Assembly (NCBI GenBank): GCA_964545885.1
Contig: CAZJHG010000005.1
Location: 1 to 53,617 of the forward strand
DNA: 53,617 nt
Direction of reading: 5' to 3'
Source: an uncultured Muribaculaceae bacterium
GTDB lineage: Bacteria > Bacillota_I > Bacilli_A > RF39 > UBA660
In this document: in pieces, positions 1 to 53,617 of the stretch
How positions within the stretch are numbered: the stretch's first letter is position 1
Layout: each line of letters starts with the position of its first letter
Translations under genes and position numbers: made by a program
Notes under the pieces: model-generated
Told to the model about the DNA's origin: nothing
Database searches by the model: none
Seen by the model: the letters and a program-made list of their open reading frames with translations, nothing else

Positions 1-1
1 A

Positions 2-202
2 GAATACTTAGAATGTCTACATAGAGAAATAAAAAGAGATGCTAGAGCCGAAGGTTTAGAAGAAGGACGTGCCGCTGGTATAGAAGATGGTAAAATAGAT
101 TCGGCTTTAAAAATGATAAATAGTGGTATTTCAGTAGAAAAGACATCTGAAATCCTAGAACTAGACATAAACAAACTCAAATCAATTATTACGAATAAAT
201 AA
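2..202 (+). CDS. 3' end (partial) of an Rpn/PD-(D/E)XK nuclease family putative transposase
   Basis: Frame 2 reads EYLECLHREIKRDARAEGLEEGRAAGIEDGKIDSALKMINSGISVEKTSEILELDINKLKSIITNK*. The EGxEEG repeat followed by an A.KM...G helix-turn-helix tail is typical of Rpn-family C-termini. The 5' part lies outside the window. Confidence 0.65.
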   Translation, partial: EYLECLHREIKRDARAEGLEEGRAAGIEDGKIDSALKMINSGISVEKTSEILELDINKLKSIITNK

Positions 203-233
203 CATATAAAAAGTTATAAATTATTATAACTTT

Positions 234-423
234 CAGGCTGTTGACAAAGTCGGTTTTTAAACCGGCTTTGTCATACAGCCTTTTATATTTCCCACAAAAA
301 GTTAAAAAAAGAGCAATTTTAGGGTTTTGATATCTAAAATTACTCATATTTTTGTATTTTTCTCCCACTTTGAATAAACTAAAGTATTTAATTTTTCAAA
401 ATAGGTAGTTTGTCAACACTCTG
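234..423 (-). mobile_element. 190-bp non-autonomous MITE with IS1182-like ends
   Basis: Terminal inverted repeats CAGGCTGTTGACAAA (234-248) and TTTGTCAACACTCTG (409-423) match at 13/15. They are flanked by an exact 24-bp direct repeat AAAGTTATAAATTATTATAACTTT (210-233 and 424-447). There is an internal hairpin at 236-280 and no transposase ORF. Confidence 0.75.
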
Positions 424-545
424 AAAGTTATAAATTATTATAACTTTTTTGTTTTATATTTTAAGTTCTAAAGTTTGTAATAAAAAATATTGTATTAATG
501 GTATAAATAATTGTAATGAATGCATACTAGTAATAGGTGATAAGT

Positions 546-725
546 ATGCGTAGAAGAAGTTGTGATTATTTTTATAAAACAGGAGAGATAGGTAATAAAA
601 ATCCTCTCGATAAAAAAAGGTATGAATATTTAAACGAATTTGGAGTTAATATGGATTCTAATAAGAAACAGGTAATAGATTTTGATTTACAAATTAAACG
701 TCATAAAAATAGTGATTGTAGATGA
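546..725 (+). CDS. small hypothetical protein, 59 aa
   Basis: AGGTGA Shine-Dalgarno (535-540) upstream of ATG 546; hairpin and T-run at about 744-772 downstream. No recognisable motif. Confidence 0.4.
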   Translation: MRRRSCDYFYKTGEIGNKNPLDKKRYEYLNEFGVNMDSNKKQVIDFDLQIKRHKNSDCR

Positions 726-799
726 AGTCTAGGAAATAAGGCAAAAAAAGATAGATATTCTATCTTTTTTTTTGTATAATACGAATAGAGGTGAAATAA

Positions 800-1993
800 A
801 TGAAATTATTATGCGTAAATGCTGGTAGTTCTTCTTTGAAATTTCAATTGTTTGAAATGCCAGAAGAGAAAGTTATTATCAGTGGTTACATTGAAAAAAT
901 TGGTTTGGAAGATAGTTTCTGGACTACAAAAATTAATGGTGAAAAAATAAAAGGAGCTAAATACTTAAAGAATCATACTGAAGCTGTTCAAGTTTTAATT
1001 GATGAATTATTAACTCATAAAGCAGTTGAAAGCTTAGATGAAATTAAAGGTGTAGGACATAGAGTTTTACATGGTGGAGAAAAATATTCTGATTCAGTTT
1101 TAATTACTGAAGAAGTAGTACAAAGTATTAAAGACTTAACTAAGTTAGGACCTTTACATCATCCTGGTAATTTAGCTGGTATTGAAGCTATGCAAAAAGC
1201 ATTACCTAATGTACCAATGGTTGCTGTATATGATACTGCTTTCCATCAAACTATGCCTAAAGAAAATTTTATGTATCCAGTACCAATGGAATGGTATACT
1301 GAATTAGGTGTAAGAAAATATGGTTTCCATGGAACAAGTCATAAATTTATTACAAAGAAAATGCAAGAGAAGTTAGGTAGAGAAGATGTTAACTTAATTA
1401 TTTGTCATATTGGTAGTGGTGCTTCTATAAGTGCTGTTAAAGATGGTAAATGTTATGATACTACAATGGGACTTACTCCACTTGATGGTTTAATGATGGG
1501 TACTCGTAGTGGTGCTATAGACCCTTCTATCATTGAATATGTATGTAATGAAACAGGTAAGAATGTATCAGAAATTACTAACGATTTAAATAAGAGAAGT
1601 GGATTACTTGGAGTAGCTGGATATTCTGATAGTAGAGATGTTGAAAATGCGGCAGCTGAAGGAAATGAAAATGCTAAATTAGCTATTACTATGTATAATA
1701 ATAGAATTGCTAAATATATTGCTGAATACTATATTGAACTAGAAGGTAAAGTGGATGCAATTGTATTTACTGCTGGAGTTGGGGAAAATGGTAGAGATGC
1801 TAGAGCTGATATTTTAGGTAGATTATTACCACTTGGAATAAAAGTAGATGCCGATGCAAATGATAGTATCGCTTCATACAAAGATCAAAATGAAGGAATT
1901 ATAAGTGCTGAAGATTCTAGTGTTACTGTTTGGGTTGTTCCAACAAATGAAGAATTAATGATTATTAAAGATACTTATGAAATAGTTAAATAA
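800..1993 (+). CDS. ackA: acetate kinase
   Basis: NAGSSSLKFQLF, GHRVLHGG, YGFHGTSH and TMGLTPLDGLMMGTRSG motifs. Confidence 0.97.
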   Translation: MKLLCVNAGSSSLKFQLFEMPEEKVIISGYIEKIGLEDSFWTTKINGEKIKGAKYLKNHTEAVQVLIDELLTHKAVESLDEIKGVGHRVLHGGEKYSDSVLITEEVVQSIKDLTKLGPLHHPGNLAGIEAMQKALPNVPMVAVYDTAFHQTMPKENFMYPVPMEWYTELGVRKYGFHGTSHKFITKKMQEKLGREDVNLIICHIGSGASISAVKDGKCYDTTMGLTPLDGLMMGTRSGAIDPSIIEYVCNETGKNVSEITNDLNKRSGLLGVAGYSDSRDVENAAAEGNENAKLAITMYNNRIAKYIAEYYIELEGKVDAIVFTAGVGENGRDARADILGRLLPLGIKVDADANDSIASYKDQNEGIISAEDSSVTVWVVPTNEELMIIKDTYEIVK

Positions 1994-2012
1994 TAAAAAG
2001 GAGAATAAAGGG

Positions 2013-2999
2013 ATGAGGGCTATGTTAAAGAATGAATTAAAGAAGATACTAAGAAAAATAAAACAATACGATATAATCGTAATTGCTCGTCATATCAGCC
2101 CAGATCCTGATGCGATTGCAAGTCAAATATCTTTAAGGGACGCTATTAAATTAACATTCCCTAAAAAGCAGGTTTATGCAGTAGGTACAAGTGTTTCAAA
2201 ATTCAAATATTATGGCAATCTTGATAGAATTGATGAAACAAATTTTAATGAGGAAGCACTTTTAATTGCTCTTGATGTACCTAATGCTTCTAGAATAGAT
2301 GGCGTAGATAAATCTGCATTTAAAGAAATGTTTAAAATAGATCATCATCCTAGTGAAGAAATATTTGGAGATTGTGATTGGGTTGATGAAAAATCTTCTA
2401 GTACTTGTCAGATGATTATTGAATTAATTTTAGAAACTGGTATGTGCTTTGATAGAAAGATTGCAGAAAATTTATATTTAGGTGTAGTGTCTGATAGTGA
2501 TAGATTTTTAGTAAGTTATACTTCGGCTAAGACATTTAATTTGGTTTCTAAATTAATAGATAAGAGTAAAATAGATTTTACAAGTTTGTATCCTTATTTA
2601 TATGAAAGACCATTACAGGAAATTAAATTTCATGGTTATTTATCTGAAAATTTGATAGTCAGTGAAAATGGATTTGCTTATATTATTATTACTCCAGAAA
2701 TATTAAAAGAATATGGAGTAGATCCGGCAACTCCATCTAATATGATAAATGATTTTAGTAATATAAAAGATGTTTATGTTTGGACTTTTGTTACTTATGA
2801 TGAGAAAAATGAAGTTTATAAAATAAATATTAGGAGTAAAGGACCTGTTATAAATGAAATTGCTGCGTTATGTGGTGGTGGAGGACACAAATTTGCTTCT
2901 GGAGTCAGAACTCGTAATAAAGATGATATTGATAAATTATTAGAAGCATTAGAAGAAGAGTGTCGCAAGTATAAAGACGAGATTAATGATGTAGAATAA
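2013..2999 (+). CDS. nrnA: DHH-family oligoribonuclease / pAp phosphatase
   Basis: HISPDPDA, LDVP, IDHH, GVVSDSDRF and GGGGHKFASG (DHH plus DHHA1) motifs. Confidence 0.9.
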   Translation: MRAMLKNELKKILRKIKQYDIIVIARHISPDPDAIASQISLRDAIKLTFPKKQVYAVGTSVSKFKYYGNLDRIDETNFNEEALLIALDVPNASRIDGVDKSAFKEMFKIDHHPSEEIFGDCDWVDEKSSSTCQMIIELILETGMCFDRKIAENLYLGVVSDSDRFLVSYTSAKTFNLVSKLIDKSKIDFTSLYPYLYERPLQEIKFHGYLSENLIVSENGFAYIIITPEILKEYGVDPATPSNMINDFSNIKDVYVWTFVTYDEKNEVYKINIRSKGPVINEIAALCGGGGHKFASGVRTRNKDDIDKLLEALEEECRKYKDEINDVE

Positions 3000-3020
3000 A
3001 GTGAATTATTTTCACTTTTT
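2998..3020 (+). terminator. intrinsic terminator after ackA-nrnA
   Basis: AAAGTGAA/TTCACTTT stem followed by a T-run. Confidence 0.65.
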
Positions 3021-3116
3021 CTTTTTGTATTTATTATAAAAAATCAAACAAATATATGAACAAATGTTCTTGATGGAGATAACTTTGTTTGTTATAATAA
3101 GTTACAAGGTGATTTT

Positions 3117-3890
3117 ATGAAAATAGAAAAATATACTAAATTAAAAGGAAATAAGTATAGTGTTAAAATAGATGATTTAACTATTAAATTATATGATGAT
3201 GTAATTATTAAGTATGAATTACTTAGAATAAAAGAAATAGATGATAAGTTATTTGAAGAAATAACAACATATAATGATAAATTAGAAGCTTATTATAAAT
3301 GTTTGAAGTATATTACGAAAAAATTGCGTACTGAAAAAGAGATAGTTAAATATTTAAGTAAAAGTTATGATAAAAGTACAATAGATGAAACTGTTGAAAA
3401 GTTAAAAAAATATGGTTATCTTGATAGAAATGTTTACTTAAAATGTTATTTATCTGATCAAATAAATTTATCTTTGGTAGGACCTAATAAAATAAAAAAA
3501 GATTTAATTACTCTTGGATATAATGAAGAAGAAATTATTCCTTTTATAGAGGAGATTGCTAATGAAATTTGGATTTCTAAGATAGAAAAAATTGTTAAGA
3601 AACGAATTAATTCTAATAGAAATTTAAGCAATAGTCGATTAAAAGAAAAGATATGTTATGATTTAGGGAATTTAGGTTTTTATAAGTGGATGATTGAGGA
3701 AGTTTTGGATTCTTGTGAATTTAATGATAATAGTAAAGTTTTAGAAAAAGAATATAATAAATATTATATAAAATTGGCGAAGAAATATGATGGTAGTAAT
3801 TTAGATTATCAAGTTAAAATGAAATTATTACAAAAAGGATTTAATAGTAATGAAATTTCTGAATTTATACAATTAAAAAAGAACTCTTAG
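3117..3890 (+). CDS. recX: RecX family regulator
   Basis: Firmicute RecX layout: N-terminal MKIEKY...YSVKID, RTEKEIVKYL, LKKYGYLD, GPNKIKKDL, C-terminal LLQKGF. Confidence 0.88.
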   Translation: MKIEKYTKLKGNKYSVKIDDLTIKLYDDVIIKYELLRIKEIDDKLFEEITTYNDKLEAYYKCLKYITKKLRTEKEIVKYLSKSYDKSTIDETVEKLKKYGYLDRNVYLKCYLSDQINLSLVGPNKIKKDLITLGYNEEEIIPFIEEIANEIWISKIEKIVKKRINSNRNLSNSRLKEKICYDLGNLGFYKWMIEEVLDSCEFNDNSKVLEKEYNKYYIKLAKKYDGSNLDYQVKMKLLQKGFNSNEISEFIQLKKNS

Positions 3891-3904
3891 TTGAGTTCTT
3901 TTTT
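3875..3904. terminator. bidirectional terminator between convergent recX and prsA
   Basis: AAAAAAGAACTC-TTAGTT-GAGTTCTTTTTT. Confidence 0.8.
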
Positions 3905-4934
3905 AATTAGAAGTTTCTCCGTTATCAACTGATTGATAATAGTTTAGAGCATTTTGAATATAAGTTGCGTATTGAGATTTTAATTCACTATCAATTATTT
4001 CAAGTTCATATTCATCTCTTATTGCTTGTAATCCTTTGATATAAGCAATATTATTTTTGCTTAAATATTCAGTAGCTAATTCTTCAAGAATATCTTCTTT
4101 AACATCTTCTAAAGAAGCTTTTTCTTTCGTTTCAGTTCTTAGAACAACATGGTATCCTAATTCAGTAGTAATAACTGATTTACTATATTTACCATCTTTT
4201 AAATTGTATGCAGCGCTAACTAATTCATCATAATCAGAACTTAGTGTATCTTTGTTAATATAACCAAGAGAACCACCATTATCTTTTGTTGTTTCATCCA
4301 TTGAGTATTCAGCTGCTAATTCAGCAAATTTATCAGCGATTTCATCCTTATCTGTTTTATTTAATTCTGAGATAATTGTTTCGATTTTGTCTTTAGCTTC
4401 AGCTTCAGCTTCAGCTTTTTCATCATCTGTCATATCATCTGTTACATCGGCAGTAATTAAAATATGACTTACTTTGATATCGCCAACTATTTCACTGTCA
4501 TAGTATTTTTGAACTTCTTTGTCAGTGATTTTGTCTTTGCAGTAATCCTCAATAGCTAGATTTTGTAAATAACTTATATATAAGCTATTTCTATATCCTT
4601 CTATTGTAGAATAATTTGTATTTGATTGAATTGCCTCTAGAAGATTATCTCCATAATATGATTCTAATGTTGCCATATTTGAATCTGCATATGAATTGGC
4701 ATCTTCTATTTGGTCTTTGTACTTATCTTCTAATATTTTTTGATCAACCAAATTAACCATTGCTTCTAGTGCATAATCATCTTTTAATGTCTCATAAAGT
4801 TCTTGTGCACTAATCATTGCTCCGTCTTTTAGTGTTACGACCGCCTCGTCACCATTAGATAATGTTGGTATTTTACTTCCACACCCTGATAATAATGTTA
4901 CGATAAGGGCTAGCACAATAATTTTCTTTTTCAT
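3903..4934 (-). CDS. prsA: PrsA foldase lipoprotein (parvulin PPIase)
   Basis: The real start is ATG 4934 (GGAG RBS at about 4941-4944). MKKKIIVLALIVTLLSGC is a lipobox; VSHILI, FAELAAEYSMD, GGSLG and TELGYHVV are parvulin motifs. The ORF-track extension to 5114 is not part of the gene. Confidence 0.92.
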   Translation of the reverse strand: MKKKIIVLALIVTLLSGCGSKIPTLSNGDEAVVTLKDGAMISAQELYETLKDDYALEAMVNLVDQKILEDKYKDQIEDANSYADSNMATLESYYGDNLLEAIQSNTNYSTIEGYRNSLYISYLQNLAIEDYCKDKITDKEVQKYYDSEIVGDIKVSHILITADVTDDMTDDEKAEAEAEAKDKIETIISELNKTDKDEIADKFAELAAEYSMDETTKDNGGSLGYINKDTLSSDYDELVSAAYNLKDGKYSKSVITTELGYHVVLRTETKEKASLEDVKEDILEELATEYLSKNNIAYIKGLQAIRDEYELEIIDSELKSQYATYIQNALNYYQSVDNGETSN

Positions 4935-4997
4935 GTTTTCCTCCTTAACATACTTATAATTATAACAACCTACATCGTAAAAAACAAGAATAACATT

Positions 4998-5026
4998 CAC
5001 ATAAAAGCTACTTAGACCATACAATA
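4998..5026 (+). promoter_or_regulatory. sigma-K-type (mother-cell sporulation) promoter
   Basis: CACA (4998-5001), 16-nt spacer, CATACAATA (5018-5026) fits the B. subtilis sigma-K consensus mACA-N16-CATAnnnTA. The -10 also fits sigma-E. Confidence 0.6.
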
Positions 5027-5058
5027 ATAGTGAAAAGACAAAAAAGGAGGATGGTTTT

Positions 5059-5148
5059 ATGAACAATTGTGGACATAATAATTTGGGTCCTGCTATTATT
5101 TTAGTTCTATTCATACTATTAATTATTATAGTAGGGGCTTATATTTAG
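5059..5148 (+). CDS. YjcZ/SscA-family small sporulation membrane peptide, 29 aa (missed by the ORF track)
   Basis: AAGGAGG (5044-5050) sits 8 nt before ATG. Translation MNNCGHNNLGPAIILVLFILLIIIVGAYI* carries the family core (I/V)VLFILLII(I)VG. Confidence 0.85.
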   Translation: MNNCGHNNLGPAIILVLFILLIIIVGAYI

Positions 5149-5250
5149 TTTTTTTAAGAAAAAGAGTAAGTATATTTATAATAGTTTTACAGTTATTATT
5201 GTATACATTATGGCAATTATTATACTTTGTAATTTTATTTTCTGTTAAAT

Positions 5251-5270
5251 AAGAGGAAAGACCTCTTTTT
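5251..5270 (+). terminator. terminator after the YjcZ-like gene
   Basis: AAGAGG-AAAGA-CCTCTT followed by a T-run. Confidence 0.55.
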
Positions 5271-5320
5271 CTTTTGATTTTAATACTTAAGTTCTGTTAT
5301 AATTATTATGGTGAGATAGT

Positions 5321-7591
5321 ATGGCAAAGAAGAAAAAGACATCTAAAAAACAAGAAAAAAAAGAATTTACATATAGTGCTGAATTAATTGGTATATTATT
5401 AATATTAATTGGGATACTTGGACTTGGTTTTGGTCCTGTTGGAATATTTTTGAAAAAATTCGCAATGTACTTAGTTGGAGAATTTTGGTGGGCTATTTTA
5501 TGTGTAATTCTTTTTATGGGATTATATATGATATTAAAAGGAAAGTTACCTAATTTTTTTACAACTAAATTATTGGGATTATATATGTTATTAATAGTTG
5601 TTTTTGTTGCTGCTCATTTTGGATTTATTGAAAATTATAATCCTTCTGATATTATAGAAGCAACAAATGTGAATTATCAAAGTAGAATAGGTACCATTAA
5701 AGAAGGTGCTGGTATTTTAACTAGTGGACAAAAAAGTATTAATATTGGTGGCGGAATGATAGGAGCTTGTATCTCTTTTGCTTTTTCTAGTTTATTTGGA
5801 ACTCCGGGAACTATTATAGTATTAGTTGCGTTACTTGTATTAGCAGCTGTTATGATATTTGATATTAACTTTGAAGATTTATATGCAAAATTTAAAAATT
5901 ATTTGGAAGAAAAAAGAGTAGAAAGAGCTAATAGAGAACAAGAGGAAGAAGATAATACTGAATATGAAGATGAAGAGGATGTTGTTTTATCTATTGGTGA
6001 ATTAGAGAAAACTAAAAAAATGCCTCAGCCATTACAGGAAAATGTTTATAGAAAAGAGCTTTCACCAGTTTCCTTATCTTCAACATTACAAATGGATGAT
6101 TTAGTAGAAAATGTTCAAGCTGAAGTTTCTTTTGCTACTAAGAGAGGAATTTATACTTTACCTAGTATTGCTCTTTTAGATGAAGTACCAAGAAATGTTA
6201 AAACAAATAATGATTTTGTTAAAAATAATAAGAATATTTTGGAAAGAGTATTAGCTGAGTTTCAAATTAATGCTCAAGTAGTAGAAATACATGTTGGCCC
6301 AGCTGTTACTCAATATGAAGTAGTTATTCCTCCTGGAACAAAGGTAAGTAGAATACTAAGTATTAATAAAGAAATTGCATTAGCGTTAGCAGCTAAAGAT
6401 GTTCGTATTGAAGCTCCAATACCTGGTAAAAATACAGTTGGTGTAGAAATTCCTAATCCATCTGTTAATGCTGTTAAAATAAGAGAAGTTCTTGGTAGTA
6501 TACCTAAGGAACAAGAAAAAGCTAAAATATTAGTTTCATTAGGTAAAGACTTGATGGGTAAAGTACAGACTGCTGATATTTCAAAAATGCCACATTTATT
6601 AGTTGCTGGTTCTACTGGTTCTGGTAAATCTGTTTGTATTAATAGTTTTATTGCTTCTATTTTAATGAGATATAGACCTGAAGAAGTTAAACTTGTATTG
6701 GTCGATCCGAAAAAAGTTGAGTTATCTAACTATAATGGTGTACCACATTTATTATGGCCGGTTGTTACAGACCCTAAAAAAGCTAATACAGCGTTGCAAA
6801 GGGTTGTTGCAATGATGGAAGATAGATATGAAACATTTAGTGAGTGTGGAGTAAAAAATATTGGTTCATACAATGAATGGGTTGATAAACAAAAAGATAA
6901 AGATCCGACATTTAACCAAGATAAAATGTATTATTTAGTAGTTATTATTGATGAGTTGGCTGATTTAATGTTAGTTGCTTCTAAAGAAGTAGAAGATTCT
7001 ATTATGAGAATAACTCAAATGGCGCGTGCTGCTGGTATTCATTTAATTGTTGCTACACAAAGACCAAGTACCGATGTTATTACTGGTGTAGTTAAAGCTA
7101 ACATACCATCTCGTATTTCATTTGCAGTTGCTTCACAAATAGATTCTAGAACAATTTTAGATTGTGCAGGGGCAGAAAAATTGTTGGGTAAAGGCGATAT
7201 GTTATATTTACCAATGGGCGAAAATAATCCACGTCGTATTCAAGGATGTTTCATTACTGATGAAGAAATACAAAGAGTTATTGATTATGTATGTGGGCAA
7301 CAAATTGCTCAATATGATGATTCTTTAAATAAAGCAATTGAGGAAGAACATAATCCTGTATCTGGAGATAAAGAATCATTTGATGATCCTTTATATAATG
7401 AAATATATGAATTTGCTATTGAAACAGGTAAAATAAGTGCTTCTTTAATTCAAAGAAGATTTAGACTTGGATATAATAGAGCTGCAAGAATAATTGATTT
7501 ACTAGAAGATAGAGGAATTATAGGTCCAGCAAATGGTAGTAAACCTAGAGAAGTTTTATTAGGTAAAGAAAATCAAAACGGAGATGAATAG
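5321..7591 (+). CDS. ftsK: DNA translocase FtsK/SpoIIIE
   Basis: N-terminal TM segments, VAGSTGSGKSVCIN, IDELADLM, ATQRPS, and C-terminal gamma domain (IQRRFRLGYNRAARIID). Confidence 0.96.
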   Translation: MAKKKKTSKKQEKKEFTYSAELIGILLILIGILGLGFGPVGIFLKKFAMYLVGEFWWAILCVILFMGLYMILKGKLPNFFTTKLLGLYMLLIVVFVAAHFGFIENYNPSDIIEATNVNYQSRIGTIKEGAGILTSGQKSINIGGGMIGACISFAFSSLFGTPGTIIVLVALLVLAAVMIFDINFEDLYAKFKNYLEEKRVERANREQEEEDNTEYEDEEDVVLSIGELEKTKKMPQPLQENVYRKELSPVSLSSTLQMDDLVENVQAEVSFATKRGIYTLPSIALLDEVPRNVKTNNDFVKNNKNILERVLAEFQINAQVVEIHVGPAVTQYEVVIPPGTKVSRILSINKEIALALAAKDVRIEAPIPGKNTVGVEIPNPSVNAVKIREVLGSIPKEQEKAKILVSLGKDLMGKVQTADISKMPHLLVAGSTGSGKSVCINSFIASILMRYRPEEVKLVLVDPKKVELSNYNGVPHLLWPVVTDPKKANTALQRVVAMMEDRYETFSECGVKNIGSYNEWVDKQKDKDPTFNQDKMYYLVVIIDELADLMLVASKEVEDSIMRITQMARAAGIHLIVATQRPSTDVITGVVKANIPSRISFAVASQIDSRTILDCAGAEKLLGKGDMLYLPMGENNPRRIQGCFITDEEIQRVIDYVCGQQIAQYDDSLNKAIEEEHNPVSGDKESFDDPLYNEIYEFAIETGKISASLIQRRFRLGYNRAARIIDLLEDRGIIGPANGSKPREVLLGKENQNGDE

Positions 7592-7624
7592 TCTTCGTTT
7601 TTTCTTGCATAAACCTACTTGTAA

Positions 7625-7951
7625 TGGTATTATTATCTTATAATATACGATGATATAGTAGGATATGGAGTTAATCTTCAAAATTCTATTTTTATAGGTA
7701 ATTATAAAAAAGATGTTAATAATAAGTTACTTGTAAAAACTGAATTAGATAAAAAATATACAAATTACCATAATACTGGAGAATCTCATATAGAGTGGGA
7801 ATTTTATGCTAATTGTGCCAATGGGTCAGTAGTAGTTATTAACCCTAATACTGGGGATAAAAGAGGTAATATGATTCAAATAATAAGTATTATTACTGTT
7901 ATTTCATTAATTTTATTTAGCTTTTTAAAATATAAATTACAAATAAAATAG
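7625..7951 (+). pseudogene. start-less 3' remnant of a surface protein (NPNTGD + TM + basic tail)
   Basis: 108 open codons between TAA 7622 and TAG 7949, ending VVINPNTGDKRGNMIQIISIITVISLILFSFLKYKLQIK*. No RBS or start codon before the C-terminal segment. Terminator at about 7945-7972. Confidence 0.55.
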
Positions 7952-8108
7952 TGCAAATTTAGCACTGTTTTTTATTTTATAAAAAAGTATTATTAAATGA
8001 AAATTATTTTGGGAAAAATGAATATTTCGGTAAATTTTGAGATTGAATTAATTTATTACTTTTTTTTGTTCTATGTTATAATTGATATAGAGTAATGGAG
8101 GTGTAGAT

Positions 8109-9848
8109 ATGATATGTAAAAAATGTAAGAAAGAAATGAATTCTAATAAAGATGTCTGCCCTCATTGTGGTAATCGTGTAGTAAAAAAATATCAAAATAC
8201 AAATAGTGGAGTTAAAAACAAATATATAATAAGTGATTCTTCAAACTTAATTGGAAGTACAGTTACTAAAAATAGTTCAGTAAAATTACAAAAGAAAAAA
8301 ACAGTTAAGAAAAAAACTTCTAAGAATAAATATATTAAAGATGATAAAACAAAATTAACTGGTGGAATAGTATCTGAAAAAAATAAATCATTTATTAGAG
8401 TTGAGAAAAAAAATAAAGTTCAAAATAATTTAAATGCTATAAATAGAAAAAACTATATAAATTATATTGATTATAAAACCGCAAAAGAAGAACAAGAACT
8501 AAGAATAAATAGTCTTGCTGAAGAATTAAAATATCTAAAAAAAGAATCGGAAAATGAGCTTTCTAAAATTGGCACAAGGGTTACTGCGAAACCTGATAAT
8601 AAATTTGTTAAAAATAATTTAAATAAAATAGTAACAGTGAGTAAGCAACCTGTTTCACATAATAATGTTACTAATAATGAATCAACTGTAAATGGAAAAT
8701 TTTTTCAAAATGTTACTAACTCTAATACGATAAATAATGTTGTTGTTAATGTTCCACAAAAAAATCAAAGAAGTTTTAGAAAAGAAACTAGCATTTTAAA
8801 ATATGCTATTGTAGTAGGTGTTTGGATAATAGCTATTATTGCGTTAATTAATATAACAGATAATGATTTTTACTTTAGCGAAGATAATAATATAATTAGG
8901 ACATCTGTTTCTGGTAATGATGATTTGGTTGGATATGAAGGAGTTTCTAAATCTGGTCAAGATGGTGGTTCAAGTAGTGTTGGTGTTACTTCAATAGTTT
9001 ATGACAATCAGTATTTGGGTCAATTTACTTTAAAAAATTCTGATTCTGCTTATGATTTAATAAAGGTAGATAGTACTAAACAAAAAGGAAATTGTCCTGT
9101 TAATATAGTTGCTATTGAAAATGAAATAGTTCAAAAATATGGTATAACTGCTGTAAATCTTTGTGAAATGGATGAGGATTTTGCATTAGAAATAAAAAAT
9201 GTTATTAAGTATATATATGATAATTTTCCTACTGCAAGAAATTATTTAACTAATTTAACGTTAGCAAATGTTAGCGAATCAAGTACATTTATTGCAGCTT
9301 TTATGCCAATATTTACTTTTTCAACAAGTAATTCTAATTCTGGATATCCAGTATCAACTAAAACACAAATAATATTAAATGCTAAATACTTTTTAGATAA
9401 TTCTAAAATAAAAAATTCTGTTAGCTATGGAGCGAAAAGTGGATATTTTCCTAAGAATGCAACGCGTAGTAGTACTGTAGCTCATGAATTTGGACATTAT
9501 TTATCTTATGTAGCATTACTTAATTACTATGGTTCTAAACAGCTTAACTTTGTAAAAGCTACACAATCTTCTTTATTGTATGAGGTATATGATGATTTTA
9601 ATGCAGGTGATTTTAGTAAAATGTTACTTCAAGAGGCTTATAATAAATATGTAAAAGATACTGGTAGTACTGAATCATTCTATGAATTTAGAGAAAGTAT
9701 TTCTACTTATGCAGTTGCCAAAGATAGTAATGGGGTATATATATATGACGAAACGATTGCTGAAGCATTTCATGACTATTACTTAAATGGTAATAATGCA
9801 GCACCGGCTAGTTTAACAATCGTTGAGGTATTAAAAAGTAAGTTATAG
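8109..9848 (+). CDS. zinc-ribbon / single-TM / extracellular HEXXH metallopeptidase-like protein
   Basis: CKKC...CPHC at the N-terminus, a TM helix (AIVVGVWIIAIIALI), AHEFGH and a downstream DETIAEAF third-ligand motif. Confidence 0.7.
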   Translation: MICKKCKKEMNSNKDVCPHCGNRVVKKYQNTNSGVKNKYIISDSSNLIGSTVTKNSSVKLQKKKTVKKKTSKNKYIKDDKTKLTGGIVSEKNKSFIRVEKKNKVQNNLNAINRKNYINYIDYKTAKEEQELRINSLAEELKYLKKESENELSKIGTRVTAKPDNKFVKNNLNKIVTVSKQPVSHNNVTNNESTVNGKFFQNVTNSNTINNVVVNVPQKNQRSFRKETSILKYAIVVGVWIIAIIALINITDNDFYFSEDNNIIRTSVSGNDDLVGYEGVSKSGQDGGSSSVGVTSIVYDNQYLGQFTLKNSDSAYDLIKVDSTKQKGNCPVNIVAIENEIVQKYGITAVNLCEMDEDFALEIKNVIKYIYDNFPTARNYLTNLTLANVSESSTFIAAFMPIFTFSTSNSNSGYPVSTKTQIILNAKYFLDNSKIKNSVSYGAKSGYFPKNATRSSTVAHEFGHYLSYVALLNYYGSKQLNFVKATQSSLLYEVYDDFNAGDFSKMLLQEAYNKYVKDTGSTESFYEFRESISTYAVAKDSNGVYIYDETIAEAFHDYYLNGNNAAPASLTIVEVLKSKL

Positions 9849-9853
9849 GAGGA

Positions 9854-11455
9854 ATGATTATGAAAAAAATATTATTTATATTAACTATGATTATCTTCCT
9901 TATTAGTGATGTTAAAGCATTTTCTATTGATGTAGATAAAATAGAATTAGATAGTAAAAGCAGTAAACTAATAAATAATTTAGATAAAACTTATAAAATA
10001 GATGTAGATAATTTTAATAATGAAATTATTTATGATAAAGATACTCAAAATTTAGTTAAAGAAGTGGTTAGTATTTCTTTTGGTGATAGTGATTTAGCAA
10101 CTAAAAAGAAAGAACTAGTAAATTATATGTATCTTAGTAATAGTGATGGATTTGAAACATTAAGTGGATCTTTATTTATTGAGATATATTTAAAAAAATT
10201 AGAATCTTATCAAATTAGTGTAGAGTATATAAAAGATATAAAGACTGTATTATTTAAAGAAAGCGATCGAATGGCTTTTGTATATATTGATGATGCTGTA
10301 GTAAATGGAGAAGTCAAAGATATTGTTTTGGCTTATTGGCTTAAGAGTAATGATGGAAGTGATTTTAAGCTTTATTATCCTTGGGTAACTATAGATGATG
10401 ATTTAGAGAGTTATTTTAATGAAAGAACTTTAAAAGAGGATAATGGTGAAATAATTGGTGGCACTTATAATAGTTTGTCTTTAACTGAAGATAGTATAGA
10501 AGTAGATGATTTATTATTACAAGAGTTGTATCAAAATAATAAGGATAGTGTTGTACAGATTACGGGGATGAATAGTAATGGTAGTAATACTTATGGAAGT
10601 GGATTTTATATTAAAGAAGGAATTATTGTTACTACTTGGTCTTTGTTTTTACAATTTTTAACTGATAGTAATTATATCTTTGTAAATGATGTATATGGTA
10701 ATACTTATGAAGTATTGGGAGTAGTAGCAGCTCAAGTAGATTATGATGTTGTAATACTTAAAATAAATCAAGATAGTGGTAAAAAAGTTATTTTTGGTGA
10801 TAGTGAATTATTGAATAGTGGAGATATGCTACTTACTATTAATAGTCAAAATAATGGGACTTTCAGTATAAACTATGGTAATAGTTTAACTAATTTAAAT
10901 GGTAGACTTGAGAATATGTTTGCACTTAGTAGTGGAGATGTTGGTAGTGCATTATTCAATGATAAGGGAGAAGTTATTGGATTTAATGTAGGTGATCAAT
11001 TATATTCAGAATTATCATATGCTAATAGTACTAACTACTTAAGAGAGTTACAATCTATATTAGATAATATTTCTTATGATAATATTAGATATACTATACT
11101 TGAGACATTTAAACAAAGTTATTATTTAGATATAGAAGATGAAGCAATTTCTAATAATGTAGATAATAAAATTTGGAATAAATTTAAAGTACTTGGTGAT
11201 ATTGAAAATAATATTACTTTAGATTTAATTAAAGCTAGCTATGTTGATAATATACTTAGTTTAAGATATAAGAATAATACTAATGGAATGATAGATTCGA
11301 TGTATTTAGTATCTAATTATACTGATGCTTTATTGAATGAAGGTTTTACACTAAAATATCAAGATGATAAAAAAAGTATATATATTAATAAAGAATATAA
11401 GGTTATAATAAAAAATAATTTAAATTATTTAATTATAATTATTGTGGAGATATAA
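9854..11455 (+). CDS. secreted protein with a degenerate HtrA/trypsin-like domain
   Basis: Signal peptide. SVVQI...GSGFYI...IVTTWSL...DVVILKI...GDS...GDVGSALFNDKGEVIGFN follows the S1C fold, but His and Ser are replaced. Confidence 0.65.
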   Translation: MIMKKILFILTMIIFLISDVKAFSIDVDKIELDSKSSKLINNLDKTYKIDVDNFNNEIIYDKDTQNLVKEVVSISFGDSDLATKKKELVNYMYLSNSDGFETLSGSLFIEIYLKKLESYQISVEYIKDIKTVLFKESDRMAFVYIDDAVVNGEVKDIVLAYWLKSNDGSDFKLYYPWVTIDDDLESYFNERTLKEDNGEIIGGTYNSLSLTEDSIEVDDLLLQELYQNNKDSVVQITGMNSNGSNTYGSGFYIKEGIIVTTWSLFLQFLTDSNYIFVNDVYGNTYEVLGVVAAQVDYDVVILKINQDSGKKVIFGDSELLNSGDMLLTINSQNNGTFSINYGNSLTNLNGRLENMFALSSGDVGSALFNDKGEVIGFNVGDQLYSELSYANSTNYLRELQSILDNISYDNIRYTILETFKQSYYLDIEDEAISNNVDNKIWNKFKVLGDIENNITLDLIKASYVDNILSLRYKNNTNGMIDSMYLVSNYTDALLNEGFTLKYQDDKKSIYINKEYKVIIKNNLNYLIIIIVEI

Positions 11456-11457
11456 CT

Positions 11458-11979
11458 ATGAAAAGAAATAAAATTATAATACTTATCTTATGTATTATTT
11501 TATTGGTTATTACTTTTGGAGTTGGTTATTCAATACAAGTATTTACTAAGAATTATGAAAATGATAATTTTATAGTGGAATATGATACTACTTGGAAAGT
11601 TTTAAATAGTGATAATGAATTGAAATTGGAACATAAGAAGAGTAATGCGGTTTTAAGTATTCAGTGTAAAGTATTAGATTATAATTATATTGATACTAAG
11701 TTAAAAGATATAATAAATGATATTATTTATGGAATAGAACAACAAAATACTGAGTATAAGTTAATTAATGTAGAAGATAGTCCTAGTGATATTTATGAGT
11801 CTTATTCTTATTTATATGAAAAAGATAATGAACAAGTTCTTGTTAATGTATATAAAAAAGATACAAAGTTAATAATAGTATATTATGAAGCTGATACCAA
11901 GTATTATGATATTGTTTTAGATAGTGTTGATACTATACTTGATAGTTTAGAGATTATTAGTGGGGAAAAAGTAAATTGA
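11458..11979 (+). CDS. exported hypothetical protein, possibly PsbP/DcrB-like fold
   Basis: N-terminal hydrophobic anchor; F.VEY..TW start and D.ILDSLEI end resemble PsbP-like proteins. Coupled 2 nt after the previous stop. Confidence 0.55.
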   Translation: MKRNKIIILILCIILLVITFGVGYSIQVFTKNYENDNFIVEYDTTWKVLNSDNELKLEHKKSNAVLSIQCKVLDYNYIDTKLKDIINDIIYGIEQQNTEYKLINVEDSPSDIYESYSYLYEKDNEQVLVNVYKKDTKLIIVYYEADTKYYDIVLDSVDTILDSLEIISGEKVN

Positions 11980-11999
11980 CAGTGGTTTACTTTTTTTCT

Positions 12000-12029
12000 T
12001 TGACTTAAATAGAAAAATCTGCATATAAT
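12000..12029 (+). promoter_or_regulatory. sigma-A promoter of glmS
   Basis: TTGACT-N18-TATAAT. Confidence 0.6.
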
Positions 12030-12070
12030 AAATTAAAGCTTATGCTAGAAGGAGTTATGTTTGGGCATAT

Positions 12071-12203
12071 AGCTAGCGCCAGGTCCTGAGGGATGACGAG
12101 GTTAGTAGTTTTCGAAAGATTCGGCGGGTGCTACTACGTAGAAGTGGAAACGTTAGGATTATCTAAAAAATAAAATCAACATTATAACAAATGATAATTC
12201 TCC
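12071..12203 (+). ncRNA. glmS ribozyme (GlcN6P-activated)
   Basis: AGCGCCAG...GACGAGG...TTTTCGAAAGATTCGGCGGGTGC core directly upstream of glmS. Expected cleavage is at A12075/G12076. Confidence 0.9.
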
Positions 12204-12230
12204 ATATTTTTTTATATGGAGGAAATTTTT

Positions 12231-14015
12231 ATGTGTGGAATAGTGGGATATATAGGAAGAGATAAATGTATTCCGAAAATAATGAGTGGTTTGGAATCAC
12301 TTGAATATAGAGGTTATGATAGTGCTGGAATAGCTTTTGTAACTAATAAAGGTGTGGAAATAGCAAAAGAAGAGGGGAAGTTAGAAAATCTAAAAACAGA
12401 AATAGATTATTCTATTAATAGTACGATAGGTATAGGTCATACTAGATGGGCTACTCATGGTAGTCCAAGTGATATTAATAGTCATCCTCATAAGATAGGA
12501 AAAGTTACAGTAGTTCATAATGGTATTATAGAAAATTATAATGAATTAAGAAAGAAACTAGATAATTATCAATATAAAAGTGAAACTGATAGTGAAGTAA
12601 TAGCTGCTTTAATAGATATGCTATATGAAGATAAAAAAGATATGTTGGAAGTACTTAAAGTACTAAAAGACTACTTGATAGGTAGTTATGCTTTAGGAAT
12701 ATTAATAGATGGTGATGATAGAATATATGCTATTAGAAAAGATAGTCCTTTAATAATAGGAGTATCTGCTGATGGTAATTATATAGCTAGTGATGTGCCA
12801 GCTATATTAGAATATACTAATATGTATTATTTATTATTAAATGATGAATTTGCAATACTTGATAAAGAAGATGTTACTATATATGATAATAATGGTAATA
12901 TAGTTAGTAAAAATTTAAATATATTTGAATCAAGTAAAGAATCAGCTATGAAAAATGGATATGATCATTATATGTTGAAAGAAATATATGAACAACCTCA
13001 AGTAATTATGGAAACTATTAGAGAGTATATTTATGATAAGAAAGAGTTCTATAATAAGATGACTGGATTAGAAAAATATACTGGAATAGATATAGTAGGT
13101 TGTGGTAGTGCTTACCATGTTGGATTAGTAGGTAAAAATTTGATACTTAAGTATTCTAATATACCAGTTAATGTTGATGTTGCTTCTGAATATAGATATA
13201 CAGAACATATTTATAGTAAGAAACATTTAATTATATTGATAAGTCAAAGTGGGGAGACTGCTGATACTTTGGCTGTTTTAAGAAAAGCTAAAGAAAGTAA
13301 GATAGATACATTAGCTATTGTTAATGTAGTTGGTTCTTCAATAGCTAGAGAAGCTGATAAAGTAATGTATATTAAAGCTGGTCCTGAAATAGCCGTTGCT
13401 ACTACTAAAGCTTATACTTGTCAGTTAATGATTTTGTCTTTAATAGCAGCTTATTTAGGTATTAAGAAAGGTTTATTAAAAGAAGATGTACTTAATGAAT
13501 ATTATAAAATAGAAGATTTATCTATAAATAGTTTTCAAACTATAAAAAATGTGGAGAAAATAGCTAAGAAGATACATAAAAAACAGCATATTTTTTTCTT
13601 AGGAAGAAAAGTAGACTATGCACTTAGTTTAGAAGCATCTTTAAAATTAAAAGAGATAAGTTATATACATAGCGAGGCTTATGCAGCTGGGGAATTAAAG
13701 CATGGAACTATTAGTTTAATTGAAAAAGGAACACCAGTAATTAGTATTATTACTGATGATGATATTAAATTTAAGACCCTTAGTAATGTTAAAGAAGTAT
13801 GTGCTAGGGGAGCTTTAAGTATTATTATTACAAATGATTCTGAACTTGATGAGGGTATATATGATTATTTGGTAGTTATTCCTAAAGTACATGAATTAAT
13901 TAGTCCTATTCTTGTTATTATTCAGTGTCAATTACTTGCTTATTATGTAGCTAAATATAATGGATGTGATATTGATAAACCAAGAAATTTAGCTAAAAGT
14001 GTTACTGTTGAATAA
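12231..14015 (+). CDS. glmS: glutamine--fructose-6-phosphate aminotransferase
   Basis: True start MCGIVGY at 12231 (GGAGG at 12218-12222). LEYRGYDSAG, GHTRWATHG, SQSGETADT and PRNLAKSVTVE motifs. Confidence 0.97.
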   Translation: MCGIVGYIGRDKCIPKIMSGLESLEYRGYDSAGIAFVTNKGVEIAKEEGKLENLKTEIDYSINSTIGIGHTRWATHGSPSDINSHPHKIGKVTVVHNGIIENYNELRKKLDNYQYKSETDSEVIAALIDMLYEDKKDMLEVLKVLKDYLIGSYALGILIDGDDRIYAIRKDSPLIIGVSADGNYIASDVPAILEYTNMYYLLLNDEFAILDKEDVTIYDNNGNIVSKNLNIFESSKESAMKNGYDHYMLKEIYEQPQVIMETIREYIYDKKEFYNKMTGLEKYTGIDIVGCGSAYHVGLVGKNLILKYSNIPVNVDVASEYRYTEHIYSKKHLIILISQSGETADTLAVLRKAKESKIDTLAIVNVVGSSIAREADKVMYIKAGPEIAVATTKAYTCQLMILSLIAAYLGIKKGLLKEDVLNEYYKIEDLSINSFQTIKNVEKIAKKIHKKQHIFFLGRKVDYALSLEASLKLKEISYIHSEAYAAGELKHGTISLIEKGTPVISIITDDDIKFKTLSNVKEVCARGALSIIITNDSELDEGIYDYLVVIPKVHELISPILVIIQCQLLAYYVAKYNGCDIDKPRNLAKSVTVE

Positions 14016-14128
14016 AAAAGAAGATAAAGTGATTAAATAAAATGTAACCTATAAGGTGGACTTCTGAAAAAAGAAGATTAAACCTTATAGGTTTTTTTAT
14101 ATGTCTTAATGTTATAATTAAAGAAAGA

Positions 14129-14575
14129 ATGATTTATATGTCTAAAACAAATTTAACAGATAAACAAGTAAAAGAACTTAGTAAAAACCCATACATTAAA
14201 TTAGTAAACAATCATTATATTTCTTATACTGAGGATTTTTTAAAGAAATTAGTATATGAAATGACAGAAAATAATAAAACTTCTAAACAAGTATTTAATG
14301 AATGTGGTATTGATACTAATGTTGTTGGTGAACGCAGAGCTGCTAATCTAGTTTATAAATGGAAAAAAAGATATAGAGAAACCGGAGAAATAAAAGATGC
14401 ACGTCCTGGCAATTCTGGTGCTACATTAAAAAGAGAACTTAGTGATAAAGAAAAATTAGAAAGAGCTGAAGCAAAAATTAAATTACTTGAAGCTGAAAAT
14501 GAATTATTAAAAAAAAACGAAATGATAGAACTGGGACTTTTAAAAGATATCAAATCAATATCAAGTTTGAAATAA
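14129..14575 (+). CDS. IS3 transposase OrfA (HTH)
   Basis: HTH plus leucine-zipper-like ELSDKEKLERAEAKIKLLEAENELLKK. A9C run at 14509-14518 is the expected -1 frameshift site. Confidence 0.8.
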   Translation: MIYMSKTNLTDKQVKELSKNPYIKLVNNHYISYTEDFLKKLVYEMTENNKTSKQVFNECGIDTNVVGERRAANLVYKWKKRYRETGEIKDARPGNSGATLKRELSDKEKLERAEAKIKLLEAENELLKKNEMIELGLLKDIKSISSLK

Positions 14576-15461
14576 TTAAATACATAGTTGATAAATATCA
14601 ATTAAAAGGTATGATTTCTTATTTATGTAAATGTATAGGTGTTTCTAAATCTGGTTATTATAATTATTTTCATCATGATGAAAATAGAAAAAATAAGGAA
14701 GATAAAGATGTAAAAGATTTCGAATTAATATTAAAAGCATATAAATTCAAAAAACGTAAAAAGGTGCTAGACAAATTAAAATGGTATTAGAAAATGAATT
14801 TAATACAAATTTTAATTTAAAGAAAATAAGGCGATTAATGAAAAAATATGGATTAAAATGTCCAATAAGACAAGCGAATCCATATAGAAGAATGATGAAA
14901 GCAACTAAAGAAGATACGGTATGTGAAAATTTAATCAACAGAAATTTTAAAACTGGAATTCCATATAATGTTTTACTTACAGATATAACATATTTGTTTT
15001 ATGGAGACAATCAAAAATGTTATCTTTCCACAATTAAAGATGCAGAGACAAATGAAATACTTGCTTATCATTTAAGCGAAAATATGCAGTTAGATATTTC
15101 CTTAGAAACTATTAAAAAATTACATCGAAAAAGAAATATTATTTTATCTGAAAATGTAATAGTACACTCCGATCAAGGGGTACATTATACAAGCCCTAAA
15201 TTTCAAGCATTATTAAAGAAATATAATATAGGGCAATCAATGTCCAGAAGAGGAAATTGTTGGGATAACGCACCACAAGAATCATATTTTGGACATATGA
15301 AAGACGAATTAAATCTAGATACTTGTTTTAACTTTTCTGATGTGTGTAAAGAAATTAAAGATTATATAGAATATTACAATAATTATAGATATCAATGGAA
15401 TCTACAAAAAATGACTCCTGTAAAATACAGGAATCATCTGTTGTCATTACTGACTGTTTAA
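14515..15461 (+). pseudogene. IS3 transposase OrfB (DDE) with an apparent 1-bp deletion near 14758-14762
   Basis: The -1 frame reads ...GVSKSGYYNY...AYKFKKRK and stops at KWY*. The expected continuation KGARQIKMVLE...TDITY...HSDQG...RGNCWDNAPQES lies one frame over. Confidence 0.75.
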
Positions 15462-15519
15462 TCATCTTTTTATTTAGTCCTTGACAAAGGGTTCATTTTA
15501 TAAATTCATTTTATCTTCT

Positions 15520-16608
15520 TTATTTATTTCTTAAAATTAAGGCCATATCATGAGACATGTCGGTACTTTGGCCATATTGAATATGGTTTGTAGGAATTTT
15601 TTCTAGTGAATCTTGTTGAAATACTTCTTCTAGATAGTGGTATGCGAGATTTTGAGTAGTAAGTCCTGGTAAGTAGTAAGACATATAGTCTGGCATACTT
15701 AGAGCTCCTGTACCAACTATTTTACCATTTGACTCTTTATATAGACTTTGGAAGTCTTGATGAGCTTTGTTTGACCATGCATATAGATATGAAACCATTA
15801 TAGTACCATTTTGATTTAGGTGGGGAGATAAAGAGTTAATAATAAAATCGTGGTATTTTTGAGCATTTTGAAGAGTAGTATTATTTCCATAATTTAAGTA
15901 TTCGTAAATGTTTGATAAATTTATTACATCATATTTCTTATCTTGGATGTGAGATGGTAGACTATATAAGTCACTATCTATATAGTTGATTGATACTTCA
16001 TTAATTGTTTTTTTAAGTTTTTCATAGTTTTCAGGTATGAGGTATGGATTAATACTTTTTATAAGGTCTTTATCTAGTCTTTTATAAGTAAATAGTAAAT
16101 CACGAATATATTCACCACTTTTTATATTAGTTAAACCAAACATACTATATAGAGTTCCCCAATATAGAAATTCTTCTTTTGGTAAATAGTCAGCAATTTT
16201 TATAAATAAAAATGGTGAGAATGTTTCGTAGTATTCAGTAAATTCTTCATATGATAAGCTTTGAATAGCAGCAAGTTTTAAATACATAGCATGAAGACAT
16301 AGGCGATTTGAATCGAATACATCAATAGATTTAGCTCCGCTATTGATAGCGTTTATTACTTGATCGCCACTGGCTCCTATTGTTAAAAATGAGTCTGTTA
16401 TAGTAAATTCTTTAAAATATGTGGACATATCTTCAGTAGCAAAAGTATATAAGCTTTCGTATTTATTATTTTTAGTAAATGGAGAGATTCCTTTTAATCC
16501 TTCTAAAGTTTTATAGGGATTATTGTTTAAAATTAGAAGTTCCTGAGTTGCTTTAATATCTTCATTTAATCTTTGCTCTTGTTCTTTGCTTAGTGTTATT
16601 TTTTCCAT
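15520..16608 (-). CDS. DUF3419 / SAM-dependent methyltransferase-like protein
   Basis: FATED...FLTIGASGDQVINAI...IDVFDSN...LKLAAI...YDVINLSNI pattern. Confidence 0.6.
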   Translation of the reverse strand: MEKITLSKEQEQRLNEDIKATQELLILNNNPYKTLEGLKGISPFTKNNKYESLYTFATEDMSTYFKEFTITDSFLTIGASGDQVINAINSGAKSIDVFDSNRLCLHAMYLKLAAIQSLSYEEFTEYYETFSPFLFIKIADYLPKEEFLYWGTLYSMFGLTNIKSGEYIRDLLFTYKRLDKDLIKSINPYLIPENYEKLKKTINEVSINYIDSDLYSLPSHIQDKKYDVINLSNIYEYLNYGNNTTLQNAQKYHDFIINSLSPHLNQNGTIMVSYLYAWSNKAHQDFQSLYKESNGKIVGTGALSMPDYMSYYLPGLTTQNLAYHYLEEVFQQDSLEKIPTNHIQYGQSTDMSHDMALILRNK

Positions 16609-16734
16609 AATAATCTCCTTTTAGTAGTTGATATTATAATTGTTTTTTTTAAATATGCAAATAAAAGTATATGTATAGTTGTTTGACACAAGCTTTAATT
16701 ATAGTTTATAATTAGGACACATGGGTGATTATAT

Positions 16735-17325
16735 ATGAAAATAGAATCGGTAGAGTTAAAGAATATGGCTGTAAGAACTAGCCAGTATCCAGAAGATAGT
16801 AAAAAAGAGTTCTTATTAGTTGGAAAGAGTAATGTAGGTAAAAGTTCTTTTATTAATACATTAATAAATAGAAAAAATTTTGCTAGAACAAGTGCTACTC
16901 CAGGTAAAACACAAACATTAAATTTTTATTTAGTAAATGAAGCATTTTATTTAGTGGATGTTCCTGGATATGGGTATGCATCTGTTAATAAAGATACACA
17001 GCATAAATTTGGTCTTATGATAGAAGAATATTTAATTAATAGAAAGAATTTAGAAAGAGTATTCTTGCTTGTAGATTATAGACATAAACCTAGTGAAGAT
17101 GATTTACTTATGTATAATTTTATGAAATATTATAATCTTGATGTTACGATAGTTGCTACTAAGAGTGATAAGATGAATCAAAAAGAAATTGCTAGAAGTG
17201 AAAAACTATTTAAGGAAGCATTTCCGTTAAAAGATAATGATAATATAGTAGTATTTTCTTCAGTAACTAAGAAAGGTAAAGAAGAAATATATAATATAAT
17301 TAAGAACTATTTGATTTCTAAGTAG
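16735..17325 (+). CDS. engB: ribosome biogenesis GTPase YsxC/EngB
   Basis: GKSNVGKSSFIN, PGKTQTLNFY, VDVPGYGYA and ATKSDK motifs. Confidence 0.95.
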   Translation: MKIESVELKNMAVRTSQYPEDSKKEFLLVGKSNVGKSSFINTLINRKNFARTSATPGKTQTLNFYLVNEAFYLVDVPGYGYASVNKDTQHKFGLMIEEYLINRKNLERVFLLVDYRHKPSEDDLLMYNFMKYYNLDVTIVATKSDKMNQKEIARSEKLFKEAFPLKDNDNIVVFSSVTKKGKEEIYNIIKNYLISK

Positions 17326-17427
17326 TTCTTTTTTTTGTTTGATTTATTATCAGTAATGATATATATTGGTTATGGTATAATATTTATTATACAGAGAATA
17401 ATAAAGAATAGAAGGAGTGGCTAGGTA

Positions 17428-19248
17428 ATGAGAAAATATGCTAAGAAAATAGGCTTTCTATTTAGTATAGTTATGTTTATGATAATTGTTGATACTGGTG
17501 TTGTTTTTGCTAGAGGAGAAGTTGTTGTTGAAAGTATAACACCTGTATATGATGAAAATAGTGGAGTAGTAGTTAATGATAATAACGGAGTTATCTTTAA
17601 TGATAAAAATCAAAGTATAAAGTATAATGTTGTACTTAAAAATGTTGGTCGTGAAGAGCTAAAAGTTGATAGTTTTGAGCTTACTTCACCAACAGAGGAT
17701 TATTTAGTTTTTGATTTAAAAGGAATAAAAAAGAATGATGTATTAAAAAGTGATGAAACTATGGAATTTGTGGTGTCTTTAGAAACAGTTTCAAAAAATG
17801 GTTGGGGTCGTAATTTTAATGATAATTTAAAAGCGGTTGTTAATTTTGAAAGCTATGTTAGTAATCCTAATACATTGGCAGGTACTGGTATTAGCATTGG
17901 AACAATTTTAGTAATAGCTTTTTTAACATTAGGTTTCTTAGTAATTTTAATTAAGAATAGAAAATATAAAATGATTGTACCAATGTTATTATTAGGAATA
18001 TTTTTGGAAATAGTATCTGCTAAAGATTTAATTAAAGTAACAGTAGATTTTAATGTGAAATTTGAATCACAAAATATAATGGAAAAAACATCTTGTGAAT
18101 ATGATTTTGTTAATGGTACTAGTGGTTGTGTTGATTACTGGAAGTATGTAAAAGATATAAAAAATATATTTATTCAAAATGAAATAAATGAATTTGTTGA
18201 TTATGAATATAAGTTTGATGTATCAAAAGATAAAAATGAAAGAGTAATGGCATATTTAGTAAAAAACTCTAATAATAGTTATTATGATTTATATTTACAA
18301 AGTGATGGAATTATTTATGCTAATGAAGATTCTAGTTATTATTTTGTGGATATGATTAGTTTAGATAAAATTGATAATATAAAAGGTCTAGATACTAGTA
18401 ATGTTACTAATATGAAGGGTATGTTTATTAATACGGGAAATAAGAGTGATAAGTTTACTTTAGATTTAAGTAGTTTTAATACTAGTAATGTTACTAATAT
18501 GAGAGTTATGTTTTATCAAACCGGGTATAGTAATAAAGATTTTACTTTGAATATCAGTAATTTTGATACAAGCAAAGTTACTGATATGACTTGGATGTTT
18601 TATGGTACTGGTTATAATAGTAATAATTTTGAATTGGATGTTAGTAAGTTTGATACAAGCAATGTTGTTAGCATGAAGGGAATGTTTTATCAAACAGGTT
18701 ATGAGAGTAAAGTACTTAGTTTAGATTTGAGTAATTTTAATACAAGTAACGTAAATGATATGTCTTATATGTTCTTTAAGACTGGATATAATAGTTTGAA
18801 TTTTAAATTAAATTTAGAAAACTTTGATACAAGTAATGTAACCACTATGGTGTCAATGTTTGAAGCTACAGGATTTAATAGTACTTTATTATCTATTGAT
18901 TTAAGTAGTTTTGATACAAAGAAAGTTACTGATATGTCATGGATGTTTTATCAAACGGGATATAATAGTAAAGAAGTGTCTTTAGATGTGAGTGGACTTG
19001 ATACAAGTAATGTTACTAATATGAAAGGTATGTTTGCACGTTGTGCTTATAGTAGTAATAATTTTATTACAAGTATTACAATAGGAAATCCTAAGTTAAA
19101 TATCTATAATAATATGTTTGCAGATACTGCTTTAAAAGGGAATTCTAAAATAGTAGTTAATTATACTAATGAAACAAGTGAATTAGTTGATAAGTTAATT
19201 AATACTAAATCAGCTAGTTCGAATGTTGTAAAAGGTGATCTTGTTTAA
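17428..19248 (+). CDS. BspA/DUF285-type leucine-rich-repeat surface protein
   Basis: Signal peptide, internal NPNT plus two hydrophobic segments, then eight ~29-aa repeats of the form LDLSxFxTSNVTxMxxMFxxTGY. Confidence 0.85.
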   Translation: MRKYAKKIGFLFSIVMFMIIVDTGVVFARGEVVVESITPVYDENSGVVVNDNNGVIFNDKNQSIKYNVVLKNVGREELKVDSFELTSPTEDYLVFDLKGIKKNDVLKSDETMEFVVSLETVSKNGWGRNFNDNLKAVVNFESYVSNPNTLAGTGISIGTILVIAFLTLGFLVILIKNRKYKMIVPMLLLGIFLEIVSAKDLIKVTVDFNVKFESQNIMEKTSCEYDFVNGTSGCVDYWKYVKDIKNIFIQNEINEFVDYEYKFDVSKDKNERVMAYLVKNSNNSYYDLYLQSDGIIYANEDSSYYFVDMISLDKIDNIKGLDTSNVTNMKGMFINTGNKSDKFTLDLSSFNTSNVTNMRVMFYQTGYSNKDFTLNISNFDTSKVTDMTWMFYGTGYNSNNFELDVSKFDTSNVVSMKGMFYQTGYESKVLSLDLSNFNTSNVNDMSYMFFKTGYNSLNFKLNLENFDTSNVTTMVSMFEATGFNSTLLSIDLSSFDTKKVTDMSWMFYQTGYNSKEVSLDVSGLDTSNVTNMKGMFARCAYSSNNFITSITIGNPKLNIYNNMFADTALKGNSKIVVNYTNETSELVDKLINTKSASSNVVKGDLV

Positions 19249-19353
19249 TTGTTAAAAAGCACTGATGTGCTTTTTTGTTGGGAAGTTTTAATGTAGGTAA
19301 AATAAAAAGTACAAGTTTTATGGATGACTTGTACTTTATTATTTTAAATTTTA

Positions 19354-20532
19354 TTAGTTTTTTAGACCTTCATTTATTAATTCTTTGTATTTACTAACTC
19401 CTGGTTGATTAAATGGATTGACAAATAATAGGTAGCCACCAGTAGCAGCTGCTAATTCAAAGAAGTAAATTAAATATCCAATATTATATTCATCTAGTTT
19501 ATCTAGTAAAATTAAGTTGCTATAAACATCATTTTCATAGTGGGCCTTAGCTACTGCATTGACGGCGATGTTATTTATTTCATTTAGTGTTTTGTTATAT
19601 TTTGTATTTATGGTACTTTTGCTTTGAACGTTGATTACTGTTTCAAAGATAATTCTGTCACCTTCTTGGAAATATTGGCCAAGAGAGTGTAGGTCGCGAG
19701 TGTTTAATACGCTAATAGGTAAAATGCCACGCCCGCCTTTTCCTTGAGTTTCAGCAAATAGTTGTTTTAACCATTCTCCAAAATCTAGTAATTTTTCATC
19801 ATAGAAAGTGAATGATTCTATTGATTTACGACACATATATAATTCATGACGAATAATAGCGTATTTTAAAGCTTGTTTTTGATCACATTCACTTGCACCT
19901 TTTAATATTTTTCTAATATCGAAACCAGCTACGGCAATTGGAAGTAGTCCTACTGGAGTTAGTACAGAGTATCTGCCACCGATATGTTCAGGGACATTGA
20001 ATCTCTTATAGCCTTCTTTTTTAGCTAAGTCTAACAGTGGACTTTTGTTTTTGTCAGTTGTGATAAATATTCTGTTGCTTAAATCATCATATTTTTCTTT
20101 CATAACTTCCATTAAAGCATCAAAAGCTAAATTTGGTTCTAATGTTGAACCTGATTTGGAAATTAAATTTATGCATACTTCTTTATCTTTGATGTATTCT
20201 ATTAAGTTTGCTAAATAATCTGAAGATAGAGATGTACCTGCAAATAAGACTTCACATTCTTTTTCTTCATAATAATTTGAAAGAGCATTTATAACCATTT
20301 TAGCTCCTAAGAATGAACCACCTATACCGACGACTATAAAACAATTACAATTTTTTCGTATTTTTTCACTTGTTTTGATGATGTCTTTTATTTCTTTTTC
20401 GCTGACGCACATTGGAATGTCACACCAGTCAGTCATATCATCGTCATTTAATTCTTTTAAAATATTTTCTATTTCATACTTATATCTATCGAAATCAATA
20501 TATTTCATATATGTTTCAAAATCGAATTTCAT
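19354..20532 (-). CDS. pgi: glucose-6-phosphate isomerase
   Basis: VGIGGSFLGA, ISKSGSTLEP, IGGRYSVLTPVGLLP, QLFAETQGK, DLHSLGQY and NPFNQPGV motifs. Confidence 0.94.
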   Translation of the reverse strand: MKFDFETYMKYIDFDRYKYEIENILKELNDDDMTDWCDIPMCVSEKEIKDIIKTSEKIRKNCNCFIVVGIGGSFLGAKMVINALSNYYEEKECEVLFAGTSLSSDYLANLIEYIKDKEVCINLISKSGSTLEPNLAFDALMEVMKEKYDDLSNRIFITTDKNKSPLLDLAKKEGYKRFNVPEHIGGRYSVLTPVGLLPIAVAGFDIRKILKGASECDQKQALKYAIIRHELYMCRKSIESFTFYDEKLLDFGEWLKQLFAETQGKGGRGILPISVLNTRDLHSLGQYFQEGDRIIFETVINVQSKSTINTKYNKTLNEINNIAVNAVAKAHYENDVYSNLILLDKLDEYNIGYLIYFFELAAATGGYLLFVNPFNQPGVSKYKELINEGLKN

Positions 20533-20729
20533 AATATCATCCTTTCATATTTTAATACCATTATATCAGATTATTTTAATATTTTAGAAAGTTTTAATTT
20601 AAGAGTTATTTCTTTATTACGGATAGAATAGTTATATTTGCTTTTTTAAACTATTTACTTTATAATCCTTAATGTGATTTAAAAAAAGCAAGTAATATGT
20701 TAAAATACTTATGAAATGGAGGGGTTCTT

Positions 20730-22055
20730 ATGAAGAAGACAGTTTGTTTAATAGGAAGACCTAATGTAGGAAAAAGTACAATATTTAATAGATTAATTAA
20801 AGAAAATAAATCTATTATATTAGATAATCCTGGAGTAACTAGAGATAGAATATATGGAGATGTTACATACGATGATAAGACTTTCTTACTTATAGATACT
20901 GGCGGTATTGATTTAGGGATAGGAGATTTTAATAAAGATATTAAAGCTCAAGCTGAAATTGCCGTAGAAGAAAGTGATGTAATAGTATTTGTTGTAGATG
21001 GAAGAGAAGATTTAACAAGTAATGACTTATACATTCGTGATATGTTAATGAAAACTAATAAGAAAGTTATTGTAGCTTTAAATAAATTAGATAATTTTGC
21101 TATGCAACAAGAAAGAATATACTATTATTATGAGTTAGGATTTGAATATGTAATACCTATTTCAGCTTCTCATAATTTAGGATTTGATGAGTTATTAGAT
21201 GAAGTTACTAGAGATTTTAATAATAATGAAGAAGTAGTAGATGATAGTTTAAAATTCTGTATAATTGGTAGACCTAATGTAGGTAAGAGTAGTTTAACTA
21301 ATGCAATATTAGGTGAAGAACGAAGTATCGTATCAGATGTAGCTGGTACTACAAGAGATAGTTTGGATACTAAGTTTAAATATAATGGAGAAGAATTTAC
21401 TGTTATAGATACTGCTGGTATGAGAAAGAAAGGTAGAATATATGAAAATATTGAAAAATATAGTCTACTTAGAAGTTTGAAAGCTATAGATAGATCTGAT
21501 GTATGTGTTTTAGTAATAGATGCTTCTACTGGTATTATAGAACATGATAAACATATAGCTAGTTATGCTATTGAAGCAGGTAAAGGTTTAGTATTAGTTG
21601 TTAATAAATGGGATGTTATTGAAGATAAAGATAAAGCTATTAGAGAGTGGAAAGAACTATTAAAGGCAGAGTTCCAATTTATGACTTGGGCTAAAGTAGT
21701 GTTCTTATCTGCTTTAACTAAGAAAAGATTGCATACTTTGATGCCTGAAATAATTAGTGCTTATGAAAATAATAGAAGAGAAGTAAAAACATCATTATTA
21801 AATAATGTTATTATAGATGCAGCTAAATTACATGAAGCACCTGGATATAAAGGTAAAAAGTTGAAAATATATTTTACTAGTCAGTCTGGAGTATGTCCTC
21901 CTAAGTTTACATTTAGATGTAATAATAAAGGATTAGTACATTTTAGTTATGAAAGATACTTGGAAAATACTATTAGAAATAATTTTGATTTTACTGGTAC
22001 ACCAATAGTACTACAATTTAAAAATAGAGGTAGTAAAGATGAAGATGATGAATAA
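20730..22055 (+). CDS. der: ribosome biogenesis GTPase Der
   Basis: Two tandem G-domains (GRPNVGKST/DTGG and GRPNVGKSS/DTAG) and a KH-like tail. Confidence 0.96.
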   Translation: MKKTVCLIGRPNVGKSTIFNRLIKENKSIILDNPGVTRDRIYGDVTYDDKTFLLIDTGGIDLGIGDFNKDIKAQAEIAVEESDVIVFVVDGREDLTSNDLYIRDMLMKTNKKVIVALNKLDNFAMQQERIYYYYELGFEYVIPISASHNLGFDELLDEVTRDFNNNEEVVDDSLKFCIIGRPNVGKSSLTNAILGEERSIVSDVAGTTRDSLDTKFKYNGEEFTVIDTAGMRKKGRIYENIEKYSLLRSLKAIDRSDVCVLVIDASTGIIEHDKHIASYAIEAGKGLVLVVNKWDVIEDKDKAIREWKELLKAEFQFMTWAKVVFLSALTKKRLHTLMPEIISAYENNRREVKTSLLNNVIIDAAKLHEAPGYKGKKLKIYFTSQSGVCPPKFTFRCNNKGLVHFSYERYLENTIRNNFDFTGTPIVLQFKNRGSKDEDDE

Positions 22056-22095
22056 TCATCTTTTTTTTGATATACTTAATATAGTAGGTGATTAG

Positions 22096-23964
22096 ATGGA
22101 AATAGTACCTGGATATAATATACCAACATTTAAATGTACCTTAGTAAATGAAGAAATGTTAAGAAGTAATTTGGATAACTATGGTATAAGAAAAATAACT
22201 TTAGATGCTAATATAATTATTCCTAGTAAAAATAGGATTGTAGCAATGTGTGATAGTGAACAACCAATGTCTTTTGTTGATAATGCTTTTTTTTGGAAAT
22301 CTTTGTGTTTAGATAAAAAATATGTGGAAGATCATTTAAATGAAGTTAGTAAATTAGTTGTATATATTTGTAAAAATAGTAAGGAAAGTTCTATAACTAT
22401 TGAGAATTCACTACTTATTACTGATGAAATAATAGAGGCGATTATTAGTAATTCAAATATAAAAACTGTTTCTTTAGGATATGAAGATGATATTTTTGTA
22501 TTAACTGAAGATATATATAATAAATTTAAAGGTTCTGGAATTGAAGTTGTTAAAACTGGTGCGGTAGAAGAGAGTTTAAAAGAAAACTTTGATAAATTAA
22601 TTGGTTATAATGTTAATAGAAATTTGGTAGCTAATTATAATTATGATGAATTGACAACAGCTAATATGATAATTTTGAATTCTACTTTGAATGATGAAGA
22701 AATTGCTAATTTAAAATACGTTAATGTTAATGCAAATGTTATATTTAAAAGTACAGATTATTTTTCAACTTTTAAAAGTATAAATACTTTAAGAAAACTA
22801 GGTCATGTTGGAAAGATAGAAATTGATATTGAAAATAAAAATGCTTTAAATAATTATCTTTTTGCTTATGTAAATGAATTACAATATTTTGATAATATAG
22901 AGGTTAATTTGATTGGAAAAATCACTCCTTTAAGAGATTACTTGAAATATGAAAAGAAACTATTTGAATTGATTGCTCCTGCTATTGATTATAGTCCTTT
23001 TGAAAAATATTTATATGCTTATAATGTAGTTAAACATTTTAAAGAGTATAAGGAAAACGATGAAGATAAGCAATCTGCAAGAAATATATATAGTATTTTA
23101 GATAATGATTATATGGTTTGTGTTGGGTATGCTAATTTATTGGGTGATTTATTAGATAAATTAGGAATAGAGAGTTCTAGCTATGGTGTTACAGTTGAAA
23201 CTGGATTAGATGGAATACCTAATGAAGATAAGCCATTACCTGATTTTGTATATGATGAGAAGAATGGTCAGTTAAAGGAGCTTGGACCAGATCCGGGTGG
23301 ACATGCAAGGAGAATGATACACTTAATTGACCCAAAATATGATATTGATGGTTATTATTTTGCTGATCCAACTTGGGATAATGATATGGAACATGATACT
23401 TATAATTTTGCTTTAATGACTCAAGAAGAATATATTGGTTTAGATAGATATGATTACTATAAAACAAATAGTGTTGATGAATTATTCTTTGTTAAGAGTT
23501 TAGAAGAATTTTATTTAAAAATTAATATTTATTTAGATAAAAATAGAACGAGAAATGAATTAGATGTTGTACGTGGATTATTTTATGCATTTAAAGAATT
23601 AGATTTTGAATTTTATGAATTTTTAAAAAATAAGTATGGTGATGTAAATAGTTATAGTACGAAATTTACTAAAGATGAAATATTAAATATCTTGTTAGAT
23701 GTGGGAGAAAAAATAGTACAAAAAAGTAATAATGTAGTAATTGGTCAGACATTTAAAGAAGGAATAACTACACTATATAGTCATTTTATTAGTGAACCGA
23801 GTGAGTTAGAAAGAGAAGTTAAAGAAACAATGGAATATAATAAAGAAAGACATGCAAAATGTTTTCCTATGAGATATAAAGTTGATGGAAATGATAATAA
23901 AATGGTAGTACTTAATTTATATAATAAATTTGACTTAGAAGAACAACCAAAGTTAGGAGTTTAA
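22096..23964 (+). CDS. hypothetical protein with a transglutaminase-like domain
   Basis: Cys-His-Asp motifs VCVGYANLL, GHARRMI and ADPTWD. Confidence 0.7.
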   Translation: MEIVPGYNIPTFKCTLVNEEMLRSNLDNYGIRKITLDANIIIPSKNRIVAMCDSEQPMSFVDNAFFWKSLCLDKKYVEDHLNEVSKLVVYICKNSKESSITIENSLLITDEIIEAIISNSNIKTVSLGYEDDIFVLTEDIYNKFKGSGIEVVKTGAVEESLKENFDKLIGYNVNRNLVANYNYDELTTANMIILNSTLNDEEIANLKYVNVNANVIFKSTDYFSTFKSINTLRKLGHVGKIEIDIENKNALNNYLFAYVNELQYFDNIEVNLIGKITPLRDYLKYEKKLFELIAPAIDYSPFEKYLYAYNVVKHFKEYKENDEDKQSARNIYSILDNDYMVCVGYANLLGDLLDKLGIESSSYGVTVETGLDGIPNEDKPLPDFVYDEKNGQLKELGPDPGGHARRMIHLIDPKYDIDGYYFADPTWDNDMEHDTYNFALMTQEEYIGLDRYDYYKTNSVDELFFVKSLEEFYLKINIYLDKNRTRNELDVVRGLFYAFKELDFEFYEFLKNKYGDVNSYSTKFTKDEILNILLDVGEKIVQKSNNVVIGQTFKEGITTLYSHFISEPSELEREVKETMEYNKERHAKCFPMRYKVDGNDNKMVVLNLYNKFDLEEQPKLGV

Positions 23965-24021
23965 AAGGTATATTCTTAGTAACTAGTTTTGTTATAAAAT
24001 GAAGTAGAAAGAGATGATATT

Positions 24022-24543
24022 ATGAATGAAGTATTGGAAAATATAAAGAATAGAAGGAGTATTAAGAAATATAAGAGTGATATGGTACCACAAGATTTAA
24101 TTGATAAAGTGGTAGAGGCTGGTACATATGCTCCCTCAGGATTAAATAAGCAATCTCCTATTATATTAGAAGTAACTAATAAAGAAATGAGAGATAAAAT
24201 AGCTAGATTAAATGCTAAGGTGGCTTTAGTAGATGAAAATACTGATTTATTTTATAATGCTCCTGTAGTATTAGTTGTATTAGCTAATAGGGATGTTCCA
24301 ACATATATTTATGATGGTAGTTTAGTAATTGGTAATATGTTATTAGCGGCTAATTCTTTGGGACTTGGTGCTTGTTGGATACATAGAGCTAAGGAAGTAT
24401 TTGAAACTGAAGAAGGACAAGAAATATTAAAAAGTCTTGGAATAGAAGGAAATTATGAAGGAATAGGTAATTGTATTTTAGGATATCCAGATATGGAAGG
24501 TATTAATAAACCTAGAAAAGAAAATTATGTTTATAAAATATAA
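24022..24543 (+). CDS. nitroreductase family protein
   Basis: IKNRRSIKKY, AGTYAPSG and NMLLAANSLGLGACWI motifs. Confidence 0.92.
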   Translation: MNEVLENIKNRRSIKKYKSDMVPQDLIDKVVEAGTYAPSGLNKQSPIILEVTNKEMRDKIARLNAKVALVDENTDLFYNAPVVLVVLANRDVPTYIYDGSLVIGNMLLAANSLGLGACWIHRAKEVFETEEGQEILKSLGIEGNYEGIGNCILGYPDMEGINKPRKENYVYKI

Positions 24544-24559
24544 GATTGGGTGAGATGGA

Positions 24560-24970
24560 ATGAAATTAAATAAGAGAGTACATTTAGGAAGTAATTATTA
24601 TTATATTCAAGTAGATGTTGGTTATGTAAAAGATAAAACAAGTATTCCTTCTTTGCGTCTTTGTAATTTCTTTGATGATTATTGGGATGGTGGAGATTGT
24701 TCTTTGTTAATTGAGAAGATAGAAAATGACTATACCTCAAATAAAGCTAATGAATATGATGATAAAATTTCTTTCATGGGGGATGTTTTATATATTTATG
24801 ATAGAATGCCTTTTATTAGTGGAGTGTATGATATTTATCCTAGTGAAAGTGAGAAGATTCCTTCTTCATTTACATTTATTTCTAAAGATGAGATAGAACA
24901 ATATATAAAAGATTTTAACATACAAATGAAATATAGAGATAAAGCGAAGACTTTGAATGTTCTAAAATGA
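24560..24970 (+). CDS. hypothetical protein
   Basis: Open frame with a GAGA/TGGA RBS-like sequence; no recognisable motif. Confidence 0.55.
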   Translation: MKLNKRVHLGSNYYYIQVDVGYVKDKTSIPSLRLCNFFDDYWDGGDCSLLIEKIENDYTSNKANEYDDKISFMGDVLYIYDRMPFISGVYDIYPSESEKIPSSFTFISKDEIEQYIKDFNIQMKYRDKAKTLNVLK

Positions 24971-25034
24971 TTGCTGAAAATAATTATAGATGTAATTGAC
25001 AAATTCTAAATAATGAGTTAGTATTTAGTTAATT

Positions 25035-25231
25035 CGATGAGGAAGAACACGATTATTAAGGTGCTTGCTTTTAGAGAACTAGTGGTTGGTGAAAACTAGT
25101 AGAAGGCTTAATGATTACTATCTTCTGAGAGGTTTAATAAAACCCGGTTAAATTTTAGACCGTTATCTAAATTAAGTTAAATAAAGGATGGTACCGCATA
25201 ACTTTGCTCCTTGCAAGTTGTGTGGTTTTTT
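25035..25231 (+). promoter_or_regulatory. T-box riboswitch (Thr)
   Basis: Stem I with AGAGA and GGTGAAA loops; candidate specifier ACT at 25117-25119; T-box AAGGATGGTACCGC at 25184-25197; antiterminator partner GCTCCTT at 25206-25212; terminator CCGCATAACTT...AAGTTGTGTGG followed by a T-run. Confidence 0.88.
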
Positions 25232-25253
25232 AATTTATTAGGGAGTTGATGTA

Positions 25254-25484
25254 ATGGATCGAACCGAGGAAATTGAAACCTTGAAAAAGGTTGTGTTTAA
25301 TTTAAAATTACAGATGGCTATGAAGAAAAATAATAATGATGAATTATTGGAATTGTCTGAAAAAGCTCAAATAATACAAAGAAGAATTGATACATTACAA
25401 AAGGAAATTGAAGAATCTAATGGACAAGTTGGATTTGCATTTTCAGAATTGATAGATGTAACAAAAGTAAAGAAAGGAAGATAA
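25254..25484 (+). CDS. small coiled-coil protein between the T-box and thrS
   Basis: GGGAG RBS; helical heptad pattern. Its 3' end (AAAGGAAG) supplies the thrS RBS, and thrS starts 2 nt after its stop. Confidence 0.65.
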   Translation: MDRTEEIETLKKVVFNLKLQMAMKKNNNDELLELSEKAQIIQRRIDTLQKEIEESNGQVGFAFSELIDVTKVKKGR

Positions 25485-25486
25485 AA

Positions 25487-27253
25487 ATGGTAAATTTTAA
25501 AGAAGATGAAATATTAAACAAATTAAATCATAGTTGTGCACATTTACTTGCACAAGCAGTAAAACATTTATATCCACAAGCTAAGTTTTGGGTAGGACCT
25601 GTTGTAGAAGAAGGTTTTTACTATGATATTGACTTAGGTGATGATGTTTTAGTAGAAGAAGATTTAGAACGTATTGAAAGAGAAATGAAAAAATGTTCTA
25701 AGTCTGCTAAAAATATTATAAGAAAAGAGATTTCTAAAGAAGAAGCTTTGGAAATGTTTAAAGATGATGAATACAAGATAGATTTAATTGAAAGAATGGA
25801 TGAAGAAGAAGGACCAATATCTTGTTATCAACAAGGAGATTTTACTGACCTTTGTAGAGGCCCACATATGGAAAATACTAAAGAAGTTAAGTATTTCAAA
25901 TTAATTAAATTTAGTGGTGCTTATTGGAAAGGCGATGCTTCTAAGAAAATGCTTCAAAGAATATATGGAGTATGTTTTCCTTCACAAGAAGAACTTGATG
26001 CACACTTAAAAGAATTAGAAGAAATGAAATTAAGAGATCACAGAAAAATAGGTAAAGACTTAGAAATATTTATGATAAGTGATTTAGTAGGTAAAGGATT
26101 ACCTATGTATTTACCAAATGGATACTTAATTTGGGACTTATTAGAACAATATATTAAAGGTAAAGAAAGAAATTTAGGATATTTACATGTATTAACTCCA
26201 CCATTAGGAAATGTAGAGTTATATAAGACTTCAGGACACTGGGATCATTATAAGGAAAATATGTTCCCTATGATGAAAGTTGAAGATGAAGAGTTTGTTC
26301 TTCGTCCAATGAATTGCCCTCATCATATGGTTGTATACAGTAATAATGTACATTCATACAGAGATTTACCTATTAAGATCGGTGAAATAGCTAGAGATTG
26401 TCGTTTTGAATCAAGTGGTTCATTAAAAGGTATTGAAAGAGTTAGAACATTTTGTCAAAATGATGCTCACTTATTTGTAACTCCAGAACAAATTCAAGCT
26501 GAATTTAGTGAAGTAGTTAATTTAATACTTGAAGTTTACAAAGAACTAGGAATTAAAGATTATAGATTTGAATTATCTTTAAGAGATCCTGAAGATAAAG
26601 TTAAGTATTATCCAGATGATGAAATGTGGAATAATGCGGAGAATACATTAAGAAAAGTATTAGATGGTTTAAATTTAGATTATGTAGAAAAAATTGGTGA
26701 AGCAGCATTCTATGGACCAAAACTTGATGTTCAAGTTAAACCAGCTGTTGGACCTGAGTATACATTATCTACTTGTCAATTAGACTTCTGTTTACCAATG
26801 CGTTTTGATTTAGGATATATTGATAATGAAGGTAATAAACAAACTCCAGTAGTATTACATAGAGCAATATTTGGAAGTATAGATAGATTTATGGCTTATT
26901 ACTTAGAAGAAACTAAAGGATATTTACCTGTATGGTTAGCTCCTAAACAAGTTGAAGTTGTACCAGTAAATATTCAATATCATGAAGAATATGCTAGGGA
27001 AATTTATGAAGCTTTAAAGAAAGCTGGTTATAGAGTAGCATTAGATGATAGAAATGAAAAACTAGGATATAAATTAAGAGAAGCTGTTATTAAAAAGATT
27101 CCTTATATGTTAATATTAGGACAAAAAGAAGTTGATGAAAAATTAGTTTCTTATAGAAGAGCTGGCAGTGAAGAAACTACTACTGTAACTTTAGAAGAAT
27201 TTATTGAACTATTAAACGATGATATTCGAAATAAAGTAAGATATGATAAATAA
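25487..27253 (+). CDS. thrS: threonyl-tRNA synthetase (no N-terminal TGS domain)
   Basis: HSCAHLLAQAV, DLCRGPH, RDHRKIG, RPMNCPHH, EAAFYGPKLD and HRAIFGSIDRF motifs. Confidence 0.97.
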   Translation: MVNFKEDEILNKLNHSCAHLLAQAVKHLYPQAKFWVGPVVEEGFYYDIDLGDDVLVEEDLERIEREMKKCSKSAKNIIRKEISKEEALEMFKDDEYKIDLIERMDEEEGPISCYQQGDFTDLCRGPHMENTKEVKYFKLIKFSGAYWKGDASKKMLQRIYGVCFPSQEELDAHLKELEEMKLRDHRKIGKDLEIFMISDLVGKGLPMYLPNGYLIWDLLEQYIKGKERNLGYLHVLTPPLGNVELYKTSGHWDHYKENMFPMMKVEDEEFVLRPMNCPHHMVVYSNNVHSYRDLPIKIGEIARDCRFESSGSLKGIERVRTFCQNDAHLFVTPEQIQAEFSEVVNLILEVYKELGIKDYRFELSLRDPEDKVKYYPDDEMWNNAENTLRKVLDGLNLDYVEKIGEAAFYGPKLDVQVKPAVGPEYTLSTCQLDFCLPMRFDLGYIDNEGNKQTPVVLHRAIFGSIDRFMAYYLEETKGYLPVWLAPKQVEVVPVNIQYHEEYAREIYEALKKAGYRVALDDRNEKLGYKLREAVIKKIPYMLILGQKEVDEKLVSYRRAGSEETTTVTLEEFIELLNDDIRNKVRYDK

Positions 27254-27260
27254 TTAGGTC

Positions 27261-27285
27261 AAAAGTGGAAGTTTTCCACTTTTTT
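27261..27285 (+). terminator. thrS terminator
   Basis: AAAAGTGGAA/TTCCACTTTT stem followed by a T-run. Confidence 0.8.
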
Positions 27286-27373
27286 CTTTTGTTGTTTAAT
27301 ATTTTTTTTGTTCTTTATTGAATAATTAGTTGAATAATGATATTATTTTTATAGTATGGTGAGGTGTGTTAAA

Positions 27374-27703
27374 ATGGCAGGTAATGCAGGAACTGGTGGT
27401 TCTTTCGTTTTTGAAGCTGATTCAGACAAATTGGAAGAAATTGCTAGTGCTATGAAGAAAAAAATAGAAAGTGCAAAGGGATTTAGAGATTCTATTGCCA
27501 ATACCATAACTACTTTGTCTACAGATGGTTCATGGTCAGGTGATGCAAGTGAACTTTTTGTCGAAAAAACAAATTCTTATAAAGATGAATTCGAAGAAAT
27601 GACTAAGTGTTTAGAAACATATGTTGAGGTTATAAAAGATGTTTCAGGATCTATTGATAGATTAAATGAAGAAATAAAAATTATTTGCGGAAGGTTGGAT
27701 TAA
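27374..27703 (+). CDS. WXG100-family T7SS substrate
   Basis: Start ATG 27374 (GAGGTG RBS). About 109 aa helix-turn-helix with central DGSWSGDAS. Confidence 0.85.
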   Translation: MAGNAGTGGSFVFEADSDKLEEIASAMKKKIESAKGFRDSIANTITTLSTDGSWSGDASELFVEKTNSYKDEFEEMTKCLETYVEVIKDVSGSIDRLNEEIKIICGRLD

Positions 27704-27704
27704 T

Positions 27705-28028
27705 ATGGGAAATCTTGGATATAATGAATCATTAGATGGTCATATTGCAAATATAGATAGTCTTTCTACAGAATTTTTAGGTGTTTTAAACGATATAAAT
27801 GGAATTGTTGGAGAATCTATAAATATTTCTGGTGGAGCTATTTATGGTGATGCGGCGGCTAGGTTAGAACAAGTATGGGACGAAAAATGCGGTTCTTTTA
27901 AAGAATATTATAATTTATACCAAAATTTTGTTTCTCAACTAACACAAATTAGTAATGCAAATAAAGAAGCACAAGCAGAAGCTGATTCTATTTATGTGGA
28001 AGCAGCTGAGACAGCAGATAATGCTTAG
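27705..28028 (+). CDS. WXG100-like protein, IYG variant
   Basis: 107 aa helical hairpin with central GGAIYGDAAARLEQVW...F..YY..YQ.F. Confidence 0.7.
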   Translation: MGNLGYNESLDGHIANIDSLSTEFLGVLNDINGIVGESINISGGAIYGDAAARLEQVWDEKCGSFKEYYNLYQNFVSQLTQISNANKEAQAEADSIYVEAAETADNA

Positions 28029-28044
28029 AAAGGATTGATTTTTA

Positions 28045-28260
28045 ATGGCAGCAATGAGAAGTCAAGTTTCACAATTGACAGAATATAGAGATGAACTAGT
28101 TAATATATCAAACAAACTAAATTCTTCTTTGATTTATAACACTGAGAATTCAGTAGCAGCTCTTTATGAAGAATTAAAGAAGTTTATTACTATATTAAAC
28201 AATAATATAACAAATATACAACAAAATGCATCTGCTATAGATAGTAATAAGAAATGGTGA
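28045..28260 (+). CDS. small helical-hairpin protein (putative Lap-type T7SS partner)
   Basis: 71 aa, two amphipathic helices, directly upstream of a large substrate-like gene. Confidence 0.55.
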   Translation: MAAMRSQVSQLTEYRDELVNISNKLNSSLIYNTENSVAALYEELKKFITILNNNITNIQQNASAIDSNKKW

Positions 28261-28264
28261 TAGT

Positions 28265-30622
28265 ATGTCAAGAATAAAAGTAGATAAAAATGAATTATCG
28301 TCAATAATTAGTCAACTAAAAAATACAAGAGATGGTTTATCTAGTGCATTATCAAGTGCGGTTTCTTCAGTACCTAAAAAAGTTGATTTATCGAGGTTTC
28401 CTTTCACATATACCGATAGGGTAAAAGAAACTGTATGGGATGAGGAAGAGTCTAAATATGTTGATAAATTTAAAACAGTTACTAGACATAGATATCAAAA
28501 TGAAGGAAGAAGATTTAATTCAGCTATCTCTAATATTAATCCACAATTACAGAATGTAACTAATGGTTTGAAATATTTAGATAATGTAATAAATGCGCTT
28601 AGTGAAATTCAAAGTGCAGTAAATGAATTTGAAGAGACAGATTATACTGGAAGGTTGGCGGCTTTTAGTTTTGATTTTAATTGGAAAAATCCAGGAGCTA
28701 CTCCAGCAATTGATTCGTTAGATAAAGATACTATTACGACTATTGCATTAGAAAATGGCTGGATAGAAACAGAAGAAGATTTCGATGAAGAAGATTACTA
28801 TAATTTATTGTCTTATTTAATGAATATTGTTGGTGTTGATAAATTTGAAGATTTAACTACGACTGAAGATATTCTTGCTAGTTTAGAGAATTTCTTTGAT
28901 GATGAAGATGGTGATGATGAATCTCCTGATGAGGAAGGAAAACCAGAGGATGGTGAAACATCTGAAGAGGGTGAAGAATCTGAAGGTGATGATGAAAAAT
29001 CTGAAGAAGATTCTGAATCAGAAGATGGTTCTGAAGAAGGAGAAGATACTGGAGAAGAAGAATCTGAATCTAGTGAAAGTGAATTAGGCGACAGTGAAGA
29101 AGATGGTGCTCCTAAGAATGAAGATGAAAAAGGTAATGTCGGTGAAAAAGGACAACCAGAAATAAAAGAAAATAAACCTTCGCCGGAAATTAATGATAAA
29201 ATTGTAACAAAAACCAATACTGTTGCTGATGCCGGAGAAAGAAAACAGGAAAAATCTCCTACAAATCAGCCTAGTTCAGGTGGCCAAAATGTTTATCATT
29301 CATCAGAAGATAAAAAGCAGCATAATGAAGAGAATGCTGTTAAGCATAATAATTATGAATCTATTTCTCAATCACATGTTGAGAAAAAAGAAGAAAATTT
29401 CGATAATAAACATAACGAAAATGTTCGACCTAAAGATGAATTTGATGCTTCAATTATGGATAAAGAAAATGTTGATGGTAAAATAGAAGCTTCTGATAAT
29501 ATTCCTAAGAATGATGTAAAAGCTGATGTAGGAATTAAGGATGTACTAAATAATAATGAGTCTAGTAATAATTCTAAGGATGATAATGTAGATTTACCAA
29601 AGATTAAGGATGATTTTAATAGAATTGATTCTTCAAATGGTACTGATAATTCTATAACAGATGATACTGGTGATGATAAAGTTGTTTCATCAGCTGTAGC
29701 TGGTGCTATAGGAATTGGTTCATTAATTGGTGGAAATACAGATGTTCCGACTATTTTACCAGGGTCTTCTGATCCGGTAGTAGGTGATTTTAACTATAAT
29801 AATTTACTTAATACAGAAACAATAACACCAAATGGTTCTGGTACTTATCCAAATAATAATATTGATAATAGTACTATTTATGGTAGTAATAATAACAACA
29901 ATAGTAACAATTATGACAATAACAATAAATATGATAATTATAATAATGTTGCTAATAAGTCTTCGAATTCTAATGAAGGAGTACTTGGTAAAGGTAAATC
30001 AAATTCAAATGGTTCTTCTATAAATAAAGAGAATGAAACAAATAATGTATCAGAAGGCTCAGTTCAATCTGGGACTCTAGGTGAAGCTTCTTATGTTGAA
30101 ATGTTAGCTAAAGAAGAGAAAAAATATAAAATTGCTACTGCAACATCAATATCTGCATCTTTATTGATGTTAGGATTTAAGTATATTGGAGTTATTGGAT
30201 GGTTAACTTTATTATTACTAATTGCGGCTATTATATTAGTTTATACAACTTATAGAGCTAGACATAAAAAGAAGAAAAAGAAACTTGAAGCTTTAATTAG
30301 AATAGAAAGAGAAAAATCTATATTTGAACGTGAGAAAGAAAAACATATGTCTTTAGAAGAAGCTGCTAGTGCTGAGGTAGTTGAAGAGACTTCTAGTGAA
30401 GCAGAAGAAACTTCAGAAAATATTCAATCAGAAGATATTCAAGAAGAAATAACTGAAAATAATGACATTCCAAAAGAAGAAGTTCAAGTACAAGAAATTG
30501 AACAAAATCTTCCAATACTTCCAGAGCAAAAAGAATTTCAAATGGCTGAAGAAGTTATTTACGGAGAAATGCCTCAAAAAAATCCTGAAATTGAAGTAAA
30601 TGAAGAGAATGTTGAAAATTAG
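28265..30622 (+). CDS. large acidic protein: LXG/WXG-like N-terminus, D/E/N-rich stalk, C-terminal TM hairpin
   Basis: N-terminal helices ending in FEETD (FxxxD); long D/E/S/N low-complexity middle; IATATSISASLLMLGF-IGVIGWLTLLLLIAAIILVY then RARHKKKKKK and an acidic tail. No Sec signal. Confidence 0.7.
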   Translation: MSRIKVDKNELSSIISQLKNTRDGLSSALSSAVSSVPKKVDLSRFPFTYTDRVKETVWDEEESKYVDKFKTVTRHRYQNEGRRFNSAISNINPQLQNVTNGLKYLDNVINALSEIQSAVNEFEETDYTGRLAAFSFDFNWKNPGATPAIDSLDKDTITTIALENGWIETEEDFDEEDYYNLLSYLMNIVGVDKFEDLTTTEDILASLENFFDDEDGDDESPDEEGKPEDGETSEEGEESEGDDEKSEEDSESEDGSEEGEDTGEEESESSESELGDSEEDGAPKNEDEKGNVGEKGQPEIKENKPSPEINDKIVTKTNTVADAGERKQEKSPTNQPSSGGQNVYHSSEDKKQHNEENAVKHNNYESISQSHVEKKEENFDNKHNENVRPKDEFDASIMDKENVDGKIEASDNIPKNDVKADVGIKDVLNNNESSNNSKDDNVDLPKIKDDFNRIDSSNGTDNSITDDTGDDKVVSSAVAGAIGIGSLIGGNTDVPTILPGSSDPVVGDFNYNNLLNTETITPNGSGTYPNNNIDNSTIYGSNNNNNSNNYDNNNKYDNYNNVANKSSNSNEGVLGKGKSNSNGSSINKENETNNVSEGSVQSGTLGEASYVEMLAKEEKKYKIATATSISASLLMLGFKYIGVIGWLTLLLLIAAIILVYTTYRARHKKKKKKLEALIRIEREKSIFEREKEKHMSLEEAASAEVVEETSSEAEETSENIQSEDIQEEITENNDIPKEEVQVQEIEQNLPILPEQKEFQMAEEVIYGEMPQKNPEIEVNEENVEN

Positions 30623-30649
30623 GATTTCCTAAAAAAGGAAGTCCTTTTT
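30621..30649 (+). terminator. terminator closing T7SS cassette 1
   Basis: AGGATTTCCT/AGGAAGTCCT stem followed by a T-run. Confidence 0.75.
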
Positions 30650-30650
30650 A

Positions 30651-30679
30651 TTGTAATTAATAAATATTTAAGTTATAAT
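30651..30679 (+). promoter_or_regulatory. sigma-A promoter of essC
   Basis: TTGTAA-N17-TATAAT. Confidence 0.6.
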
Positions 30680-30708
30680 TTTATATAGAATATGGGAGTG
30701 TGGCAGGT

Positions 30709-33700
30709 ATGAAAATAATGTTAATGGATGCAACCAAATTAGTTAATTTAATTTTACCTAAAGAAGTGTTTGGTAACTATTGGATTGTTAATGCCAACAA
30801 AGATAATTTAGTTAGTGTACAAGCCATTGATAATAGTTGGGTTTTAAAAAGCAATAGTGAAGTAAAGGTATTTAGAAATGGTACAGCTGTTGATGAAGCG
30901 TTGATGGAAAGCGAGAAATTTTATACCTTAAAAAATATTTTAACTGGTGAAAGCTATGTTGTTTATACTTGCCCGGTATATGATGAAAATTCTCTTCAAT
31001 TAAGACTTAATTATAACGTTAAAGCAAATGGTTCATCTTGGTATATAGGAAATAATGGATCACAGGATAATGCTTCTAATTTTCCTAATGTTATATCTTA
31101 TGAGCAACCTGGTATTGCTAGAAACCAATTAAAAATTGTTTTTAGTGATGAAAAATATGCTGTTTATAATTTAAATACTTCATTACCAATGTATGTTAAT
31201 GGAATTCCTTGTGAGGCTTCTGAATTAAGAAATGGCGACAATATATTTATGTTAGGATTTAAGTTATCTATAATTAATGATATCTTTTATGTAAATAATC
31301 CTAATAAGTTAGTAAAATTTGATTCTCAAGTATTTGCAATAAGACAACTTCCTACTTTGGATTACACTAAGATATCTAGTGAAGCGGATCCTGTTATAGA
31401 GATGTATAAAAAAGAAGATTATTTTTTAAAGCCGCCAAGATTCGATGAAAAAATTGAAGAAAAAGTTTTAGTAATCGATCCACCTCCAGCAGCTCAAAAT
31501 CAAGAAGAGATGCCAGCTATATTTACGATGGGTTCTATGATGATGATGGGTATGAGCTCTGTAATGTCTGGAATTATAACTCTTACAAATGTACTTAATG
31601 GAACTACAGAACTTAGTACTGCATGGTCATCTTTACTAACTGCAGCTGCTATGCTTACTTGTATGTTGATACTTCCTACTTGTAGTAAAATGTATAATAA
31701 ACATAAAAAGAGAATGTATGAAAGAAAAAGACAAGCAACCTATAGTATGTATGTTAATAAGAAACGTGAAGAATTCTTAACAGAAATGAAAAAAGAACAA
31801 CAAATTCTTATTGATAAATATATTCCTTTAAAAGATGTTGGAGATATAATACTTTATAAAAAACGTAATTTATGGGAGAAAAATACAAGTGATTATGATT
31901 TCTTATCATTGAGATTAGGTATTGGTTCTATTCCACCATTTTTTAAGATAAATTATCCAGACGAGCATTTTTCAATGGAAGATGAAGATAATTTGATGGG
32001 ATATTTAAGAGAACTTGAAAAAGAAACAAGTATGCTTGAAAATGTTCCAGTTACATATTCTTTTGTTGATAAATATATTACTGCTGTAATAGGTCAAAGA
32101 AATGTTACTAATCCTTTCTTAAGAGGATTACTATTACAGATATTTGCTTATCACGGATATGATTCATTAAAAGTTTGTGTTTTTACTAATAAAGAAAATG
32201 CAAAGTTTTGGGAAGATGTTAAAGATTGTCCTTATTTCTGGAATGATCAAAGAACATTAAGATTTTTTGGTACTAATAGTGATGAAATTAACCAGATTAG
32301 TTCTTATTTTGAAGAAATGTTAAGTTCTTTAAAGGAAGCTAACGAGGATAGAGGTAATTCTACTTCTAAAGAACCGTTAAAACTTAGTACTAGGTATTTG
32401 ATTATAACTGATGATATTGATTTGGTTAGAAATGTTAGTTTAATTCGTTCTTTAATTGAATCAGAGAGTTATATTGGTATGAGTTTAATTATATTTACTG
32501 AGAAATTAAATTCTTTACCTAATGAAGTTGAACATTTTATTAGTGTAGATGAACGTTCTGGTGGAGTATTTGAACGAGTTCTTACTGGTAGTAAAAGAAT
32601 TAATTTTGTACCTGATTTTATGTTTGGTTCTCTTGATAAATATGCATATGTTGTTTCTAATATTCCAATAGCCTTAAATGGTGGTAAATTCCAATTACCT
32701 GGTTCATATTCTTTCTTGGAAATGTATAATGTTTCTAATGTTAACCAATTGAATGCTCTTTCTAGATGGAAGGAAAGTGATCCTATTAACTCTCTTTCTG
32801 CACCAATAGGAATTAATGAATATGGAGATTTGTTTAAGTTGGATTTACATGAAAAGTCACATGGACCACATGGTTTAATTGCTGGTATGACTGGTTCTGG
32901 TAAGTCAGAATTTATTATTACTTTCATATTAAGTACTGCTCTTAATTACCATCCTTATGAAGTACAGTTTGTATTAATTGACTATAAAGGTGGTGGTTTA
33001 GCTGGTGCTTTTGAAAATAGAGAAACTGGTCTTAAATTACCACATTTAGCTGGTACAATAACAAACTTAGATGTATCAGAGATTAATCGTTCTTTGGCTT
33101 CTTTACAATCTGAGTTAAAAAGAAGACAAGCTATATTCAATAAAGCTAGAGATAAAGTTGGAGAATCAACTATAGATATATATAAATATCAGAGATTGTA
33201 TAGAAATGGTCAAGTTGATAGTCCTGTCGCACACTTATTTATTGTTTCAGATGAGTTTGCGGAGTTGAAAGCACAACAACCTGATTTCATGAACGAACTT
33301 ATTTCAACTGCACGTATCGGACGTTCATTGGGTGTTCACTTAATTTTGGCAACACAAAAGCCAAGTGGTGTAGTTAATGATCAAATTTGGTCAAACTCTA
33401 AATTTAAAGTATGTTTAAAAGTTCAAGATAGGTCAGATAGTCAAGAAATGATAAAAAGACCTGATGCTGCTTCTTTAAAAGAAACTGGAAGATTCTACTT
33501 ACAAGTTGGTTATGATGAATACTTTGCTTTAGGTCAGTCAGCTTGGACAGGAGCTCCTTACTATGAATCTGATGTAAGAAAGAAAAAAGTTGATAATACT
33601 ATAACTTTTGTTGATAATTTAGGAATGCCTTTTAAAATTGTTGATGATGGTAAACAAAATTTTACTGGTGTATTAAAGGGTGAAGAGTTGCCAAATATAA

Positions 33701-35367
33701 TGAAATATTTAGTTGATATAGCTAAAAAAGAAAACATTAATATTAAACAACTATGGTTAAATTCTTTGGCTCCTGTAATATTTATAGATGGTTTAAAAGA
33801 AAAATATAGTTATAAAAAAATCGATTGTGATATTAACCCAGTAGTTGGTGAGTATGATGCTCCAAATTTACAAAAACAAGGATTACTTACTTTACCGATT
33901 ACCCAAGGTGGTAACTGGATAATCTATGGTATGGCAGATAGTGGTAAAGAAGAAATGATTAACTCTTTAGTTTATTCATGTATTACTACATATTCACCTT
34001 TAGAGTTAAATATGTATTTGTTAGATTTTGGTGCTGAAACTCTTAAGATGTATAGAAAAGCTCCTCAAGTTGGTGATGTCATTTTACAAAATGATGTTGA
34101 TAAAGTTACTAACTTATGGAGAATGCTTCAAGAAAAGATTGCTAGTCGTAAAAAAATGTTTGCTGATTATGGTGGAGATTATATTTCTTATTCTAAAGCA
34201 ACAGGTAAAGTATTACCAAATGTTGTAGTTATAATTAATGGTTTTGAACTATATAATGAAAACTATGGAGATGCTACATTTGATTTACTGGCAACTATAA
34301 CTCGTGATTGTCAGAAATATGGTGTTTATTTTGTAATGACTTCTAATACTGCTAATGGTATTAGATCAAGGCTTGCTCAATACTTACCAAATCATCTAGT
34401 ATTCCAAATGAATGATAAATATGATTATAGTTCACTTCTTGGAAGAACGAAGTTAGAGCCTTCCGATATATCTGGTAGAGGTTTGGCAAAACTTGATGCT
34501 ATTTATGAATTTCAAGCAGCTGTGCCTACTGAGAAAGAAAACTTAAATACAATGGTTTTAGAAAAGATTAAAACTTTATGTGAAAAATATCCTAATGGTG
34601 CTCCGAAAGTACCTGTGTTACCTGAAGTTGTTACTATAGCTGATGTTGCTGATTCTGTAAAAGGTCTTGCTTCTGTACCAGTTGGTATAGAAAAAGAATC
34701 TTTGAAAGTAAGATGTTTAGACGTTACAAAGAGTCTTGTTCATGTTATTACAGGAATGGAATTTGGCGAAATAAAGACATTTGGTGGTATGTTTATTAAA
34801 GAAATTTCTAATATTGTAGGTAAGAATTGTTACGTATTTGACTTAGAAAAATTATATAAAGATTATTCTTCTAATGTATCTTATTATGATACAAATATTT
34901 TAGAAGAATTTAAAACGTTTGGTAAATTTGTTTTTGATTCATTTACTAAATTTAAAGAAGCTGGTTTTGATGCTAGTGCATTAAAGGATCAAGGAGAGTA
35001 TGTTTGCTTTATAGTTGGTATTGAAAAATTCAAAAATATCTTAGGCTCTGAATTTGAAGGTGCTTATGGTGGGTTATTGACTATGATTAAGTCGATGCCA
35101 AAATTCCATTTTATTTTAATCGATACATGTGATAACTTTAAAAAGCGTGAATTTGATTCATGGTATAAAGATACTATATCTGGTACTAAGGGATTATGGA
35201 TTGGTAATGGAATGGGTACTCAATATACTCTTAAATCAACATTATCAACTAGAGTATTAGGGGCTAAGGTCGATAAGAATTTCGGTTATTATGTAGATGG
35301 AAACACAACTGTTTTAGTTAAATATATTTCTGAAGTTGGTGAGGAAGAAGTTTATGAAACTTTATAA
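30709..35367 (+). CDS. essC: type VII secretion ATPase EssC/YukB
   Basis: Likely start ATG 30709. Two N-terminal FHA-like domains (LPKEVFGNYW; MYVNG...LRNGDNIF), two TM segments, DLHEKSHGPHGLIAGMTGSGKSE, DYKGGG, SDEFAELK, RIGRSLGVHLILATQKP. D2 (GMADSGKE) and D3 are degenerate. Confidence 0.95.
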   Translation: MKIMLMDATKLVNLILPKEVFGNYWIVNANKDNLVSVQAIDNSWVLKSNSEVKVFRNGTAVDEALMESEKFYTLKNILTGESYVVYTCPVYDENSLQLRLNYNVKANGSSWYIGNNGSQDNASNFPNVISYEQPGIARNQLKIVFSDEKYAVYNLNTSLPMYVNGIPCEASELRNGDNIFMLGFKLSIINDIFYVNNPNKLVKFDSQVFAIRQLPTLDYTKISSEADPVIEMYKKEDYFLKPPRFDEKIEEKVLVIDPPPAAQNQEEMPAIFTMGSMMMMGMSSVMSGIITLTNVLNGTTELSTAWSSLLTAAAMLTCMLILPTCSKMYNKHKKRMYERKRQATYSMYVNKKREEFLTEMKKEQQILIDKYIPLKDVGDIILYKKRNLWEKNTSDYDFLSLRLGIGSIPPFFKINYPDEHFSMEDEDNLMGYLRELEKETSMLENVPVTYSFVDKYITAVIGQRNVTNPFLRGLLLQIFAYHGYDSLKVCVFTNKENAKFWEDVKDCPYFWNDQRTLRFFGTNSDEINQISSYFEEMLSSLKEANEDRGNSTSKEPLKLSTRYLIITDDIDLVRNVSLIRSLIESESYIGMSLIIFTEKLNSLPNEVEHFISVDERSGGVFERVLTGSKRINFVPDFMFGSLDKYAYVVSNIPIALNGGKFQLPGSYSFLEMYNVSNVNQLNALSRWKESDPINSLSAPIGINEYGDLFKLDLHEKSHGPHGLIAGMTGSGKSEFIITFILSTALNYHPYEVQFVLIDYKGGGLAGAFENRETGLKLPHLAGTITNLDVSEINRSLASLQSELKRRQAIFNKARDKVGESTIDIYKYQRLYRNGQVDSPVAHLFIVSDEFAELKAQQPDFMNELISTARIGRSLGVHLILATQKPSGVVNDQIWSNSKFKVCLKVQDRSDSQEMIKRPDAASLKETGRFYLQVGYDEYFALGQSAWTGAPYYESDVRKKKVDNTITFVDNLGMPFKIVDDGKQNFTGVLKGEELPNIMKYLVDIAKKENINIKQLWLNSLAPVIFIDGLKEKYSYKKIDCDINPVVGEYDAPNLQKQGLLTLPITQGGNWIIYGMADSGKEEMINSLVYSCITTYSPLELNMYLLDFGAETLKMYRKAPQVGDVILQNDVDKVTNLWRMLQEKIASRKKMFADYGGDYISYSKATGKVLPNVVVIINGFELYNENYGDATFDLLATITRDCQKYGVYFVMTSNTANGIRSRLAQYLPNHLVFQMNDKYDYSSLLGRTKLEPSDISGRGLAKLDAIYEFQAAVPTEKENLNTMVLEKIKTLCEKYPNGAPKVPVLPEVVTIADVADSVKGLASVPVGIEKESLKVRCLDVTKSLVHVITGMEFGEIKTFGGMFIKEISNIVGKNCYVFDLEKLYKDYSSNVSYYDTNILEEFKTFGKFVFDSFTKFKEAGFDASALKDQGEYVCFIVGIEKFKNILGSEFEGAYGGLLTMIKSMPKFHFILIDTCDNFKKREFDSWYKDTISGTKGLWIGNGMGTQYTLKSTLSTRVLGAKVDKNFGYYVDGNTTVLVKYISEVGEEEVYETL

Positions 35368-35370
35368 TTG

Positions 35371-35403
35371 AGAAAAGATGACTTTTGTTATCTTTTCTTT
35401 TTT
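35371..35403 (+). terminator. essC terminator
   Basis: AGAAAAGATGAC/GTTATCTTTTCT stem followed by a T-run. Confidence 0.75.
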
Positions 35404-35410
35404 AGTTTCG

Positions 35411-35439
35411 TTGACTTTGAATTTGAATTAGAGTATTAT
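35411..35439 (+). promoter_or_regulatory. sigma-A promoter of the esaB-WXG-WXG unit
   Basis: TTGACT-N17-TATTAT. Confidence 0.6.
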
Positions 35440-35444
35440 GTTTA

Positions 35445-35509
35445 TATAAGGGTATAGTGAGTAGTTAAGGGGAATTGGTCGGAAATGGTAATGCTATCAT
35501 ATATTCTTA
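35445..35509 (+). promoter_or_regulatory. putative structured 5' leader, copy 1
   Basis: TAAGGGTATA (35447-35456) pairs with TATATTCTTA (35500-35509) over 10 bp including two G-U pairs. The motif is shared with 41462-41534. Confidence 0.45.
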
Positions 35510-35539
35510 AATCTACTATTTTTAATAGGAGGGTTTATT

Positions 35540-35797
35540 ATGAATAATAATAAGGTCTGTGTAGATTTGATTGTACCTGGCATTGAAGAAAGATACAATG
35601 TTTTTATTCCTGTTAATAAGAAGACTATTGAAACTATATTCCTATTAAATAAAGCTATTAATGATATGACTAGTGGAGCGTACGCCATGAATGAACATTT
35701 ATCATTAATAAATGCTGATGACGGAACTGTTTATGATGTTGATAATACTTTTTTGGAAAACAACATTTTAAATGGTGCAAAACTAATATTATTATAG
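35540..35797 (+). CDS. esaB: EsaB/YukD ubiquitin-like T7SS accessory protein
   Basis: 85 aa with V.VDLIVP....YNVFIP.NK.I..I..LL...L.E.NILNGAKLILL ubiquitin-like pattern; next to essC. Confidence 0.8.
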   Translation: MNNNKVCVDLIVPGIEERYNVFIPVNKKTIETIFLLNKAINDMTSGAYAMNEHLSLINADDGTVYDVDNTFLENNILNGAKLILL

Positions 35798-35807
35798 GAG
35801 GTGGATT

Positions 35808-36107
35808 ATGAATAATTTTGAGTATGCACAAGCTGGTATGGAGGAAGCTATTAGCGATTTAACTGCTGCTAAAACTAAAGCTTCTGAAAGCTTTGATGAA
35901 ATTAAAGCAGAGTTAAGAGATAATTTATTATCTGCAGGTATGAGCGGTTCTACTGCTGATGTTCTTTTAGAAACTTTTGAAAAAGAAGTAACTGAACCTG
36001 CTGAAAACTATTTACTAAATGCTGAACACTTTATTAAGCAAAATACAGAAGTTAAAGCTAAAATGGACGATAATAGTTCAACTAATATTAGTATTGCTTC
36101 TATGTAA
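35808..36107 (+). CDS. WXG100-like protein, MSG variant
   Basis: 99 aa helical hairpin with central LSAGMSGSTADVLLETF. Confidence 0.65.
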   Translation: MNNFEYAQAGMEEAISDLTAAKTKASESFDEIKAELRDNLLSAGMSGSTADVLLETFEKEVTEPAENYLLNAEHFIKQNTEVKAKMDDNSSTNISIASM

Positions 36108-36147
36108 TATTTATCTATGATTATTTAGTGAAAGGAATGAATAAGAA

Positions 36148-36456
36148 ATGAAAGAAAGCTATAATGCTGAAGCTGTTACAGCTGCTTTAAAAAATGCTGC
36201 TGCTAAAATTGATGCTACATGTACAGAGTTTAATAATCAACGTGAGAAAGTATCTGCTCAATTAAACGCATCAGGTTCTGCAATGGGTGGAACACTTGGT
36301 CAAGCTGCAAATGCTGCTTTTGAAAATGAGAATGTAGCTGCATTCGATAATTTGAAAAAGAATATTAACTCATTTATGAGTAGATGTGAACAAATTGCTA
36401 GAAATACTGCTTCTACTGAAGATGCAACTGCAGCAACATATTCTCAACAAGTTTAA
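36148..36456 (+). CDS. WXG100-like protein, MGG variant
   Basis: 102 aa helical hairpin with central GSAMGGTLGQAA...F..LK.NI..FM. Confidence 0.7.
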   Translation: MKESYNAEAVTAALKNAAAKIDATCTEFNNQREKVSAQLNASGSAMGGTLGQAANAAFENENVAAFDNLKKNINSFMSRCEQIARNTASTEDATAATYSQQV

Positions 36457-36464
36457 TAAATAAG

Positions 36465-36485
36465 TACTGCGTTAATGACGCAGTA
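36465..36485 (+). terminator. terminator after the esaB-WXG pair
   Basis: TACTGCGT-TAATG-ACGCAGTA. Confidence 0.7.
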
Positions 36486-36548
36486 TATTATAAGTAAAAG
36501 AAAATATTCTTTTATTTATAATATACTTGGAGTACTGGAGGGATAGGT

Positions 36549-36848
36549 ATGGATTATGATGTAGCTGCTAATTTGAGTGAATTAGAGAATTTGGCTGATG
36601 GAATAAAAGAAAAAAGAAGTGAATTAGCTACTTGTATTAATAATATATATAGTGTGATTAACAATATGCAGAATTCTTGGCAAGGGGAAAGTTATAATAC
36701 CTTTAGTAACGAATGTTATAGTTATGCTTCATCTTTAGAAGCTTTAGTTACACTTCTTGATGCATTTGAAAAATTATTTAGAGATGAAGTGTATGGTAAT
36801 GCGAAAGATTTTATAGACGCTTGCGATACTGCTTTTAGCGAATTTTAG
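36549..36848 (+). CDS. WXG100-family T7SS substrate
   Basis: 99 aa with central MQNSWQGESYNTF. Confidence 0.88.
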   Translation: MDYDVAANLSELENLADGIKEKRSELATCINNIYSVINNMQNSWQGESYNTFSNECYSYASSLEALVTLLDAFEKLFRDEVYGNAKDFIDACDTAFSEF

Positions 36849-36866
36849 TGGAAGGATTGATTTTTT

Positions 36867-38258
36867 ATGGCTGTTGATATACCTACAGAAGTGGCTTTTG
36901 ATTATACCCCTGGAGAAAGCACTACTACGGCTACTGCTCCTACTATTGTTATACCTCCTCAAGTTTCATTGAGTTCTGGCAAAGTAGAAATAATTAATAC
37001 TACTGAGTTAACAAGTTATGCTCAGGAATTAGATGATGCTTTTACAGAATTTGGTAAGGTTTTAGCTGAAGTTAATGAACTTGTTAATACATCAGTAAAC
37101 GTTACTCCTGATAGTAGTGTTTATGGAGCTTATGGAGCTAAACTTTTAAATTTATGGAATAATAACACATCTACTTTTAGTGATTTTAAAACTAATTTTC
37201 AAGCTTGGTCACAGGCAGTTGCAGTTATTTCGAAAAATAATGAAATTACTGAAGATTTAGTAAAAACTATATATGCAAATAGAACTACAGGAGCTGATTT
37301 AATGGCTTTGGATGGCACTTCTTATGTCTCAGAATTGAGAGAAGAAGCTGTTGATGCTTATAACGCAAAAGCAGTAGAGCAATCGAATGCTGCTGATGCT
37401 GAAAGTGTTGGCTGGAGCACTTATGAAGATGCTGCTGCATATAATTCAGGAGTAATGACAGAGTCAGAGTTTGCTAGGCGTTGTGGGGTGAATGGTTATA
37501 CATGTACGGATGCTAATGGTAATTCTGTTACTGTAAATAGTTATCAAGAGTATTTGGATGTTATGTACGAAAAGTATGGACCTGGTTCTGTATATGCTAA
37601 TGGAATCAACGAAACAATTGAAATTGACTCAGGGGATTCTTCTGCTTCCTCTGATAATTATTTTATTCAAAGAGGTGACACTTGTATTGTGCATGGTCAA
37701 GAGGTTAAATTCTTTGCTCGTGACGGCTCTTATAATTATTATGTAGATGCAAATGGAAATATTTTAATAGATGCTGATGGTGGTTTGCGTTCTCTTGATT
37801 GTAATGAAAATACGTTTAATATAAATTATTTAAAGGATTTAGAAGGTGGTTTTTATGGTGCTATTACTACAACTCAATCTGGTGCTTCGTCAATGGGATT
37901 GCCTACTGAAGTAACTGGTAGTAATACATCTTATGATATGTACTCTTCACCTGATGAATATGTTGATCCAGCGACTATTTCTCTTGAAAATGCTCGAACT
38001 TATACTACAAACAATGGTTTTAGTGAAGATTTATTGAGCGGTGAAGATCTTCCTGAAGTATTGGTATTTGATCATAATTTAGATGGACCTGGTTGGGGAT
38101 TTGCTCACCCTGATATAAAAACAGCTTCTAATGGTCAAGTAACATTAGTTTATGATGAACGTTCTGGTATGTATTATCAACTTGATGATAGTGGTACATA
38201 TATTAGGGATGCTTATGGATATACACCAGAAGATTTGGCTAAATATGATGTAGAGTAG
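36867..38258 (+). CDS. putative T7SS effector with VYG-variant WXG-like N-terminal domain
   Basis: SSVYGAYGAKLLNLWNNNTSTFSDFKTNFQAW helical domain followed by acidic beta-rich domains. Confidence 0.7.
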   Translation: MAVDIPTEVAFDYTPGESTTTATAPTIVIPPQVSLSSGKVEIINTTELTSYAQELDDAFTEFGKVLAEVNELVNTSVNVTPDSSVYGAYGAKLLNLWNNNTSTFSDFKTNFQAWSQAVAVISKNNEITEDLVKTIYANRTTGADLMALDGTSYVSELREEAVDAYNAKAVEQSNAADAESVGWSTYEDAAAYNSGVMTESEFARRCGVNGYTCTDANGNSVTVNSYQEYLDVMYEKYGPGSVYANGINETIEIDSGDSSASSDNYFIQRGDTCIVHGQEVKFFARDGSYNYYVDANGNILIDADGGLRSLDCNENTFNINYLKDLEGGFYGAITTTQSGASSMGLPTEVTGSNTSYDMYSSPDEYVDPATISLENARTYTTNNGFSEDLLSGEDLPEVLVFDHNLDGPGWGFAHPDIKTASNGQVTLVYDERSGMYYQLDDSGTYIRDAYGYTPEDLAKYDVE

Positions 38259-38393
38259 TTTAAACTATTTTATTTTTGAATGATGATGTGCTTTTGGTAC
38301 TTGTTGGTTTTAAATTCTAAAATGATATTATTTAATGATTTTTGTCATTTTGGATTGATTAATATTAAATAAATAGTTTAATAGTTTTGGAAG

Positions 38394-38654
38394 GTGATAG
38401 AAATGGCTATGGTTTATGATAACGGAGAGAAAGTAGTAAGTGAATTGAATTCTTTATCTGTTAGTTTGAATGGCTTAAAGTCTGTTTGTGGGGATAATCT
38501 ATTATTTATGGACAATGATAATTGGGCAAAAGTTAAGGAATACATAGAAAAGATGCAAGTAGAAATAAAAGACATTAGTGGTGAATTAAAAAGTATTCTA
38601 AATGAAATGAAAGTTATCAGCAAAGAAGTTGAAGAAGTAAAAGATAGGAGTTGA
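38394..38654 (+). CDS. small helical-hairpin protein (putative Lap-type partner)
   Basis: 86 aa, two amphipathic helices around GDNLLFMDNDNW; stops 4 nt before the next large gene. Confidence 0.55.
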   Translation: MIEMAMVYDNGEKVVSELNSLSVSLNGLKSVCGDNLLFMDNDNWAKVKEYIEKMQVEIKDISGELKSILNEMKVISKEVEEVKDRS

Positions 38655-38658
38655 GTAT

Positions 38659-40965
38659 ATGGCGAACGTTGTAAAATATAATCGTGCTAATAAAAAGTCT
38701 GCTATTTCTAATATTTCTTCTTGTAACGAACAGATAGGAACAGTTAAGGAATATTTAAGTAGCTTTCATGATGATGCTGTTAGTGAATATTCCACTTGGA
38801 ATAATTATATTACTCCTATTACTCATTATGTTCTGGAAAATGGAGACGAGAAAACTCTTTATTATTCCAGATTTAATAATTGTACTTTTAGCACTTATAA
38901 TAGTGCATACAATAGTGCAGATCAAAGTTGTAGAAGATATAAAGATAATTTTACTTCTAAACTTTCATCATTTAGTGCAAAGTGTAACAAAATTTGTAAC
39001 AATGTTGAGACCTCATTAAAAAAAATTACTGATTGTTTAAATGCAATAGAAGTAGCAGCTGACGCATTTAATAATTCTAGTGTTAGTCTTTCTGATATTA
39101 TTGATAGTTTGGAAGGGGCTGGATTAGCTGATAATATTACGATTGAAACTAATGGAAATACTGAAATAGTTTATTATAATGTTTATGATAGTAATGGTGA
39201 ATTAGTTGGACGATTTACTATTGCAGAAATGGTTAACTCTTTTTATACATATGCGGGTTCTGCAATGTCTAGTGTTGTTTCGGCTAATGTATTAATAGAT
39301 GGGTATGACAATATGTCTGATGCAGAAAAAGATAGATATTTAAATAATCTAGTATCTGGTATTGGTAATAATGTTTATCAATTAATGGGTGCTGGTTTTA
39401 TGTCTGTAGCTGCTGAAGGAGATATAAAAGGATTATACGAAGCTGTGTATGGTAGTGGCACTTATGCTAGTTTAACTAGTGAATATGGTAGTTTATATGG
39501 AGACGATGATAATAACAAACTTAATTTATTAAGTTCGGCTGAAGTAGAAAAATGTGGTGGTTTCTTAACTGGTGGTGCTGCTATTGCGGCAAGTGCGGCA
39601 TATACATTAGGAGACAATTTATACTCTGATGAACAAGCTCAAGAAGCTAAGGAAAGAATAGCCGGATACGAAAATACAGCTAAGGATGAAAGTGAACCTG
39701 AGGTCGATGATGTGACTCCTTATACTGGTGATAGAGGTACCGGTGCTAAACCAACTCCTGACTATGGTGCAAGTGATGATGATATTGACACTTTAGAACC
39801 AGATGATAATTCAGATGCTGATGATATTTTAGATACTGATGATAAGGTTGATGAATTACCTGAAGAACCAGCAGAAGAAACTCCAAATGAGATGGATGAT
39901 AGAATAACTGAAGTTGTGGAAAGTTCTATTCCTGATACTCAAGAAGATTTAACATTGTCTAACGATGATATTGATGCAATGGCAAATGAAGAGTTCTTTA
40001 AAAATTATAATGGTGAGTCATTGACTGAACGTAGACAAGCTGATGTAGATGCGTTTGAAAATTTATATAATCAAGAAAATAAAGAAGAATTAGCTAATTT
40101 ATTTGAGGAGATAGGTTATTCTAGTGATGAAGTATCAGCTCTTATTGAAAATAAGGAACTTGGATTACAAGCTTATATGTTAAATTCTCAAAATAAGGAA
40201 ATGGCTGAAATAGCTAATAAGATTGCTGAGGATATGGGAGTAAATGATTTTGATACCGTATATGATGATGCTCCTAATTATAGTAATTTTAGTGATGGTG
40301 ATGTTCAAGCTGCATTGTCTGATATTTCTGGAAATGAATCTATTGCAGATGTAAAAAATAGCTTTGATACAGCTAAAAACTCATATATTGAATCTGTTTC
40401 AAAGGCAAATGATTCAATAGCTACTGCACAACAAGCTAAGACTAATTTAGAAACAGTAAAGGCCGAAATAGAGGCTCAGTCTGGTACTGATACAAATAAT
40501 TGGACTGATTCTCAAGTTGAAAAGTATAATAATGCAACACAATCTTATAATTCGGCAGTTGCTCAAGCAAATGAAGATGTCGCTGCAGCTGGAGAAGCTA
40601 AGAACAATTATATAGAAGCGAAGAATACTTACGAAGAAGCAAAAAATGAATTATATGATCAAATAAAAAAAGAAGTTCAAGGTAATGGTGGAGATGTTTC
40701 TTCGGATAATAATGAGAATGTTGAAAATAGTGGAACAGGTTCTTCTGATAGTGATATTATTGATGATTTCTTGAGTGCTACTAAGACAAGTGAAGATGTT
40801 AGTGATTCAAATAGTCAAGGACAAAATGATTATGACTCTGTTAACAATGCACAAGATAATAGTAACAATAGTAACAATAGTAACGATAATAGCAGTACTG
40901 AAAGTAATTCTTCAGAAGAAACTGAAAGTAATGATGATATTTTAAAACAATTTTTAGGTATGTAG
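38659..40965 (+). CDS. large acidic putative T7SS substrate (paralog of 45404-47539)
   Basis: Helical N-terminus, TIAEMVNSFYTY segment, GGAAIAA helix, D/E linker, conserved C-terminal helical domain, and tail motif D(I/L)(I/L)xxFL. Confidence 0.7.
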   Translation: MANVVKYNRANKKSAISNISSCNEQIGTVKEYLSSFHDDAVSEYSTWNNYITPITHYVLENGDEKTLYYSRFNNCTFSTYNSAYNSADQSCRRYKDNFTSKLSSFSAKCNKICNNVETSLKKITDCLNAIEVAADAFNNSSVSLSDIIDSLEGAGLADNITIETNGNTEIVYYNVYDSNGELVGRFTIAEMVNSFYTYAGSAMSSVVSANVLIDGYDNMSDAEKDRYLNNLVSGIGNNVYQLMGAGFMSVAAEGDIKGLYEAVYGSGTYASLTSEYGSLYGDDDNNKLNLLSSAEVEKCGGFLTGGAAIAASAAYTLGDNLYSDEQAQEAKERIAGYENTAKDESEPEVDDVTPYTGDRGTGAKPTPDYGASDDDIDTLEPDDNSDADDILDTDDKVDELPEEPAEETPNEMDDRITEVVESSIPDTQEDLTLSNDDIDAMANEEFFKNYNGESLTERRQADVDAFENLYNQENKEELANLFEEIGYSSDEVSALIENKELGLQAYMLNSQNKEMAEIANKIAEDMGVNDFDTVYDDAPNYSNFSDGDVQAALSDISGNESIADVKNSFDTAKNSYIESVSKANDSIATAQQAKTNLETVKAEIEAQSGTDTNNWTDSQVEKYNNATQSYNSAVAQANEDVAAAGEAKNNYIEAKNTYEEAKNELYDQIKKEVQGNGGDVSSDNNENVENSGTGSSDSDIIDDFLSATKTSEDVSDSNSQGQNDYDSVNNAQDNSNNSNNSNDNSSTESNSSEETESNDDILKQFLGM

Positions 40966-40983
40966 AATAATAGGAGGATTGAA

Positions 40984-41388
40984 ATGAAAGAAAAGTATTT
41001 ACCAATTGGAACAGTAGTTTTATTAAAAGGTGGAAGAAAAAGAGCTATGATTACTGGTTTCTGTTCTGTAGCTCAAGAAAATCAAGAAAAAATATATGAT
41101 TATAGTGGTTGTGTATATCCTGAAGGATATTTGAGTTCTAATCAAGTTTGTTTATTTGACCATGACCAGATTGAAAAAATATTCTTTTTAGGATATGAAG
41201 ATGAAGAAGAAAAGGCCTTTAAAGATAAACTAAATAAAATAGTTGCTTCTATTGAAGGTGGAGATAATTCTTCAGCTTCTGTTTCAAACGAAAGCATGGT
41301 TGATGAAAGTACTGGTACTGTTGCTTCTAATAATGTTGATGAAGAAACGGCTTCTTCTGGTACTTTTACGCCTTTTGCTAGTAATTAA
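40984..41388 (+). CDS. DUF4176 family T7SS accessory protein
   Basis: KYLPIGTVVLLKGG.K..MITG...YDYSGC.YPEG...CLFDH.QI.KI.F.GY. Confidence 0.92.
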   Translation: MKEKYLPIGTVVLLKGGRKRAMITGFCSVAQENQEKIYDYSGCVYPEGYLSSNQVCLFDHDQIEKIFFLGYEDEEEKAFKDKLNKIVASIEGGDNSSASVSNESMVDESTGTVASNNVDEETASSGTFTPFASN

Positions 41389-41461
41389 TTGATTTGGGTT
41401 GTTAATTTTTATTTATTTAAAAATTTAATGACAATAAAAAAAAATGATGTTATAATCATTG

Positions 41462-41534
41462 TTATAAGGGTATGATAATTGTTTAGGGGTGTTTGGAATA
41501 ATCAAGCATGTTTCTTTGATTTATATTCTTATAA
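41462..41534 (+). promoter_or_regulatory. putative structured 5' leader, copy 2
   Basis: Begins 5-6 nt after TG-T-TATAAT (41451-41456). TTATAAGGGTATGA pairs with TTATATTCTTATAA (41521-41534); inner stem AGGGG-TGTTTG / CAAGCA-TTTCT. Confidence 0.45.
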
Positions 41535-41556
41535 TAAATATTATGGAGGTGAAAAT

Positions 41557-41853
41557 ATGGCAAGTTCATTAATTATCGATACTGATTTAGTTAACACTTC
41601 TGGTAGTGGTATTAACGCTAGTGGTGTAAATTTCCAAAACGAAGTAGCAAGTTTTAAATCTCACGTTAGTGCAATTTTATCTATTTGGACTGGTGCTGAT
41701 GCTGATGAATTTGGGACTGTTGCTGAAGATGTAGCAGCTTTACTTGATAAAGCTTCTATTACTGTACAAGAAGTTGGTGAACATCTTGTTAACACAGCAA
41801 CTGCTATGGATCAAACAGTTGAAGAAAACAAAGGCAGAATGTCTGCTGTATAA
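41557..41853 (+). CDS. WXG100-family T7SS substrate
   Basis: True start ATG 41557 (GGAGGTG RBS). 98 aa with central ILSIWTGADADEF. Confidence 0.88.
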   Translation: MASSLIIDTDLVNTSGSGINASGVNFQNEVASFKSHVSAILSIWTGADADEFGTVAEDVAALLDKASITVQEVGEHLVNTATAMDQTVEENKGRMSAV

Positions 41854-41883
41854 GAATGAATATAAGAAAGGAAAGTGATTTCA

Positions 41884-42177
41884 ATGGCAGTTAATACTTT
41901 AGATTATGAATCATATAAAAGTGAGCATTCAGCTATTAATACATGCATCAATAATATTGAAGCTGAGTTGAATACTGCAAATACAAAATTAAATGAAGCT
42001 ACTGCTGATGCTTCAGGTCAATGGGCTTCTACTGATGTTGATGAATGGAATCAAATTTATAAAGATATAAACAGTAAGTTCGAAAGACTTCAAGCTTTAA
42101 TGCAAGCATCAGGAGTATCTGCAGAAGCTACACAAGCTACTGAAAGTGCTTATAGTGGTTTTACTACTTCTGCATAA
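41884..42177 (+). CDS. WXG100-like protein, WAS variant
   Basis: Start ATG 41884. 97 aa helical hairpin with central ASGQWASTDVDEW. Confidence 0.7.
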   Translation: MAVNTLDYESYKSEHSAINTCINNIEAELNTANTKLNEATADASGQWASTDVDEWNQIYKDINSKFERLQALMQASGVSAEATQATESAYSGFTTSA

Positions 42178-42212
42178 TTTTATGTACTACATTAAGTAGT
42201 ACATTGTAAATT
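42176..42212 (+). terminator. hairpin / terminator after the second WXG pair
   Basis: ATGTACTAC-ATTAA-GTAGTACAT core with outer AATTT/AAATT pairing. Confidence 0.55.
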
Positions 42213-42262
42213 ACTAAACACTTAGTGATTTACAATGGATTATTTAAAAAGGTGGTGTTTAT

Positions 42263-43219
42263 ATGGGCTGGGATTTTACAGCTGATAGCGATATACAAAA
42301 TAGCTTGGCTAGCAGTTTAGATACTGCAGCAGATAATTTTGATGAACGTGTTGATGCTTTGTATTCGGAAATTGATTCTATGGGCTCAAGTGGAAATTGG
42401 ATTGGAGAAGATTATGATGCTTTTAATACTGGTGTTCACGGATATGAAAGCGCTTTAGATGATTTGTCTGATGGAATTAGAATGTATGCAGAACATTTTA
42501 GAAAAATGTCCACCGGTACTGAAACTCTTGCTTCAGATTTAATTGCAATTGTTCAAAATTTGACTGGTACAGCAGGCGGTAGTAGTGGTACTGGCGGGTC
42601 CGGTGGTGGTACTGGTGGCGGAACTACCTCAGAAGGTGGAGATGGCTTAAACGCCATAAATGCCCCTGCTAATGATGGTCAGGGCTCTAGTGCTAATGGT
42701 GATAATAGTGTTGATGCAGTTGCTGAAACTGATGAACCGGGTTTCTGGGATAAATAGGGACAGAGATATGCCGATGATTGGGGCGAACTTTCGGGTTCAG
42801 TATCTGAACTTTGGTCTGGAGCTGATGGTTTATGGTCAGGTGTTGGTGCTGTAGTTGGCACTGTTGGAGAAGGTGCTTTATTTCTTGTGGATGGTGCTGT
42901 CGACACTCTTGAAACTGCTTCTGATATGATTGGTACTGGATGGAATTGGCTTTTAGATGCAGGTAATACAAGAGCTACTTCAGGAGGCTATGATTATTGG
43001 AGCACTGTTGGTGAAGATTTTGCTGAAAACTGGGATTTTTCAACTGCTGATAATTTTGCGGAAGGTGTTGGTGTAGCGCTTACAGGTACAGTTAGAACTG
43101 TGGTAGATGCTGCTCAACTTGTAGGAAATGTTGCTGTTGATGCAGTAGAAGTTGTAGGAGATGTTGCCGATACTGTTGTTGGTTGGGGGAAATCTCTTGT
43201 TAAATGGATATTTGATTAA
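42263..43219 (+). pseudogene. WXG100-domain putative effector interrupted by one in-frame TAG (42755-42757)
   Basis: N-terminal SGNWIGEDY domain and Gly/Thr linker. The frame stays open after the TAG (GQRYADDWGELSG...) and runs into ORF 42887-43219 in the same frame, giving 318 codons plus stop. Confidence 0.75.
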
Positions 43220-43239
43220 TATAGAAGGTGGTTGTTAAT

Positions 43240-43602
43240 ATGACAGAAAAAGATCGCAAGGTGCTTGGACTTGAAAGATGTGTTATTCTTCAGGCTATAG
43301 CTGAAAATTATTTGATTAGAACGAAAGGTAAGAAAATTTCTGATGAATATCCTGGATTAGAAGAAAAATATGGCGTTTTAGCTGATCAGCATATTCATTT
43401 GTTGAAGGAATTCCTTATGGATGAGTATAAAGCAAGAAATCTTGATTTGAATGAATGTATAGTGAAATCTGGTGAAAGTGTAATTCTTGAAGATAAATTA
43501 ACTGACTATGAGAAGAATGTTTTGATTAGGGAAGCTGATATTGTTTTGTTAACTTATTGCACTGTTGAAGATAGAAAAAAAGTATTTTTAAAAAATAAAT
43601 AG
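43240..43602 (+). CDS. small cytoplasmic hypothetical protein, candidate immunity factor
   Basis: Start ATG 43240 (GAAGGTGG RBS). Non-WXG protein directly after the putative effector; the function is positional inference only. Confidence 0.55.
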   Translation: MTEKDRKVLGLERCVILQAIAENYLIRTKGKKISDEYPGLEEKYGVLADQHIHLLKEFLMDEYKARNLDLNECIVKSGESVILEDKLTDYEKNVLIREADIVLLTYCTVEDRKKVFLKNK

Positions 43603-43620
43603 GTATTGGAGGTAAATAAT

Positions 43621-44940
43621 ATGGCTGATAGAACATTTAAATATGATGCCATTGCTGGTAGTTATCAAGAAATGAATAATATTAATAATGATATCGCTAC
43701 TATTTTAAGTGATATTAATCGAGAAGTAGAGAATAAGGTAAATGTGTGTGATGAAGCTATTTTTGGTGATTTAGGTAAGCAAATGTTACTCGATTGGGAT
43801 AATACATCTGCTAATTTTGATAGCTTCGTTAGTAAGTTTAATAATTGGTCTACCTTAGTTACTCAAGCCGCAGGTAATTATAGTCAGTTTGAATCAGATA
43901 TAAGTGGTTTTAAACAAGCTAATCCATTAGGTGTTACTAGTGGTGGAATTACTGATGCTTATACAAACACTGGTTTTTATTCTAATAGCTATTCCTTAGA
44001 TGAAATTAACCAATTATCTTCGTTGGCCCAATTTTATGAATTAACAGGTGCTACTTATGTTGATACTGGTATGGTATCTTTTGCTAAGAAAAATAAAATA
44101 TATAATATTGTAACTGATGGTCTTACTATAGTGTCTACTGCTTGTTCTGCCTTTGCTATATTTAAAGGTTTATCTGCTGCTTCCTCTACTGTAAGTGCTG
44201 CAAATAGTGCTGCTAGTGCTAGTGCAGAAACTGCTGCAAATTCAGCAGCGTTAAATTTAGCTAGTAAATCAGCTGGAGGTTTTGCATCAAGCAATTTAGC
44301 AAGAGCAGTTGGAGGAGGAAAAATTTTAAACTCTGGCTTTGTGTCTGGTTCTATTAAAGCCGCACAGAACGCTGCTATGACAGCTACTTGGTATGCAAAA
44401 TTTGCTGGTACGTATGCCGCTAATATTGCCAAAGGTACTATTGGTAGTTCCGCTTTTTGGAGTTCAGTTAATTCAGGCATTCAATCTGCTGGTTTGGCTA
44501 CTGGCGTAGTTGCTTCATCTTCTGGTGTGCTTTCTAGTATTGGTTATGCTATTGGTTCTAATTATGATCCTACTAAATATGCATCCGGTTATGAAAATTC
44601 CCTTATTGCTACGGGGACTTCTCTTACAATTGATAATCAAGATTATGTTTTTGTTGGATCAACTAGTAATGGTACTAATATATTTTCTAATGAAAATAAT
44701 GAAATATTCTATTATGGTGAAAATGGAATACAGCATGCTACAGTTACAAACTCTTCCGGTACTAACGTAAATGCTACTTTTGATAATATAGGTGGTCAAT
44801 TCCAATTGAATTTAGGTAATGAAGTAGTTACAGAAAATGATAGTTTGAATACTTCGTTTGATGTTACTTACGATGAATATTATGATTCAATTGCTAACGA
44901 TATTTCTACTCATCCAGATATTGTAGAAGAAAATAATTAG
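43621..44940 (+). CDS. putative T7SS effector with IFG-variant WXG-like N-terminal domain
   Basis: Start ATG 43621 (GGAGGT RBS). EAIFGDLGKQMLLDWDNTSANFDSFVSKFNNW, YSQFE (YxxxE), an Ala/Gly/Ser-rich hydrophobic core and a beta-rich C-terminus. Confidence 0.72.
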   Translation: MADRTFKYDAIAGSYQEMNNINNDIATILSDINREVENKVNVCDEAIFGDLGKQMLLDWDNTSANFDSFVSKFNNWSTLVTQAAGNYSQFESDISGFKQANPLGVTSGGITDAYTNTGFYSNSYSLDEINQLSSLAQFYELTGATYVDTGMVSFAKKNKIYNIVTDGLTIVSTACSAFAIFKGLSAASSTVSAANSAASASAETAANSAALNLASKSAGGFASSNLARAVGGGKILNSGFVSGSIKAAQNAAMTATWYAKFAGTYAANIAKGTIGSSAFWSSVNSGIQSAGLATGVVASSSGVLSSIGYAIGSNYDPTKYASGYENSLIATGTSLTIDNQDYVFVGSTSNGTNIFSNENNEIFYYGENGIQHATVTNSSGTNVNATFDNIGGQFQLNLGNEVVTENDSLNTSFDVTYDEYYDSIANDISTHPDIVEENN

Positions 44941-44956
44941 TTTAGGAGGAAAATAT

Positions 44957-45388
44957 ATGGGATATGTAACAAATAATGGTACCTATGTAGAGGATGATGG
45001 TACTACTACAAAAAAAACACTTTATTCTTGTAAACAAAAAGGGTTACAATATACTACTATTGGTGATGATATTAAATCTGACTTTGATTTTTTATTAAAA
45101 ACAGGTAGTATTGCTCAAAACTTGGATTCTATGTTAAAAGAGTTGAATATTGCTTCTAGTAATACTAGTGCTTTTCTCTTTGAAAATGGTAGCTCTGTTA
45201 ATTCTATTGATGAAGCTTATCAAGAAATTGAAACTGAAGTTGAAAAGTTAAAGGATTTATTACAGACTTTGCATGATGCTTTTATCACTGATATTGATAA
45301 TGTTAATGCTGAACTTGAAGTTAATTTTGGACATTGGATAGGAACAAAAGCTACTGCTGGTAGAACTGTTGTTACTGAAAATAAGTGA
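44957..45388 (+). CDS. helical hypothetical protein (putative Lap-type partner)
   Basis: 143 aa; two helices around SAFLFENG; directly upstream of a large substrate-like gene. Confidence 0.55.
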   Translation: MGYVTNNGTYVEDDGTTTKKTLYSCKQKGLQYTTIGDDIKSDFDFLLKTGSIAQNLDSMLKELNIASSNTSAFLFENGSSVNSIDEAYQEIETEVEKLKDLLQTLHDAFITDIDNVNAELEVNFGHWIGTKATAGRTVVTENK

Positions 45389-45403
45389 TAGGAGGTTATT
45401 TAT

Positions 45404-47539
45404 ATGGCAGTTGTAAAAATTAATAGTGCTGAACTTGAAGCTATTGAAGAACAAATTGTAAAAGCTAGAGAATATATAGATGATGCTGAGAGTGAATGGG
45501 GCGAAAATTTTGATAATTTGTATTATGCTTTTATAGAAAATGGTTTTTTAGATGATTTATACGAAGATGCAAAGAGTAATTATTATTCGTTAAAAAAATG
45601 GGGAAATGCTCTTTCGTGTACTGCTGGTGGAGCAATTCTTGGTTTGAATTTTGGACCTATTGGTGGAATTGTTGGTGCAGTTATTGGTGCAATTTTTGGT
45701 ATTACTATGGCAGTTATAACTGATCCTGTATGGCTAGAGTATTCTAAAGATGCTTTTATAAATTTACTTACTAATTGTTATTATGGTAATGATGATAGTT
45801 ATATTCAACTTGTTAATGTAGCGACGATGCTTTATAATTGTCAGGTATCTATGGAAAAAATTAAAACTTTAGTAAATGATTATCAGCAATTATATGCTAA
45901 TTTAAATGCTACTGCTGATGCTATGGGAGTAGTTACTACTTTAGCTAGTGATGGTACTACTGTTTTAAGTATTGATACTGAGGTAACAATTGATGGTCAA
46001 ACTGTTCAATTATCGACAAGTGAAGCTTTAAATGCTTTATATACTTATGAAAATGTTGTTATGTCTGCTGAATTTGAGGGTGAATATTTAGCTAGTTTGG
46101 GATATGAAGTTGATTTTAATTCAATTGTTTCAAACGCTAATTCATTTATGACAAGTACTATTTCTAGTGGATTATATTCTCATGAGTTTATTGAAGGAAT
46201 ATTACCTACTTATACTCCGGATTCTGATGCTGCTACTGATAATGTCGTTAATGCTTTAGAAATGGATGCTTCTGGTGTTCAATCATTACTAAATAGTGTA
46301 AGTAATTTAAATATTTTTCAAGGCTTGGGATTGGTTGGTGCTTCTATGCTAGCTGGTTCCGTTAGTAAACCTGCAGAAGATGATAATGGCTCTGATGGTG
46401 GAAATAACGGCGGAAATAACGGCGGAAATAACGGCGGAAATAACGGCGGAAATAATGGTGGGAATAATGGTGGAAATAACGGTGGAAATAACGGCGGAAA
46501 TAATGATAGCATCGATGATAAAGATGAAGAAGATAAAACTGTTGATATTAAGTTAACTGAATTGATTGAATTAGATATTCCTGATGCACTTGATGAATTA
46601 GCTATTGATGGTGAAGATATTGACGAGATGGCTAGAGAACTATTCTTTGAAAAGTATCAAGGTGCTGATTTGACTGCTCGTAGACAAGAAGATTATGATG
46701 CTTTTGAGTTATTATATAATAGAGATGATAAATCAGAATTAATTGCCTTATTTGAAGGTATTGGTTATGGTGCAGCTGAAGCTGTAGGACTTCTTACTGA
46801 TAAAGAAGTTGCTCTTCAAGCATATATTTTAAATTCTCAAAATAAAGAAATGTTAGAAATTGCAAATGGACTTGCAGCTGATTATGGAATAACAGATTTT
46901 AAATCTTCATATAGTGATGCTCCTGATTATCTTGATTTTGTTACTGGTGATGGACAGGCTGCATTGACTGATTATTCTAATAGTAAAGAAGTTGTAGAAG
47001 CTAAAACTGCTAGAAATGAAGCTAAAGAGGCTTATTCAAAAGCGGTTACTGATGCAAATGAATCTATTTCTAATGCTAATCAAGCTAAGAGTGATTTGGA
47101 AGCATTGAAAGCTGAAATTGAGAGTACTTCTGGTACTGATAGTTCTAAATGGACTGCAGAACAAGCTGAGAAATATAACGAGGCTGTTGATGCTTATAAT
47201 GAAGCTGTTCAAGAAGCTAATGATAAGATGGCTTTAGTTGATGAAGCTAAGGAAACTTATACTGAGGCTGTAGATTCTTATGAAGCTGCTAAAACTGAAT
47301 TTATTAATACTATAAAGAGACAAGTTCAAGAGGGTAATGGTTCTATTTTACCTGGTGAAGCTTTGATTGATTCTCCTGGTAGTTCATCTAATGGTGGTTC
47401 ATCTAGTGGTGGTTCTTCTAATGGAAACTCTTTTAGTGGTAGTACATTTGAGAGCTCTGATGCCTCAAGTGGTGACTCTAATAATGATACTAGTGATAGT
47501 GATTTAATTGGTGGCTTCTTGGATTTGGCTGGTAAATAA
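45404..47539 (+). CDS. large acidic putative T7SS substrate with a glycine zipper (paralog of 38659-40965)
   Basis: GGAILGLNFGPIGGIVGAVIGAIFG glycine zipper, (GGNN)9 linker, and a C-terminal domain closely matching that of 38659. Confidence 0.72.
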   Translation: MAVVKINSAELEAIEEQIVKAREYIDDAESEWGENFDNLYYAFIENGFLDDLYEDAKSNYYSLKKWGNALSCTAGGAILGLNFGPIGGIVGAVIGAIFGITMAVITDPVWLEYSKDAFINLLTNCYYGNDDSYIQLVNVATMLYNCQVSMEKIKTLVNDYQQLYANLNATADAMGVVTTLASDGTTVLSIDTEVTIDGQTVQLSTSEALNALYTYENVVMSAEFEGEYLASLGYEVDFNSIVSNANSFMTSTISSGLYSHEFIEGILPTYTPDSDAATDNVVNALEMDASGVQSLLNSVSNLNIFQGLGLVGASMLAGSVSKPAEDDNGSDGGNNGGNNGGNNGGNNGGNNGGNNGGNNGGNNGGNNDSIDDKDEEDKTVDIKLTELIELDIPDALDELAIDGEDIDEMARELFFEKYQGADLTARRQEDYDAFELLYNRDDKSELIALFEGIGYGAAEAVGLLTDKEVALQAYILNSQNKEMLEIANGLAADYGITDFKSSYSDAPDYLDFVTGDGQAALTDYSNSKEVVEAKTARNEAKEAYSKAVTDANESISNANQAKSDLEALKAEIESTSGTDSSKWTAEQAEKYNEAVDAYNEAVQEANDKMALVDEAKETYTEAVDSYEAAKTEFINTIKRQVQEGNGSILPGEALIDSPGSSSNGGSSSGGSSNGNSFSGSTFESSDASSGDSNNDTSDSDLIGGFLDLAGK
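46397..46504 (+). repeat. 12-bp coding tandem repeat x9 (GGNN)
   Basis: GG(C/T)GG(A/G)AATAA(C/T) repeated nine times over 108 bp. Confidence 0.95.
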
Positions 47540-47560
47540 TAAAATGGAGGGTTGTATAGT

Positions 47561-47998
47561 ATGGGAAAACTATTACCGATAGGTACAGTTGTTAGATTAA
47601 CAGATGGTAGCAAAAAGTTAATGGTTACAGGTTATTATTCAAAAGTACCTAATGAAAATAAAATATATACGTATAATGCTTGTGTTTTTCCTGAGGGATT
47701 TATGGAAAATACATTTTGCTTATTCGATGCAAACCAAATTGATGAGGTATTATATTTAGGTTTGGAAAATGATGATTTTAAACAATACCTTCAGAATCTT
47801 GATTCTAGATTCGATGTATCGTCCGGGGTTATTTCAGCTGATACTAGTATTGGTAGCTTAGGTGAAACTAAGAGAAGGGGACGTGTTCCAAAAGCTCCTA
47901 CTAAACCTTTATCTGCTTCTGAAATGCGTGCAAAATATGGGGTTAATAAAGTTTCTGGCAATCAATCTGAATCTGTAAACTCAAGTGATTTTGTTTAG
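47561..47998 (+). CDS. DUF4176 family protein with a basic C-terminal extension
   Basis: Start ATG 47561. LLPIGTVVRL.DG.KKLMVTGY...YTYNAC.FPEG...LFDA.QI.EV.YLG. Confidence 0.9.
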   Translation: MGKLLPIGTVVRLTDGSKKLMVTGYYSKVPNENKIYTYNACVFPEGFMENTFCLFDANQIDEVLYLGLENDDFKQYLQNLDSRFDVSSGVISADTSIGSLGETKRRGRVPKAPTKPLSASEMRAKYGVNKVSGNQSESVNSSDFV

Positions 47999-48009
47999 GA
48001 GTGGTTATG

Positions 48010-48291
48010 ATGAAAGAGAAATATTTACCAATTGGTACTGTCGTTCTTCTTGAAGGTGGTACTAAACAAGTTATGATAACAGGTTTTTGTGCTGTTGCTG
48101 ATTCTAAAAAAGATAAAATTTTTGATTATCGTGGTTGTCCTTTTCCTGAAGGAGTTATGGAGTCGGCTGGTGTAGCATTATTTGACCATAGTCAAATAAG
48201 AGAAATTTGTCATATAGGATTTGAAAATCCTGAATCAATTGACTTCTCAGATAGATTATTAATTATCGAAGAGAAACTTGCAAATAAATAA
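48010..48291 (+). CDS. DUF4176 family protein
   Basis: KYLPIGTVVLLEGG.K.VMITG...FDYRGCPFPEG...LFDH.QI. Confidence 0.92.
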   Translation: MKEKYLPIGTVVLLEGGTKQVMITGFCAVADSKKDKIFDYRGCPFPEGVMESAGVALFDHSQIREICHIGFENPESIDFSDRLLIIEEKLANK

Positions 48292-48315
48292 AAACACATT
48301 TTTGATGTGTTTTTT
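48290..48315 (+). terminator. terminator closing the T7SS locus
   Basis: AAAAACACAT/ATGTGTTTTT stem. Confidence 0.75.
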
Positions 48316-48460
48316 GCTTGCAATAATTATATAATAATTGTATACTTAATTTGACCTTTTTACTTTTATAATTTAGTTTTTAAGATTAAAACCACTATGG
48401 GATAACTCTCTTTTATGCTTATAGTGGAGTTTTGTTGTGATAGGAAGTGAAGGTGATACA

Positions 48461-50488
48461 ATGGCAATAACTGGTAGAGATTTAGAACTTGAAGAGAGAA
48501 GACTTGATGAAGTAGTTAAATTACTTGATGACAAGTTAGCTTCGATGGGGGAAGATATCTTTGAAGATGAGGATAAATTCTTAGAATTCAGAAAGTATAC
48601 TTGGGATAATATGAGAGCAATGGATGCTCAAGAATTAAATCAAGCGACTGTAGAAAGTGAATTTGAAGCTAATAAGATATTTATGAAGCAAAATTATTTT
48701 AAAAAGCTTTATAGAATTAAAGATAATCCTTATTTTGCTTCAGTTGTGTTTGAGGATGAAGATAACGAAAGATATAGTGTATATCTTGGACTTACTTACT
48801 TAAAAGATGATGATTATGGTAACATAATATATGATTGGAGAAGTCCAATATGTAGTTTATTTTATGATTTTGAAGTTGGACCTTGTGCATATGCTGCACC
48901 TGGTGGTCCAGTAAAGGGTCAACTTATTAGAAAAAGACAATATAAAATTAAAGATAGGAAATTACTTAGTGCCTTTGATAATTCGATGAATATTGATGAT
49001 GAATTATTACAAGAAGTACTAGCTACTGATAGTAATGATAAGATGAAAAATATTGTTAATACTATTCAACAAGAGCAAAATAATGTAATACGTAATGTAA
49101 GAGATAAAACTTTAATAGTATCTGGTATTGCTGGGAGTGGAAAGACTAGTGTTGCGCTACATAGAATTGCTTTCTTATTATATAAAATTAAAAATTTAAC
49201 TAGTAATGATGTTTTGATATTTTCTCCTAATCAGATATTTACTGAATATATTTCTAATGTATTACCAGAATTAGGTGAAGATAATACTTTACAAACTACA
49301 TTTAATGATTATTTGAGTAGTAGTATTACTGAATTTCAAGAAGTTGAACCTTTTATGGAATTTATTGGGAAATTTTATTCTGAAAAAGTAAAGAATCCTG
49401 AATTAATAAAGTATAAACAAAGTGATTCTATAATAAATGATATTAACTTATATATAGAGGATTATGTTAGAAAAGCTAGAATGATTAGTGATTTTACTGA
49501 AAATAAAGTATATACTGTTTATAAAGATGAGATTAATGATTTATTACATAATAGATATAATACATTGCCTTTTTTTGAAAGAGTTGATGTTATAGCTGAA
49601 AAACTAAGTGAAGCCAATTATAAGGGAAGTATAAAAAAGAAACCGACTTATAGAAAATTAATTATGGAAAATAGTAGTTTTAAAAAAGATTACAAAGATA
49701 TATTTTTGGGGTTCTTTTCTAGTCCTTTTTGTAGAATCAGATTTAATGATGAAGAGATAAAAATGTTTAATAAAAGTAAAGTTATTGGTTATGATGATGC
49801 TTTGTTACTTGTTTATATGAAAGGTTTATTAGAGGGATTTCCTTATGAAAGAGATATTAGACAAGTTGTAATTGATGAAGCTCAAGATTATAGTTATTTA
49901 CAATATTTAATTATTTCTAAAATATTTAGAAATAGTAATTTTACAATACTCGGAGATGTTAATCAAACAATAAATCCTTATTATAAGTATGATAGCTTGG
50001 ATATACTTGCTAATATATTTAAACAAAGTAAATGCATTAGTTTGACTAAGACATATAGGTCTAGTCCTGAAATAATTGAGTTTACTAATAAAATACTTGG
50101 TCTTAATCATGTATGCGCAATTAGAAAGACTGAATGTGTTCCGTTGATACATAGAACTGATAATACTAAGTTATTTGATGATATTGATTATTTAAAAACA
50201 AAGTATAAGTCAGTTGCTGTTATAACAAGAGATAATAATACTTCTATTAGGTTATACGAAGAGTTAAAAGATACTTTTCCTATTTCTTTGTTAAATGGTC
50301 AGAGTGAGGAATTTAATAAAGAGTTAGTTGTATTACCTGCTTACTTAGCTAAGGGGTTAGAGTTTGATAGTGTTATTGTATATAGTGATGATGATAGTAA
50401 ATATTTAAAGAATGAGAAAAATTTATTATATGTAGCTTGTACTAGAGCTCAGCATGAGTTAATAGTTTATTCTGGTAGTAAGAAGTAA
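48461..50488 (+). CDS. helD: HelD-like UvrD-family ATPase (RNA polymerase recycling factor)
   Basis: NPYFA, IYDWRSPICSLFY, IVNTIQQEQN, SGIAGSGKTSVALHRIA.LLY, IDEAQDY, KGLEFDSV and LYVACTRAQHEL motifs. Start ATG 48461 after AAGGTGA. Confidence 0.85.
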   Translation: MAITGRDLELEERRLDEVVKLLDDKLASMGEDIFEDEDKFLEFRKYTWDNMRAMDAQELNQATVESEFEANKIFMKQNYFKKLYRIKDNPYFASVVFEDEDNERYSVYLGLTYLKDDDYGNIIYDWRSPICSLFYDFEVGPCAYAAPGGPVKGQLIRKRQYKIKDRKLLSAFDNSMNIDDELLQEVLATDSNDKMKNIVNTIQQEQNNVIRNVRDKTLIVSGIAGSGKTSVALHRIAFLLYKIKNLTSNDVLIFSPNQIFTEYISNVLPELGEDNTLQTTFNDYLSSSITEFQEVEPFMEFIGKFYSEKVKNPELIKYKQSDSIINDINLYIEDYVRKARMISDFTENKVYTVYKDEINDLLHNRYNTLPFFERVDVIAEKLSEANYKGSIKKKPTYRKLIMENSSFKKDYKDIFLGFFSSPFCRIRFNDEEIKMFNKSKVIGYDDALLLVYMKGLLEGFPYERDIRQVVIDEAQDYSYLQYLIISKIFRNSNFTILGDVNQTINPYYKYDSLDILANIFKQSKCISLTKTYRSSPEIIEFTNKILGLNHVCAIRKTECVPLIHRTDNTKLFDDIDYLKTKYKSVAVITRDNNTSIRLYEELKDTFPISLLNGQSEEFNKELVVLPAYLAKGLEFDSVIVYSDDDSKYLKNEKNLLYVACTRAQHELIVYSGSKK

Positions 50489-50575
50489 TATAGAAATGTA
50501 TTACTTCTTTTTAAATTTGTTTGACAAACTTATAATATATTTATAAACTAAATATTACTGAAGGGGAGATTTGAT

Positions 50576-52399
50576 ATGGCGATTACTGCTGTTGATAAGA
50601 TGAAAATAGTTAAGTATTTAAAAGAGAATCCTATTGGAGATATATATTATTTAGATTTATGTGATGCTTTAGGTAAAAGAGGTAAAATTGAGGATATTGA
50701 GTTTCTTGAATTTTTTGTTGATTCTGTTATTAATGAATTCAATAAGAATGTTAAGATATCAATGAAATATGTTACTAAGTTAGTTTATACTATAGATTCT
50801 TTTTTAGGATGGGTTCATGATGCTGGTACTGAAATAAATGAGATTTTATTAGATAAGATAAGAAGTCTTGAAGAGTATTATGATAATTATTTAAATAGAA
50901 ATGAATTTGATATAGATTTGGAATTTACTGATAGATGTTTAGCTGTATTATTAGAATCTGTTAATGAATTATATCCTAAGGATTCTAAAGGAGAAAAAAA
51001 TGATTCTGTTGTTCAATATTTAGTAAGAATAGATGAATTAGAAAAGGAATTAGGAAGTTTAAAAAGAGAGTATTCTGATATAGTACAACGTTTTGATAGT
51101 TTAAAAGAAAAGCTTGATAAACAAAGTATTGAGTTTGGTAAAAAGAGTTCTGAGTTAGCTAGAAATGTTCAATTAGTTGAGAATAAAAATAAAGATATAG
51201 AAAAGCTTAATGTTATTATTAATTCTTTAAATGAAAATATTGAGTTACTTGAATGTTCTTTAAATAGTGTTAGAAGTGAAAATATTGAATTAACTTTATA
51301 TAAAGGTAAGTATGAGGAGATATTAGGTGAGCTTGAGAAAGTAAAAGCTGAAGTTGATGGTATGATTAAAGCTAAAGAAGAAGCTATTTTAAAGGAAAAT
51401 GTTGATAAAGAAGTAGAAAGTCTTATTTATAGGAAATTGATTGTTGAACAAGCTAATATTAATGATATATTGGATTATCTTGATAAAGAAGGTTATTCTT
51501 TAAGTAAGAATGAAGTTTATAATATGTTGAGGAGAATGAAGTGTAAGATTAATTTAGTTAATAGTTCTTTTTCTTTATCTCCTTCTTATAAGATAGTTGT
51601 TCCTAAGGTTATGGAGAATGGTATATTTGATATTGGAGTTCCTATGGATACAAAAGTATATGATATATTGTTAGTATCTGATTTTCATTTAAGGGAGATA
51701 AATGATAAAGTACTTAGTAATGTTTCTAATATGTATGAATATTGTTCTAATCAGGGTATTAATTTGATTATGAATTTAGGAGATTTTTATGATCATTTAT
51801 TAGTAGGAGATAGATTTGAAAATGCTTGTAGTAATTATCGTTTAGTTGAAAAGAGTATTTCTTTGTTACCTAGATGTGATGGTATATATCAGGCTATATT
51901 GGGAGGAAATCATGATGGGAAGATTCTTAGATATGGTTTTGATCCTATTGATATGTTAACTCAAGAGAGAGAAGATTTTATTAATCTTGGATATAAGCAT
52001 TGTACTATTACACTTAATGGTAGCAAGAGTGTTTGTAATAGTTTTGATTTGCATCATCCTAGTGGAATGTTTTTTGATTTATCGTTAGGGGATGATGGCG
52101 TTGCTTCTGAAAATATATTAGGATATTTAAATCAATTATATGAGGGTATTGGTAGAAATAGAGATGATTCTTTTGTAGATTTATTTGGTCATACTCATAA
52201 GAGTCAATATAATTTTATGGATTCATATTGTTTTATTCCGGCTTTCTTTGAAGGTAAGAATAAGAGGGGAGCTTGTCATTTAAAAATTTATTTGGATGAA
52301 GATACACAAATTAAATATATGGTATTTATGCCTCTTAGTATTAATGATAAGTTTATTAAGCAGAACGAAATTGTTTATCAGAAGGTTCTATCTAGGTAG
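50576..52399 (+). CDS. coiled-coil protein with a C-terminal calcineurin-like metallophosphoesterase domain
   Basis: SDFHL, NLGDFYD, GGNHD, HHP and FGHTH motifs, after a long heptad region. Confidence 0.75.
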   Translation: MAITAVDKMKIVKYLKENPIGDIYYLDLCDALGKRGKIEDIEFLEFFVDSVINEFNKNVKISMKYVTKLVYTIDSFLGWVHDAGTEINEILLDKIRSLEEYYDNYLNRNEFDIDLEFTDRCLAVLLESVNELYPKDSKGEKNDSVVQYLVRIDELEKELGSLKREYSDIVQRFDSLKEKLDKQSIEFGKKSSELARNVQLVENKNKDIEKLNVIINSLNENIELLECSLNSVRSENIELTLYKGKYEEILGELEKVKAEVDGMIKAKEEAILKENVDKEVESLIYRKLIVEQANINDILDYLDKEGYSLSKNEVYNMLRRMKCKINLVNSSFSLSPSYKIVVPKVMENGIFDIGVPMDTKVYDILLVSDFHLREINDKVLSNVSNMYEYCSNQGINLIMNLGDFYDHLLVGDRFENACSNYRLVEKSISLLPRCDGIYQAILGGNHDGKILRYGFDPIDMLTQEREDFINLGYKHCTITLNGSKSVCNSFDLHHPSGMFFDLSLGDDGVASENILGYLNQLYEGIGRNRDDSFVDLFGHTHKSQYNFMDSYCFIPAFFEGKNKRGACHLKIYLDEDTQIKYMVFMPLSINDKFIKQNEIVYQKVLSR

Positions 52400-52438
52400 T
52401 ATTTGGCATAAAATAAGAGATAAAGTAACAAAATAGAG

Positions 52439-52467
52439 TTGACAAGTGAGAAAAACTCGTATATAAT
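52439..52467 (+). promoter_or_regulatory. consensus sigma-A promoter of infC-rpmI-rplT
   Basis: TTGACA-N17-TATAAT. Confidence 0.88.
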
Positions 52468-52479
52468 CTATCTTGTTAT

Positions 52480-52609
52480 TGAAAAGAAAGCGATGTATCC
52501 ACATCCACCTGATTGAAGTGAGTTTCAATAGGTAAGAGAGCTAAATAAAAGGTAGTATAAAATTTTATTTCGTTTTTCAAAGGGTGGATACTAGATGTTC
52601 GCCCTTTTT
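52480..52609 (+). promoter_or_regulatory. L20 leader-type attenuator
   Basis: GCGATGTATCCAC/ATCCACC can pair with GGGTGGATAC...TCGC. The competing terminator is AAGGGTGGA/TTCGCCCTT plus a T-run (52579-52609). The position matches the Firmicute L20 leader. Confidence 0.7.
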
Positions 52610-52630
52610 AATTGTGTGGAGGTGCTTACT

Positions 52631-53155
52631 ATAGCAAAGGATAAAAATGAAATGCCAATCAATGAACAAATAAGAGTGGCAGAATTAATGGTTATTGGTC
52701 CAAATGGAGAACAAATGGGAGTTAAAAAGTTAGCTGATGCATTAACATTGGCAAACTATGCTGGATTAGATTTAGTATTAATGAGTGATAATTCAGTGCC
52801 TGCTGTTGGTAAAATTATGGATTATAACAAATACCGTTATGAAAAACAAAAGAAACTTAAAGAATCACAAAAGAAACAAAGAGAAAGTAATAAAGACTTA
52901 AAAGAATATCAATTAAGTCCTAATATAGATATTCATGACTTTAATACTCGTAAAAAGAATGCTTCTGATTATTTAGTTAAAGGACATAAGATTAAAGTTT
53001 CTATTAGATTTAAAGGTAGAAGAATAGATCGCCCTGAATTAGGTAAAGAAGTTATGCTTCGTTTTGCTGAGGAATTAAGTGAAGTATCTATTATCGAGTC
53101 ACAGCCTAAGTTAGAAGGTCGTACTATGATAATGCTATTAGCACCAAAAAAATAA
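52631..53155 (+). CDS. infC: translation initiation factor IF-3 with a non-canonical ATA start
   Basis: GGAGGTG (52618-52624) sits 6 nt before an in-frame ATA. INEQIR, CKIMDY-equivalent GKIMDYNKYRYE, and KVSIRFKGR motifs. Confidence 0.93.
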   Translation: MAKDKNEMPINEQIRVAELMVIGPNGEQMGVKKLADALTLANYAGLDLVLMSDNSVPAVGKIMDYNKYRYEKQKKLKESQKKQRESNKDLKEYQLSPNIDIHDFNTRKKNASDYLVKGHKIKVSIRFKGRRIDRPELGKEVMLRFAEELSEVSIIESQPKLEGRTMIMLLAPKK

Positions 53156-53177
53156 TATTAAGAAAGAGGAAGTAATT

Positions 53178-53366
53178 ATGGGAAAACAAAAAACACATAA
53201 AGCATCTAGTAAAGTTCTTAAAGCTAAGAAGAATGGTCAATTAGTTTATAAAAAATCAAATGGAAATCATAAAACTGCAAAAGATTCTGCAAAAGAAGTT
53301 AGACAAAGAAGAAATAAAGGCGTATTAGCTGATGGTTTTGCTAAACGTTTAAAGGATTTCATTTAA
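53178..53366 (+). CDS. rpmI: 50S ribosomal protein L35
   Basis: MGKQKTHKAS.K; position between infC and rplT. Confidence 0.9.
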   Translation: MGKQKTHKASSKVLKAKKNGQLVYKKSNGNHKTAKDSAKEVRQRRNKGVLADGFAKRLKDFI

Positions 53367-53385
53367 TAGGAAAGGGGAGTAAGAC

Positions 53386-53617
53386 ATGACAAGAGTTAAA
53401 GGCGGAAACGTTGCTAAAAATAGAAGAAGAAAAGTTTTAAAGGCTGCTAAAGGTTATTTTGGTTCTAAACACAGATTATTCAAAACTGCTCAAGAACAAA
53501 CTTTCCATAGTGGAGTATATGCTTTTAGAGATAGAAAACAAAATAAGAGAAATTTCAGAAAATTATGGATTACAAGAATTAATGCTGCTTGTAGAGAAAA
53601 CGGAATTAGTTATTCTA
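53386..53617 (+). CDS. rplT: 50S ribosomal protein L20 (partial, runs off the window)
   Basis: [26 protein letters not shown]...[23 protein letters not shown]. Confidence 0.96.

Follow-up and report, generated by a model that had tools for sequence, protein, structure and literature searches.

T7SSb, represented by the S. aureus Ess system and by YukE/YukD/YukC/YukB/YueB/YueC of B. subtilis, and T7SSc-T7SSj, Bacillota variants which keep TsxA (WXG100), TsxB (ubiquitin-like) and TsxC (ATPase) and swap other parts (Garrett, Higginson and Palmer 2024, PMC11217815), are the type VII secretion systems (T7SS) to which the machinery described here was compared. The survey of the latter was based on RefSeq, which does not represent the uncultured genomes considered in this study (PMC11217815). 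Among substrates, the LXG toxins TelA and TelB of S. intermedius are associated with the targeting factors Lap1/Lap2 and the chaperone Ltc (DUF4176) (PMC10801868, PMC12478183), and LXG toxins that depend on a chaperone have been described as having an acidic, disordered middle region followed by DUF4176 (PMC12478183). For the S. aureus nuclease EsaD with its export partners EsxB, EsxC and EsxD, an elongated shaft-like pre-secretion complex has been proposed (PMC10653861).

The window, a stretch of 53,617 nucleotides from Candidatus Coprovivens, an uncultured small-genome gut bacterium, contains a T7SS locus of about 21 kb (27356-48291) with 23 ORFs, all on the + strand, flanked by thrS (25487-27253) on one side and a UvrD-like helicase gene (48437-50488) on the other (Table 1). 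All genes listed in the original prediction are present on one strand. Besides essC and the gene resembling esaB, they comprise ten small helical genes (g1-g3, g7-g9, g11, g14, g15 and g20), six larger cargo genes (g4, g10, g12, g16/g17, g19 and g21) and three DUF4176 genes; the ORFs 42263-42757 and 42887-43219 are one frame interrupted by a single TAG, the first gene perhaps starts at 27356 and not at 27374, and an extra 124-aa gene (g18) had been left unclassed. That these ORFs are genes and not chance reading frames is shown by their synteny in some 20 further genomes at species level. The host genome is a metagenome-assembled genome (MAG) of 66% completeness, and near-complete relatives from the genus and family give a matching answer.

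The locus is a real, conserved and undescribed variant of a known system, and it probably represents a functioning T7SS of a lineage-specific, reduced kind with block-organised cargo. It resembles T7SSb in that EssC combines an FHA region at the N-terminus with two membrane helices and three FtsK-like ATPase domains, and in that DUF4176 genes, WXG100 substrates and a small ubiquitin-like partner accompany it, but differs in the lack of detectable EssB, EsaA and EssA, in the position of EssC on a long separate branch, and in an EsaB-like protein too diverged for Pfam YukD. The principle of T7SSc-T7SSj is shared, and T7SSg is comparably simple (PMC11217815); however, the kinase TsxD, the PPM phosphatase TsxF, the DUF6382-FHA protein TsxJ, the Ig-rich TsxI, the EspG-like TsxG and the DUF5050 propeller TsgL are absent, and the T7SSg ATPase has no FHA domains, unlike the window EssC (PMC11217815).

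Table 1. Features of the T7SS locus (positions in the window).
Feature	Position	Strand	Description	Basis
g1	27356..27703	+	class A WXG100 protein, 115 aa, upstream block	Pfam WXG100 28.1 bits, cut-off 27.3
g2	27705..28028	+	class B partner-type helical protein, 107 aa	local profile
g3	28045..28260	+	class C small helical protein, 71 aa, immediately 5' of large gene	profile, position
g4	28265..30622	+	785-aa acidic low-complexity protein, helical N-terminal region	hydropathy, weak HMM hints
hairpin	30621..30645	+	terminator-like, between g4 and essC	pattern scan only
essC	30700..35367	+	EssC, 1555 aa, membrane FtsK/SpoIIIE ATPase, N-terminal FHA region	TIGR03928, FHA profile
hairpin	35370..35399	+	terminator-like, 3' of essC	pattern scan only
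g6	35540..35797	+	EsaB/YukD-like small protein, 85 aa	EssC linkage, hhalign
g7	35808..36107	+	class B small helical protein, 99 aa	profile, conserved order
g8	36148..36456	+	class B small helical protein, 102 aa	profile, order; weak WXG100 and WXG100_2 matches
g9	36549..36848	+	class A WXG100 protein, 99 aa	WXG100 32.2 bits, cut-off 27.3; TIGR03930 E 1e-9
g10	36867..38258	+	B-long, 463 aa: class B hairpin (39-146), beta-rich C-terminal domain (~264-447)	profile, AlphaFold model
g11	38394..38654	+	class C small helical protein, 86 aa, immediately 5' of large gene	profile, order
g12	38659..40965	+	large acidic protein, 768 aa, conserved	alignment, AlphaFold model
g13	40984..41388	+	DUF4176 (Ltc-type chaperone family), 134 aa	PF13780 98.7 bits
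g14	41479..41853	+	class A small protein, probable start ATG 41557	local profile
g15	41875..42177	+	class B2 small helical protein, 100 aa	profile links to N-terminus of g19
g16/g17	42263..43219	+	A-long, 318 codons, frame broken by TAG at 42755-42757	single frame, intact homologues
g18	43228..43602	+	candidate immunity protein, 124 aa	co-occurrence with 42887-type C-domain
g19	43606..44940	+	B2-long, 444 aa: class B hairpin (7-113), long Ala/Ser/Gly-rich hydrophobic region, beta-rich tail	profile, BLAST, hydropathy
g20	44957..45388	+	class C2 protein, 143 aa, immediately 5' of large gene	profile, order
g21	45404..47539	+	g12 paralogue, 711 aa	51% identity to g12 over 267 C-terminal residues
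g22	47552..47998	+	DUF4176, 148 aa	PF13780 74.1 bits
g23	48001..48291	+	DUF4176, 96 aa	PF13780 82.2 bits

Secretion machinery

EssC matches the NCBI T7SSb EssC equivalog model TIGR03928 with 971.8 bits (cut-off 778.4), its best PDB match is YukB (9qks, 426 bits), and its N-terminal profile matches FHA domains, including that of EssC 5fwh. On an unrooted tree with only four EssB-linked references, the window protein groups in a clade of 37 EssB-less EssCs, separated from these references by a branch of about 2.3 substitutions per site with 100% support. Together with the undetectable EssB, EsaA and EssA and with a cargo that maps to no known LXG toxin family, this bears out the predicted divergent T7SS arrangement; by the NCBI model, EssC itself still scores as T7SSb-type. 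EssC was found above the cut-off in 21 of 61 genera of the family. An EsaB-like gene adjoins it in 18 of 20 family loci, where no other conserved neighbours, including membrane proteins, were found. The window copy of this gene (g6) gave no match to Pfam YukD, and hhalign relates it to EsaB of canonical loci (probability 80.8%, E 1.3e-5).

None of EssB, EsaA and EssA was detectable in the locus. The EssB model gave no match above cut-off in the host genome, in 27 genomes belonging to the genus or in 61 genera from the family, of which 49 reach a completeness of at least 90%, and the EsaA and EssA models had none in the same 61 genera. Other members of the class do have canonical esxA-esaA-essA-esaB-essB-essC loci, which the EssB model detects in seven genomes, and therefore the HMMs are able to detect these genes in this group. 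Analogues beyond HMM reach, or non-homologous replacements encoded elsewhere, may exist. Judging by sequence, the machine would be limited to two proteins, the FHA-bearing EssC, which alone is integral to the membrane, and an EsaB/YukD-like partner that has diverged, and a T7SS machine may thus be simpler than current models assume.

Organisation and domains of the cargo

Classes A, B and C of the helical proteins were defined by local iterated profiles and BLAST. The cargo is arranged in blocks in the order A (WXG-type), B (partner-type), C (small helical), large acidic protein, and one or two DUF4176 genes. Order and content are kept across about 20 related species at 70-90% EssC identity, as the survey of related MAGs suggested in the original prediction has revealed, and the "greatly expanded" locus described there is so in a relative sense, being one conserved cargo block duplicated plus an upstream block. 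Class A joins g1 with g9, g14 and the N-terminus of g16/g17; g14 scores below threshold with WXG100 (23.3 bits) and matches TIGR03930 with E 3e-6, and a pattern scan placed a promoter-like site near it (41428-41456). Class B, in which the Trp/Gly signature is shifted, joins g2 (sub-threshold TIGR03930 match, E 9e-4) with g7, g8 and the N-termini of g10 and g19. The class C gene g3, recovered by the profile of g11, is placed within its block as the class C genes are in the other blocks. Variable C-terminal domains are found on B and sometimes also on A. In this respect the cargo resembles the EsxA/EsxB and PE/PPE heterodimers of T7SSa, since the two hairpin classes are always neighbours and one or both may have C-terminal extensions, and among small proteins of related loci seven match the PPE model and five the EspC model, all weakly; however, the machinery is of Bacillota type (EssC with FHA, EsaB-like protein), and EccB, EccD, EccE and MycP are absent.

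The six large proteins had been described as sharing similar N-terminal domains, which the local profiles contradict: that of g16/g17 is WXG-type, those of g10 and g19 are partner-type, and g4, g12 and g21 have unclassified long hairpins. These N-termini match neither LXG nor each other, and therefore the status of the proteins as substrates rests on context. In the AlphaFold models of g10 and g12, both of modest overall pLDDT (64-67), the g10 hairpin matches EsxB (4j41/4j10; TM 0.74-0.81, probability 0.99), and its C-terminal domain has no fold match in the PDB and just 11 homologues among 5.8 billion proteins. Protein g12 comprises an N-terminal long hairpin, a disordered acidic linker (336-411) and an all-helical C-terminal domain (412-676, pLDDT 84-95) and has no match below E 0.1 among PDB folds; its family includes 176 clusters, every one unannotated. 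Hydrophobic segments were located by hydropathy scan at residues 472-491, 626-644 and 645-666 of g4, whose N-terminus gives weak hints of YwqH-like, DUF5344 and WXG100 and whose homologues are restricted to the nearest relatives (L001, L016 and L017), and at residues 75-112 of g21, a glycine-zipper segment with weak Gly-zipper matches.

No LXG or toxin domain was matched in the cargo in Pfam, NCBIfam or PDB folds. Recognisable catalytic domains are likewise lacking, both in the window proteins and in 86 large proteins from related loci, as well as in 55 relatives of the 768-aa family and in the two AlphaFold models searched against PDB folds. As in the LXG/Lap/Ltc loci, small helical genes lie immediately 5' of a gene for a large protein whose N-terminus is a helical hairpin and whose middle region is disordered, and a DUF4176 gene adjoins it. 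The differences are that no LXG, DUF3130 or DUF3958 match was found in the window proteins, that the large protein is most conserved at its C-terminal domain, which is not polymorphic, with no immunity gene 3', that DUF4176 is located 3' of the large gene and belongs to the small size class, and that two helper proteins bear C-terminal domains of their own. The three small helical genes upstream of one large substrate also recall EsxB, EsxC and EsxD with EsaD (PMC10653861), a likeness of arrangement; a nuclease domain, an EsaG-type immunity gene and an EsaE/EspG-type chaperone are absent. Across relatives, DUF4176 (g13) retains 67-87% identity, on a par with EssC, and its large neighbour 24-38%. 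Since an acidic middle region with DUF4176 is known from LXG toxins, it gives no evidence for stalks or fibres, and the suggested structural or adhesive, as opposed to toxic, nature of the cargo was not established: no fold or domain assigns a function, and one module is toxin-immunity-like.

The A-long module and its candidate immunity gene

A-long (g16/g17) has a WXG-type N-terminus, a Gly-rich linker and an amphipathic Gly/Val/Trp-rich C-terminal domain, and unbroken homologues of 321-426 aa are present in loci L014 and L016. TAG is an ordinary stop codon in the window, terminating 15 of 45 ORFs. A g18-type gene is located 3' of all three complete A-long genes with a 42887-type C-terminal domain, as well as in the window, and of none of 16 with a non-matching one. 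The pair formed by A-long and g18 behaves as expected for a polymorphic toxin and its immunity gene, judging from this co-variation. The GxxxG-rich hydrophobic segment of g21 and the Gly/Ala/Val-rich amphipathic regions of g19 and 42887 resemble in composition the membrane-active glycine-zipper T7SS toxins TspA and TelE (PMC10434224), and would be compatible with membrane insertion; the g21 zipper, however, lies inside the N-terminal hairpin region and not at the C-terminus, and there is no DUF443-type immunity gene. Membrane activity of g21 (zipper 75-112), g19 and g4 appears plausible from their sequences.

Proposed mechanism and alternative explanations

We infer complex formation, a chaperone role, export and targets as follows. 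By analogy with EsxB/C/D with EsaD (PMC10653861) and Lap1/Lap2 with LXG toxins, A, B and C would associate with the long hairpin at the N-terminus of the large protein to form an elongated, helical pre-secretion complex, which EssC may recognise, and DUF4176 would remain in the cytoplasm, where it would hold the middle region of the large protein, amphipathic or disordered, before this is exported. Variable C-terminal passenger domains would be carried by B and in the second block also by A, and therefore one complex would export several effector domains together. At least one passenger, that of A-long, would be an antibacterial-type toxin with g18 as its cognate immunity gene; in this genome the putative toxin is truncated by the stop codon and the immunity gene is retained. 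For the conserved large g12 and g21 and the hydrophobic g19 and g4, action on the membrane or cell surface appears most likely, and not enzymatic activity.

It is rather unlikely that the g12 family, and perhaps g4, are not cargo but secreted or envelope structural parts of the apparatus, replacing EsaA/EssB as a conduit or wall-spanning element with DUF4176 as an assembly chaperone. The full-length conservation of this family with its non-polymorphic C-terminus, its occurrence in all related loci with EssC identity of at least 70% (except the truncated L002, L011, L015 and L035), its constant association with a highly conserved DUF4176, the lack of an immunity-like gene 3', its long helical domains and acidic linkers, and the C-terminal membrane hairpin of g4 would fit such parts. 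However, g12 has no signal peptide or strongly hydrophobic segment, it is duplicated as g21 in an accessory block, g4 is limited to the nearest relatives, and the family was undetected (BLAST, E 1e-4) in the 20 EssB-less loci of more distant relationship, in which EssC and EsaB are all that is retained.

The reading as a functioning, reduced T7SS was also weighed against an ordinary T7SSb locus whose essB, esaA and essA were missed through incomplete MAGs or divergence beyond HMMs. The score of EssC with the equivalog model, the low completeness of the host genome and the small size and poor conservation of EssA make this conceivable, but it is quite improbable given the lack of above-cut-off matches for EssB in the 61 family genera and 27 genus genomes and for EsaA/EssA in the former, the recovery of canonical loci in the same class by the same EssB model, the housekeeping genes bounding the locus, the lack of a conserved membrane protein adjoining EssC in the 20 family loci, and the separate EssC clade. 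Finally, the stop codon in one cargo gene and the reduced core might indicate that the locus is what remains of a T7SS island in decay and no longer functions; this has very little probability, since the remaining ORFs, including that of EssC, are all intact, their order and content are conserved between species, and the same genome carries a second, intact EssC-EsaB locus.

Locus, EssC ATPase and membrane partners

The window carries 23 forward-strand ORFs with short gaps between thrS (25487-27253) and a gene for a UvrD-like helicase (48437-50488), encoding EssC, an 85-aa EsaB-like protein, ten small helical proteins, six larger cargo proteins, one 124-aa protein and three DUF4176 proteins. 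The original prediction had the inventory right as to EssC, the EsaB-like gene, the ten small helical genes, the six larger cargo genes and the three DUF4176 genes. The source genome is a metagenome-assembled genome (MAG) of 1.54 Mb, 66% complete and with roughly 28% GC; all genomes in the comparison are MAGs, and among named organisms the closest relatives are Candidatus Coprovivens and MAGs labelled 'uncultured Bacilli' or 'Tenericutes' from animal and human guts.

The EssC ATPase (1555 aa) scored 971.8 bits on the NCBI equivalog model of T7SSb EssC (TIGR03928, cut-off 778.4), and the actinobacterial EccC models scored it far lower. Its closest solved relative is YukB of B. subtilis (9qks, 426 bits), and a profile of residues 1-250 matches FHA domains, the EssC structure 5fwh among them. 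The locus shares with T7SSb an EssC-type ATPase, with FHA N-terminus, membrane helices and three FtsK/SpoIIIE domains, and WXG100 proteins (27356 and 36549; ORFs are named by start coordinate), whereas EssB, EsaA and EssA were not found. In current models of Gram-positive T7SS, EssA, EssB and EsaA are essential membrane partners of EssC.

The partners were searched for in six frames with models PF10140 (EssB), TIGR03929 (EsaA N-terminus) and PF10661 (EssA). No EssB exceeded the cut-off in the source genome, in 27 genomes of the same genus (fourteen of them listed at at least 90% completeness, and one in 7 contigs) or in 61 genera of the GTDB family, and no EsaA did so in the source genome or the 61 genera. 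EssA was likewise absent over the cut-off from the 61 genera, the source genome being searched within this set, although this protein is small and poorly conserved, which limits the sensitivity of the search. EssC itself exceeded the cut-off in 21 of these genera. In a sample of 399 genomes of the phylum, the EssB model found seven, with loci in the same class and mostly in the canonical order esxA-esaA-essA-esaB-essB-essC, and it is therefore not blind in this group.

The EsaB-like protein had no Pfam YukD match and, when its profile was searched, no PDB sequence match. A profile of 51 homologues aligns over its whole length with the EsaB proteins that canonical loci encode in the same class (hhalign: probability 80.8%, E 1.3e-5). 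The gene adjoins EssC in 18 of 20 loci from 19 genera of the family, and no other gene shows a universal link to EssC there; a profile search of 5.8 billion proteins yielded 653 relatives, the 120 listed being all unannotated. Across relatives, the EsaB-like protein is 65-94% and EssC 69-90% identical.

Apart from the EsaB-like gene, no neighbour of EssC is conserved in the 20 family loci: neither membrane proteins nor kinases, phosphatases or markers of the published subtypes recur there. The subtypes T7SSc-j were described from RefSeq genomes (PMC11217815), and their markers (kinase, PPM phosphatase, DUF6382-FHA, EspG-like, DUF5050, vWA and Ig-rich TsxI) are absent from the Pfam hits of 86 large proteins of related loci. 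With neither a further conserved partner nor a subtype marker by EssC, the locus therefore fits none of these subtypes by gene content.

In a maximum-likelihood tree of 41 EssC proteins, 37 EssB-less sequences lie on one side and four EssB-linked ones on the other of a branch that is fully supported (SH-aLRT 100%) and measures about 2.3 substitutions per site; the tree, which is unrooted and includes few references (these four), shows a distinct lineage and not a placement outside T7SSb. A contig attributed to 'uncultured Muribaculaceae' (Bacteroidota), L029 (CAZWXX010000021.1), has genes for EssC and an EsaB-like protein, and in the tree its EssC is the immediate neighbour of the one from a 'Tenericutes' MAG (L030), at a path length of about 0.15; the Bacteroidota label is probably a binning or labelling error.

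A second EssC-EsaB pair was found in the source genome (contig C2:9112-18144), with an EssC of 1543 aa that is 38% identical to that of the window. Six small helical genes, two of them with W-x-G, lie there on the opposite strand, together with a gene for a 589-aa lipoprotein-like protein with an HExxH-like motif, and no EssB or EsaA was found at this locus. It adjoins MurG-, MurB- and FtsQ-like genes; these, recognised by reading the translations only, and a YceG gene in a relative led to rejection of a cell-wall-less host as the cause of EsaA loss. Also rejected as an EssB substitute was a gene lying between thrS and essC in some relatives, since it encodes a thioester-domain protein. Such genes of 400-530 aa replace the window's upstream block in L007:8689-9918, L009:8668-9873 and L019:4226-5821, and two of the three tested contain TED_2, a thioester domain typical of covalent adhesins.

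Cargo classes and conserved gene order

The helical proteins among all ORFs of the related loci examined were sorted by iterated local profiles into WXG-type proteins (class A), partner-type proteins (class B) and small helical proteins (class C), those with a C-terminal extension being termed long. WXG100 (PF06013) recognised 27356 (28.1 bits) and 36549 (32.2 bits) over the cut-off, and 41479 and 42263 join them through the local profile. Class B has no W-x-G in register and belongs to WXG100 by fold only: in the AlphaFold model of the B-long protein 36867 (pLDDT 63.8), the hairpin of residues 45-123 superposes on EsxB of B. anthracis (TM 0.74-0.81, probability 0.99). Among small helical proteins of the related Bacillota loci (alignment A2), the PPE model of mycobacteria is matched by seven, at E 5e-7 for the best, and that of EspC by five.

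Cargo classes and candidate transcription signals in the window
Feature	ORF or position	Strand	Basis
Class A (WXG-type)	27356, 36549, 41479, N-terminus of 42263	+	local profiles
Class B (partner-type, Trp/Gly signature shifted)	27705, 35808, 36148, 41875, N-termini of 36867 and 43606	+	local profiles
Class C (71-86 aa)	28045, 38394	+	local profiles
143-aa protein	44957	+	same position as class C
Terminator-like hairpins flanking essC	30621-30645, 35370-35399		pattern scan only
Terminator-like hairpin after 41875-42177	42202-42237		pattern scan only
Strong promoter-like site before 41479 (11/12 match, extended -10)	41428-41456		pattern scan only

Profile labelling revealed one conserved gene order across about 20 related species. 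The core block comprises EssC, the EsaB-like gene, two small A/B genes, A, B-long, C, a large protein and DUF4176. An optional second block contains A, B2, A-long, sometimes an immunity-like gene, B2-long, C2, a large protein and two DUF4176 genes, and an optional upstream block, present in the nearest relatives only, consists of A, B, C and a membrane-anchored large protein. The window looks expanded because all three blocks are present; the description of the locus as greatly expanded is relative, the expansion being a duplicated cargo block and an upstream block. Nearly every large gene has a class C or C2 gene ahead of it, or at that position an unlabelled ORF of 77-79 aa; only the second copy in L013 deviates. 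DUF4176 comes after every complete large gene.

Small helical and large proteins are only 24-57% identical across relatives. The length of B-long varies from 137 to 816 aa, and its C-terminal part is therefore an optional passenger; in 36867 this includes a well predicted beta-rich domain (264-447) that gave no PDB match by Foldseek and for which a search of 5.8 billion proteins yielded only 11 homologues. In one related locus a 660-aa B-long (L018:14828-16810) lies between essC and the EsaB-like gene, with a second B-long in the usual place, the cargo block having been duplicated or rearranged locally. Bracketed by hairpins, essC looks monocistronic, and the hairpins and the promoter-like site suggest several transcription units in the locus.

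Large proteins, DUF4176 and a possible export route

Pfam and NCBIfam searches of every window protein found only WXG100, DUF4176 and FtsK, and no LXG, YukD, Lap or toxin domain; homologue sets (86 large proteins, 150 small proteins and 55 of the 38659 family) gave the same result. The N-termini of the large proteins 38659, 45404 and 28265 did not match LXG even at E 10, none of the 86 large proteins of related loci has this domain, the 55 relatives of 38659 have neither LXG nor a recurring toxin domain, and alignment A5 of this family contains no conserved Leu-x-Gly column. DUF3130 and DUF3958 are not among the 25 most often matched of the 49 Pfam families with matches in the 150 small proteins, nor among their NCBIfam matches.

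The AlphaFold model of 38659 (pLDDT 66.5) combines a long N-terminal hairpin with a confident all-helical C-domain (412-676, pLDDT 84-95), residues 281-304 and 336-411, after the N-terminal domain, being of low confidence or disordered. A PDB sequence search gave nothing useful, and the Foldseek matches (BAR domains, Borrelia PF12 and colicin shafts) were dismissed as generic, non-specific long-helix similarities with E above 0.1. The C-domain is common to 38659 and 45404 (51% identity) and occurs in 176 clusters of a set of 1.84 billion representative proteins, most of them with the same architecture. According to hydropathy, 45404 has a glycine-zipper segment (residues 75-112), 28265 a membrane hairpin and 43606 (B2-long) a long Ala/Ser/Gly-rich region.

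The domain scans, together with Foldseek of 38659 and 36867, bear out the original prediction that the large proteins are without a recognisable catalytic domain. Its further proposal of a structural or membrane-active cargo in place of an enzymatic one is mildly favoured by the lack of an enzyme fold, but one module is toxin-like; moreover, the acidic low-complexity regions taken as a structural sign lose weight, since chaperone-dependent toxins are known to contain acidic, disordered stretches too.

LXG toxins (PF04740) have a polymorphic C-terminus and an immunity gene, whereas in the 38659 family the C-domain is the best conserved part (A5) and DUF4176 follows directly; LXG systems have Lap1/Lap2 upstream, whereas the small helical genes found here in this position showed neither family among the matches listed. 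EsaD is exported with three small partners, EsxB, EsxC and EsxD (PMC10653861), and LXG toxins rely on Lap factors and on DUF4176 (Ltc) chaperones, which attach to the disordered middle domain (PMC12478183). By analogy, the A-B-C-large-DUF4176 unit looks like the same logic carried out by other families. Judging from gene order and fold, the hairpin of the large protein would probably form a bundle with A, B and C for recognition by EssC, and DUF4176 would guard the large protein's middle region. The main rival explanation makes the 38659 family a part of the apparatus that replaces EsaA, a role that would fit its conservation; however, a hydropathy scan of 38659 revealed no hydrophobic segment, and the family was not detected in more distant EssB-less loci.

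DUF4176 (PF13780) was recognised in the three window genes with 98.7, 74.1 and 82.2 bits (cut-off 25). The protein encoded beside 38659 is 67-87% identical across relatives, as against the 24-57% of the small helical and large proteins, and its rate of change therefore resembles that of the machine rather than that of the cargo; such conservation of sequence fits a cytoplasmic role for a protein retained in the cell. An orphan fourth DUF4176 gene (contig C11:20909-21244, 111 aa), 53% identical to 40984, the copy following 38659, lies away from both EssC loci of the genome.

A tentative reading, which may well prove wrong, is that EssC and the ubiquitin-like protein form a self-sufficient translocon in this lineage of small-genome gut Bacilli, exporting bundles of A, B and C with a large protein and using DUF4176 as an adaptor. 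EssC would then be the only membrane component, the helper proteins would carry their own passenger effector domains on the composite helical bundles, and DUF4176, conserved like the motor, would be a machine-proximal adaptor and not a toxin-specific chaperone.

A self-sufficient translocon of this kind would offer a naturally reduced, minimal T7SS machine to reconstitute and image, kept in many species that still make peptidoglycan, as suggested by the MurG- and MurB-like genes. Also of interest are the conserved gene grammar, with targeting-factor-like hairpins bearing their own putative effector domains, and several protein families without annotation anywhere in public databases, which together would widen the T7SS substrate repertoire in abundant uncultured gut bacteria. 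All these findings are computational, and their value lies in a specific reconstitution experiment worth doing.

A WXG-fused gene and its candidate immunity gene

The LXG-type toxin/immunity pattern appears instead in the WXG-fused A-long gene 42263-43219 and the following 43228-43602. ORFs 42263-42757 and 42887-43219 form a single frame of 318 codons split by one TAG, a codon that ends 15 of the 45 window ORFs and is therefore an ordinary stop; the window protein stops after the WXG domain and linker, and the immunity-like gene is retained. A code change (TGA as Trp or TAG read-through), considered in view of the 'Tenericutes' label of relatives, was rejected: translation table 11 leaves the long ORFs intact, and both TAG and TGA serve as ordinary stops in the window.

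The related loci examined encode 20 A-long proteins. After all three complete ones with a C-domain of the 42887-43219 type, a homologue of 43228-43602 comes next; a fourth with a partial match to this domain runs off the locus end, and none of the 16 others is followed by such a gene. Polymorphic toxins and their immunity proteins would be expected to co-vary in this way, and the two genes form a putative pair. Homologues of 43228 also lie directly upstream of a distant EssC at L022:5491-5865 and L057:12637-13011, where no matching toxin gene was found in the part of the locus examined, and these may be orphan immunity genes.

Follow-up and report, generated by a model that had tools for sequence, protein, structure and literature searches.

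Does a locus in which the same succession of four genes occurs three times encode three versions of one secretion module, and how would such a module work? The question is raised by the window studied here, a DNA stretch of 53,617 nucleotides. In it a WXG100 gene (position 1, p1), a WXG-like gene (p2), a short helical gene (p3) and a gene for a large acidic protein (p4) follow one another in cassettes 1, 2 and 3, and all features described below lie on the forward strand. We tentatively interpret the region as the part of a T7SSb-type secretion locus that encodes the substrates, in an uncultured gut Bacilli bacterium, probably Candidatus Coprovivens, with three T7SSb substrate/targeting-factor modules, each made up of a large acidic exported p4 and of three small helical proteins whose genes precede that of p4. 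This interpretation as a whole is given a probability of about 0.45. Our analysis established the positional paralogy of the genes, the identities of EssC and DUF4176, synteny, the variable C-termini and a p4 ribosome-binding site inside p3.

The secretion locus and its motor

The gene of EssC, the T7SSb motor ATPase (30700..35367), adjoins the cassettes in the same locus. Its product matched TIGR03928 (T7_EssCb_Firm) with 971.8 bits vs. a cut-off of 778.4 and Pfam FtsK_SpoIIIE with an E-value of 9.5e-43, and judged by these profiles the cassettes flank a bona fide EssC. EssC is present in all 27 genomes of the genus, and YukC/EssB and EsaA exceeded the cut-off in none of the 27; since the genus is without recognisable EssB and EsaA, the known docking steps may not apply. 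An 85-aa protein (35540..35797), syntenic in every relative examined, occupies the EsaB/YukD position and is putatively assigned by position and synteny; it had no Pfam or NCBIfam match. The cassettes are bracketed by stem-loops and promoter-like sites. A terminator-like hairpin found by stem-loop scan (30621..30645) ends cassette 1, with a promoter-like site just 3' of it (30651-30679), and a weaker promoter-like site (35411-35439) precedes the 85-aa ORF.

Paralogy by position

Family alignments built from 3-7 sister species were compared all against all as profiles with hhalign, and the results indicate that the three cassettes are ancient paralogous modules, matched by position. In all three cassettes the p1 families matched each other at 96-99% and the p2 families at 92-98%. 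For the N-terminal domain of p4 the value was 97% for cassettes 1/2 and 55-58% for cassettes 2/3, the latter increasing to 94% once a 22-sequence profile was used; off-position pairs stayed mostly below 35%. Furthermore, plain HMMs of p1 and p2, run against all whole-genome ORFs, recovered the copies of the other cassettes with E-values of 1e-5 to 1e-17. By these comparisons the cassette repeat is far beyond chance. The sequence-only reading had described the repeat, and its genes and motifs were all found again in their places; similarity by position, which it had expected throughout, was obtained for p1, p2 and the p4 N-terminus and for p3 of cassettes 1 and 2, but not for p3 of cassette 3. 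p3 and the p4 N-terminus have diverged together, separating cassettes 1/2 from cassette 3, and p1 and p2 show no such split.

The order p1-p2-p3-p4(-DUF4176) is kept in the seven genomes examined (the window and six other species), and between species each cassette is acquired or lost in its entirety. Cassette 1 is present in genomes G004 and G013 and absent from G023, G018, G009 and G005, and cassette 3 is absent from G013. As cassette 1 occurs in about 4-5 of 27 genomes and the p3 of cassette 3 in 15 of 27, neither cassette is core; the p3 family of cassette 2 occurs in 22 of the 27. In a distant relative, p4 is directly preceded by only two such genes, for a WXG100 and a p3-like protein, and p2 is missing.

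The four genes could also be independent T7SS substrates that became adjacent through clustering of substrate genes and duplication and form no specific complex, which we consider improbable. In its favour, the families are very divergent (20-30% identity between cassettes) and cassette 3 p3 is replaced by another family. Against this stand a gene order fixed through three ancient duplications and in 7/7 genomes, translational coupling of p3 and p4 in 15/15 cassettes, and the statement in PMC10730906 that the T7SS substrates known so far are all exported as helical multimers.

The small helical proteins

The p1 of cassette 1 (27356..27703, probable start ATG 27374) is a WXG100 protein with a WSG motif (GSWSG), assigned by Pfam and hhalign. 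It matched Pfam WXG100 (E 2.5e-6, 28.1 bits vs. a cut-off of 27.3) and, under the 44.85-bit cut-off, NCBIfam WXG100_ESAT6 (E 4.7e-9, 36.3 bits); its hhalign values were 99% to cassette 2 p1 and 96% to cassette 3 p1. Cassette 2 p1 (36549..36848; WQG in SWQG) matched Pfam WXG100 with an E-value of 1.3e-7 (32.2 bits) and the p1 of both other cassettes at 99%. Cassette 3 p1 (42263..43219), delimited by translation and hhalign, joins a WXG100 domain (WIG) through a Gly/Ser linker to a Gly-rich amphipathic domain at the C-terminus. Its frame is broken by one in-frame TAG (42755-42757), with NWIG in the part 42263-42757, and its Pfam WXG100 match is under the cut-off of 27.3 (E 4e-4, 21 bits), yet it aligned to the other p1 families at 96-99%. 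Its orthologues are intact (430-688 aa) and carry different C-terminal domains; its length across species ranges over 164-688 aa. Between cassette 3 p1 and p2 lies a 120-aa ORF (43240..43602) that matched no family, and the same gap in G023, G018, G009 and G005 holds no separate ORF of at least 65 aa. This ORF is possibly a candidate immunity gene for the cargo of cassette 3 p1.

Position 2 is WXG-like, with other residues in place of WxG. Cassette 1 p2 (27705..28028, 107 aa) has IYG (AIYG), whose Gly is invariant in an 11-sequence alignment, and lacks a C-terminal extension; it aligned at 98% to cassette 2 p2 and 92% to cassette 3 p2, with a weak match to TIGR03930 (E 9e-4). Cassette 2 p2 (36867..38258), at 98% to both other p2 families, joins a WXG-like N-terminal domain (VYG in SVYG) to a C-terminal domain of about 300 aa. 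For the latter part, 5.8 billion clusters contain only 10 relatives, all of them lacking a Pfam domain, and the orthologues of the whole protein vary from 137 to 794 aa. Cassette 3 p2 (43621..44940; ORF listed from TTG 43606) matched the other p2 families at 92-98% and combines a WXG-like domain (IFG in AIFG) with an Ala/Gly/Ser-rich hydrophobic C-terminal region that includes a TM-like segment at residues 168-186. A YxxxE closes its helix 2 (YSQFE, kept in 5/5 sequences); the motif is not present in the p2 of cassettes 1 and 2. The C-terminal extensions of p1 and p2, pointed out before from the sequence, proved optional and variable across species, from none to about 700 aa, with p2 lengths of 107-794 aa.

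Position 3 is where the repeat is least uniform. Cassette 1 p3 (28045..28260), a 71-aa helical protein with a LIY turn and no Pfam or NCBIfam match, aligned to cassette 2 p3 by hhalign at 93-94% (P 4.3e-7, 64 columns). Cassette 2 p3 (38409..38654; ORF listed from GTG 38394) is a helical protein of about 81 aa with a LLF turn. Cassette 3 p3 (44957..45388) has 143 aa. Its AF2 model (mean pLDDT 81.7) predicts a helical hairpin (helices 37-67 and 83-124, joined by the FLF turn) on a small beta-sheet built from the N- and C-terminal segments, and no PDB fold was matched (E >1). Against p3 of the other two cassettes it reached at most 12%, also when profiles of 21 and 14 sequences were used, which suggests a different family or divergence beyond recognition. 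Thus, of the turn LIY/LLF/FLF once proposed as common to all three proteins, LLF and FLF do fall in register in the best alignments, but homology of cassette 3 p3 was not borne out.

The large acidic protein and its probable chaperone

Across the 15 cassettes inspected, the p4 Shine-Dalgarno lies within the final p3 codons, or stop and start are 2-38 nt apart or overlap. The acidic nature of the large proteins was confirmed, with pI values of 4.05-4.31 for all three. Cassette 1 p4 (28265..30622, 785 aa, pI 4.31) combines a helical N-terminal domain with a long D/E/N-rich region, a TM-like hydrophobic anchor at about residues 629-660, a basic patch just after it and an acidic tail. Only its N-terminal ~110-150 residues are common to the family of cassettes 2/3 (92.7-97%), and the membrane anchor replaces the conserved C-terminal domain of the latter; orthologues occupy the same site in G004 and G013. 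In cassette 2 p4 (38659..40965, 768 aa, pI 4.05) an acidic low-complexity linker connects the helical domain at the N-terminus to a conserved one, also helical, at the C-terminus, and no membrane segment is predicted; residues 412-677 of the protein are 51% identical to cassette 3 p4 (E 8e-81). In the AF2 model of cassette 3 p4 (45404..47539, 711 aa), a glycine-zipper hairpin separates two N-terminal helices (8-66 and 109-162). A middle domain comes next, then a Gly/Asn/acidic linker predicted to be disordered (320-381), and the C-terminal domain (385-644), modelled with confidence, ends in a long helical hairpin. The model had no PDB match at E <0.1, and the family, searched for among 1.84 billion representatives, amounts to about 130 clusters at 50% identity, all of them unnamed.

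As had been noted from the sequence, one DUF4176 gene follows cassette 2 (40984..41388; Pfam PF13780, E 2e-28) and two follow cassette 3 (47552-47998 and 48001-48291; E 9.2e-21 and 2.7e-23), all three directly 3' of p4; none follows cassette 1 p4. The first is an Ltc-type chaperone of the small class. Members of the DUF4176 family chaperone the disordered middle domain of T7SSb toxins (PMC12478183), and the disordered linker in the cassette 3 p4 model supports such a role here.

The p4 C-terminus is conserved, the middle is variable and no immunity gene follows, a pattern opposite to that of a polymorphic toxin, which counts against substrate modules. It would suit large p4 proteins that are lineage-specific apparatus or envelope parts (stalk, anchor, adaptor) replacing EssB, EsaA and EssA, with the small proteins as assembly factors, as would EssC in 27/27 genomes without EssB or EsaA over cut-off, the membrane anchor encoded directly upstream of essC in cassette 1, and p4 in 23 of 25 genus genomes. 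Nevertheless, we hold this to be quite unlikely: neither cassette 1 nor cassette 3 p3 is core, cassette 2 p4 lacks a membrane segment, two genus genomes have EssC and no detectable p4, and a helical p4 N-terminus with small helical genes upstream and DUF4176 downstream is a known effector layout.

Pairs without p3 and p4

Two further p1-like/p2-like pairs, identified by hhalign at 35808/36148 and 41479/41875, were absent from the cassette list of the sequence-only reading. Pair Wa, before cassette 2, encodes two helical proteins of about 100 aa (35808-36107 and 36148-36456); the second is p2-like (90-92% to cassette 1 p2, 92-95% to cassette 2 p2), the two align to each other at 75%, and a palindromic hairpin (36465-36485) lies 3' of them. 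Pair Wb, before cassette 3, encodes a WXG100-like protein (WTG, 41479-41853; 95-96% to cassette 3 p1) and a 100-aa partner (41875-42177; 33-54% to cassette 3 p2), between the best promoter-like site of the locus (41428-41456) and a 16-bp stem-loop (42202-42237). The locus therefore holds five such pairs, of which only three are followed by p3-p4, and because two stand without them, p1/p2 may act as independent Esx-like heterodimers.

Accordingly, each cassette might encode two separate heterodimers, an Esx-type p1.p2, often with C-terminal cargo, and a PE/PPE-like p3.p4 N-terminal domain that DUF4176 would serve as EspG serves PPE, the pairs being exported separately or co-dependently. The model for this reading is the mycobacterial pe-ppe-esxB-esxA module, likewise duplicated in units of four genes. 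Beyond the lone pairs, followed by stem-loops and preceded by a strong (Wb) or weaker (Wa) promoter-like site, this is favoured by the typical Esx split in cassette 3 (WxG in p1, YxxxE in p2), by p3 and the p4 N-terminus diverging together as p1 and p2 stay close, by p3-p4 being the most tightly coupled pair, and by the distant relative that wholly lacks p2. However, that relative's WXG100 gene stays joined to p3-p4, the block of four genes is passed on or lost as a whole, and YxxxE is missing from p2 of cassettes 1/2. In addition, according to PMC12478183 and PMC10653861, the characterised large T7SSb effectors all need at least two small partners for the N-terminal domain, and p3 alone is one. 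We thus regard separate heterodimers as possible, though rather unlikely.

A tentative mechanism

In the preferred reading as substrate modules, p1 (a true WXG100), p2 (WXG-like without Trp) and p3 (a helical hairpin) would attach to the long helical domain at the N-terminus of p4, and together they would form a rod-like composite signal for recognition by EssC, modelled on EsxB/EsxC/EsxD on EsaD and on Lap pairs on LXG toxins. p3 and p4 would be translated as a coupled pair, and in the cytoplasm the DUF4176 proteins encoded downstream would hold the middle of p4, which is disordered and acidic. p1 and p2 would often be more than helpers: their C-terminal domains differ between species and are for this reason probably co-exported cargo. 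p4 retains its conserved C-terminal helical domain (cassettes 2/3) or membrane anchor (cassette 1). Every protein-protein contact, the export and the cargo action are here what we infer. The reading is supported by the profile matches, EssC, DUF4176 after p4, synteny, p3-p4 coupling and the bracketing stem-loops, as well as by the distant relative that keeps WXG100 and p3-like genes before p4. It is weakened by the two pairs without p3/p4, the different p3 family of cassette 3 and the genus lacking EssB/EsaA. Moreover, p4 had no LXG match and p1-p3 no Lap1-4 match, and neither FxxxD nor YxxxD/E is a conserved motif of p1, p3 or the p4 N-terminus, all of which counts against it. To our knowledge, none of the Lap and Esx helpers described so far carries cargo, another point against. 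An obligate four-subunit complex in particular is made less likely by the lone pairs, the relative without p2 and the co-divergence of p3 and the p4 N-terminus.

Comparison with known systems

Mycobacterial ESX modules of the type pe-ppe-esxB-esxA are four-gene substrate units of T7SSa present in several copies per genome, with EspG as the chaperone for PPE. The cassettes resemble them in joining a WXG100 pair to a short-helical/long-helical pair with a chaperone, duplicated as a unit, but differ in gene order, in belonging to T7SSb and in having no sequence relationship to PE/PPE.

In Streptococcus intermedius, LXG toxins have Lap1-Lap2 or Lap3-Lap4 as targeting factors and Ltc (DUF4176) chaperones (10.1101/2023.07.21.550046; PMC12478183). 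In both layouts the gene of a large exported protein follows small helical genes of WXG100-like type; the DUF4176 gene in the module and the disordered middle region of the large protein are shared as well. Here, however, three genes lie upstream instead of two, the FxxxD motif of Lap1 is not conserved, and the DUF4176 is of the small class and 3' of the large gene, whereas the LXG system has it between the lap and toxin genes. LXG, DUF3130, DUF3958, DUF5344 and DUF5082 had no match among the cassette proteins. The long predicted hairpin ending p4 of cassettes 2/3 recalls the reverse arrangement of TslA-TlaA1-TlaA2 (PMC10730906), from which p4 differs by having a substrate-like helical N-terminus as well. 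For one family member this region matched Pfam T7SS_signal below threshold (E 2.7e-5, 24.6 bits vs. a cut-off of 27), and it showed no profile similarity to p1, p2, p3 or the Wa and Wb proteins; that it might serve for targeting from the C-terminus is no more than a lead.

A complex larger than the LXG-Lap1-Lap2 trimer, as suggested in the sequence-only reading, would not be new, since the EsaD pre-secretion complex of S. aureus has three small partners, EsxB, EsxC and EsxD (PMC10653861), and TelE forms a seven-protein assembly (10.64898/2026.03.12.711312). The closest known system is EsaD with EsxB/C/D. The cassettes differ from it in that no sequence relationship to EsaD, EsxC or EsxD is detectable, the chaperone gene is DUF4176 and not EsaE, two of the small partners often carry C-terminal domains of their own (up to ~700 aa), a conserved C-terminal domain with no immunity gene after it takes the place of the nuclease toxin, and the module exists in three paralogous copies. 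Common to both are a large protein with a helical N-terminal region (the transport domain in EsaD), three small helical proteins, including a true WXG100, whose genes immediately precede that of the large one, a chaperone gene within the module (in EsaD that of EsaE, which is dedicated and cytoplasmic) and a module that adjoins essC.

Organisation of the locus

A four-gene cassette was found in three copies in a single-strand gene block around a 1555-aa EssC, at 27.3-48.3 kb of the window. Each cassette consists of a WXG100 gene (p1), a WXG-like gene without the tryptophan (p2), a short helical hairpin gene (p3) and a gene for a large acidic protein (p4). ThrRS comes first in the gene order, followed by cassette 1 (genes at 27356/27374, 27705, 28045 and 28265), which lies between ThrRS and EssC. 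After EssC come an 85-aa ORF in the place of EsaB/YukD (35540-35797), a pair of helical genes of ~100 aa each (Wa, 35808 and 36148), cassette 2 (36549, 36867, 38394/38409 and 38659, then a DUF4176 gene at 40984), a second pair of small genes (Wb, 41479 and 41875) and cassette 3 (42263, [43240], 43606/43621, 44957 and 45404, then DUF4176 genes at 47552 and 48001). By analogy, this layout of small helical genes, a large protein with a helical N-terminus and DUF4176 is that of a putative T7SSb effector module.

The DNA has a G+C content of ~28-36% and derives from a 1.54-Mb, 66%-complete MAG that belongs to an uncultured lineage of the Bacilli. The source of one homologue labels it Candidatus Coprovivens, and a rabbit-gut MAG is among the relatives. 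A ~150-nt non-coding gap was also observed between p2 and p3 of cassette 2 (38259-38408), which is unusually long when compared to the 3-64 nt found in relatives and may have remained after the loss of a small gene, e.g., an immunity gene.

Homology of the cassettes by position

The sequence-only reading had described a four-position repeat, and all of its motifs were recovered, namely WSG/IYG, WQG/VYG and WIG/IFG in p1/p2 and the LIY, LLF and FLF turns in p3. BLAST among the window's own proteins linked the p1 genes, the p2 N-termini and the p4 proteins of cassettes 2 and 3, with the latter sharing 51% identity over ~267 aa (E 8e-81). Furthermore, one alignment per position and cassette was prepared from syntenic loci of six sister species and compared all-versus-all by hhalign. 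Because a profile search of the genome contigs with the p4 alignment yielded a single locus, relatives were drawn from the genome search instead. The comparison gave a clean block pattern, with off-position pairs mostly below 35%. For cassettes 1-2, 2-3 and 1-3, respectively, the probabilities were 99, 99 and 96% for p1, 98, 98 and 92-93% for p2, 93-94, 1-3 and 6-8% for p3, and 97, 55-58 and 29-36% for the p4 N-terminus. With a 22-sequence profile, the p4 N-termini of cassettes 2 and 3 were matched at 94% over helices 1-2 (E 1.2e-7) and at 80% over helices 3-4. Plain HMMs of p1 and p2 searched against all genome ORFs also recovered the copies of the other cassettes, with E-values of 1e-5 to 1e-17. 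The repeat is hence upheld for p1, p2, the p4 N-terminal domain and two of the three p3 genes. It fails for p3 of cassette 3, whose homology to p3 of cassettes 1 and 2 was rejected (hhalign probability ≤12%, even with 21- and 14-sequence profiles).

The third gene and its coupling to p4

In the best local alignments of cassette 3 p3, LLF is placed over FLF. In its AF2 model (mean pLDDT 81.7), a hairpin of two helices (residues 37-67 and 83-124), with the FLFENG-bearing turn in between, is packed on a small sheet of the N- and C-terminal segments, while a Foldseek search of the PDB returned nothing below E 1. The "hairpin" previously attributed to the third gene is accordingly correct for cassette 3 as a structure, not as a matter of homology.

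In each of the 15 inspected cassettes, the last p3 codons contain the p4 ribosome-binding site, or p3 and p4 are 2-38 nt apart or overlap. The p4 Shine-Dalgarno embedded in the p3 end was located at 28249-28273, 38643-38667 and 45377-45412, as well as at 12 sites in relatives, with TGG AGT TGA being an example of the p3 end codons that bear it. All three p3 genes of the window stop at TGA, because this Shine-Dalgarno is embedded in their last codons; the stop is otherwise rare (5/44 ORFs taken as genes). The use of TGA as a recoding signal was rejected, since the p4 Shine-Dalgarno (GGAGTTGA) accounts for it and relatives end in TAA or TAG. Genetic code 4 was likewise ruled out, as table 11 leaves ThrRS and EssC intact and those five ORFs do close with TGA. 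In cassette 3, p3 and p4 are in the same frame, with TGA TAG between them.

The large acidic protein and the DUF4176 genes

The acidity noticed for the large proteins was confirmed in three of three (pI 4.05-4.31). The AF2 model of cassette 3 p4 has a mean pLDDT of 62.5, so that only its confident parts are informative. The N-terminus comprises helices 8-66 and 109-162, which are separated by a glycine-zipper hairpin, and is followed by a mixed middle domain, a predicted disordered linker (320-381) with a conserved short acidic/hydrophobic segment after it, and a confident C-terminal domain (385-644) that closes with a helical hairpin of 50-60 residues. Foldseek against the PDB gave nothing below E 0.1 for this protein, and when the p4, p2 and p3 profiles were compared with PDB sequence profiles, the only matches were generic coiled-coil noise. 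LXG (PF04740) had no match at E ≤0.1 in the three p4 proteins of the window and did not rank among the 25 families with the most matches in 22 p4 family members. A sub-threshold T7SS_signal match fell on the C-terminal hairpin of one family member; kinship of this hairpin with the locus's own WXG-like families was considered and dropped, as no similarity was found.

The most conserved part of p4 is its C-terminal ~260 aa. The layout of LXG toxins, i.e., a conserved N-terminus, a variable C-terminal toxin and an immunity gene, was not found in p4, and the window offers no candidate immunity ORF for it; downstream come DUF4176 and then the next module. In cassette 1, the shared N-terminal domain of p4 is followed by a hydrophobic anchor, a basic patch and an acidic tail, all of which are kept in two sister species (G004 and G013). 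The family as a whole comprises ~130 clusters at 50% identity with no annotation. In a distant homologue, P0091 (L030 10001-12820, ENA contig NODE_68), a C-terminal '...KWS/KWT...' hairpin unit is repeated about four times, and glucosaminidase and GH25 lysozyme genes come next on this 61-kb contig, with no EssC nearby.

The three DUF4176 genes proved to be assigned properly, with PF13780 E-values of 2e-28, 9.2e-21 and 2.7e-23, far above the cut-off. According to a published account, DUF4176 proteins (Ltc) are chaperones that bind the disordered middle region of T7SSb toxins (PMC12478183). The best reading of the cassettes, drawn by analogy and given a probability of roughly 0.45, is that p1, p2 and p3 would partner the N-terminal domain of p4, while its linker would be served by DUF4176.

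WXG-type proteins, their C-terminal domains and the lone pairs

WXG100 (PF06013, cut-off 27.3 bits) is matched by p1 of cassettes 1 and 2 (28.1 and 32.2 bits), while p1 of cassette 3 stays below the cut-off with 21.0 bits; W and G are invariant in 11/11 p1 sequences. None of 11 p2 members matched Pfam, and the sole match for p2 was that of cassette 1 to TIGR03930, below cut-off (E 9e-4). The p2 turn motif reads (I/V/L/F)-(Y/F)-G; its Gly is invariant, a Trp is found further downstream, and judging from these sequence features p2 is treated as WXG-like, outside the WXG100 family. No Pfam match to Lap1-4 (DUF3130, DUF3958, DUF5344, DUF5082) was found for p1, p2 or p3. Across p1-p3 and the p4 N-terminus, the [YFH]xxx[DE] pattern is conserved only as YxxxE at the end of helix 2 in 5/5 cassette 3 p2 proteins (43621-44940 in the window; residues 92-96, numbered from TTG 43606); it is absent from p2 of cassettes 1 and 2.

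Both p1 and p2 differ greatly in length from species to species. Across species, p2 ranges from 107 to 231 aa in cassette 1, from 137 to 794 aa in cassette 2 and from 263 to 444 aa in cassette 3, and p1 of cassette 3, with 164 aa in the window, reaches 430-688 aa in other species, with unrelated C-terminal domains. The latter gene occupies a 318-codon frame, made of a WXG100 gene and a Gly-rich amphipathic C-terminal part, with one in-frame TAG (42755-42757) beyond which 153 codons continue; the orthologues of four sister species are uninterrupted and differ in their C-terminal domains. The TAG could mark a pseudogene or a real truncation, or be an assembly variant. The cargo of cassette 2 p2 has 10 relatives among 5.8 billion clusters and no Pfam domain. 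Shuffling of cargo between positions was rejected, as comparison of the window p2 cargo with that of cassette 3 p1 in two relatives gave no significant match (E 0.047 and 0.10). A bolder and rather unlikely proposal is a composite T7SS export rod, in which p1 and p2 would bear swappable cargo or toxin and p4 would be a DUF4176 client with a conserved C-terminal delivery or attachment domain, in a T7SSb lineage working without EssB and EsaA. If true, up to three different C-terminal domains would be exported at once, which is undescribed for any T7SS.

The lone pairs, i.e., those without p3 and p4, are related to the same families, with hhalign probabilities of 90-95% for Wa2 against p2, 95-96% for Wb1 against cassette 3 p1 and 33-54% for Wb2 against cassette 3 p2. 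The locus therefore holds five p1-like/p2-like pairs, three of which are followed by p3-p4. Stem-loops were located directly after cassette 1 p4 (30621-30645), EssC (35370-35399), Wa2, before cassette 2 (36465-36485), and Wb2, before cassette 3 (42202-42237), and the best, strong promoter-like site precedes Wb1 (41428-41456), all of them being consensus matches only. Separate transcription units for lone pairs and cassettes would fit this arrangement, as would abundant short lone-pair transcripts with partial read-through into the cassettes.

The occurrence of lone pairs favours the main rival explanation, according to which each cassette would form two heterodimers, p1 with p2 and p3 with the p4 N-terminal domain. 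In its favour are also the split of WxG (p1) and YxxxE (p2) in cassette 3, the joint divergence of p3 and the p4 N-terminus, and the P0091 locus, where the only upstream neighbours are one WXG100 gene (105 aa) and one p3-like gene (66 aa), with no p2, DUF4176 or EssC within 10 kb. We consider this arrangement possible and less probable than the partnership of p1, p2 and p3 with p4.

Secretion machinery and distribution

EssC was identified by the TIGR03928 equivalog model T7_EssCb_Firm (971.8 bits, cut-off 778.4) and by Pfam FtsK_SpoIIIE (E 9.5e-43). Its orthologues are present in 27/27 genus genomes, most of which carry a second EssC of ~30% identity (C2:9124-11214 in the genome of the window). 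A few kb from this paralogue, the ORF C2:15599-15913 (-) weakly matches the cassette 3 p3 profile (E 3.9e-4). The 85-aa ORF after EssC has no Pfam or NCBIfam match and is syntenic across every relative examined. EssB/YukC (PF10140) and EsaA (TIGR03929) exceeded the cut-off in 0/27 genus genomes, while the B. subtilis genome, used as control, was positive for both models. The genus may be running a reduced or re-equipped T7SSb, and a whole gut Bacilli genus with EssC, often in two copies, and no recognisable EssB or EsaA bears on the question of the minimal T7SSb machine.

The same absence could suggest that p4 is an apparatus component standing in for EssB and EsaA. However, cassettes 1 and 3 are patchily distributed and cassette 2 p4 has no membrane segment, making this role improbable. 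The p4 family was detected in 23/25 genus genomes and in 0/16 genomes that represent other families in the class. Synteny of cassettes 2 and 3 extends to G023, G018, G009 and G005, cassette 1 is located between ThrRS and EssC only in the window genome, G004, G013 and probably G003, and G013 carries cassettes 1 and 2 and lacks cassette 3. This pattern of cassettes 1 and 3 indicates that whole four-gene units are gained or lost together.

Comparison with known systems

Effector recognition in T7SSb is currently explained by one effector with two or three cargo-less helpers. Here this gene layout is kept in three old paralogous copies, two of the "helpers" bear species-variable domains, and the large protein shows conservation instead of polymorphism. 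Should the four proteins assemble, one targeting rod could bring along several cargoes, and helpers and effectors would be less clearly distinct.

T7SSb effectors need at least two small targeting factors (10.1101/2023.07.21.550046), EsaD uses the three small partners EsxB, EsxC and EsxD (PMC10653861), and TelE is part of a seven-protein assembly (10.64898/2026.03.12.711312). The proposal of a complex larger than the Lap trimer is thus already covered by the EsaD and TelE assemblies. The gene order resembles that of EsaD-EsxBCD, with three small helical genes, one of them WXG100, upstream of the large protein. Unlike LXG-Lap-Ltc, there is no match to LXG or Lap1-4 models and FxxxD is not conserved. 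In contrast to both systems, the DUF4176 genes belong to the small class and come after the large gene, and the large protein is C-terminally conserved and has no immunity gene. The cassettes may work like EsaD-EsxBCD or LXG-Lap-Ltc while belonging to neither family. What is new is the setting, a genus without recognisable EssB or EsaA, the triplication of the entire cassette, the C-terminal domains that vary on both WXG-type "helpers", and three undescribed families, p2, p3 and p4, by which the catalogue of T7SS substrates is extended.

Follow-up and report, generated by a model that had tools for sequence, protein, structure and literature searches.

The 785-aa protein encoded directly upstream of essC in the window (the whole 53,617-nucleotide stretch of DNA analyzed here, from an uncultured gut bacterium) belongs to a four-gene cassette, which is an optional add-on co-segregating with one lineage of EssC, the T7SS motor ATPase. 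Our tentative reading is that it is the large subunit of a self-contained, fast-evolving T7SS cargo cassette of that essC lineage, with its C-terminal module being held in the membrane. The protein is a putative T7SS cargo, which is probably exported, and it is predicted to be displayed, again probably, at the cell surface. The T7SS-cargo-like appearance reported in the first-pass annotation is borne out by several features: adjacency to essC at all seven loci of known context; partner genes resembling Lap genes; a WXG100-like hairpin; and restriction to a single EssC clade.

The cassette is a four-gene operon lodged between thrS and essC, with terminator-like hairpins at both its ends; all the features described here lie on the forward strand. 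The upstream boundary is marked by a hairpin past thrS (27261–27283; a 10-pair stem followed by a T run), and the downstream one by a hairpin that overlaps the stop codon of the large gene (30621–30645; hairpin scan). The first gene (27356–27703) codes for a 115-aa WXG100 protein (PF06013, 28.1 bits against a cutoff of 27.3; TIGR03930, E=4.7e-9) in which a W-x-G and a Cys close to the C-terminal end are conserved. The second (27705–28028) codes for a 107-aa Trp-less WXG-like hairpin protein (TIGR03930, E=9e-4; alignment across seven loci) with a conserved GAIxG...W...C, and the third (28045–28260) for a 71-aa helical protein of helix-turn-helix size ending in NKKW, which is conserved in 7/7 loci and obtained no family match in Pfam and NCBIfam scans. 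The large gene (28265–30622; delineated from the ORF, alignments and AlphaFold2) is the fourth. The genes abut or nearly so (27703/27705, 28028/28045 and 28260/28265), the three small helical partners directly precede the large gene in each of the seven loci, and hydrophobic or TM segments are absent from all three small proteins. Past the second terminator, a promoter-like site, TTGTAA-17-TATAAT (30651–30679; a consensus match only), precedes essC (30700–35367; TIGR03928, 971.8 bits against a cutoff of 778.4), whose true start is likely the ATG at 30709 (MKIMLMD), the same as in the N-termini of its orthologues.

The large ORF opens with an ATG situated 4 nt past the stop of the preceding gene and preceded by a Shine–Dalgarno-like GGTGA. 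It is a real coding gene under selection, since it is conserved in seven loci and shows an omega well below 1 in its membrane module. Its hydrophobic stretches all lie after residue 470, in agreement with the earlier observation that it has no Sec signal. The helical N-terminus noted previously is likewise recovered by AlphaFold2 (15-sequence alignment; pLDDT 71–87), which models the core of the N-domain (residues 1–124, 28265–28636; also delineated by the family profile and hhalign) as an antiparallel helical hairpin of WXG100 size (~100 residues), comprising a helix at 8–35, a beta-hairpin at 48–75 forming the turn and a second helix at 78–124. An initial AlphaFold run on the N-domain with 3 sequences had yielded a pLDDT of 53, and a Foldseek search with that model was uninformative.

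The affinities of this N-domain are weakly WXG100-like. In a profile–profile comparison, it aligned with the WXG100 proteins of the locus over 91 columns covering both helices (E=4e-5), the hhalign probability being only 69%. Weak matches to YwqH-like proteins (E=0.009) and the WXG-like protein HP0062 (E about 0.03) agree with this. It also resembles the N-terminus of a 768-aa putative substrate encoded downstream (E=0.003, 122 columns). PF06013 matched it below threshold (E=0.087; 13.5 bits against a cutoff of 27.3), and the W-x-G turn is absent, with a variable beta-hairpin insertion in its place. PF04740 (LXG) had no match to two of the N-domains even at E<=5, nor to 19 full-length members at E<=1; canonical LXG proteins are nearly absent from the class. 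Foldseek with the better AlphaFold2 model retrieved nothing below E=0.3, the top entries being prefoldin and V-ATPase stalk hairpins (E>0.3). Sequence matches in the PDB to the coronavirus HR1 and syntaxin were set aside as reflecting heptad-repeat composition rather than homology. Thus, of the proposed WXG/LXG-like character, the helical hairpin that aligns with the WXG100s of the locus stands, whereas the Pfam thresholds were missed and Foldseek offered no significant match. A similar qualification applies to the FxxxD motif: it is present twice (F122-D126 and F173-D177), but D126 is retained only in a minority of clades, and F/Y122-E123 at the end of helix 2 is the sole near-invariant part of the region across the family. 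In distant family members (P0018 and P0025), this N-domain is followed by different C-terminal parts.

One or two small Lap genes, related to WXG100, usually precede those of T7SS substrates (PMC11217815), and by analogy the partners in the cassette may be described as Lap-like. The T7SSb modules combining LXG proteins with Laps, such as TelA/TelC of Streptococcus intermedius and EsxX with LapX3/LapX4 of Staphylococcus aureus, offer a close parallel: they too couple a helical N-terminal targeting domain to two or three small partner genes, reside at a T7SS locus, vary between strains and are tied to a particular EssC lineage. However, the cassette protein differs from the LXG effectors in having no PF04740 match, a beta-hairpin instead of the LXG motif at the turn, a conserved membrane module where they have a swappable toxin, a long disordered spacer and no immunity gene.

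In phyletic terms, the cassette is sporadic. While essC is present in 27/27 species of the genus, the cassette family is found in only 4/27; the remaining 23 retain an orthologous essC at the same site with no homologue of the large gene anywhere in the genome, and in most species lacking the cassette thrS directly abuts essC. The cassette was also recovered at three further metagenomic loci. The first-pass annotation had suggested examining whether the gene stays next to essC in relatives: it does so, immediately upstream, in 7/7 loci of known context, although all of these represent a single genus and a single syntenic site and hence the adjacency is not independent evidence. The family is rare, amounting to 23 clusters among 1.84 billion proteins, with neither a Pfam match nor a name. 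Pfam and NCBIfam scans of the 785-aa protein returned no match; when extended to 19 members, and supplemented with relaxed Pfam scans, they found no recurrent domain, generic TM noise aside. Profile searches of 401 genomes of the taxonomic family and 399 scored genomes of the class detected no convincing members outside the genus. A match in G014 turned out to be polytopic and unrelated, its tail being rich in Lys and Glu. Word-indexed protein searches with the whole protein and with the 19-member alignment returned only two 70% relatives, the candidates being swamped by low-complexity words. A search for related loci gave only the already-known G004 locus among genome contigs and, with a 9-sequence alignment, nothing among metagenome contigs.

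This distribution bears on the proposal, advanced in the first-pass annotation, that the protein substitutes for EsaA, or more broadly on its being a wall-spanning or channel-forming core component that replaces EsaA or EssB in a minimal T7SS that needs it. In canonical loci, the gene order is esxA-esaA-essA-esaB-essB-essC. The location directly upstream of essC is that of essB in such loci, and no EssB, EsaA, EssA or YukD match above threshold was obtained in five genomes of the genus; specifically, TIGR03929 (EsaA) had no match in the source genome and only noise (E=0.07) in 4 relatives, and PF10140 (EssB/YukC) had none in the source genome or the relatives. Nevertheless, we consider such a role highly improbable: the family is missing from the 23 species with an essC orthologue at this site, nothing equivalent to the large gene accompanies the second essC paralogue of this genome, and the large protein is hypervariable where core genes are conserved. 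Nor does it possess an N-terminal TM, a folded ectodomain or a pseudokinase domain. The EsaA/YueB/PIP proteins, the wall-spanning subunits of T7SSb, do resemble it in being large, membrane-anchored, encoded at the T7SS locus and potentially reaching through the wall. The surface tip of EsaA, a phage receptor, is likewise hypervariable (bioRxiv 10.1101/2020.08.17.254201), paralleling the diversifying tip that we propose for the cassette protein. However, EsaA has TM domains at both its termini, its ectodomain is folded and elongated ('there and back again'), and it belongs to the conserved core, whereas the cassette protein lacks an N-terminal TM, has a disordered middle and is optional. In EssB/YukC, a pseudokinase comes first, then one central TM and lastly an extracellular C-terminal domain, which is the reverse of the architecture of the cassette protein. 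Taken together, the view of the large protein as a core part of the machine or a replacement for EsaA is largely refuted.

Turning to the linkage with EssC, the six loci with a cassette that were placed in the EssC tree all belong to one clade (support 100/99; 100% of bootstrap trees), and the cassette requires a single change on this tree as against at least two on the ThrS tree. The latter conflicts with the former, with the ThrS genes of the cassette-bearing loci not forming one group. We found no region of EssC that is sharply distinct in the carriers of the cassette; only five diagnostic columns set the clade apart. Physical linkage alone could account for the co-inheritance of the cassette with one EssC clade. 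A comparable situation is seen with essC1–4 of S. aureus and the essC variants of Listeria, where the substrate sets are reported to follow the EssC variant (PMC5994694, PMC10327511). The likeness lies in a module that co-segregates with an EssC lineage, and the difference in that the clade associated with the cassette is only mildly distinct, by the said diagnostic columns, without a sharply divergent C-terminal domain.

Between species, the genes of the cassette are only 18–31% identical where ThrS is 95–96%, EssC 88–90% and an 85-aa protein encoded downstream 92–94% identical; all four diverge together between conserved flanks. For the G013–G004 pair, the whole-gene omega of the cassette genes is 0.24–0.72, as against about 0.04–0.05 for thrS and essC. 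Along the large protein, omega ranges from 0.04–0.13 in the membrane module (which, at 71–96% identity in three pairs, is the most constrained region) through 0.14–0.57 in the N-domain to 0.39–0.72 in the spacer, all these values being rough, with dS near saturation and the low-complexity parts poorly aligned. Such a gradient is the expectation if the anchor is buried and the tip exposed. The overall architecture is fixed across the family despite this divergence: an N-domain, a disordered spacer, a Gly/Ala-rich segment, a membrane module with a polybasic patch and an acidic tail.

The spacer (residues about 195–607, 28847–30085; delineated by pLDDT, composition and omega) corresponds to the previously described D/E/N-rich stalk and is predicted to be disordered throughout, with a pLDDT of about 30. 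It is first D/E-rich and then N/S-rich (Asp and Glu make up 49 of residues 201–300, and Asn 31 of residues 501–600), differs greatly in length from species to species, and in the relatives contains Pro/Thr-rich and Ser/Thr/Asn-rich runs. Runs of this type are seen in wall-spanning regions. The organism encodes penicillin-binding proteins and sortases and therefore has a wall to span.

A Gly/Ala-rich hydrophobic segment, VVSSAVAGAIGIGSLIGG (residues 473–490, 29681–29734), is conserved family-wide within the spacer. It is a third conserved hydrophobic element, missing from the list in the earlier description. It is not predicted as a TM in the scored relatives (Wimley–White octanol +2.9 to +7.3 kcal/mol), and that of the 785-aa protein itself comes to about +4 when summed by hand on the same scale. 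This segment raises the alternative of a fully secreted effector, whose Gly/Ala segment and hydrophobic hairpin (H2–H3, below) would enter the membrane of a target cell in the manner of TelE, EsxX and TspA, which are LXG toxins with a glycine zipper, or of the hydrophobic hairpin in pore-forming colicins. Within it, AIGIGSLIG (481–489) fits the published (G/A/S)xxxGxxxG zipper pattern, as do the P0014 and P0016 clades, although the strict pattern is absent at this segment from the largest clade, P0004–P0007. Small residues are abundant in H2, the patchy distribution, varying between strains, is of the kind usual for competition factors, and small WXG-like genes followed by one for a large protein are the layout of an LXG toxin module (PMC11217815, PMC12744356). 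TelE, EsxX and TspA share further points with the cassette: they are T7SS-linked, combine a helical N-domain with partner genes and have Gly/Ala-rich hydrophobic segments near the C-terminal part. Yet, they are about 500 aa long, carry the zipper at their very C-terminus and are encoded next to immunity proteins that are soluble or polytopic (a DUF5085 pair and/or a polytopic membrane protein), whereas in the cassette protein the Gly/Ala segment is followed by a classical TM, the polybasic patch and an acidic tail of 110 aa. The known membrane-depolarizing T7SS toxins have an adjacent immunity gene (PMC12744356), but no immunity-like gene occurs in this operon, which ends at the terminator with essC next. 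Moreover, the pattern of variation is the opposite of that in polymorphic toxins, with the C-terminal module being the conserved part; and a very hydrophobic 23-residue helix, eight or more K/R and the acidic tail resemble a resident stop-transfer anchor. Hence, we regard a fully secreted effector as unlikely.

The membrane module (residues 603–673, 30071–30283; delineated by hydropathy and omega) comprises, in order, a juxtamembrane helix, GTLGEASYVEMLAKEEKKYK, H2 (623–638), a K639-Y640 break, H3 (641–663) and the RARHKKKKKK patch, which was indeed found at residues 664–673. The previously proposed double-TM hairpin is more equivocal: there is a 41-residue hydrophobic stretch (623–663), but it is broken by K639-Y640 and may instead be a juxtamembrane helix followed by one TM. 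AlphaFold models the region as one unbroken helix (608–703) at low confidence. A conserved Lys cluster (4 K/R in 15 residues) lies before H2, and in most members the flank past H3 is net positive (+2 to +6). The tail that follows (674–785, 30284–30619; composition and alignments) is acidic as claimed, with 27 D/E against 3 K/R in residues 701–785, and carries a motif, EQKEFQMAEEVIYGE (KEFQxAEEVIYGE; residues 754–768, nt 30524–30568), of which E754–E768 is invariant or near-invariant in two family alignments.

Features of this module are also compatible with a wholly cytoplasm-facing protein, as the first-pass annotation itself allowed for a hairpin, namely a tethered adaptor or regulator whose H2–H3 hairpin is inserted via YidC or Sec and whose spacer lets the N-domain and its partners reach EssC as a pseudo-substrate, gatekeeper or recruitment platform. 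It would have the simplest biogenesis for a protein without a signal peptide, as only a loop of 2–4 residues needs to cross the membrane, and it gives the best positive-inside fit (4 K/R before H2, 8 after H3 and 1 in the loop). A turn-forming K, N, P or G is conserved between H2 and H3 in all clades; the Lys cluster and the K/N/P break suit an in/in hairpin at least as well as an anchored stalk, and the distant member P0025 carries the N-domain on a polytopic membrane region. A precedent is TsfJ of T7SSf, which has two TM helices with both domains predicted as cytoplasmic; among the T7SSd–f components, TsdH/TseK have a single TM with an unstructured cytoplasmic stretch (PMC11217815). These proteins (Garrett, Higginson and Palmer 2024) resemble ours in having small membrane anchors on disordered or cytoplasmic regions and in coming from non-canonical loci without EssB and EsaA. 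They are, however, candidates for conserved core components, some with an FHA or DUF6382 domain and some with no domain, and they lack the WXG-like N-domain, Lap-like partners and hypervariability of the cassette protein. The extreme, coordinated diversification of the N-domain and partners (omega up to 0.7) is hard to explain with an adaptor facing an EssC that is 88–90% conserved, and hypervariable Pro/Thr- and Ser/Thr/Asn-rich spacers are more typical of exposed regions. Further, H2 is just ~16 residues long in several clades and has an Asp within it in one member, and AlphaFold does not draw a hairpin, albeit in a low-confidence region. On balance, we deem such an adaptor somewhat unlikely.

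Returning to the membrane-held cargo, we outline a specific mechanism, which we put forward as possible, if rather doubtful in its entirety: a T7SSb-type machine reduced to little beyond EssC would export the N-terminal 600 residues, while the C-terminal stop-transfer-like module would stay in the membrane of the producer. Briefly, the products of the three small genes might bundle with the N-domain, as Laps do with LXG domains, and the resulting bundle might be handed to EssC. Export of the N-domain and the long disordered spacer would come next, whereas the C-terminal module (the helix at 641–663 and then RARHKKKKKK) would remain in the producer's membrane, and the acidic tail with its KEFQxAEEVIYGE motif in the cytoplasm. 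Upon export, the marginal H2 may leave the membrane hairpin and take up a juxtamembrane position. This would yield a hypervariable stalk that bears the N-domain and its partners at an exposed tip, with the tip and the co-exported partners diversifying under pressure from phages, hosts or rivals. T7SS cargo is thought to be released, and surface display in Gram-positive bacteria to proceed via Sec with sortase or lipoprotein anchoring. No T7SS is known whose cargo remains anchored in the membrane by a stop-transfer segment; on this reading, the cassette protein would be the first T7SS-dependent surface protein with an integral anchor.

If this is true, T7SS threading with a membrane-held C-terminus would constitute a new route to the cell surface, and the EssC channel would be able to let a TM segment out sideways. 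Even on a conservative reading, a rare and unnamed family is defined here, whose architecture is both unusual and constant. Its cassette is present in some species and missing from close relatives whose locus is otherwise the same, which amounts to a clean natural experiment. More generally, rapidly diversifying add-ons specific to an EssC lineage accompany the minimal, EssC-only T7SSs of uncultured gut Firmicutes.

The 785-aa protein P0001 (28265-30622, + strand) is the last gene of a four-gene cassette between thrS (25487-27253), which lies upstream, and essC (TIGR03928, 972 bits), which lies downstream. Ahead of it come a 115-aa WXG100 protein (gene 1), which scores 28.1 bits with PF06013 (cutoff 27.3), a 107-aa WXG-like protein (gene 2) with GAIYG in place of the WXG turn and a 71-aa helical protein (gene 3). 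Since the four genes abut end-to-end between two terminator-like hairpins (27261-27283 on the 5' side; 30621-30645 on the 3' side) and a TTGTAA-17-TATAAT site stands ahead of essC, the cassette is a separate transcription unit. The listed start of essC is GTG 30700; given that every orthologue begins MK[IV][MV]L[ML]D, mostly MKIMLMD, the true start is probably ATG 30709. The region 3' of essC contains several small genes of WXG-like type, genes for large putative substrates, and DUF4176 genes. The source genome (G000) is a 1.54 Mb, ~66% complete MAG of ~28% GC, and its five penicillin-binding-protein genes and several sortases mark a walled Firmicute.

A word-indexed search of 5.8 billion proteins returned only two relatives of P0001, both with 70% identity; when 1.84 billion cluster representatives were searched exhaustively with an N-domain profile in HMMER, 23 proteins of 166 to 1174 aa came up at E<=0.001. 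None of these is named in any source, and the family has no match in Pfam or NCBIfam even at relaxed thresholds. The full-length members share one architecture: an N-domain beginning MAyVKfDKE; a hypervariable middle, acidic, Pro/Thr-rich or Ser/Thr/Asn-rich, spanning ~300 to ~900 residues from the N-domain to the juxtamembrane helix; a Gly/Ala-rich segment; an LGKGKS motif; the juxtamembrane helix itself (GVLGDSSYAELIAKNEKEVKIAT); a hydrophobic stretch of 40-46 residues ending in YTTFR and a polybasic patch; and an acidic tail ending in KEFQSAEEVIYGE. Two distant members lack the tail; the member P0018 has the N-domain without the membrane module and P0025 has it joined to a polytopic region.

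Nearly all of what the first-pass annotation read in P0001 is borne out: it lacks a Sec signal, with no hydrophobic stretch before residue 470; its N-terminus is helical in the AlphaFold2 model; the D/E/N-rich stalk corresponds to a disordered region at ~195-607 (residues 201-300 include 49 Asp or Glu, and residues 501-600 include 31 Asn); and a RARHKKKKKK patch at 664-673 precedes an acidic tail. The FxxxD motif does occur, twice, but the family conserves only F/Y122-E123, where helix 2 ends. A third hydrophobic element, likewise conserved, had been overlooked: VVSSAVAGAIGIGSLIGG at residues 473-490, rich in Gly and Ala. The tail of P0001 carries KEFQxAEEVIYGE (window 30524-30568); G004-type relatives have an EE[VI][IV]Y-like motif three times (ENVIYQ, EEIVYV and EEVIYG in the tail at locus L079 of G004), and in the G003-type clade the tail closes on another conserved sequence, EFSEQPYEPSRDG. 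The conserved terminus looks like a putative short linear binding motif.

The AlphaFold2 model, built from a 15-sequence alignment, covers the N-domain at residues 5-124 with pLDDT 71-87 (helix 8-35, beta-hairpin 48-75, helix 78-124) and predicts an antiparallel helical hairpin with a variable beta-hairpin at the turn. In hhalign, a 21-sequence N-domain profile matches the WXG100 proteins of these loci with 69% probability (E=4e-5, 91 columns, both helices covered). Single-sequence scans gave weak matches to YwqH-like (E=0.009) and WXG100 (E=0.087) families, a PDB profile search gave the WXG-like protein HP0062 (E ~0.03), and Foldseek found no significant match to the domain, prefoldin and V-ATPase stalk hairpins being the best. 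Therefore, the proposed WXG/LXG-like N-terminus holds as a hairpin-like domain plausibly related to WXG100, but not as a demonstrable member of WXG100 or LXG. Because the N-terminus of a 768-aa putative substrate (38659-40965) also aligns to the N-domain profile (hhalign E=0.003, 122 columns), several large proteins may share a targeting-domain class common to the whole locus. The 711-aa protein at 45404 begins MAVVKINSAEL. In alignments of the small partners and their homologues (window 27356-28028; A7 for gene 1, A9 for gene 2), one Cys is kept in every clade: near the C-end in gene 1 (..IC..) and four residues past a conserved Trp in gene 2 (W...C). These could form a conserved intermolecular disulfide or metal site.

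Scored on the Wimley-White octanol scale, the stretch at 623-663 is strongly favourable; with +2.9 to +7.3 kcal/mol, the Gly/Ala segment is not transmembrane. The earlier double-TM hairpin corresponds to the 41-residue stretch at 623-663, broken by K639-Y640 into H2 (623-638) and H3 (641-663), and AlphaFold renders the region as one continuous helix with low confidence. With 8 K/R in the flank after H3, that side is predicted to be cytoplasmic. An N-in/C-in hairpin is favored by a Lys cluster conserved ahead of H2, by the turn formers (K, N, P or G) that every clade has between H2 and H3 and by a biogenesis that would be trivial; it would fit a hairpin-anchored cytoplasmic adaptor or pseudo-substrate, which we regard as rather unlikely. 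An N-out/C-in single span is favored by the shortness of H2 (~16 residues) and its richness in Ser, Thr and Ala, with an Asp in one member; by the spacer, whose composition is that of an exposed or wall-spanning region; and by the omega gradient, with its conserved membrane end.

This gradient emerges from comparisons across species. Between G000 and G013 or G004, ThrS is 95-96% identical at the amino acid level, EssC 88-90%, the 85-aa protein encoded after essC 92-94% and the four cassette proteins 18-31%. For G013 against G004, a closer pair, the cassette genes have whole-gene omega values of 0.24-0.72, and thrS and essC of ~0.04-0.05. Within the large protein, omega is 0.04-0.13 for the juxtamembrane, TM and polybasic module (71-96% identity), 0.14-0.57 for the N-domain and 0.39-0.72 for the spacer; these regional values are rough, with dS near saturation and low-complexity parts aligning poorly, and their ranking is equal in three pairs. 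The membrane end is the conserved one, and the N-domain, the three partners and the spacer are diversifying, as would be expected for an anchored protein with an exposed distal end and opposite to the pattern of a polymorphic toxin. A fully secreted, membrane-inserting effector akin to glycine-zipper toxins is slightly less likely than the cytoplasmic adaptor, weakened by the conserved stop-transfer-like anchor and by the lack of an immunity gene.

The gene essC is universal in the genus: each of its 27 species has one or more full-length EssC-type matches, and the majority have two or more; the full-length family profile finds the protein only in G000, G003, G004 and G013. The upstream region of essC was read in 22 other species: essC comes straight after thrS in 13, an unrelated gene intervenes in 3, and the remainder show unrelated genes, a different EssC paralogue or the end of a contig; the second essC of G000 has nothing comparable upstream. 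As models for EssB, EsaA, EssA and YukD found nothing above threshold in five genomes of the genus, its T7SS is minimal, with most species running it without a P0001-type protein, which on this distribution is not a core part. The suggestion that P0001 substitutes for EsaA, or for EssB, is essentially refuted. In EsaA itself, TM domains stand at the two ends, and the ectodomain is folded and elongated, its hypervariable tip serving as a phage receptor (bioRxiv 10.1101/2020.08.17.254201).

Other genes of these genomes deserve mention. The 85-aa gene directly after essC (35540-35797) surpasses all other small genes of the locus in conservation (88-98% amino acid identity between species; 92-98% inside the G000/G013/G004 clade), its WXG-like neighbours showing 23-74% in the same species; it behaves like a core part, and as a candidate esaB it has no PF08817 (YukD) match in G000 at E<=1. 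Immediately 5' of thrS, an ORF of 76 aa (25254-25484) is coiled-coil-like; many species of the genus, whether or not they carry the cassette, conserve such an ORF in this place (68-91 aa, MDRTEEIE... type). The second full-length essC paralogue of G000 (1543 aa; G000:C2:9112-13743, L080) is flanked by unrelated genes upstream and, downstream, by a series of small genes on the opposite strand. The sole canonical LXG (PF04740) match of the genome lies in a 204-aa open frame (G000:C7:4989-5477, L085), barely above cutoff at 28.9 bits; such matches are rare: among 151 genomes sampled from the class, 6 have one and 2 exceed the cutoff.

The association with essC seen in the window recurs: at seven loci (G000, G003 on two contigs, G004, G013 and the contigs of relatives P0003, P0014 and P0030), all in one genus and at one syntenic site, a family gene immediately precedes essC and itself follows the same three small genes. 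In the ThrS tree, the four GTDB cassette species form one clade beside the cassette-less G006, and the P0030 lineage lies far off with the cassette-less G022, the cassette label requiring at least two changes. In the EssC tree, all six cassette-bearing loci fall in one clade (support 100/99; 100% of bootstrap trees), requiring one change, with G006 and G022 on the opposite side. Thus, the cassette follows a single essC lineage, its inheritance being independent of the neighbouring housekeeping gene thrS. As no sharply distinct EssC region was found to mark this clade, physical linkage alone could account for the co-inheritance. The two trees are strongly discordant across the genus: ThrS makes G006 the sister of the G000 clade and EssC places it far away, and the opposite holds for the P0030 contig. 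This discordance indicates that the essC region has been recombined or exchanged within the genus.

Garrett, Higginson and Palmer (2024) described T7SS variants c to j, with Lap-like genes beside candidate substrates, and reported no component or substrate with the architecture of P0001 (PMC11217815); searched in full text, the literature yielded no precedent for a T7SS substrate anchored by a C-terminal transmembrane segment. LXG-associated alpha-helical (Lap) proteins bundle with LXG domains (PMC11217815; PMC12744356). We tentatively favor, at somewhat less than even odds, a cargo module specific to one EssC lineage. The three small proteins would form a bundle with the N-domain, on the model of Lap proteins and LXG domains, and deliver it to EssC; the N-terminal part would then be exported while the membrane module holds the protein back, the acidic tail and its terminal motif remaining inside the cell.

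Follow-up and report, generated by a model that had tools for sequence, protein, structure and literature searches.

Two transcription units of the T7SS locus in the window, by which we mean the whole stretch of 53,617 nucleotides that was analyzed, begin with look-alike promoters and leaders, one before esaB (class 1) and the other before a WXG pair ~6 kb downstream (class 2). We consider it probable, taking origin and role together, that each promoter and its leader of about 95 nt are a non-coding fossil of the 3' part of essC, a partial duplicate whose regulatory role, that of promoter and structured 5' UTR, was retained. On the best reading of the sequences, the two leaders would share their blocks through common descent from the essC coding end, the class 2 leader being weakly matched to it. 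The features of the locus are as follows.

30700..35367, plus strand: essC, encoding the FtsK/SpoIIIE-type T7SS ATPase of 1555 aa (Pfam FtsK_SpoIIIE, E 9.5e-43)
35119..35323, plus strand: present-day coding essC tail (..IDTCDNFKKREFDSWYKDTISGTKGLWIGNGMGTQYTLKSTLSTR..), the leader's coding paralogue (out-of-genus essC-tail nucleotide HMM, E 3.6e-18)
35370..35399, plus strand: terminator-like hairpin 3' of essC, with a 13-bp stem and a T run
35411..35439, plus strand: promoter 1, TTGACT-17-TATTAT (promoter scan), homologous to the VD...EYD codons of other-genus essC
35445..35455, plus strand: leader 1 5' block TATAAGGGTAT, with the 5' strand of helix P1 at 35447-35455; putative WYK(S)V codon origin
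35469..35489, plus strand: leader 1 central blocks GGGGAATTGG..GAAATGG; putative (R)GIWIGNG codon origin
35500..35509, plus strand: leader 1 3' block TATATTCTTA, with the 3' strand of P1 at 35501-35509; putative QY(T/I)LK codon origin
35509..35516, plus strand: AAATCTAC, 5' strand of the predicted SD/AUG-enclosing hairpin; putative KST codon origin
35527..35542, plus strand: SD AGGAGGG (35527-35533) and esaB start codon (35540-35542), within the predicted hairpin
35540..35797, plus strand: esaB/YukD-like gene, 85 aa, first gene of unit 1
35561..35568, plus strand: GTAGATTT, esaB codons 8-10 (V-D-L), 3' strand of the predicted RBS-burying hairpin
36465..36485, plus strand: unit 1 closing hairpin, with a palindromic stem (reported on the minus strand)
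41428..41456, plus strand: promoter 2, ATGACA-17-TG-TATAAT (promoter scan)
41463..41473, plus strand: leader 2 5' block TATAAGGGTAT
41486..41496, plus strand: leader 2 central block GGGGTGTTTGG
41500..41521, plus strand: leader 2 inner hairpin AATCAAG/CTTTGATT, enclosing a degenerate pyrimidine block, copy A
41522..41534, plus strand: leader 2 3' block, copy B (TATATTCTTATAA), 3' strand of helix P1B
41545..41559, plus strand: SD GGAGGTG and start codon of the WXG100-like gene
41557..42177, plus strand: unit 2, WXG100-like gene (98 aa) and its 100-aa partner
42202..42237, plus strand: unit 2 closing hairpin, 16 bp

The initial annotation had described a leader shared by the two units. Its 5' block is present in both leaders at the positions reported (35445-35455 and 41463-41473), and no other exact copy exists in the window or anywhere else in the 1.54-Mb assembly. 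The -10 box sits 5-6 nt before each copy, and GGGG (35469-35472 and 41486-41489) and then TTGG follow in the order described. The 3' block (35500-35509 and 41522-41531) is complementary to the 5' block and lies 55 and 59 nt downstream of it; taken alone, this 10-mer is about as frequent as expected (32 matches with at most one mismatch, 31.8 expected), but its position is kept in orthologues. The two blocks close a domain of 65-70 nt in the MFE and centroid folds of both copies (z-scores of -1.76 for copy 1 and -4.09 for copy 2), which ends 17 nt and 13 nt, respectively, before the SD. Both units finish in hairpins, as claimed, and Rfam returned no family match to either leader at the gathering score or at E values of up to 10. 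Other claims fared less well. The alternative pairing with GTAGTTAAGGGG is peculiar to this species, with GTTGTGGGG or GTAATGGGG found elsewhere. Each unit had been said to encode a WXG pair; the unit 2 gene does match Pfam WXG100 below the curated cut-off (E 3.9e-5), and the ~100-aa genes of unit 1 (35808-36107 and 36148-36456) have no WXG100 match in Pfam. Given that esaB has no Pfam match, its name rests on context; its orthologues adjoin essC in 32 genomes.

The class 1 promoter and leader are collinear with the coding end of essC (codons VDxxKKxEYD-WYKSVVNS-RGIWIGNG-QYxLKST). Positions 3-87 of a nucleotide HMM built solely from coding essC tails align collinearly with positions 1-85 of class 1 leaders, with scores of up to 27.8 bits, and the match of the out-of-genus essC HMM onto promoter 1 and leader 1 starts at 35426. 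When such essC-tail HMMs were run on the genome analyzed here, the leader came third (E 0.027 and 0.032), behind the two real essC tails. The reverse search, with the leader as query, found the corresponding part of the essC tail in 15 loci or more; in the genome analyzed here, the best non-self match of the leader HMM is 35198-35254, within the coding essC tail (E 0.042). The leader is 63% identical over 134 nt to the essC of genome G166, a likeness on a par with that between essC tails of different genera (58%). Promoter 1 aligns to GTTGAC-15-GAGTATGAT of the same G166 essC, and leader and essC have a common promoter layout, GTTGAC-15-GAGTAT(T/G)AT-5/6-TATAAGAGTGTAGT(G/T)AATAGTT.

In related genera, esaB abuts essC, and TTGACA-17-TATGAT lies within essC at the V-D-x-x-K-K-x-E-Y-D codons, followed by the codons W-Y-K-S-V-V-N-S, R-G-I-W-I-G-N-G and Q-x-x-L-K. 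The motif TTGACA-17-TA(T/C)GAT is embedded in essC in 6 of the 7 esaB-anchored loci in which esaB abuts essC, and in none of the 7 loci that have a separate leader. It was also found in 7 further genera, with 0 control matches. Class 2 resembles class 1 and has the same layout: the -35/-10/TATAAG arrangement of promoter 2 is common to promoter 1 and other-genus essC, and the leader 2 central block reads GGGGTATTTGG in other species, equal to essC GGTATTTGG (G-I-W). The match of class 2 to essC is weak (5.9 bits), above all 30 shuffles. The collinearity of class 1 with essC and the likeness of class 2 to class 1 thus explain the shared blocks by common descent. The blocks common to two "unrelated" operons had been read as a sign of coordination; they are no evidence of a common regulator, the class 1 blocks corresponding to codons of conserved EssC residues. 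A permutation test gave no indication of gene conversion between the leader and the present-day essC tail (p 0.68).

From these homologies, we suggest that in an ancestor of Candidatus Coprovivens an essC segment was duplicated or displaced when the end of essC was renewed. The upstream copy would have gone on coding and lost its promoter-like features; the downstream copy would have lost its reading frame, become shorter and kept the regulatory job. The second leader, of the same family, would have arisen either from an essC tail in its own right or by copying of the first leader.

We found the element by covariance model in all 27 genomes of Candidatus Coprovivens, a gut genus of which 27 species were sampled, and only at the two positions given above. 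Leader conservation in orthologues is thereby borne out, metagenomic versions included (48 distinct class 1 versions), as are the specificity of the leader for the T7SS locus and its absence from Rfam. Class 1 is full length in 23/27 genomes, its 3' block and hairpin being deleted in the other 4 species, and class 2 is present in about 16/27. We infer that the class 2 leader travels with its WXG module. Among 150 other genera of the family, the covariance model gave a single match, located within essC, and we found the element in no other genus. A pattern scan of the genomes of 185,579 species returned Coprovivens MAGs and 2 chance matches only.

Judged from -10 spacing only, TSS 1 would lie at about 35444-35446, and transcription would start no more than about 2 nt from the 5' block. 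The 5' block and the pyrimidine block would then form P1, a helix of 9-11 bp that begins the mRNA and closes an imperfect hairpin of 65-75 nt whose apical part holds the leader 1 central blocks, which are variable or deleted in some lineages. In class 1, the 8 nt 3' of P1, AAAUCUAC, are predicted to pair with esaB codons 8-10, GUAGAUUU, burying the RBS and AUG in a second hairpin that would stack on the first. In class 2, the 5' block has alternative partners in copies A and B of the pyrimidine block and may switch between them. Both P1 and the SD/AUG hairpin appear in the MFE and centroid folds of 4 species and in the alifold consensus. Perfect SD/AUG helices are found in 31 leaders, and a further 9 leaders keep the helix with wobble pairs; the L137 lineage has a different anti-SD hairpin in its place. 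The 3' strand of the SD/AUG helix is constrained by the protein, and synonymous GUA to GUC/GUU changes break the pair, uncompensated, in 6 leaders. Leaders fold better than shuffles in 34/34 tested (mean z -2.3 and -2.1); with the CDS included, the window's own copies reach dinucleotide-shuffle z-scores of only -1.42 and -0.34.

We read this class 1 arrangement as a possible constitutive tuning device. Because RNase J is present (5/5 genomes tested), the 5'-terminal helix would shield the mRNA against 5'-end-dependent decay, and the second hairpin would limit translation initiation. Bacillota mRNAs such as those with aprE and ermC leaders have 5'-terminal stabilizer stem-loops and SD-occluding leaders. 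Like them, the leader has a predicted helix a few nt from the 5' end, in an RNase J organism, and a second hairpin over the SD and AUG; unlike them, it is conserved in sequence beyond generic stem needs. A comparable structure, the double stem-loop of the M. smegmatis esxB 5' UTR, did not stabilize a reporter transcript, which counts against a stabilizer role (PMC11728522). The leaders also resemble Rfam cis-regulatory families (riboswitches, FourU and AilA thermometers) in being structured 5' UTRs before an SD. Thermometer models matched the copy 2 SD region weakly and far below threshold (17-19 bits against gathering scores of 60-81 bits, E 0.66-1.7).

It is unlikely, in our judgment, that the fossil has no RNA-level function, with selection acting on the promoter hexamers and SD only and the complementary blocks being a by-product of ancestral codons (TAT-AAG-AGT-GT versus TAT-A(C/T)T-CTT-A) and short divergence. 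The essC-read TATAAGAGTGT and TATACTCTTA are already near-reverse-complements, single mismatches are tolerated, and the 3' block is lost in four species. Overall leader identity (0.735) is no higher than that of synonymous sites (0.65-0.77), so common inheritance since a recent divergence could account for much of the conservation. Compensatory covariation is also absent: neither P1 nor the SD/AUG helix has significant covariation support, P1 shows no double-sided compensatory change, its sole candidate (L146) being unused in its own MFE fold, and the shuffle control was uninformative. Against this, 13/18 P1 positions are invariant in the two paralogous classes together, compared to 18-22% of esaB synonymous sites, and more than 10 species share one and the same 22-nt 5' segment even though their EsaB proteins are only 71-84% identical. 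All 324 P1 cells are paired, as are 98.4% of 432 when metagenomic leaders are added; the two blocks retain the ability to form the helix in 98-100% of cases. By our count, about 11 P1 substitution events keep pairing and about 6 break it, a pair-preserving bias when about 37% is expected. The coding essC tails of other genera show no such complementarity, and the folding of all 34 leaders tested points the same way. Conservation of the complementary blocks far exceeds that of synonymous sites; the essC fossil is not simply decaying. Of the original proposal of a cis-regulatory RNA, conservation, T7SS specificity and the helix stand; the common-regulator argument does not, and covariation, whose lack the proposal itself had counted as refuting, is missing.

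More doubtful still is a dedicated riboregulator, in which a T7SS-linked protein or small molecule would bind the purine (UAAGRGU, AGGGG) or pyrimidine blocks and flip alternative helices, coupling WXG and EsaB synthesis to secretion state. In class 2 the 5' block has two mutually exclusive partners, copies A and B. P1B is 98.9% paired and P1A 90%; P1A scores 0.242 for covariation versus 0.199, unmatched in 500 shuffles, but a shuffle control of this type gives false positives on related sequences. Changes to G-C pairs are never seen in the 3' block UUCUU, suggesting a sequence-specific or metastable role, and the element is confined to T7SS operons. However, the binding partner is only hypothetical, searches for CsrA came back empty in all 5 genomes tested and conservation does not extend to GGA, several lineages have lost or altered the central block, and codon ancestry accounts for the blocks. 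Most other species have an intact copy A, CATTGTATTCTT; the species of the window has a degenerate one. Very improbable is a repressor acting on DNA at an imperfect inverted repeat over the transcription start and a second site 55-75 bp downstream: the 5' block does overlap the predicted +1, the blocks as DNA form a 7-10 of 11 inverted repeat and the sequence itself is conserved beyond pairing, but all cells pair as RNA while 2-3/9 positions mismatch as DNA, one G:T position persists in 26/36 leaders and never becomes symmetric, spacing varies without helical phasing (blocks 55 to 78 bp, copy A to copy B 13 to 23 bp), and the locus has no regulator gene.

An essC fossil with a retained role, the reading we prefer, has parallels elsewhere. 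In the polymorphic toxin genes rhs and cdiA, a new 3' end arrives and the old one is left downstream with partner genes; these displaced orphans can still encode toxin and form a reserve for recombination. The fossil here is likewise an old 3' end stranded downstream with partners, but the relic is too short and too diverged (~60-70% identity) to be such a reserve. In group B Streptococcus, essC C-terminal fragments lie downstream of essC and are attributed to recombination in that region (Spencer et al. preprint, PMC9900821). As here, these T7SSb orphan fragments are an essC 3' piece downstream of an intact essC within the T7SS locus, heading a gene module; they are annotated as FtsK-domain gene fragments (PMC9900821), whereas the fossil here is only ~170 nt long and frameless. 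Our literature search found no report of an essC fragment serving as promoter or 5' UTR. Unlike the streptococcal fragments, the fossil in Candidatus Coprovivens is fixed in the whole genus and coincides exactly with a promoter and 5' UTR.

The 11-mer TATAAGGGTAT has only two exact copies in the window, and these are also the only two in the whole 1.54-Mb, 66%-complete assembly. Each copy lies 5-6 nt downstream of a sigma-70-type promoter.

Sigma-70-type promoters of the two leaders
35411-35439, forward strand: promoter 1, TTGACT-17-TATTAT
41428-41456, forward strand: promoter 2, ATGACA-17-TG-TATAAT

Downstream of both 11-mers are GGGG, then TTGG, then TATATTCTTA, which as a bare 10-mer is no rarer than chance. 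Folding closes a domain of 65-70 nt between the two blocks in both copies (z = -1.76 for copy 1 and -4.09 for copy 2). The initial annotation had described both 11-mers, GGGG, TTGG and TATATTCTTA, and its sequences and coordinates are right. It had also recognised no Rfam family, and our search of Rfam 15 agrees: no family reaches the gathering threshold on either leader, and the matches with E-values up to 10 are all sub-threshold and at chance level. Leader 1, which we refer to as class 1, precedes esaB and starts 78 nt past the essC stop codon. Leader 2, or class 2, precedes a WXG pair approximately 6 kb downstream, within the same T7SS locus as the intact essC. This locus is a T7SSb cluster flanked by thrS and a UvrD-like helicase gene; it contains WXG100 genes, a gene for a 785-aa protein, essC (1555 aa) and an esaB-like gene, together with genes for small helical proteins, large putative substrates and DUF4176 genes.

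Orthologous upstream regions from 26 other species of the genus were fetched by EsaB and WXG protein anchoring, and a covariance model was built from 25 leaders of both kinds. The initial annotation had allowed for the motif being absent from orthologous leaders; instead, the element is conserved in 27 of 27 Candidatus Coprovivens genomes, in one or two copies each and always at the two T7SS positions. A full-length class-1 leader before esaB is found in 23 of the 27 species; the remaining four (G022, G006, G002 and G015) keep the 5' part alone, fused near the SD sequence, and have the 3' half deleted. Class-2 leaders are found in approximately 16 of the 27 species, in most of which the WXG orthologue is also found by protein search. 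The covariance model gave only one weak match when run on 150 further genera of the family. A pattern scan of one genome per species, covering 185,579 species, returned Candidatus Coprovivens MAGs and two other matches, both of which lie in GC-richer coding sequence and were rejected as chance.

The sole covariance-model match outside the genus lies inside the coding sequence of essC, approximately 200 nt before the stop codon, where GGTATAAGAGTGTAGTTAATAGTTCAAGGGGTATTTGGATTGG encodes ..WYKSVVNSSRGIWIG.. and esaB directly follows essC. The model also weakly matches the same place in essC in several Coprovivens genomes, including positions 35163-35241 of the window. In at least 15 loci, a nucleotide HMM of the class-1 leaders matches one and the same relative position of the essC tail, which is also its best non-self match genome-wide (E = 0.042). 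In the reverse direction, an HMM built from coding essC tails only ranks leader 1 third in the genome, behind two genuine essC tails (E = 0.027), and leader 1 again ranks third with an HMM built only from out-of-genus essC (E = 0.032), whose match begins inside the promoter at position 35426. When the leaders alone are searched with the essC-tail HMM, the matches are collinear along the whole leader and score up to 27.8 bits. The leader is 63% identical over 134 aligned nt to the essC of G166, an out-of-genus genome that serves for comparison, a similarity on a par with that among essC tails of different genera (58%). The correspondence can be followed block by block.

Leader blocks and the corresponding essC codons
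TATAAGRGT: codons (W)YKS
GGGG(A/T)RTTTGG: codons (R)GIW
GAAATGG: codons GNG
TATATTCTTAAATCTAC: codons (Q)Y(T/I)LKST

The essC-derived frame is not retained in leader 1, where a stop follows seven codons (TAT AAG GGT ATA GTG AGT AGT TAA), and across the leaders the frame is broken by stops, has species-specific indels and is without a start codon. Class 2 resembles class 1 in that it matches the covariance model and has the same layout, and in some species its central block, GGGGTATTTGG, is essC GGTATTTGG; the direct match of class 2 to essC is weak at 5.9 bits, though above all 30 shuffles.

These sequence comparisons support well the view that the element is a module of promoter and 5' UTR, specific to the genus and very probably born from the 3' end of essC. 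The initial annotation had proposed a new cis-regulatory RNA, stability element or repressor site common to two transcripts whose first genes are unrelated. We recast that proposal: the leaders would resemble one another before unrelated genes because both descend from essC coding DNA. The case would show a promoter and a structured 5' UTR arising out of the coding end of a neighbouring gene, and would be a sequence-level trace of T7SSb substrate modules stacking behind essC. It also holds a caution for RNA-motif discovery, in that long identical blocks before unrelated genes can mean shared conserved codons and not a common factor.

C-terminal essC fragments downstream of essC are known in group B Streptococcus (PMC9900821), and essC 3' ends are recombination hot spots (PMC4788903). 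Like an orphan essC 3' fragment, the class-1 leader is homologous to, and collinear with, the coding 3' end of essC at the nucleotide level, and the leaders lie downstream of an intact essC inside a T7SS locus; unlike such a fragment, the leader has not kept an essC-derived open reading frame. Read as a non-coding relic of the essC end, promoter and leader together appear to combine WYKSVVNS and QYTLKST tails in a mosaic. An attempt to place this relic on a solved EssC D3 structure found no PDB sequence match. We rejected ongoing gene conversion of a leader with the essC tail of the same genome, since leaders score no higher against their own tail than against others (permutation p = 0.68). 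The window's own genome has a second T7SS locus (contig C2, approximately 13440-13984) with an essC tail of a different type (ESWYLSNVNKNLGIWIGDG) whose end is overlapped by an esaB paralogue, with no leader and no embedded promoter motif. This locus was rejected as the donor on the grounds of its tail type (WYLSNVNKNLGIWIGDG) and its lack of the promoter motif.

The essC of G166 reads GTTGAC-ATGCTTAAAAAAATG-GAGTATGAT-GGATGG-TATAAGAGTGTAGTTAATAGTT, coding for VDMLKKMEYDGWYKSVVNS, and the class-1 unit reads GTTGAC-TTTGATTTTGAATTA-GAGTATTAT-GGTTA-TATAAGAGTGTAGTGAATAGTT. The two have an identical -35 element, an identical 15-nt spacing, and -10 elements that are one base apart. Of 401 genomes sampled from the family, 10, from seven genera, contain TTGACA-N17-TAYGAT-N3-TGGTAY, and none contains a control pattern; all 11 of the matched sites that were fetched lie in essC tails. 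We also compared essC promoters in loci anchored on esaB, a comparison that is thus blind to the promoter. TTGACA-17-TA(T/C)GAT lies within essC in six of seven loci where esaB abuts essC, and in none of seven loci with a separate downstream leader, where the -10 equivalent is TTTGAT (E-F-D), a contrast that is suggestive and not a statistical test because the loci are related. Near-consensus TTGACA-17-TA(T/C)GAT sequences were observed at the VDxxKKxEYD codons of essC in loci L088/L117 (G166), L031, L032, L179-L181 and L118-L127. They are found in seven genera other than Coprovivens, precisely at loci with esaB next to essC, and are missing from essC where a distinct leader follows it. An internal promoter in S. 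aureus essC was considered as a literature precedent and discarded; mapping places the internal promoter between esxA and esaA instead.

In the simplest history, the 3' end of an ancestral essC would have doubled as promoter and 5' UTR for esaB and WXG genes. In the Coprovivens ancestor, this end would then have been partially duplicated or displaced, after which one copy would have stayed coding and the other regulatory. Spelled out for the whole family of small-genome gut Bacilli, codons of the Walker-B region in the last ATPase domain (V-D ... E-Y-D) would act as a functional sigma-A promoter, and the esaB/WXG substrate operon would have the final ~200 nt of essC as its 5' UTR. The partial duplication in Coprovivens would have split these jobs, with the coding copy losing the promoter, and the frameless copy, free of coding constraint, would have gained a helix at the 5' terminus along with alternative pairings, by which substrate synthesis is tuned or switched. 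Taken jointly, these steps make a tentative proposal that we consider possible and rather doubtful. Should essC indeed contain an embedded promoter, T7SS substrate expression in the family would be wired into the ATPase gene itself, and the partial duplication would have resolved a conflict between coding and regulatory use of the same DNA.

Over the whole leader, conservation is no higher than at synonymous sites; at synonymous third positions of esaB, mean pairwise identity is 0.77 and 18-22% of positions are invariant. The first 22 nt of the leader are identical in more than 10 species, whose EsaB proteins are only 71-84% identical. P1, the helix formed by the 5' block and the pyrimidine 3' block, has 13 of 18 positions invariant across both paralogous classes. 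In P1 (UAAGRGURU with AUAUUCUUA), 100% of 324 cells are paired, and a recount to which 55 esaB-anchored metagenomic loci were added, giving 48 distinct class-1 leaders, finds 425 of 432 cells paired (98.4%). By our count, approximately 11 substitution events in P1 preserve pairing vs approximately 6 that break it, against an expected preserving share that we estimate at ~37%. P1-like complementarity is absent from out-of-genus coding essC tails.

Directly after P1, AAAUCUAC is predicted by RNAalifold and single-sequence folds to pair with GUAGAUUU (esaB codons 8-10), enclosing the SD sequence and AUG, and inside this hairpin a U-rich spacer is predicted to form an inner helix with the codons AAU-AAU-AAU-AAA. 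The SD/AUG pairing is seen in the MFE, centroid and alifold structures of class 1 with 97% of cells paired, one strand being coding. Thirty-one leaders match its outer helix perfectly and nine others are wobble-compatible; six have an uncompensated mismatch that arises from synonymous Val changes. In two metagenomic class-1 leaders, L137 and L141, the flank AAAUUUCCUU stands in place of AAAUCUAC, and in L137 a local anti-SD hairpin (UUUCCUU with AAGGAGG) replaces the AAAUCUAC/GUAGAUUU helix. The ribosome-binding site of these two leaders would be buried by another route, because AAAUUUCCUU hairpins locally with AAGGAGG. In one species (L083, G021:C29), an intact class-1 leader is followed by an esaB orthologue without approximately its first 19 codons, GUAGAUUU included; its reading frame contains a TGA, and the gene is probably decaying.

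Thirty-four of 34 leaders fold better than mononucleotide shuffles (mean z = -2.3 and -2.1), and the window's own copies, folded with coding sequence and compared to dinucleotide shuffles, are unremarkable (z = -1.42 and -0.34). None of the helices shows significant covariation, and double-sided changes in P1 number zero. A double swap in L146 (AAGAG to AGAAG and UUCUU to UUUCU) was rejected as compensatory since it is unused in that leader's own MFE fold. The helix P2 (GAUAG/CUAUC) is plausible by eye in most class-1 leaders, is not predicted by RNAalifold and has no double changes; it is a tentative helix. L146, L173, L177, L040 and the four truncated species have lost the central GGGG..UUGG block or carry an altered form of it, and the element does not retain, wherever it occurs, the conserved core that would mark a ligand-sensing riboswitch.

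An RNA-level role for the leader, in which a 5'-terminal helix and occlusion of the ribosome-binding site would tune stability and translation, is plausible, and we put its chances at about even. To judge by the -10 boxes, 5-6 nt before the 5' blocks, transcription would start close to these blocks. As with Bacillota mRNAs that carry 5'-terminal stabiliser stems, the host here has the 5'-end-dependent exonuclease RNase J, with two TIGR00649 matches above cut-off in each of five genomes. The 5' UTR structure of M. smegmatis esxB is comparable to the leader, yet it has no effect on reporter transcript stability (PMC11728522).

In class 2, two pyrimidine blocks are possible partners for the 5' block: copy A, the homologue of the class-1 3' block, and copy B, which is class-2-specific. 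The helix with copy A, P1A (AAGGAUAUGAUG with CAUUGUAUUCUU), is 90% paired and has a covariation score of 0.242 vs 0.199 in shuffles; 0 of 500 shuffles reach its score, in a control that is prone to false positives with related sequences. The helix with copy B, P1B, has 11 bp, is 98.9% paired and has no double changes. Since P1A and P1B exclude each other, a switch is conceivable in class 2, as a possibility only; the window's own species has a degenerate copy A. Alifold and single-sequence folds found no consistent SD pairing in class 2. One leader of G015 (L077, G015:C81:3520-3612) is a hybrid with a class-1-like 5' half (TATAAGAGTATAGTGGAATAG) and a class-2-like 3' half that holds copies A and B. 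To judge by this hybrid and the truncated esaB leader in the same genome, the two leader classes may have recombined.

Action of the blocks at the DNA level, as an inverted repeat, is unlikely. Read in this way, the blocks mismatch at two to three of nine positions in most species, one G:T position stays in 26 of 36 leaders and is never turned symmetric, the spacing between the blocks varies without helical phasing, and the locus has no regulator gene. A CsrA site was suggested by the resemblance of the class-2 5' block to the CsrA SELEX consensus; it was rejected, as GGA is not conserved (the 5' block varies among GGG, GAG, GGA and GAA), and no csrA (PF02599) was found in five genomes tested, four of them at least 93% complete. 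An alternative pairing with GTAGTTAAGGGG, proposed in the initial annotation, was abandoned as specific to the window's species, and a uORF starting at the AUG in GAAAUGG was dismissed given that this AUG is missing in L006, L014, L021 and L023.

Elsewhere in the window, the 516-nt gap at 24971-25486 before thrS (25487-27253) has no T-box or other Rfam match at gathering score. The only Rfam match at gathering score in the window is a glmS ribozyme-riboswitch at 12064-12209 (RF00234, 54.9 bits), which precedes a 599-aa gene at 12216-14015.
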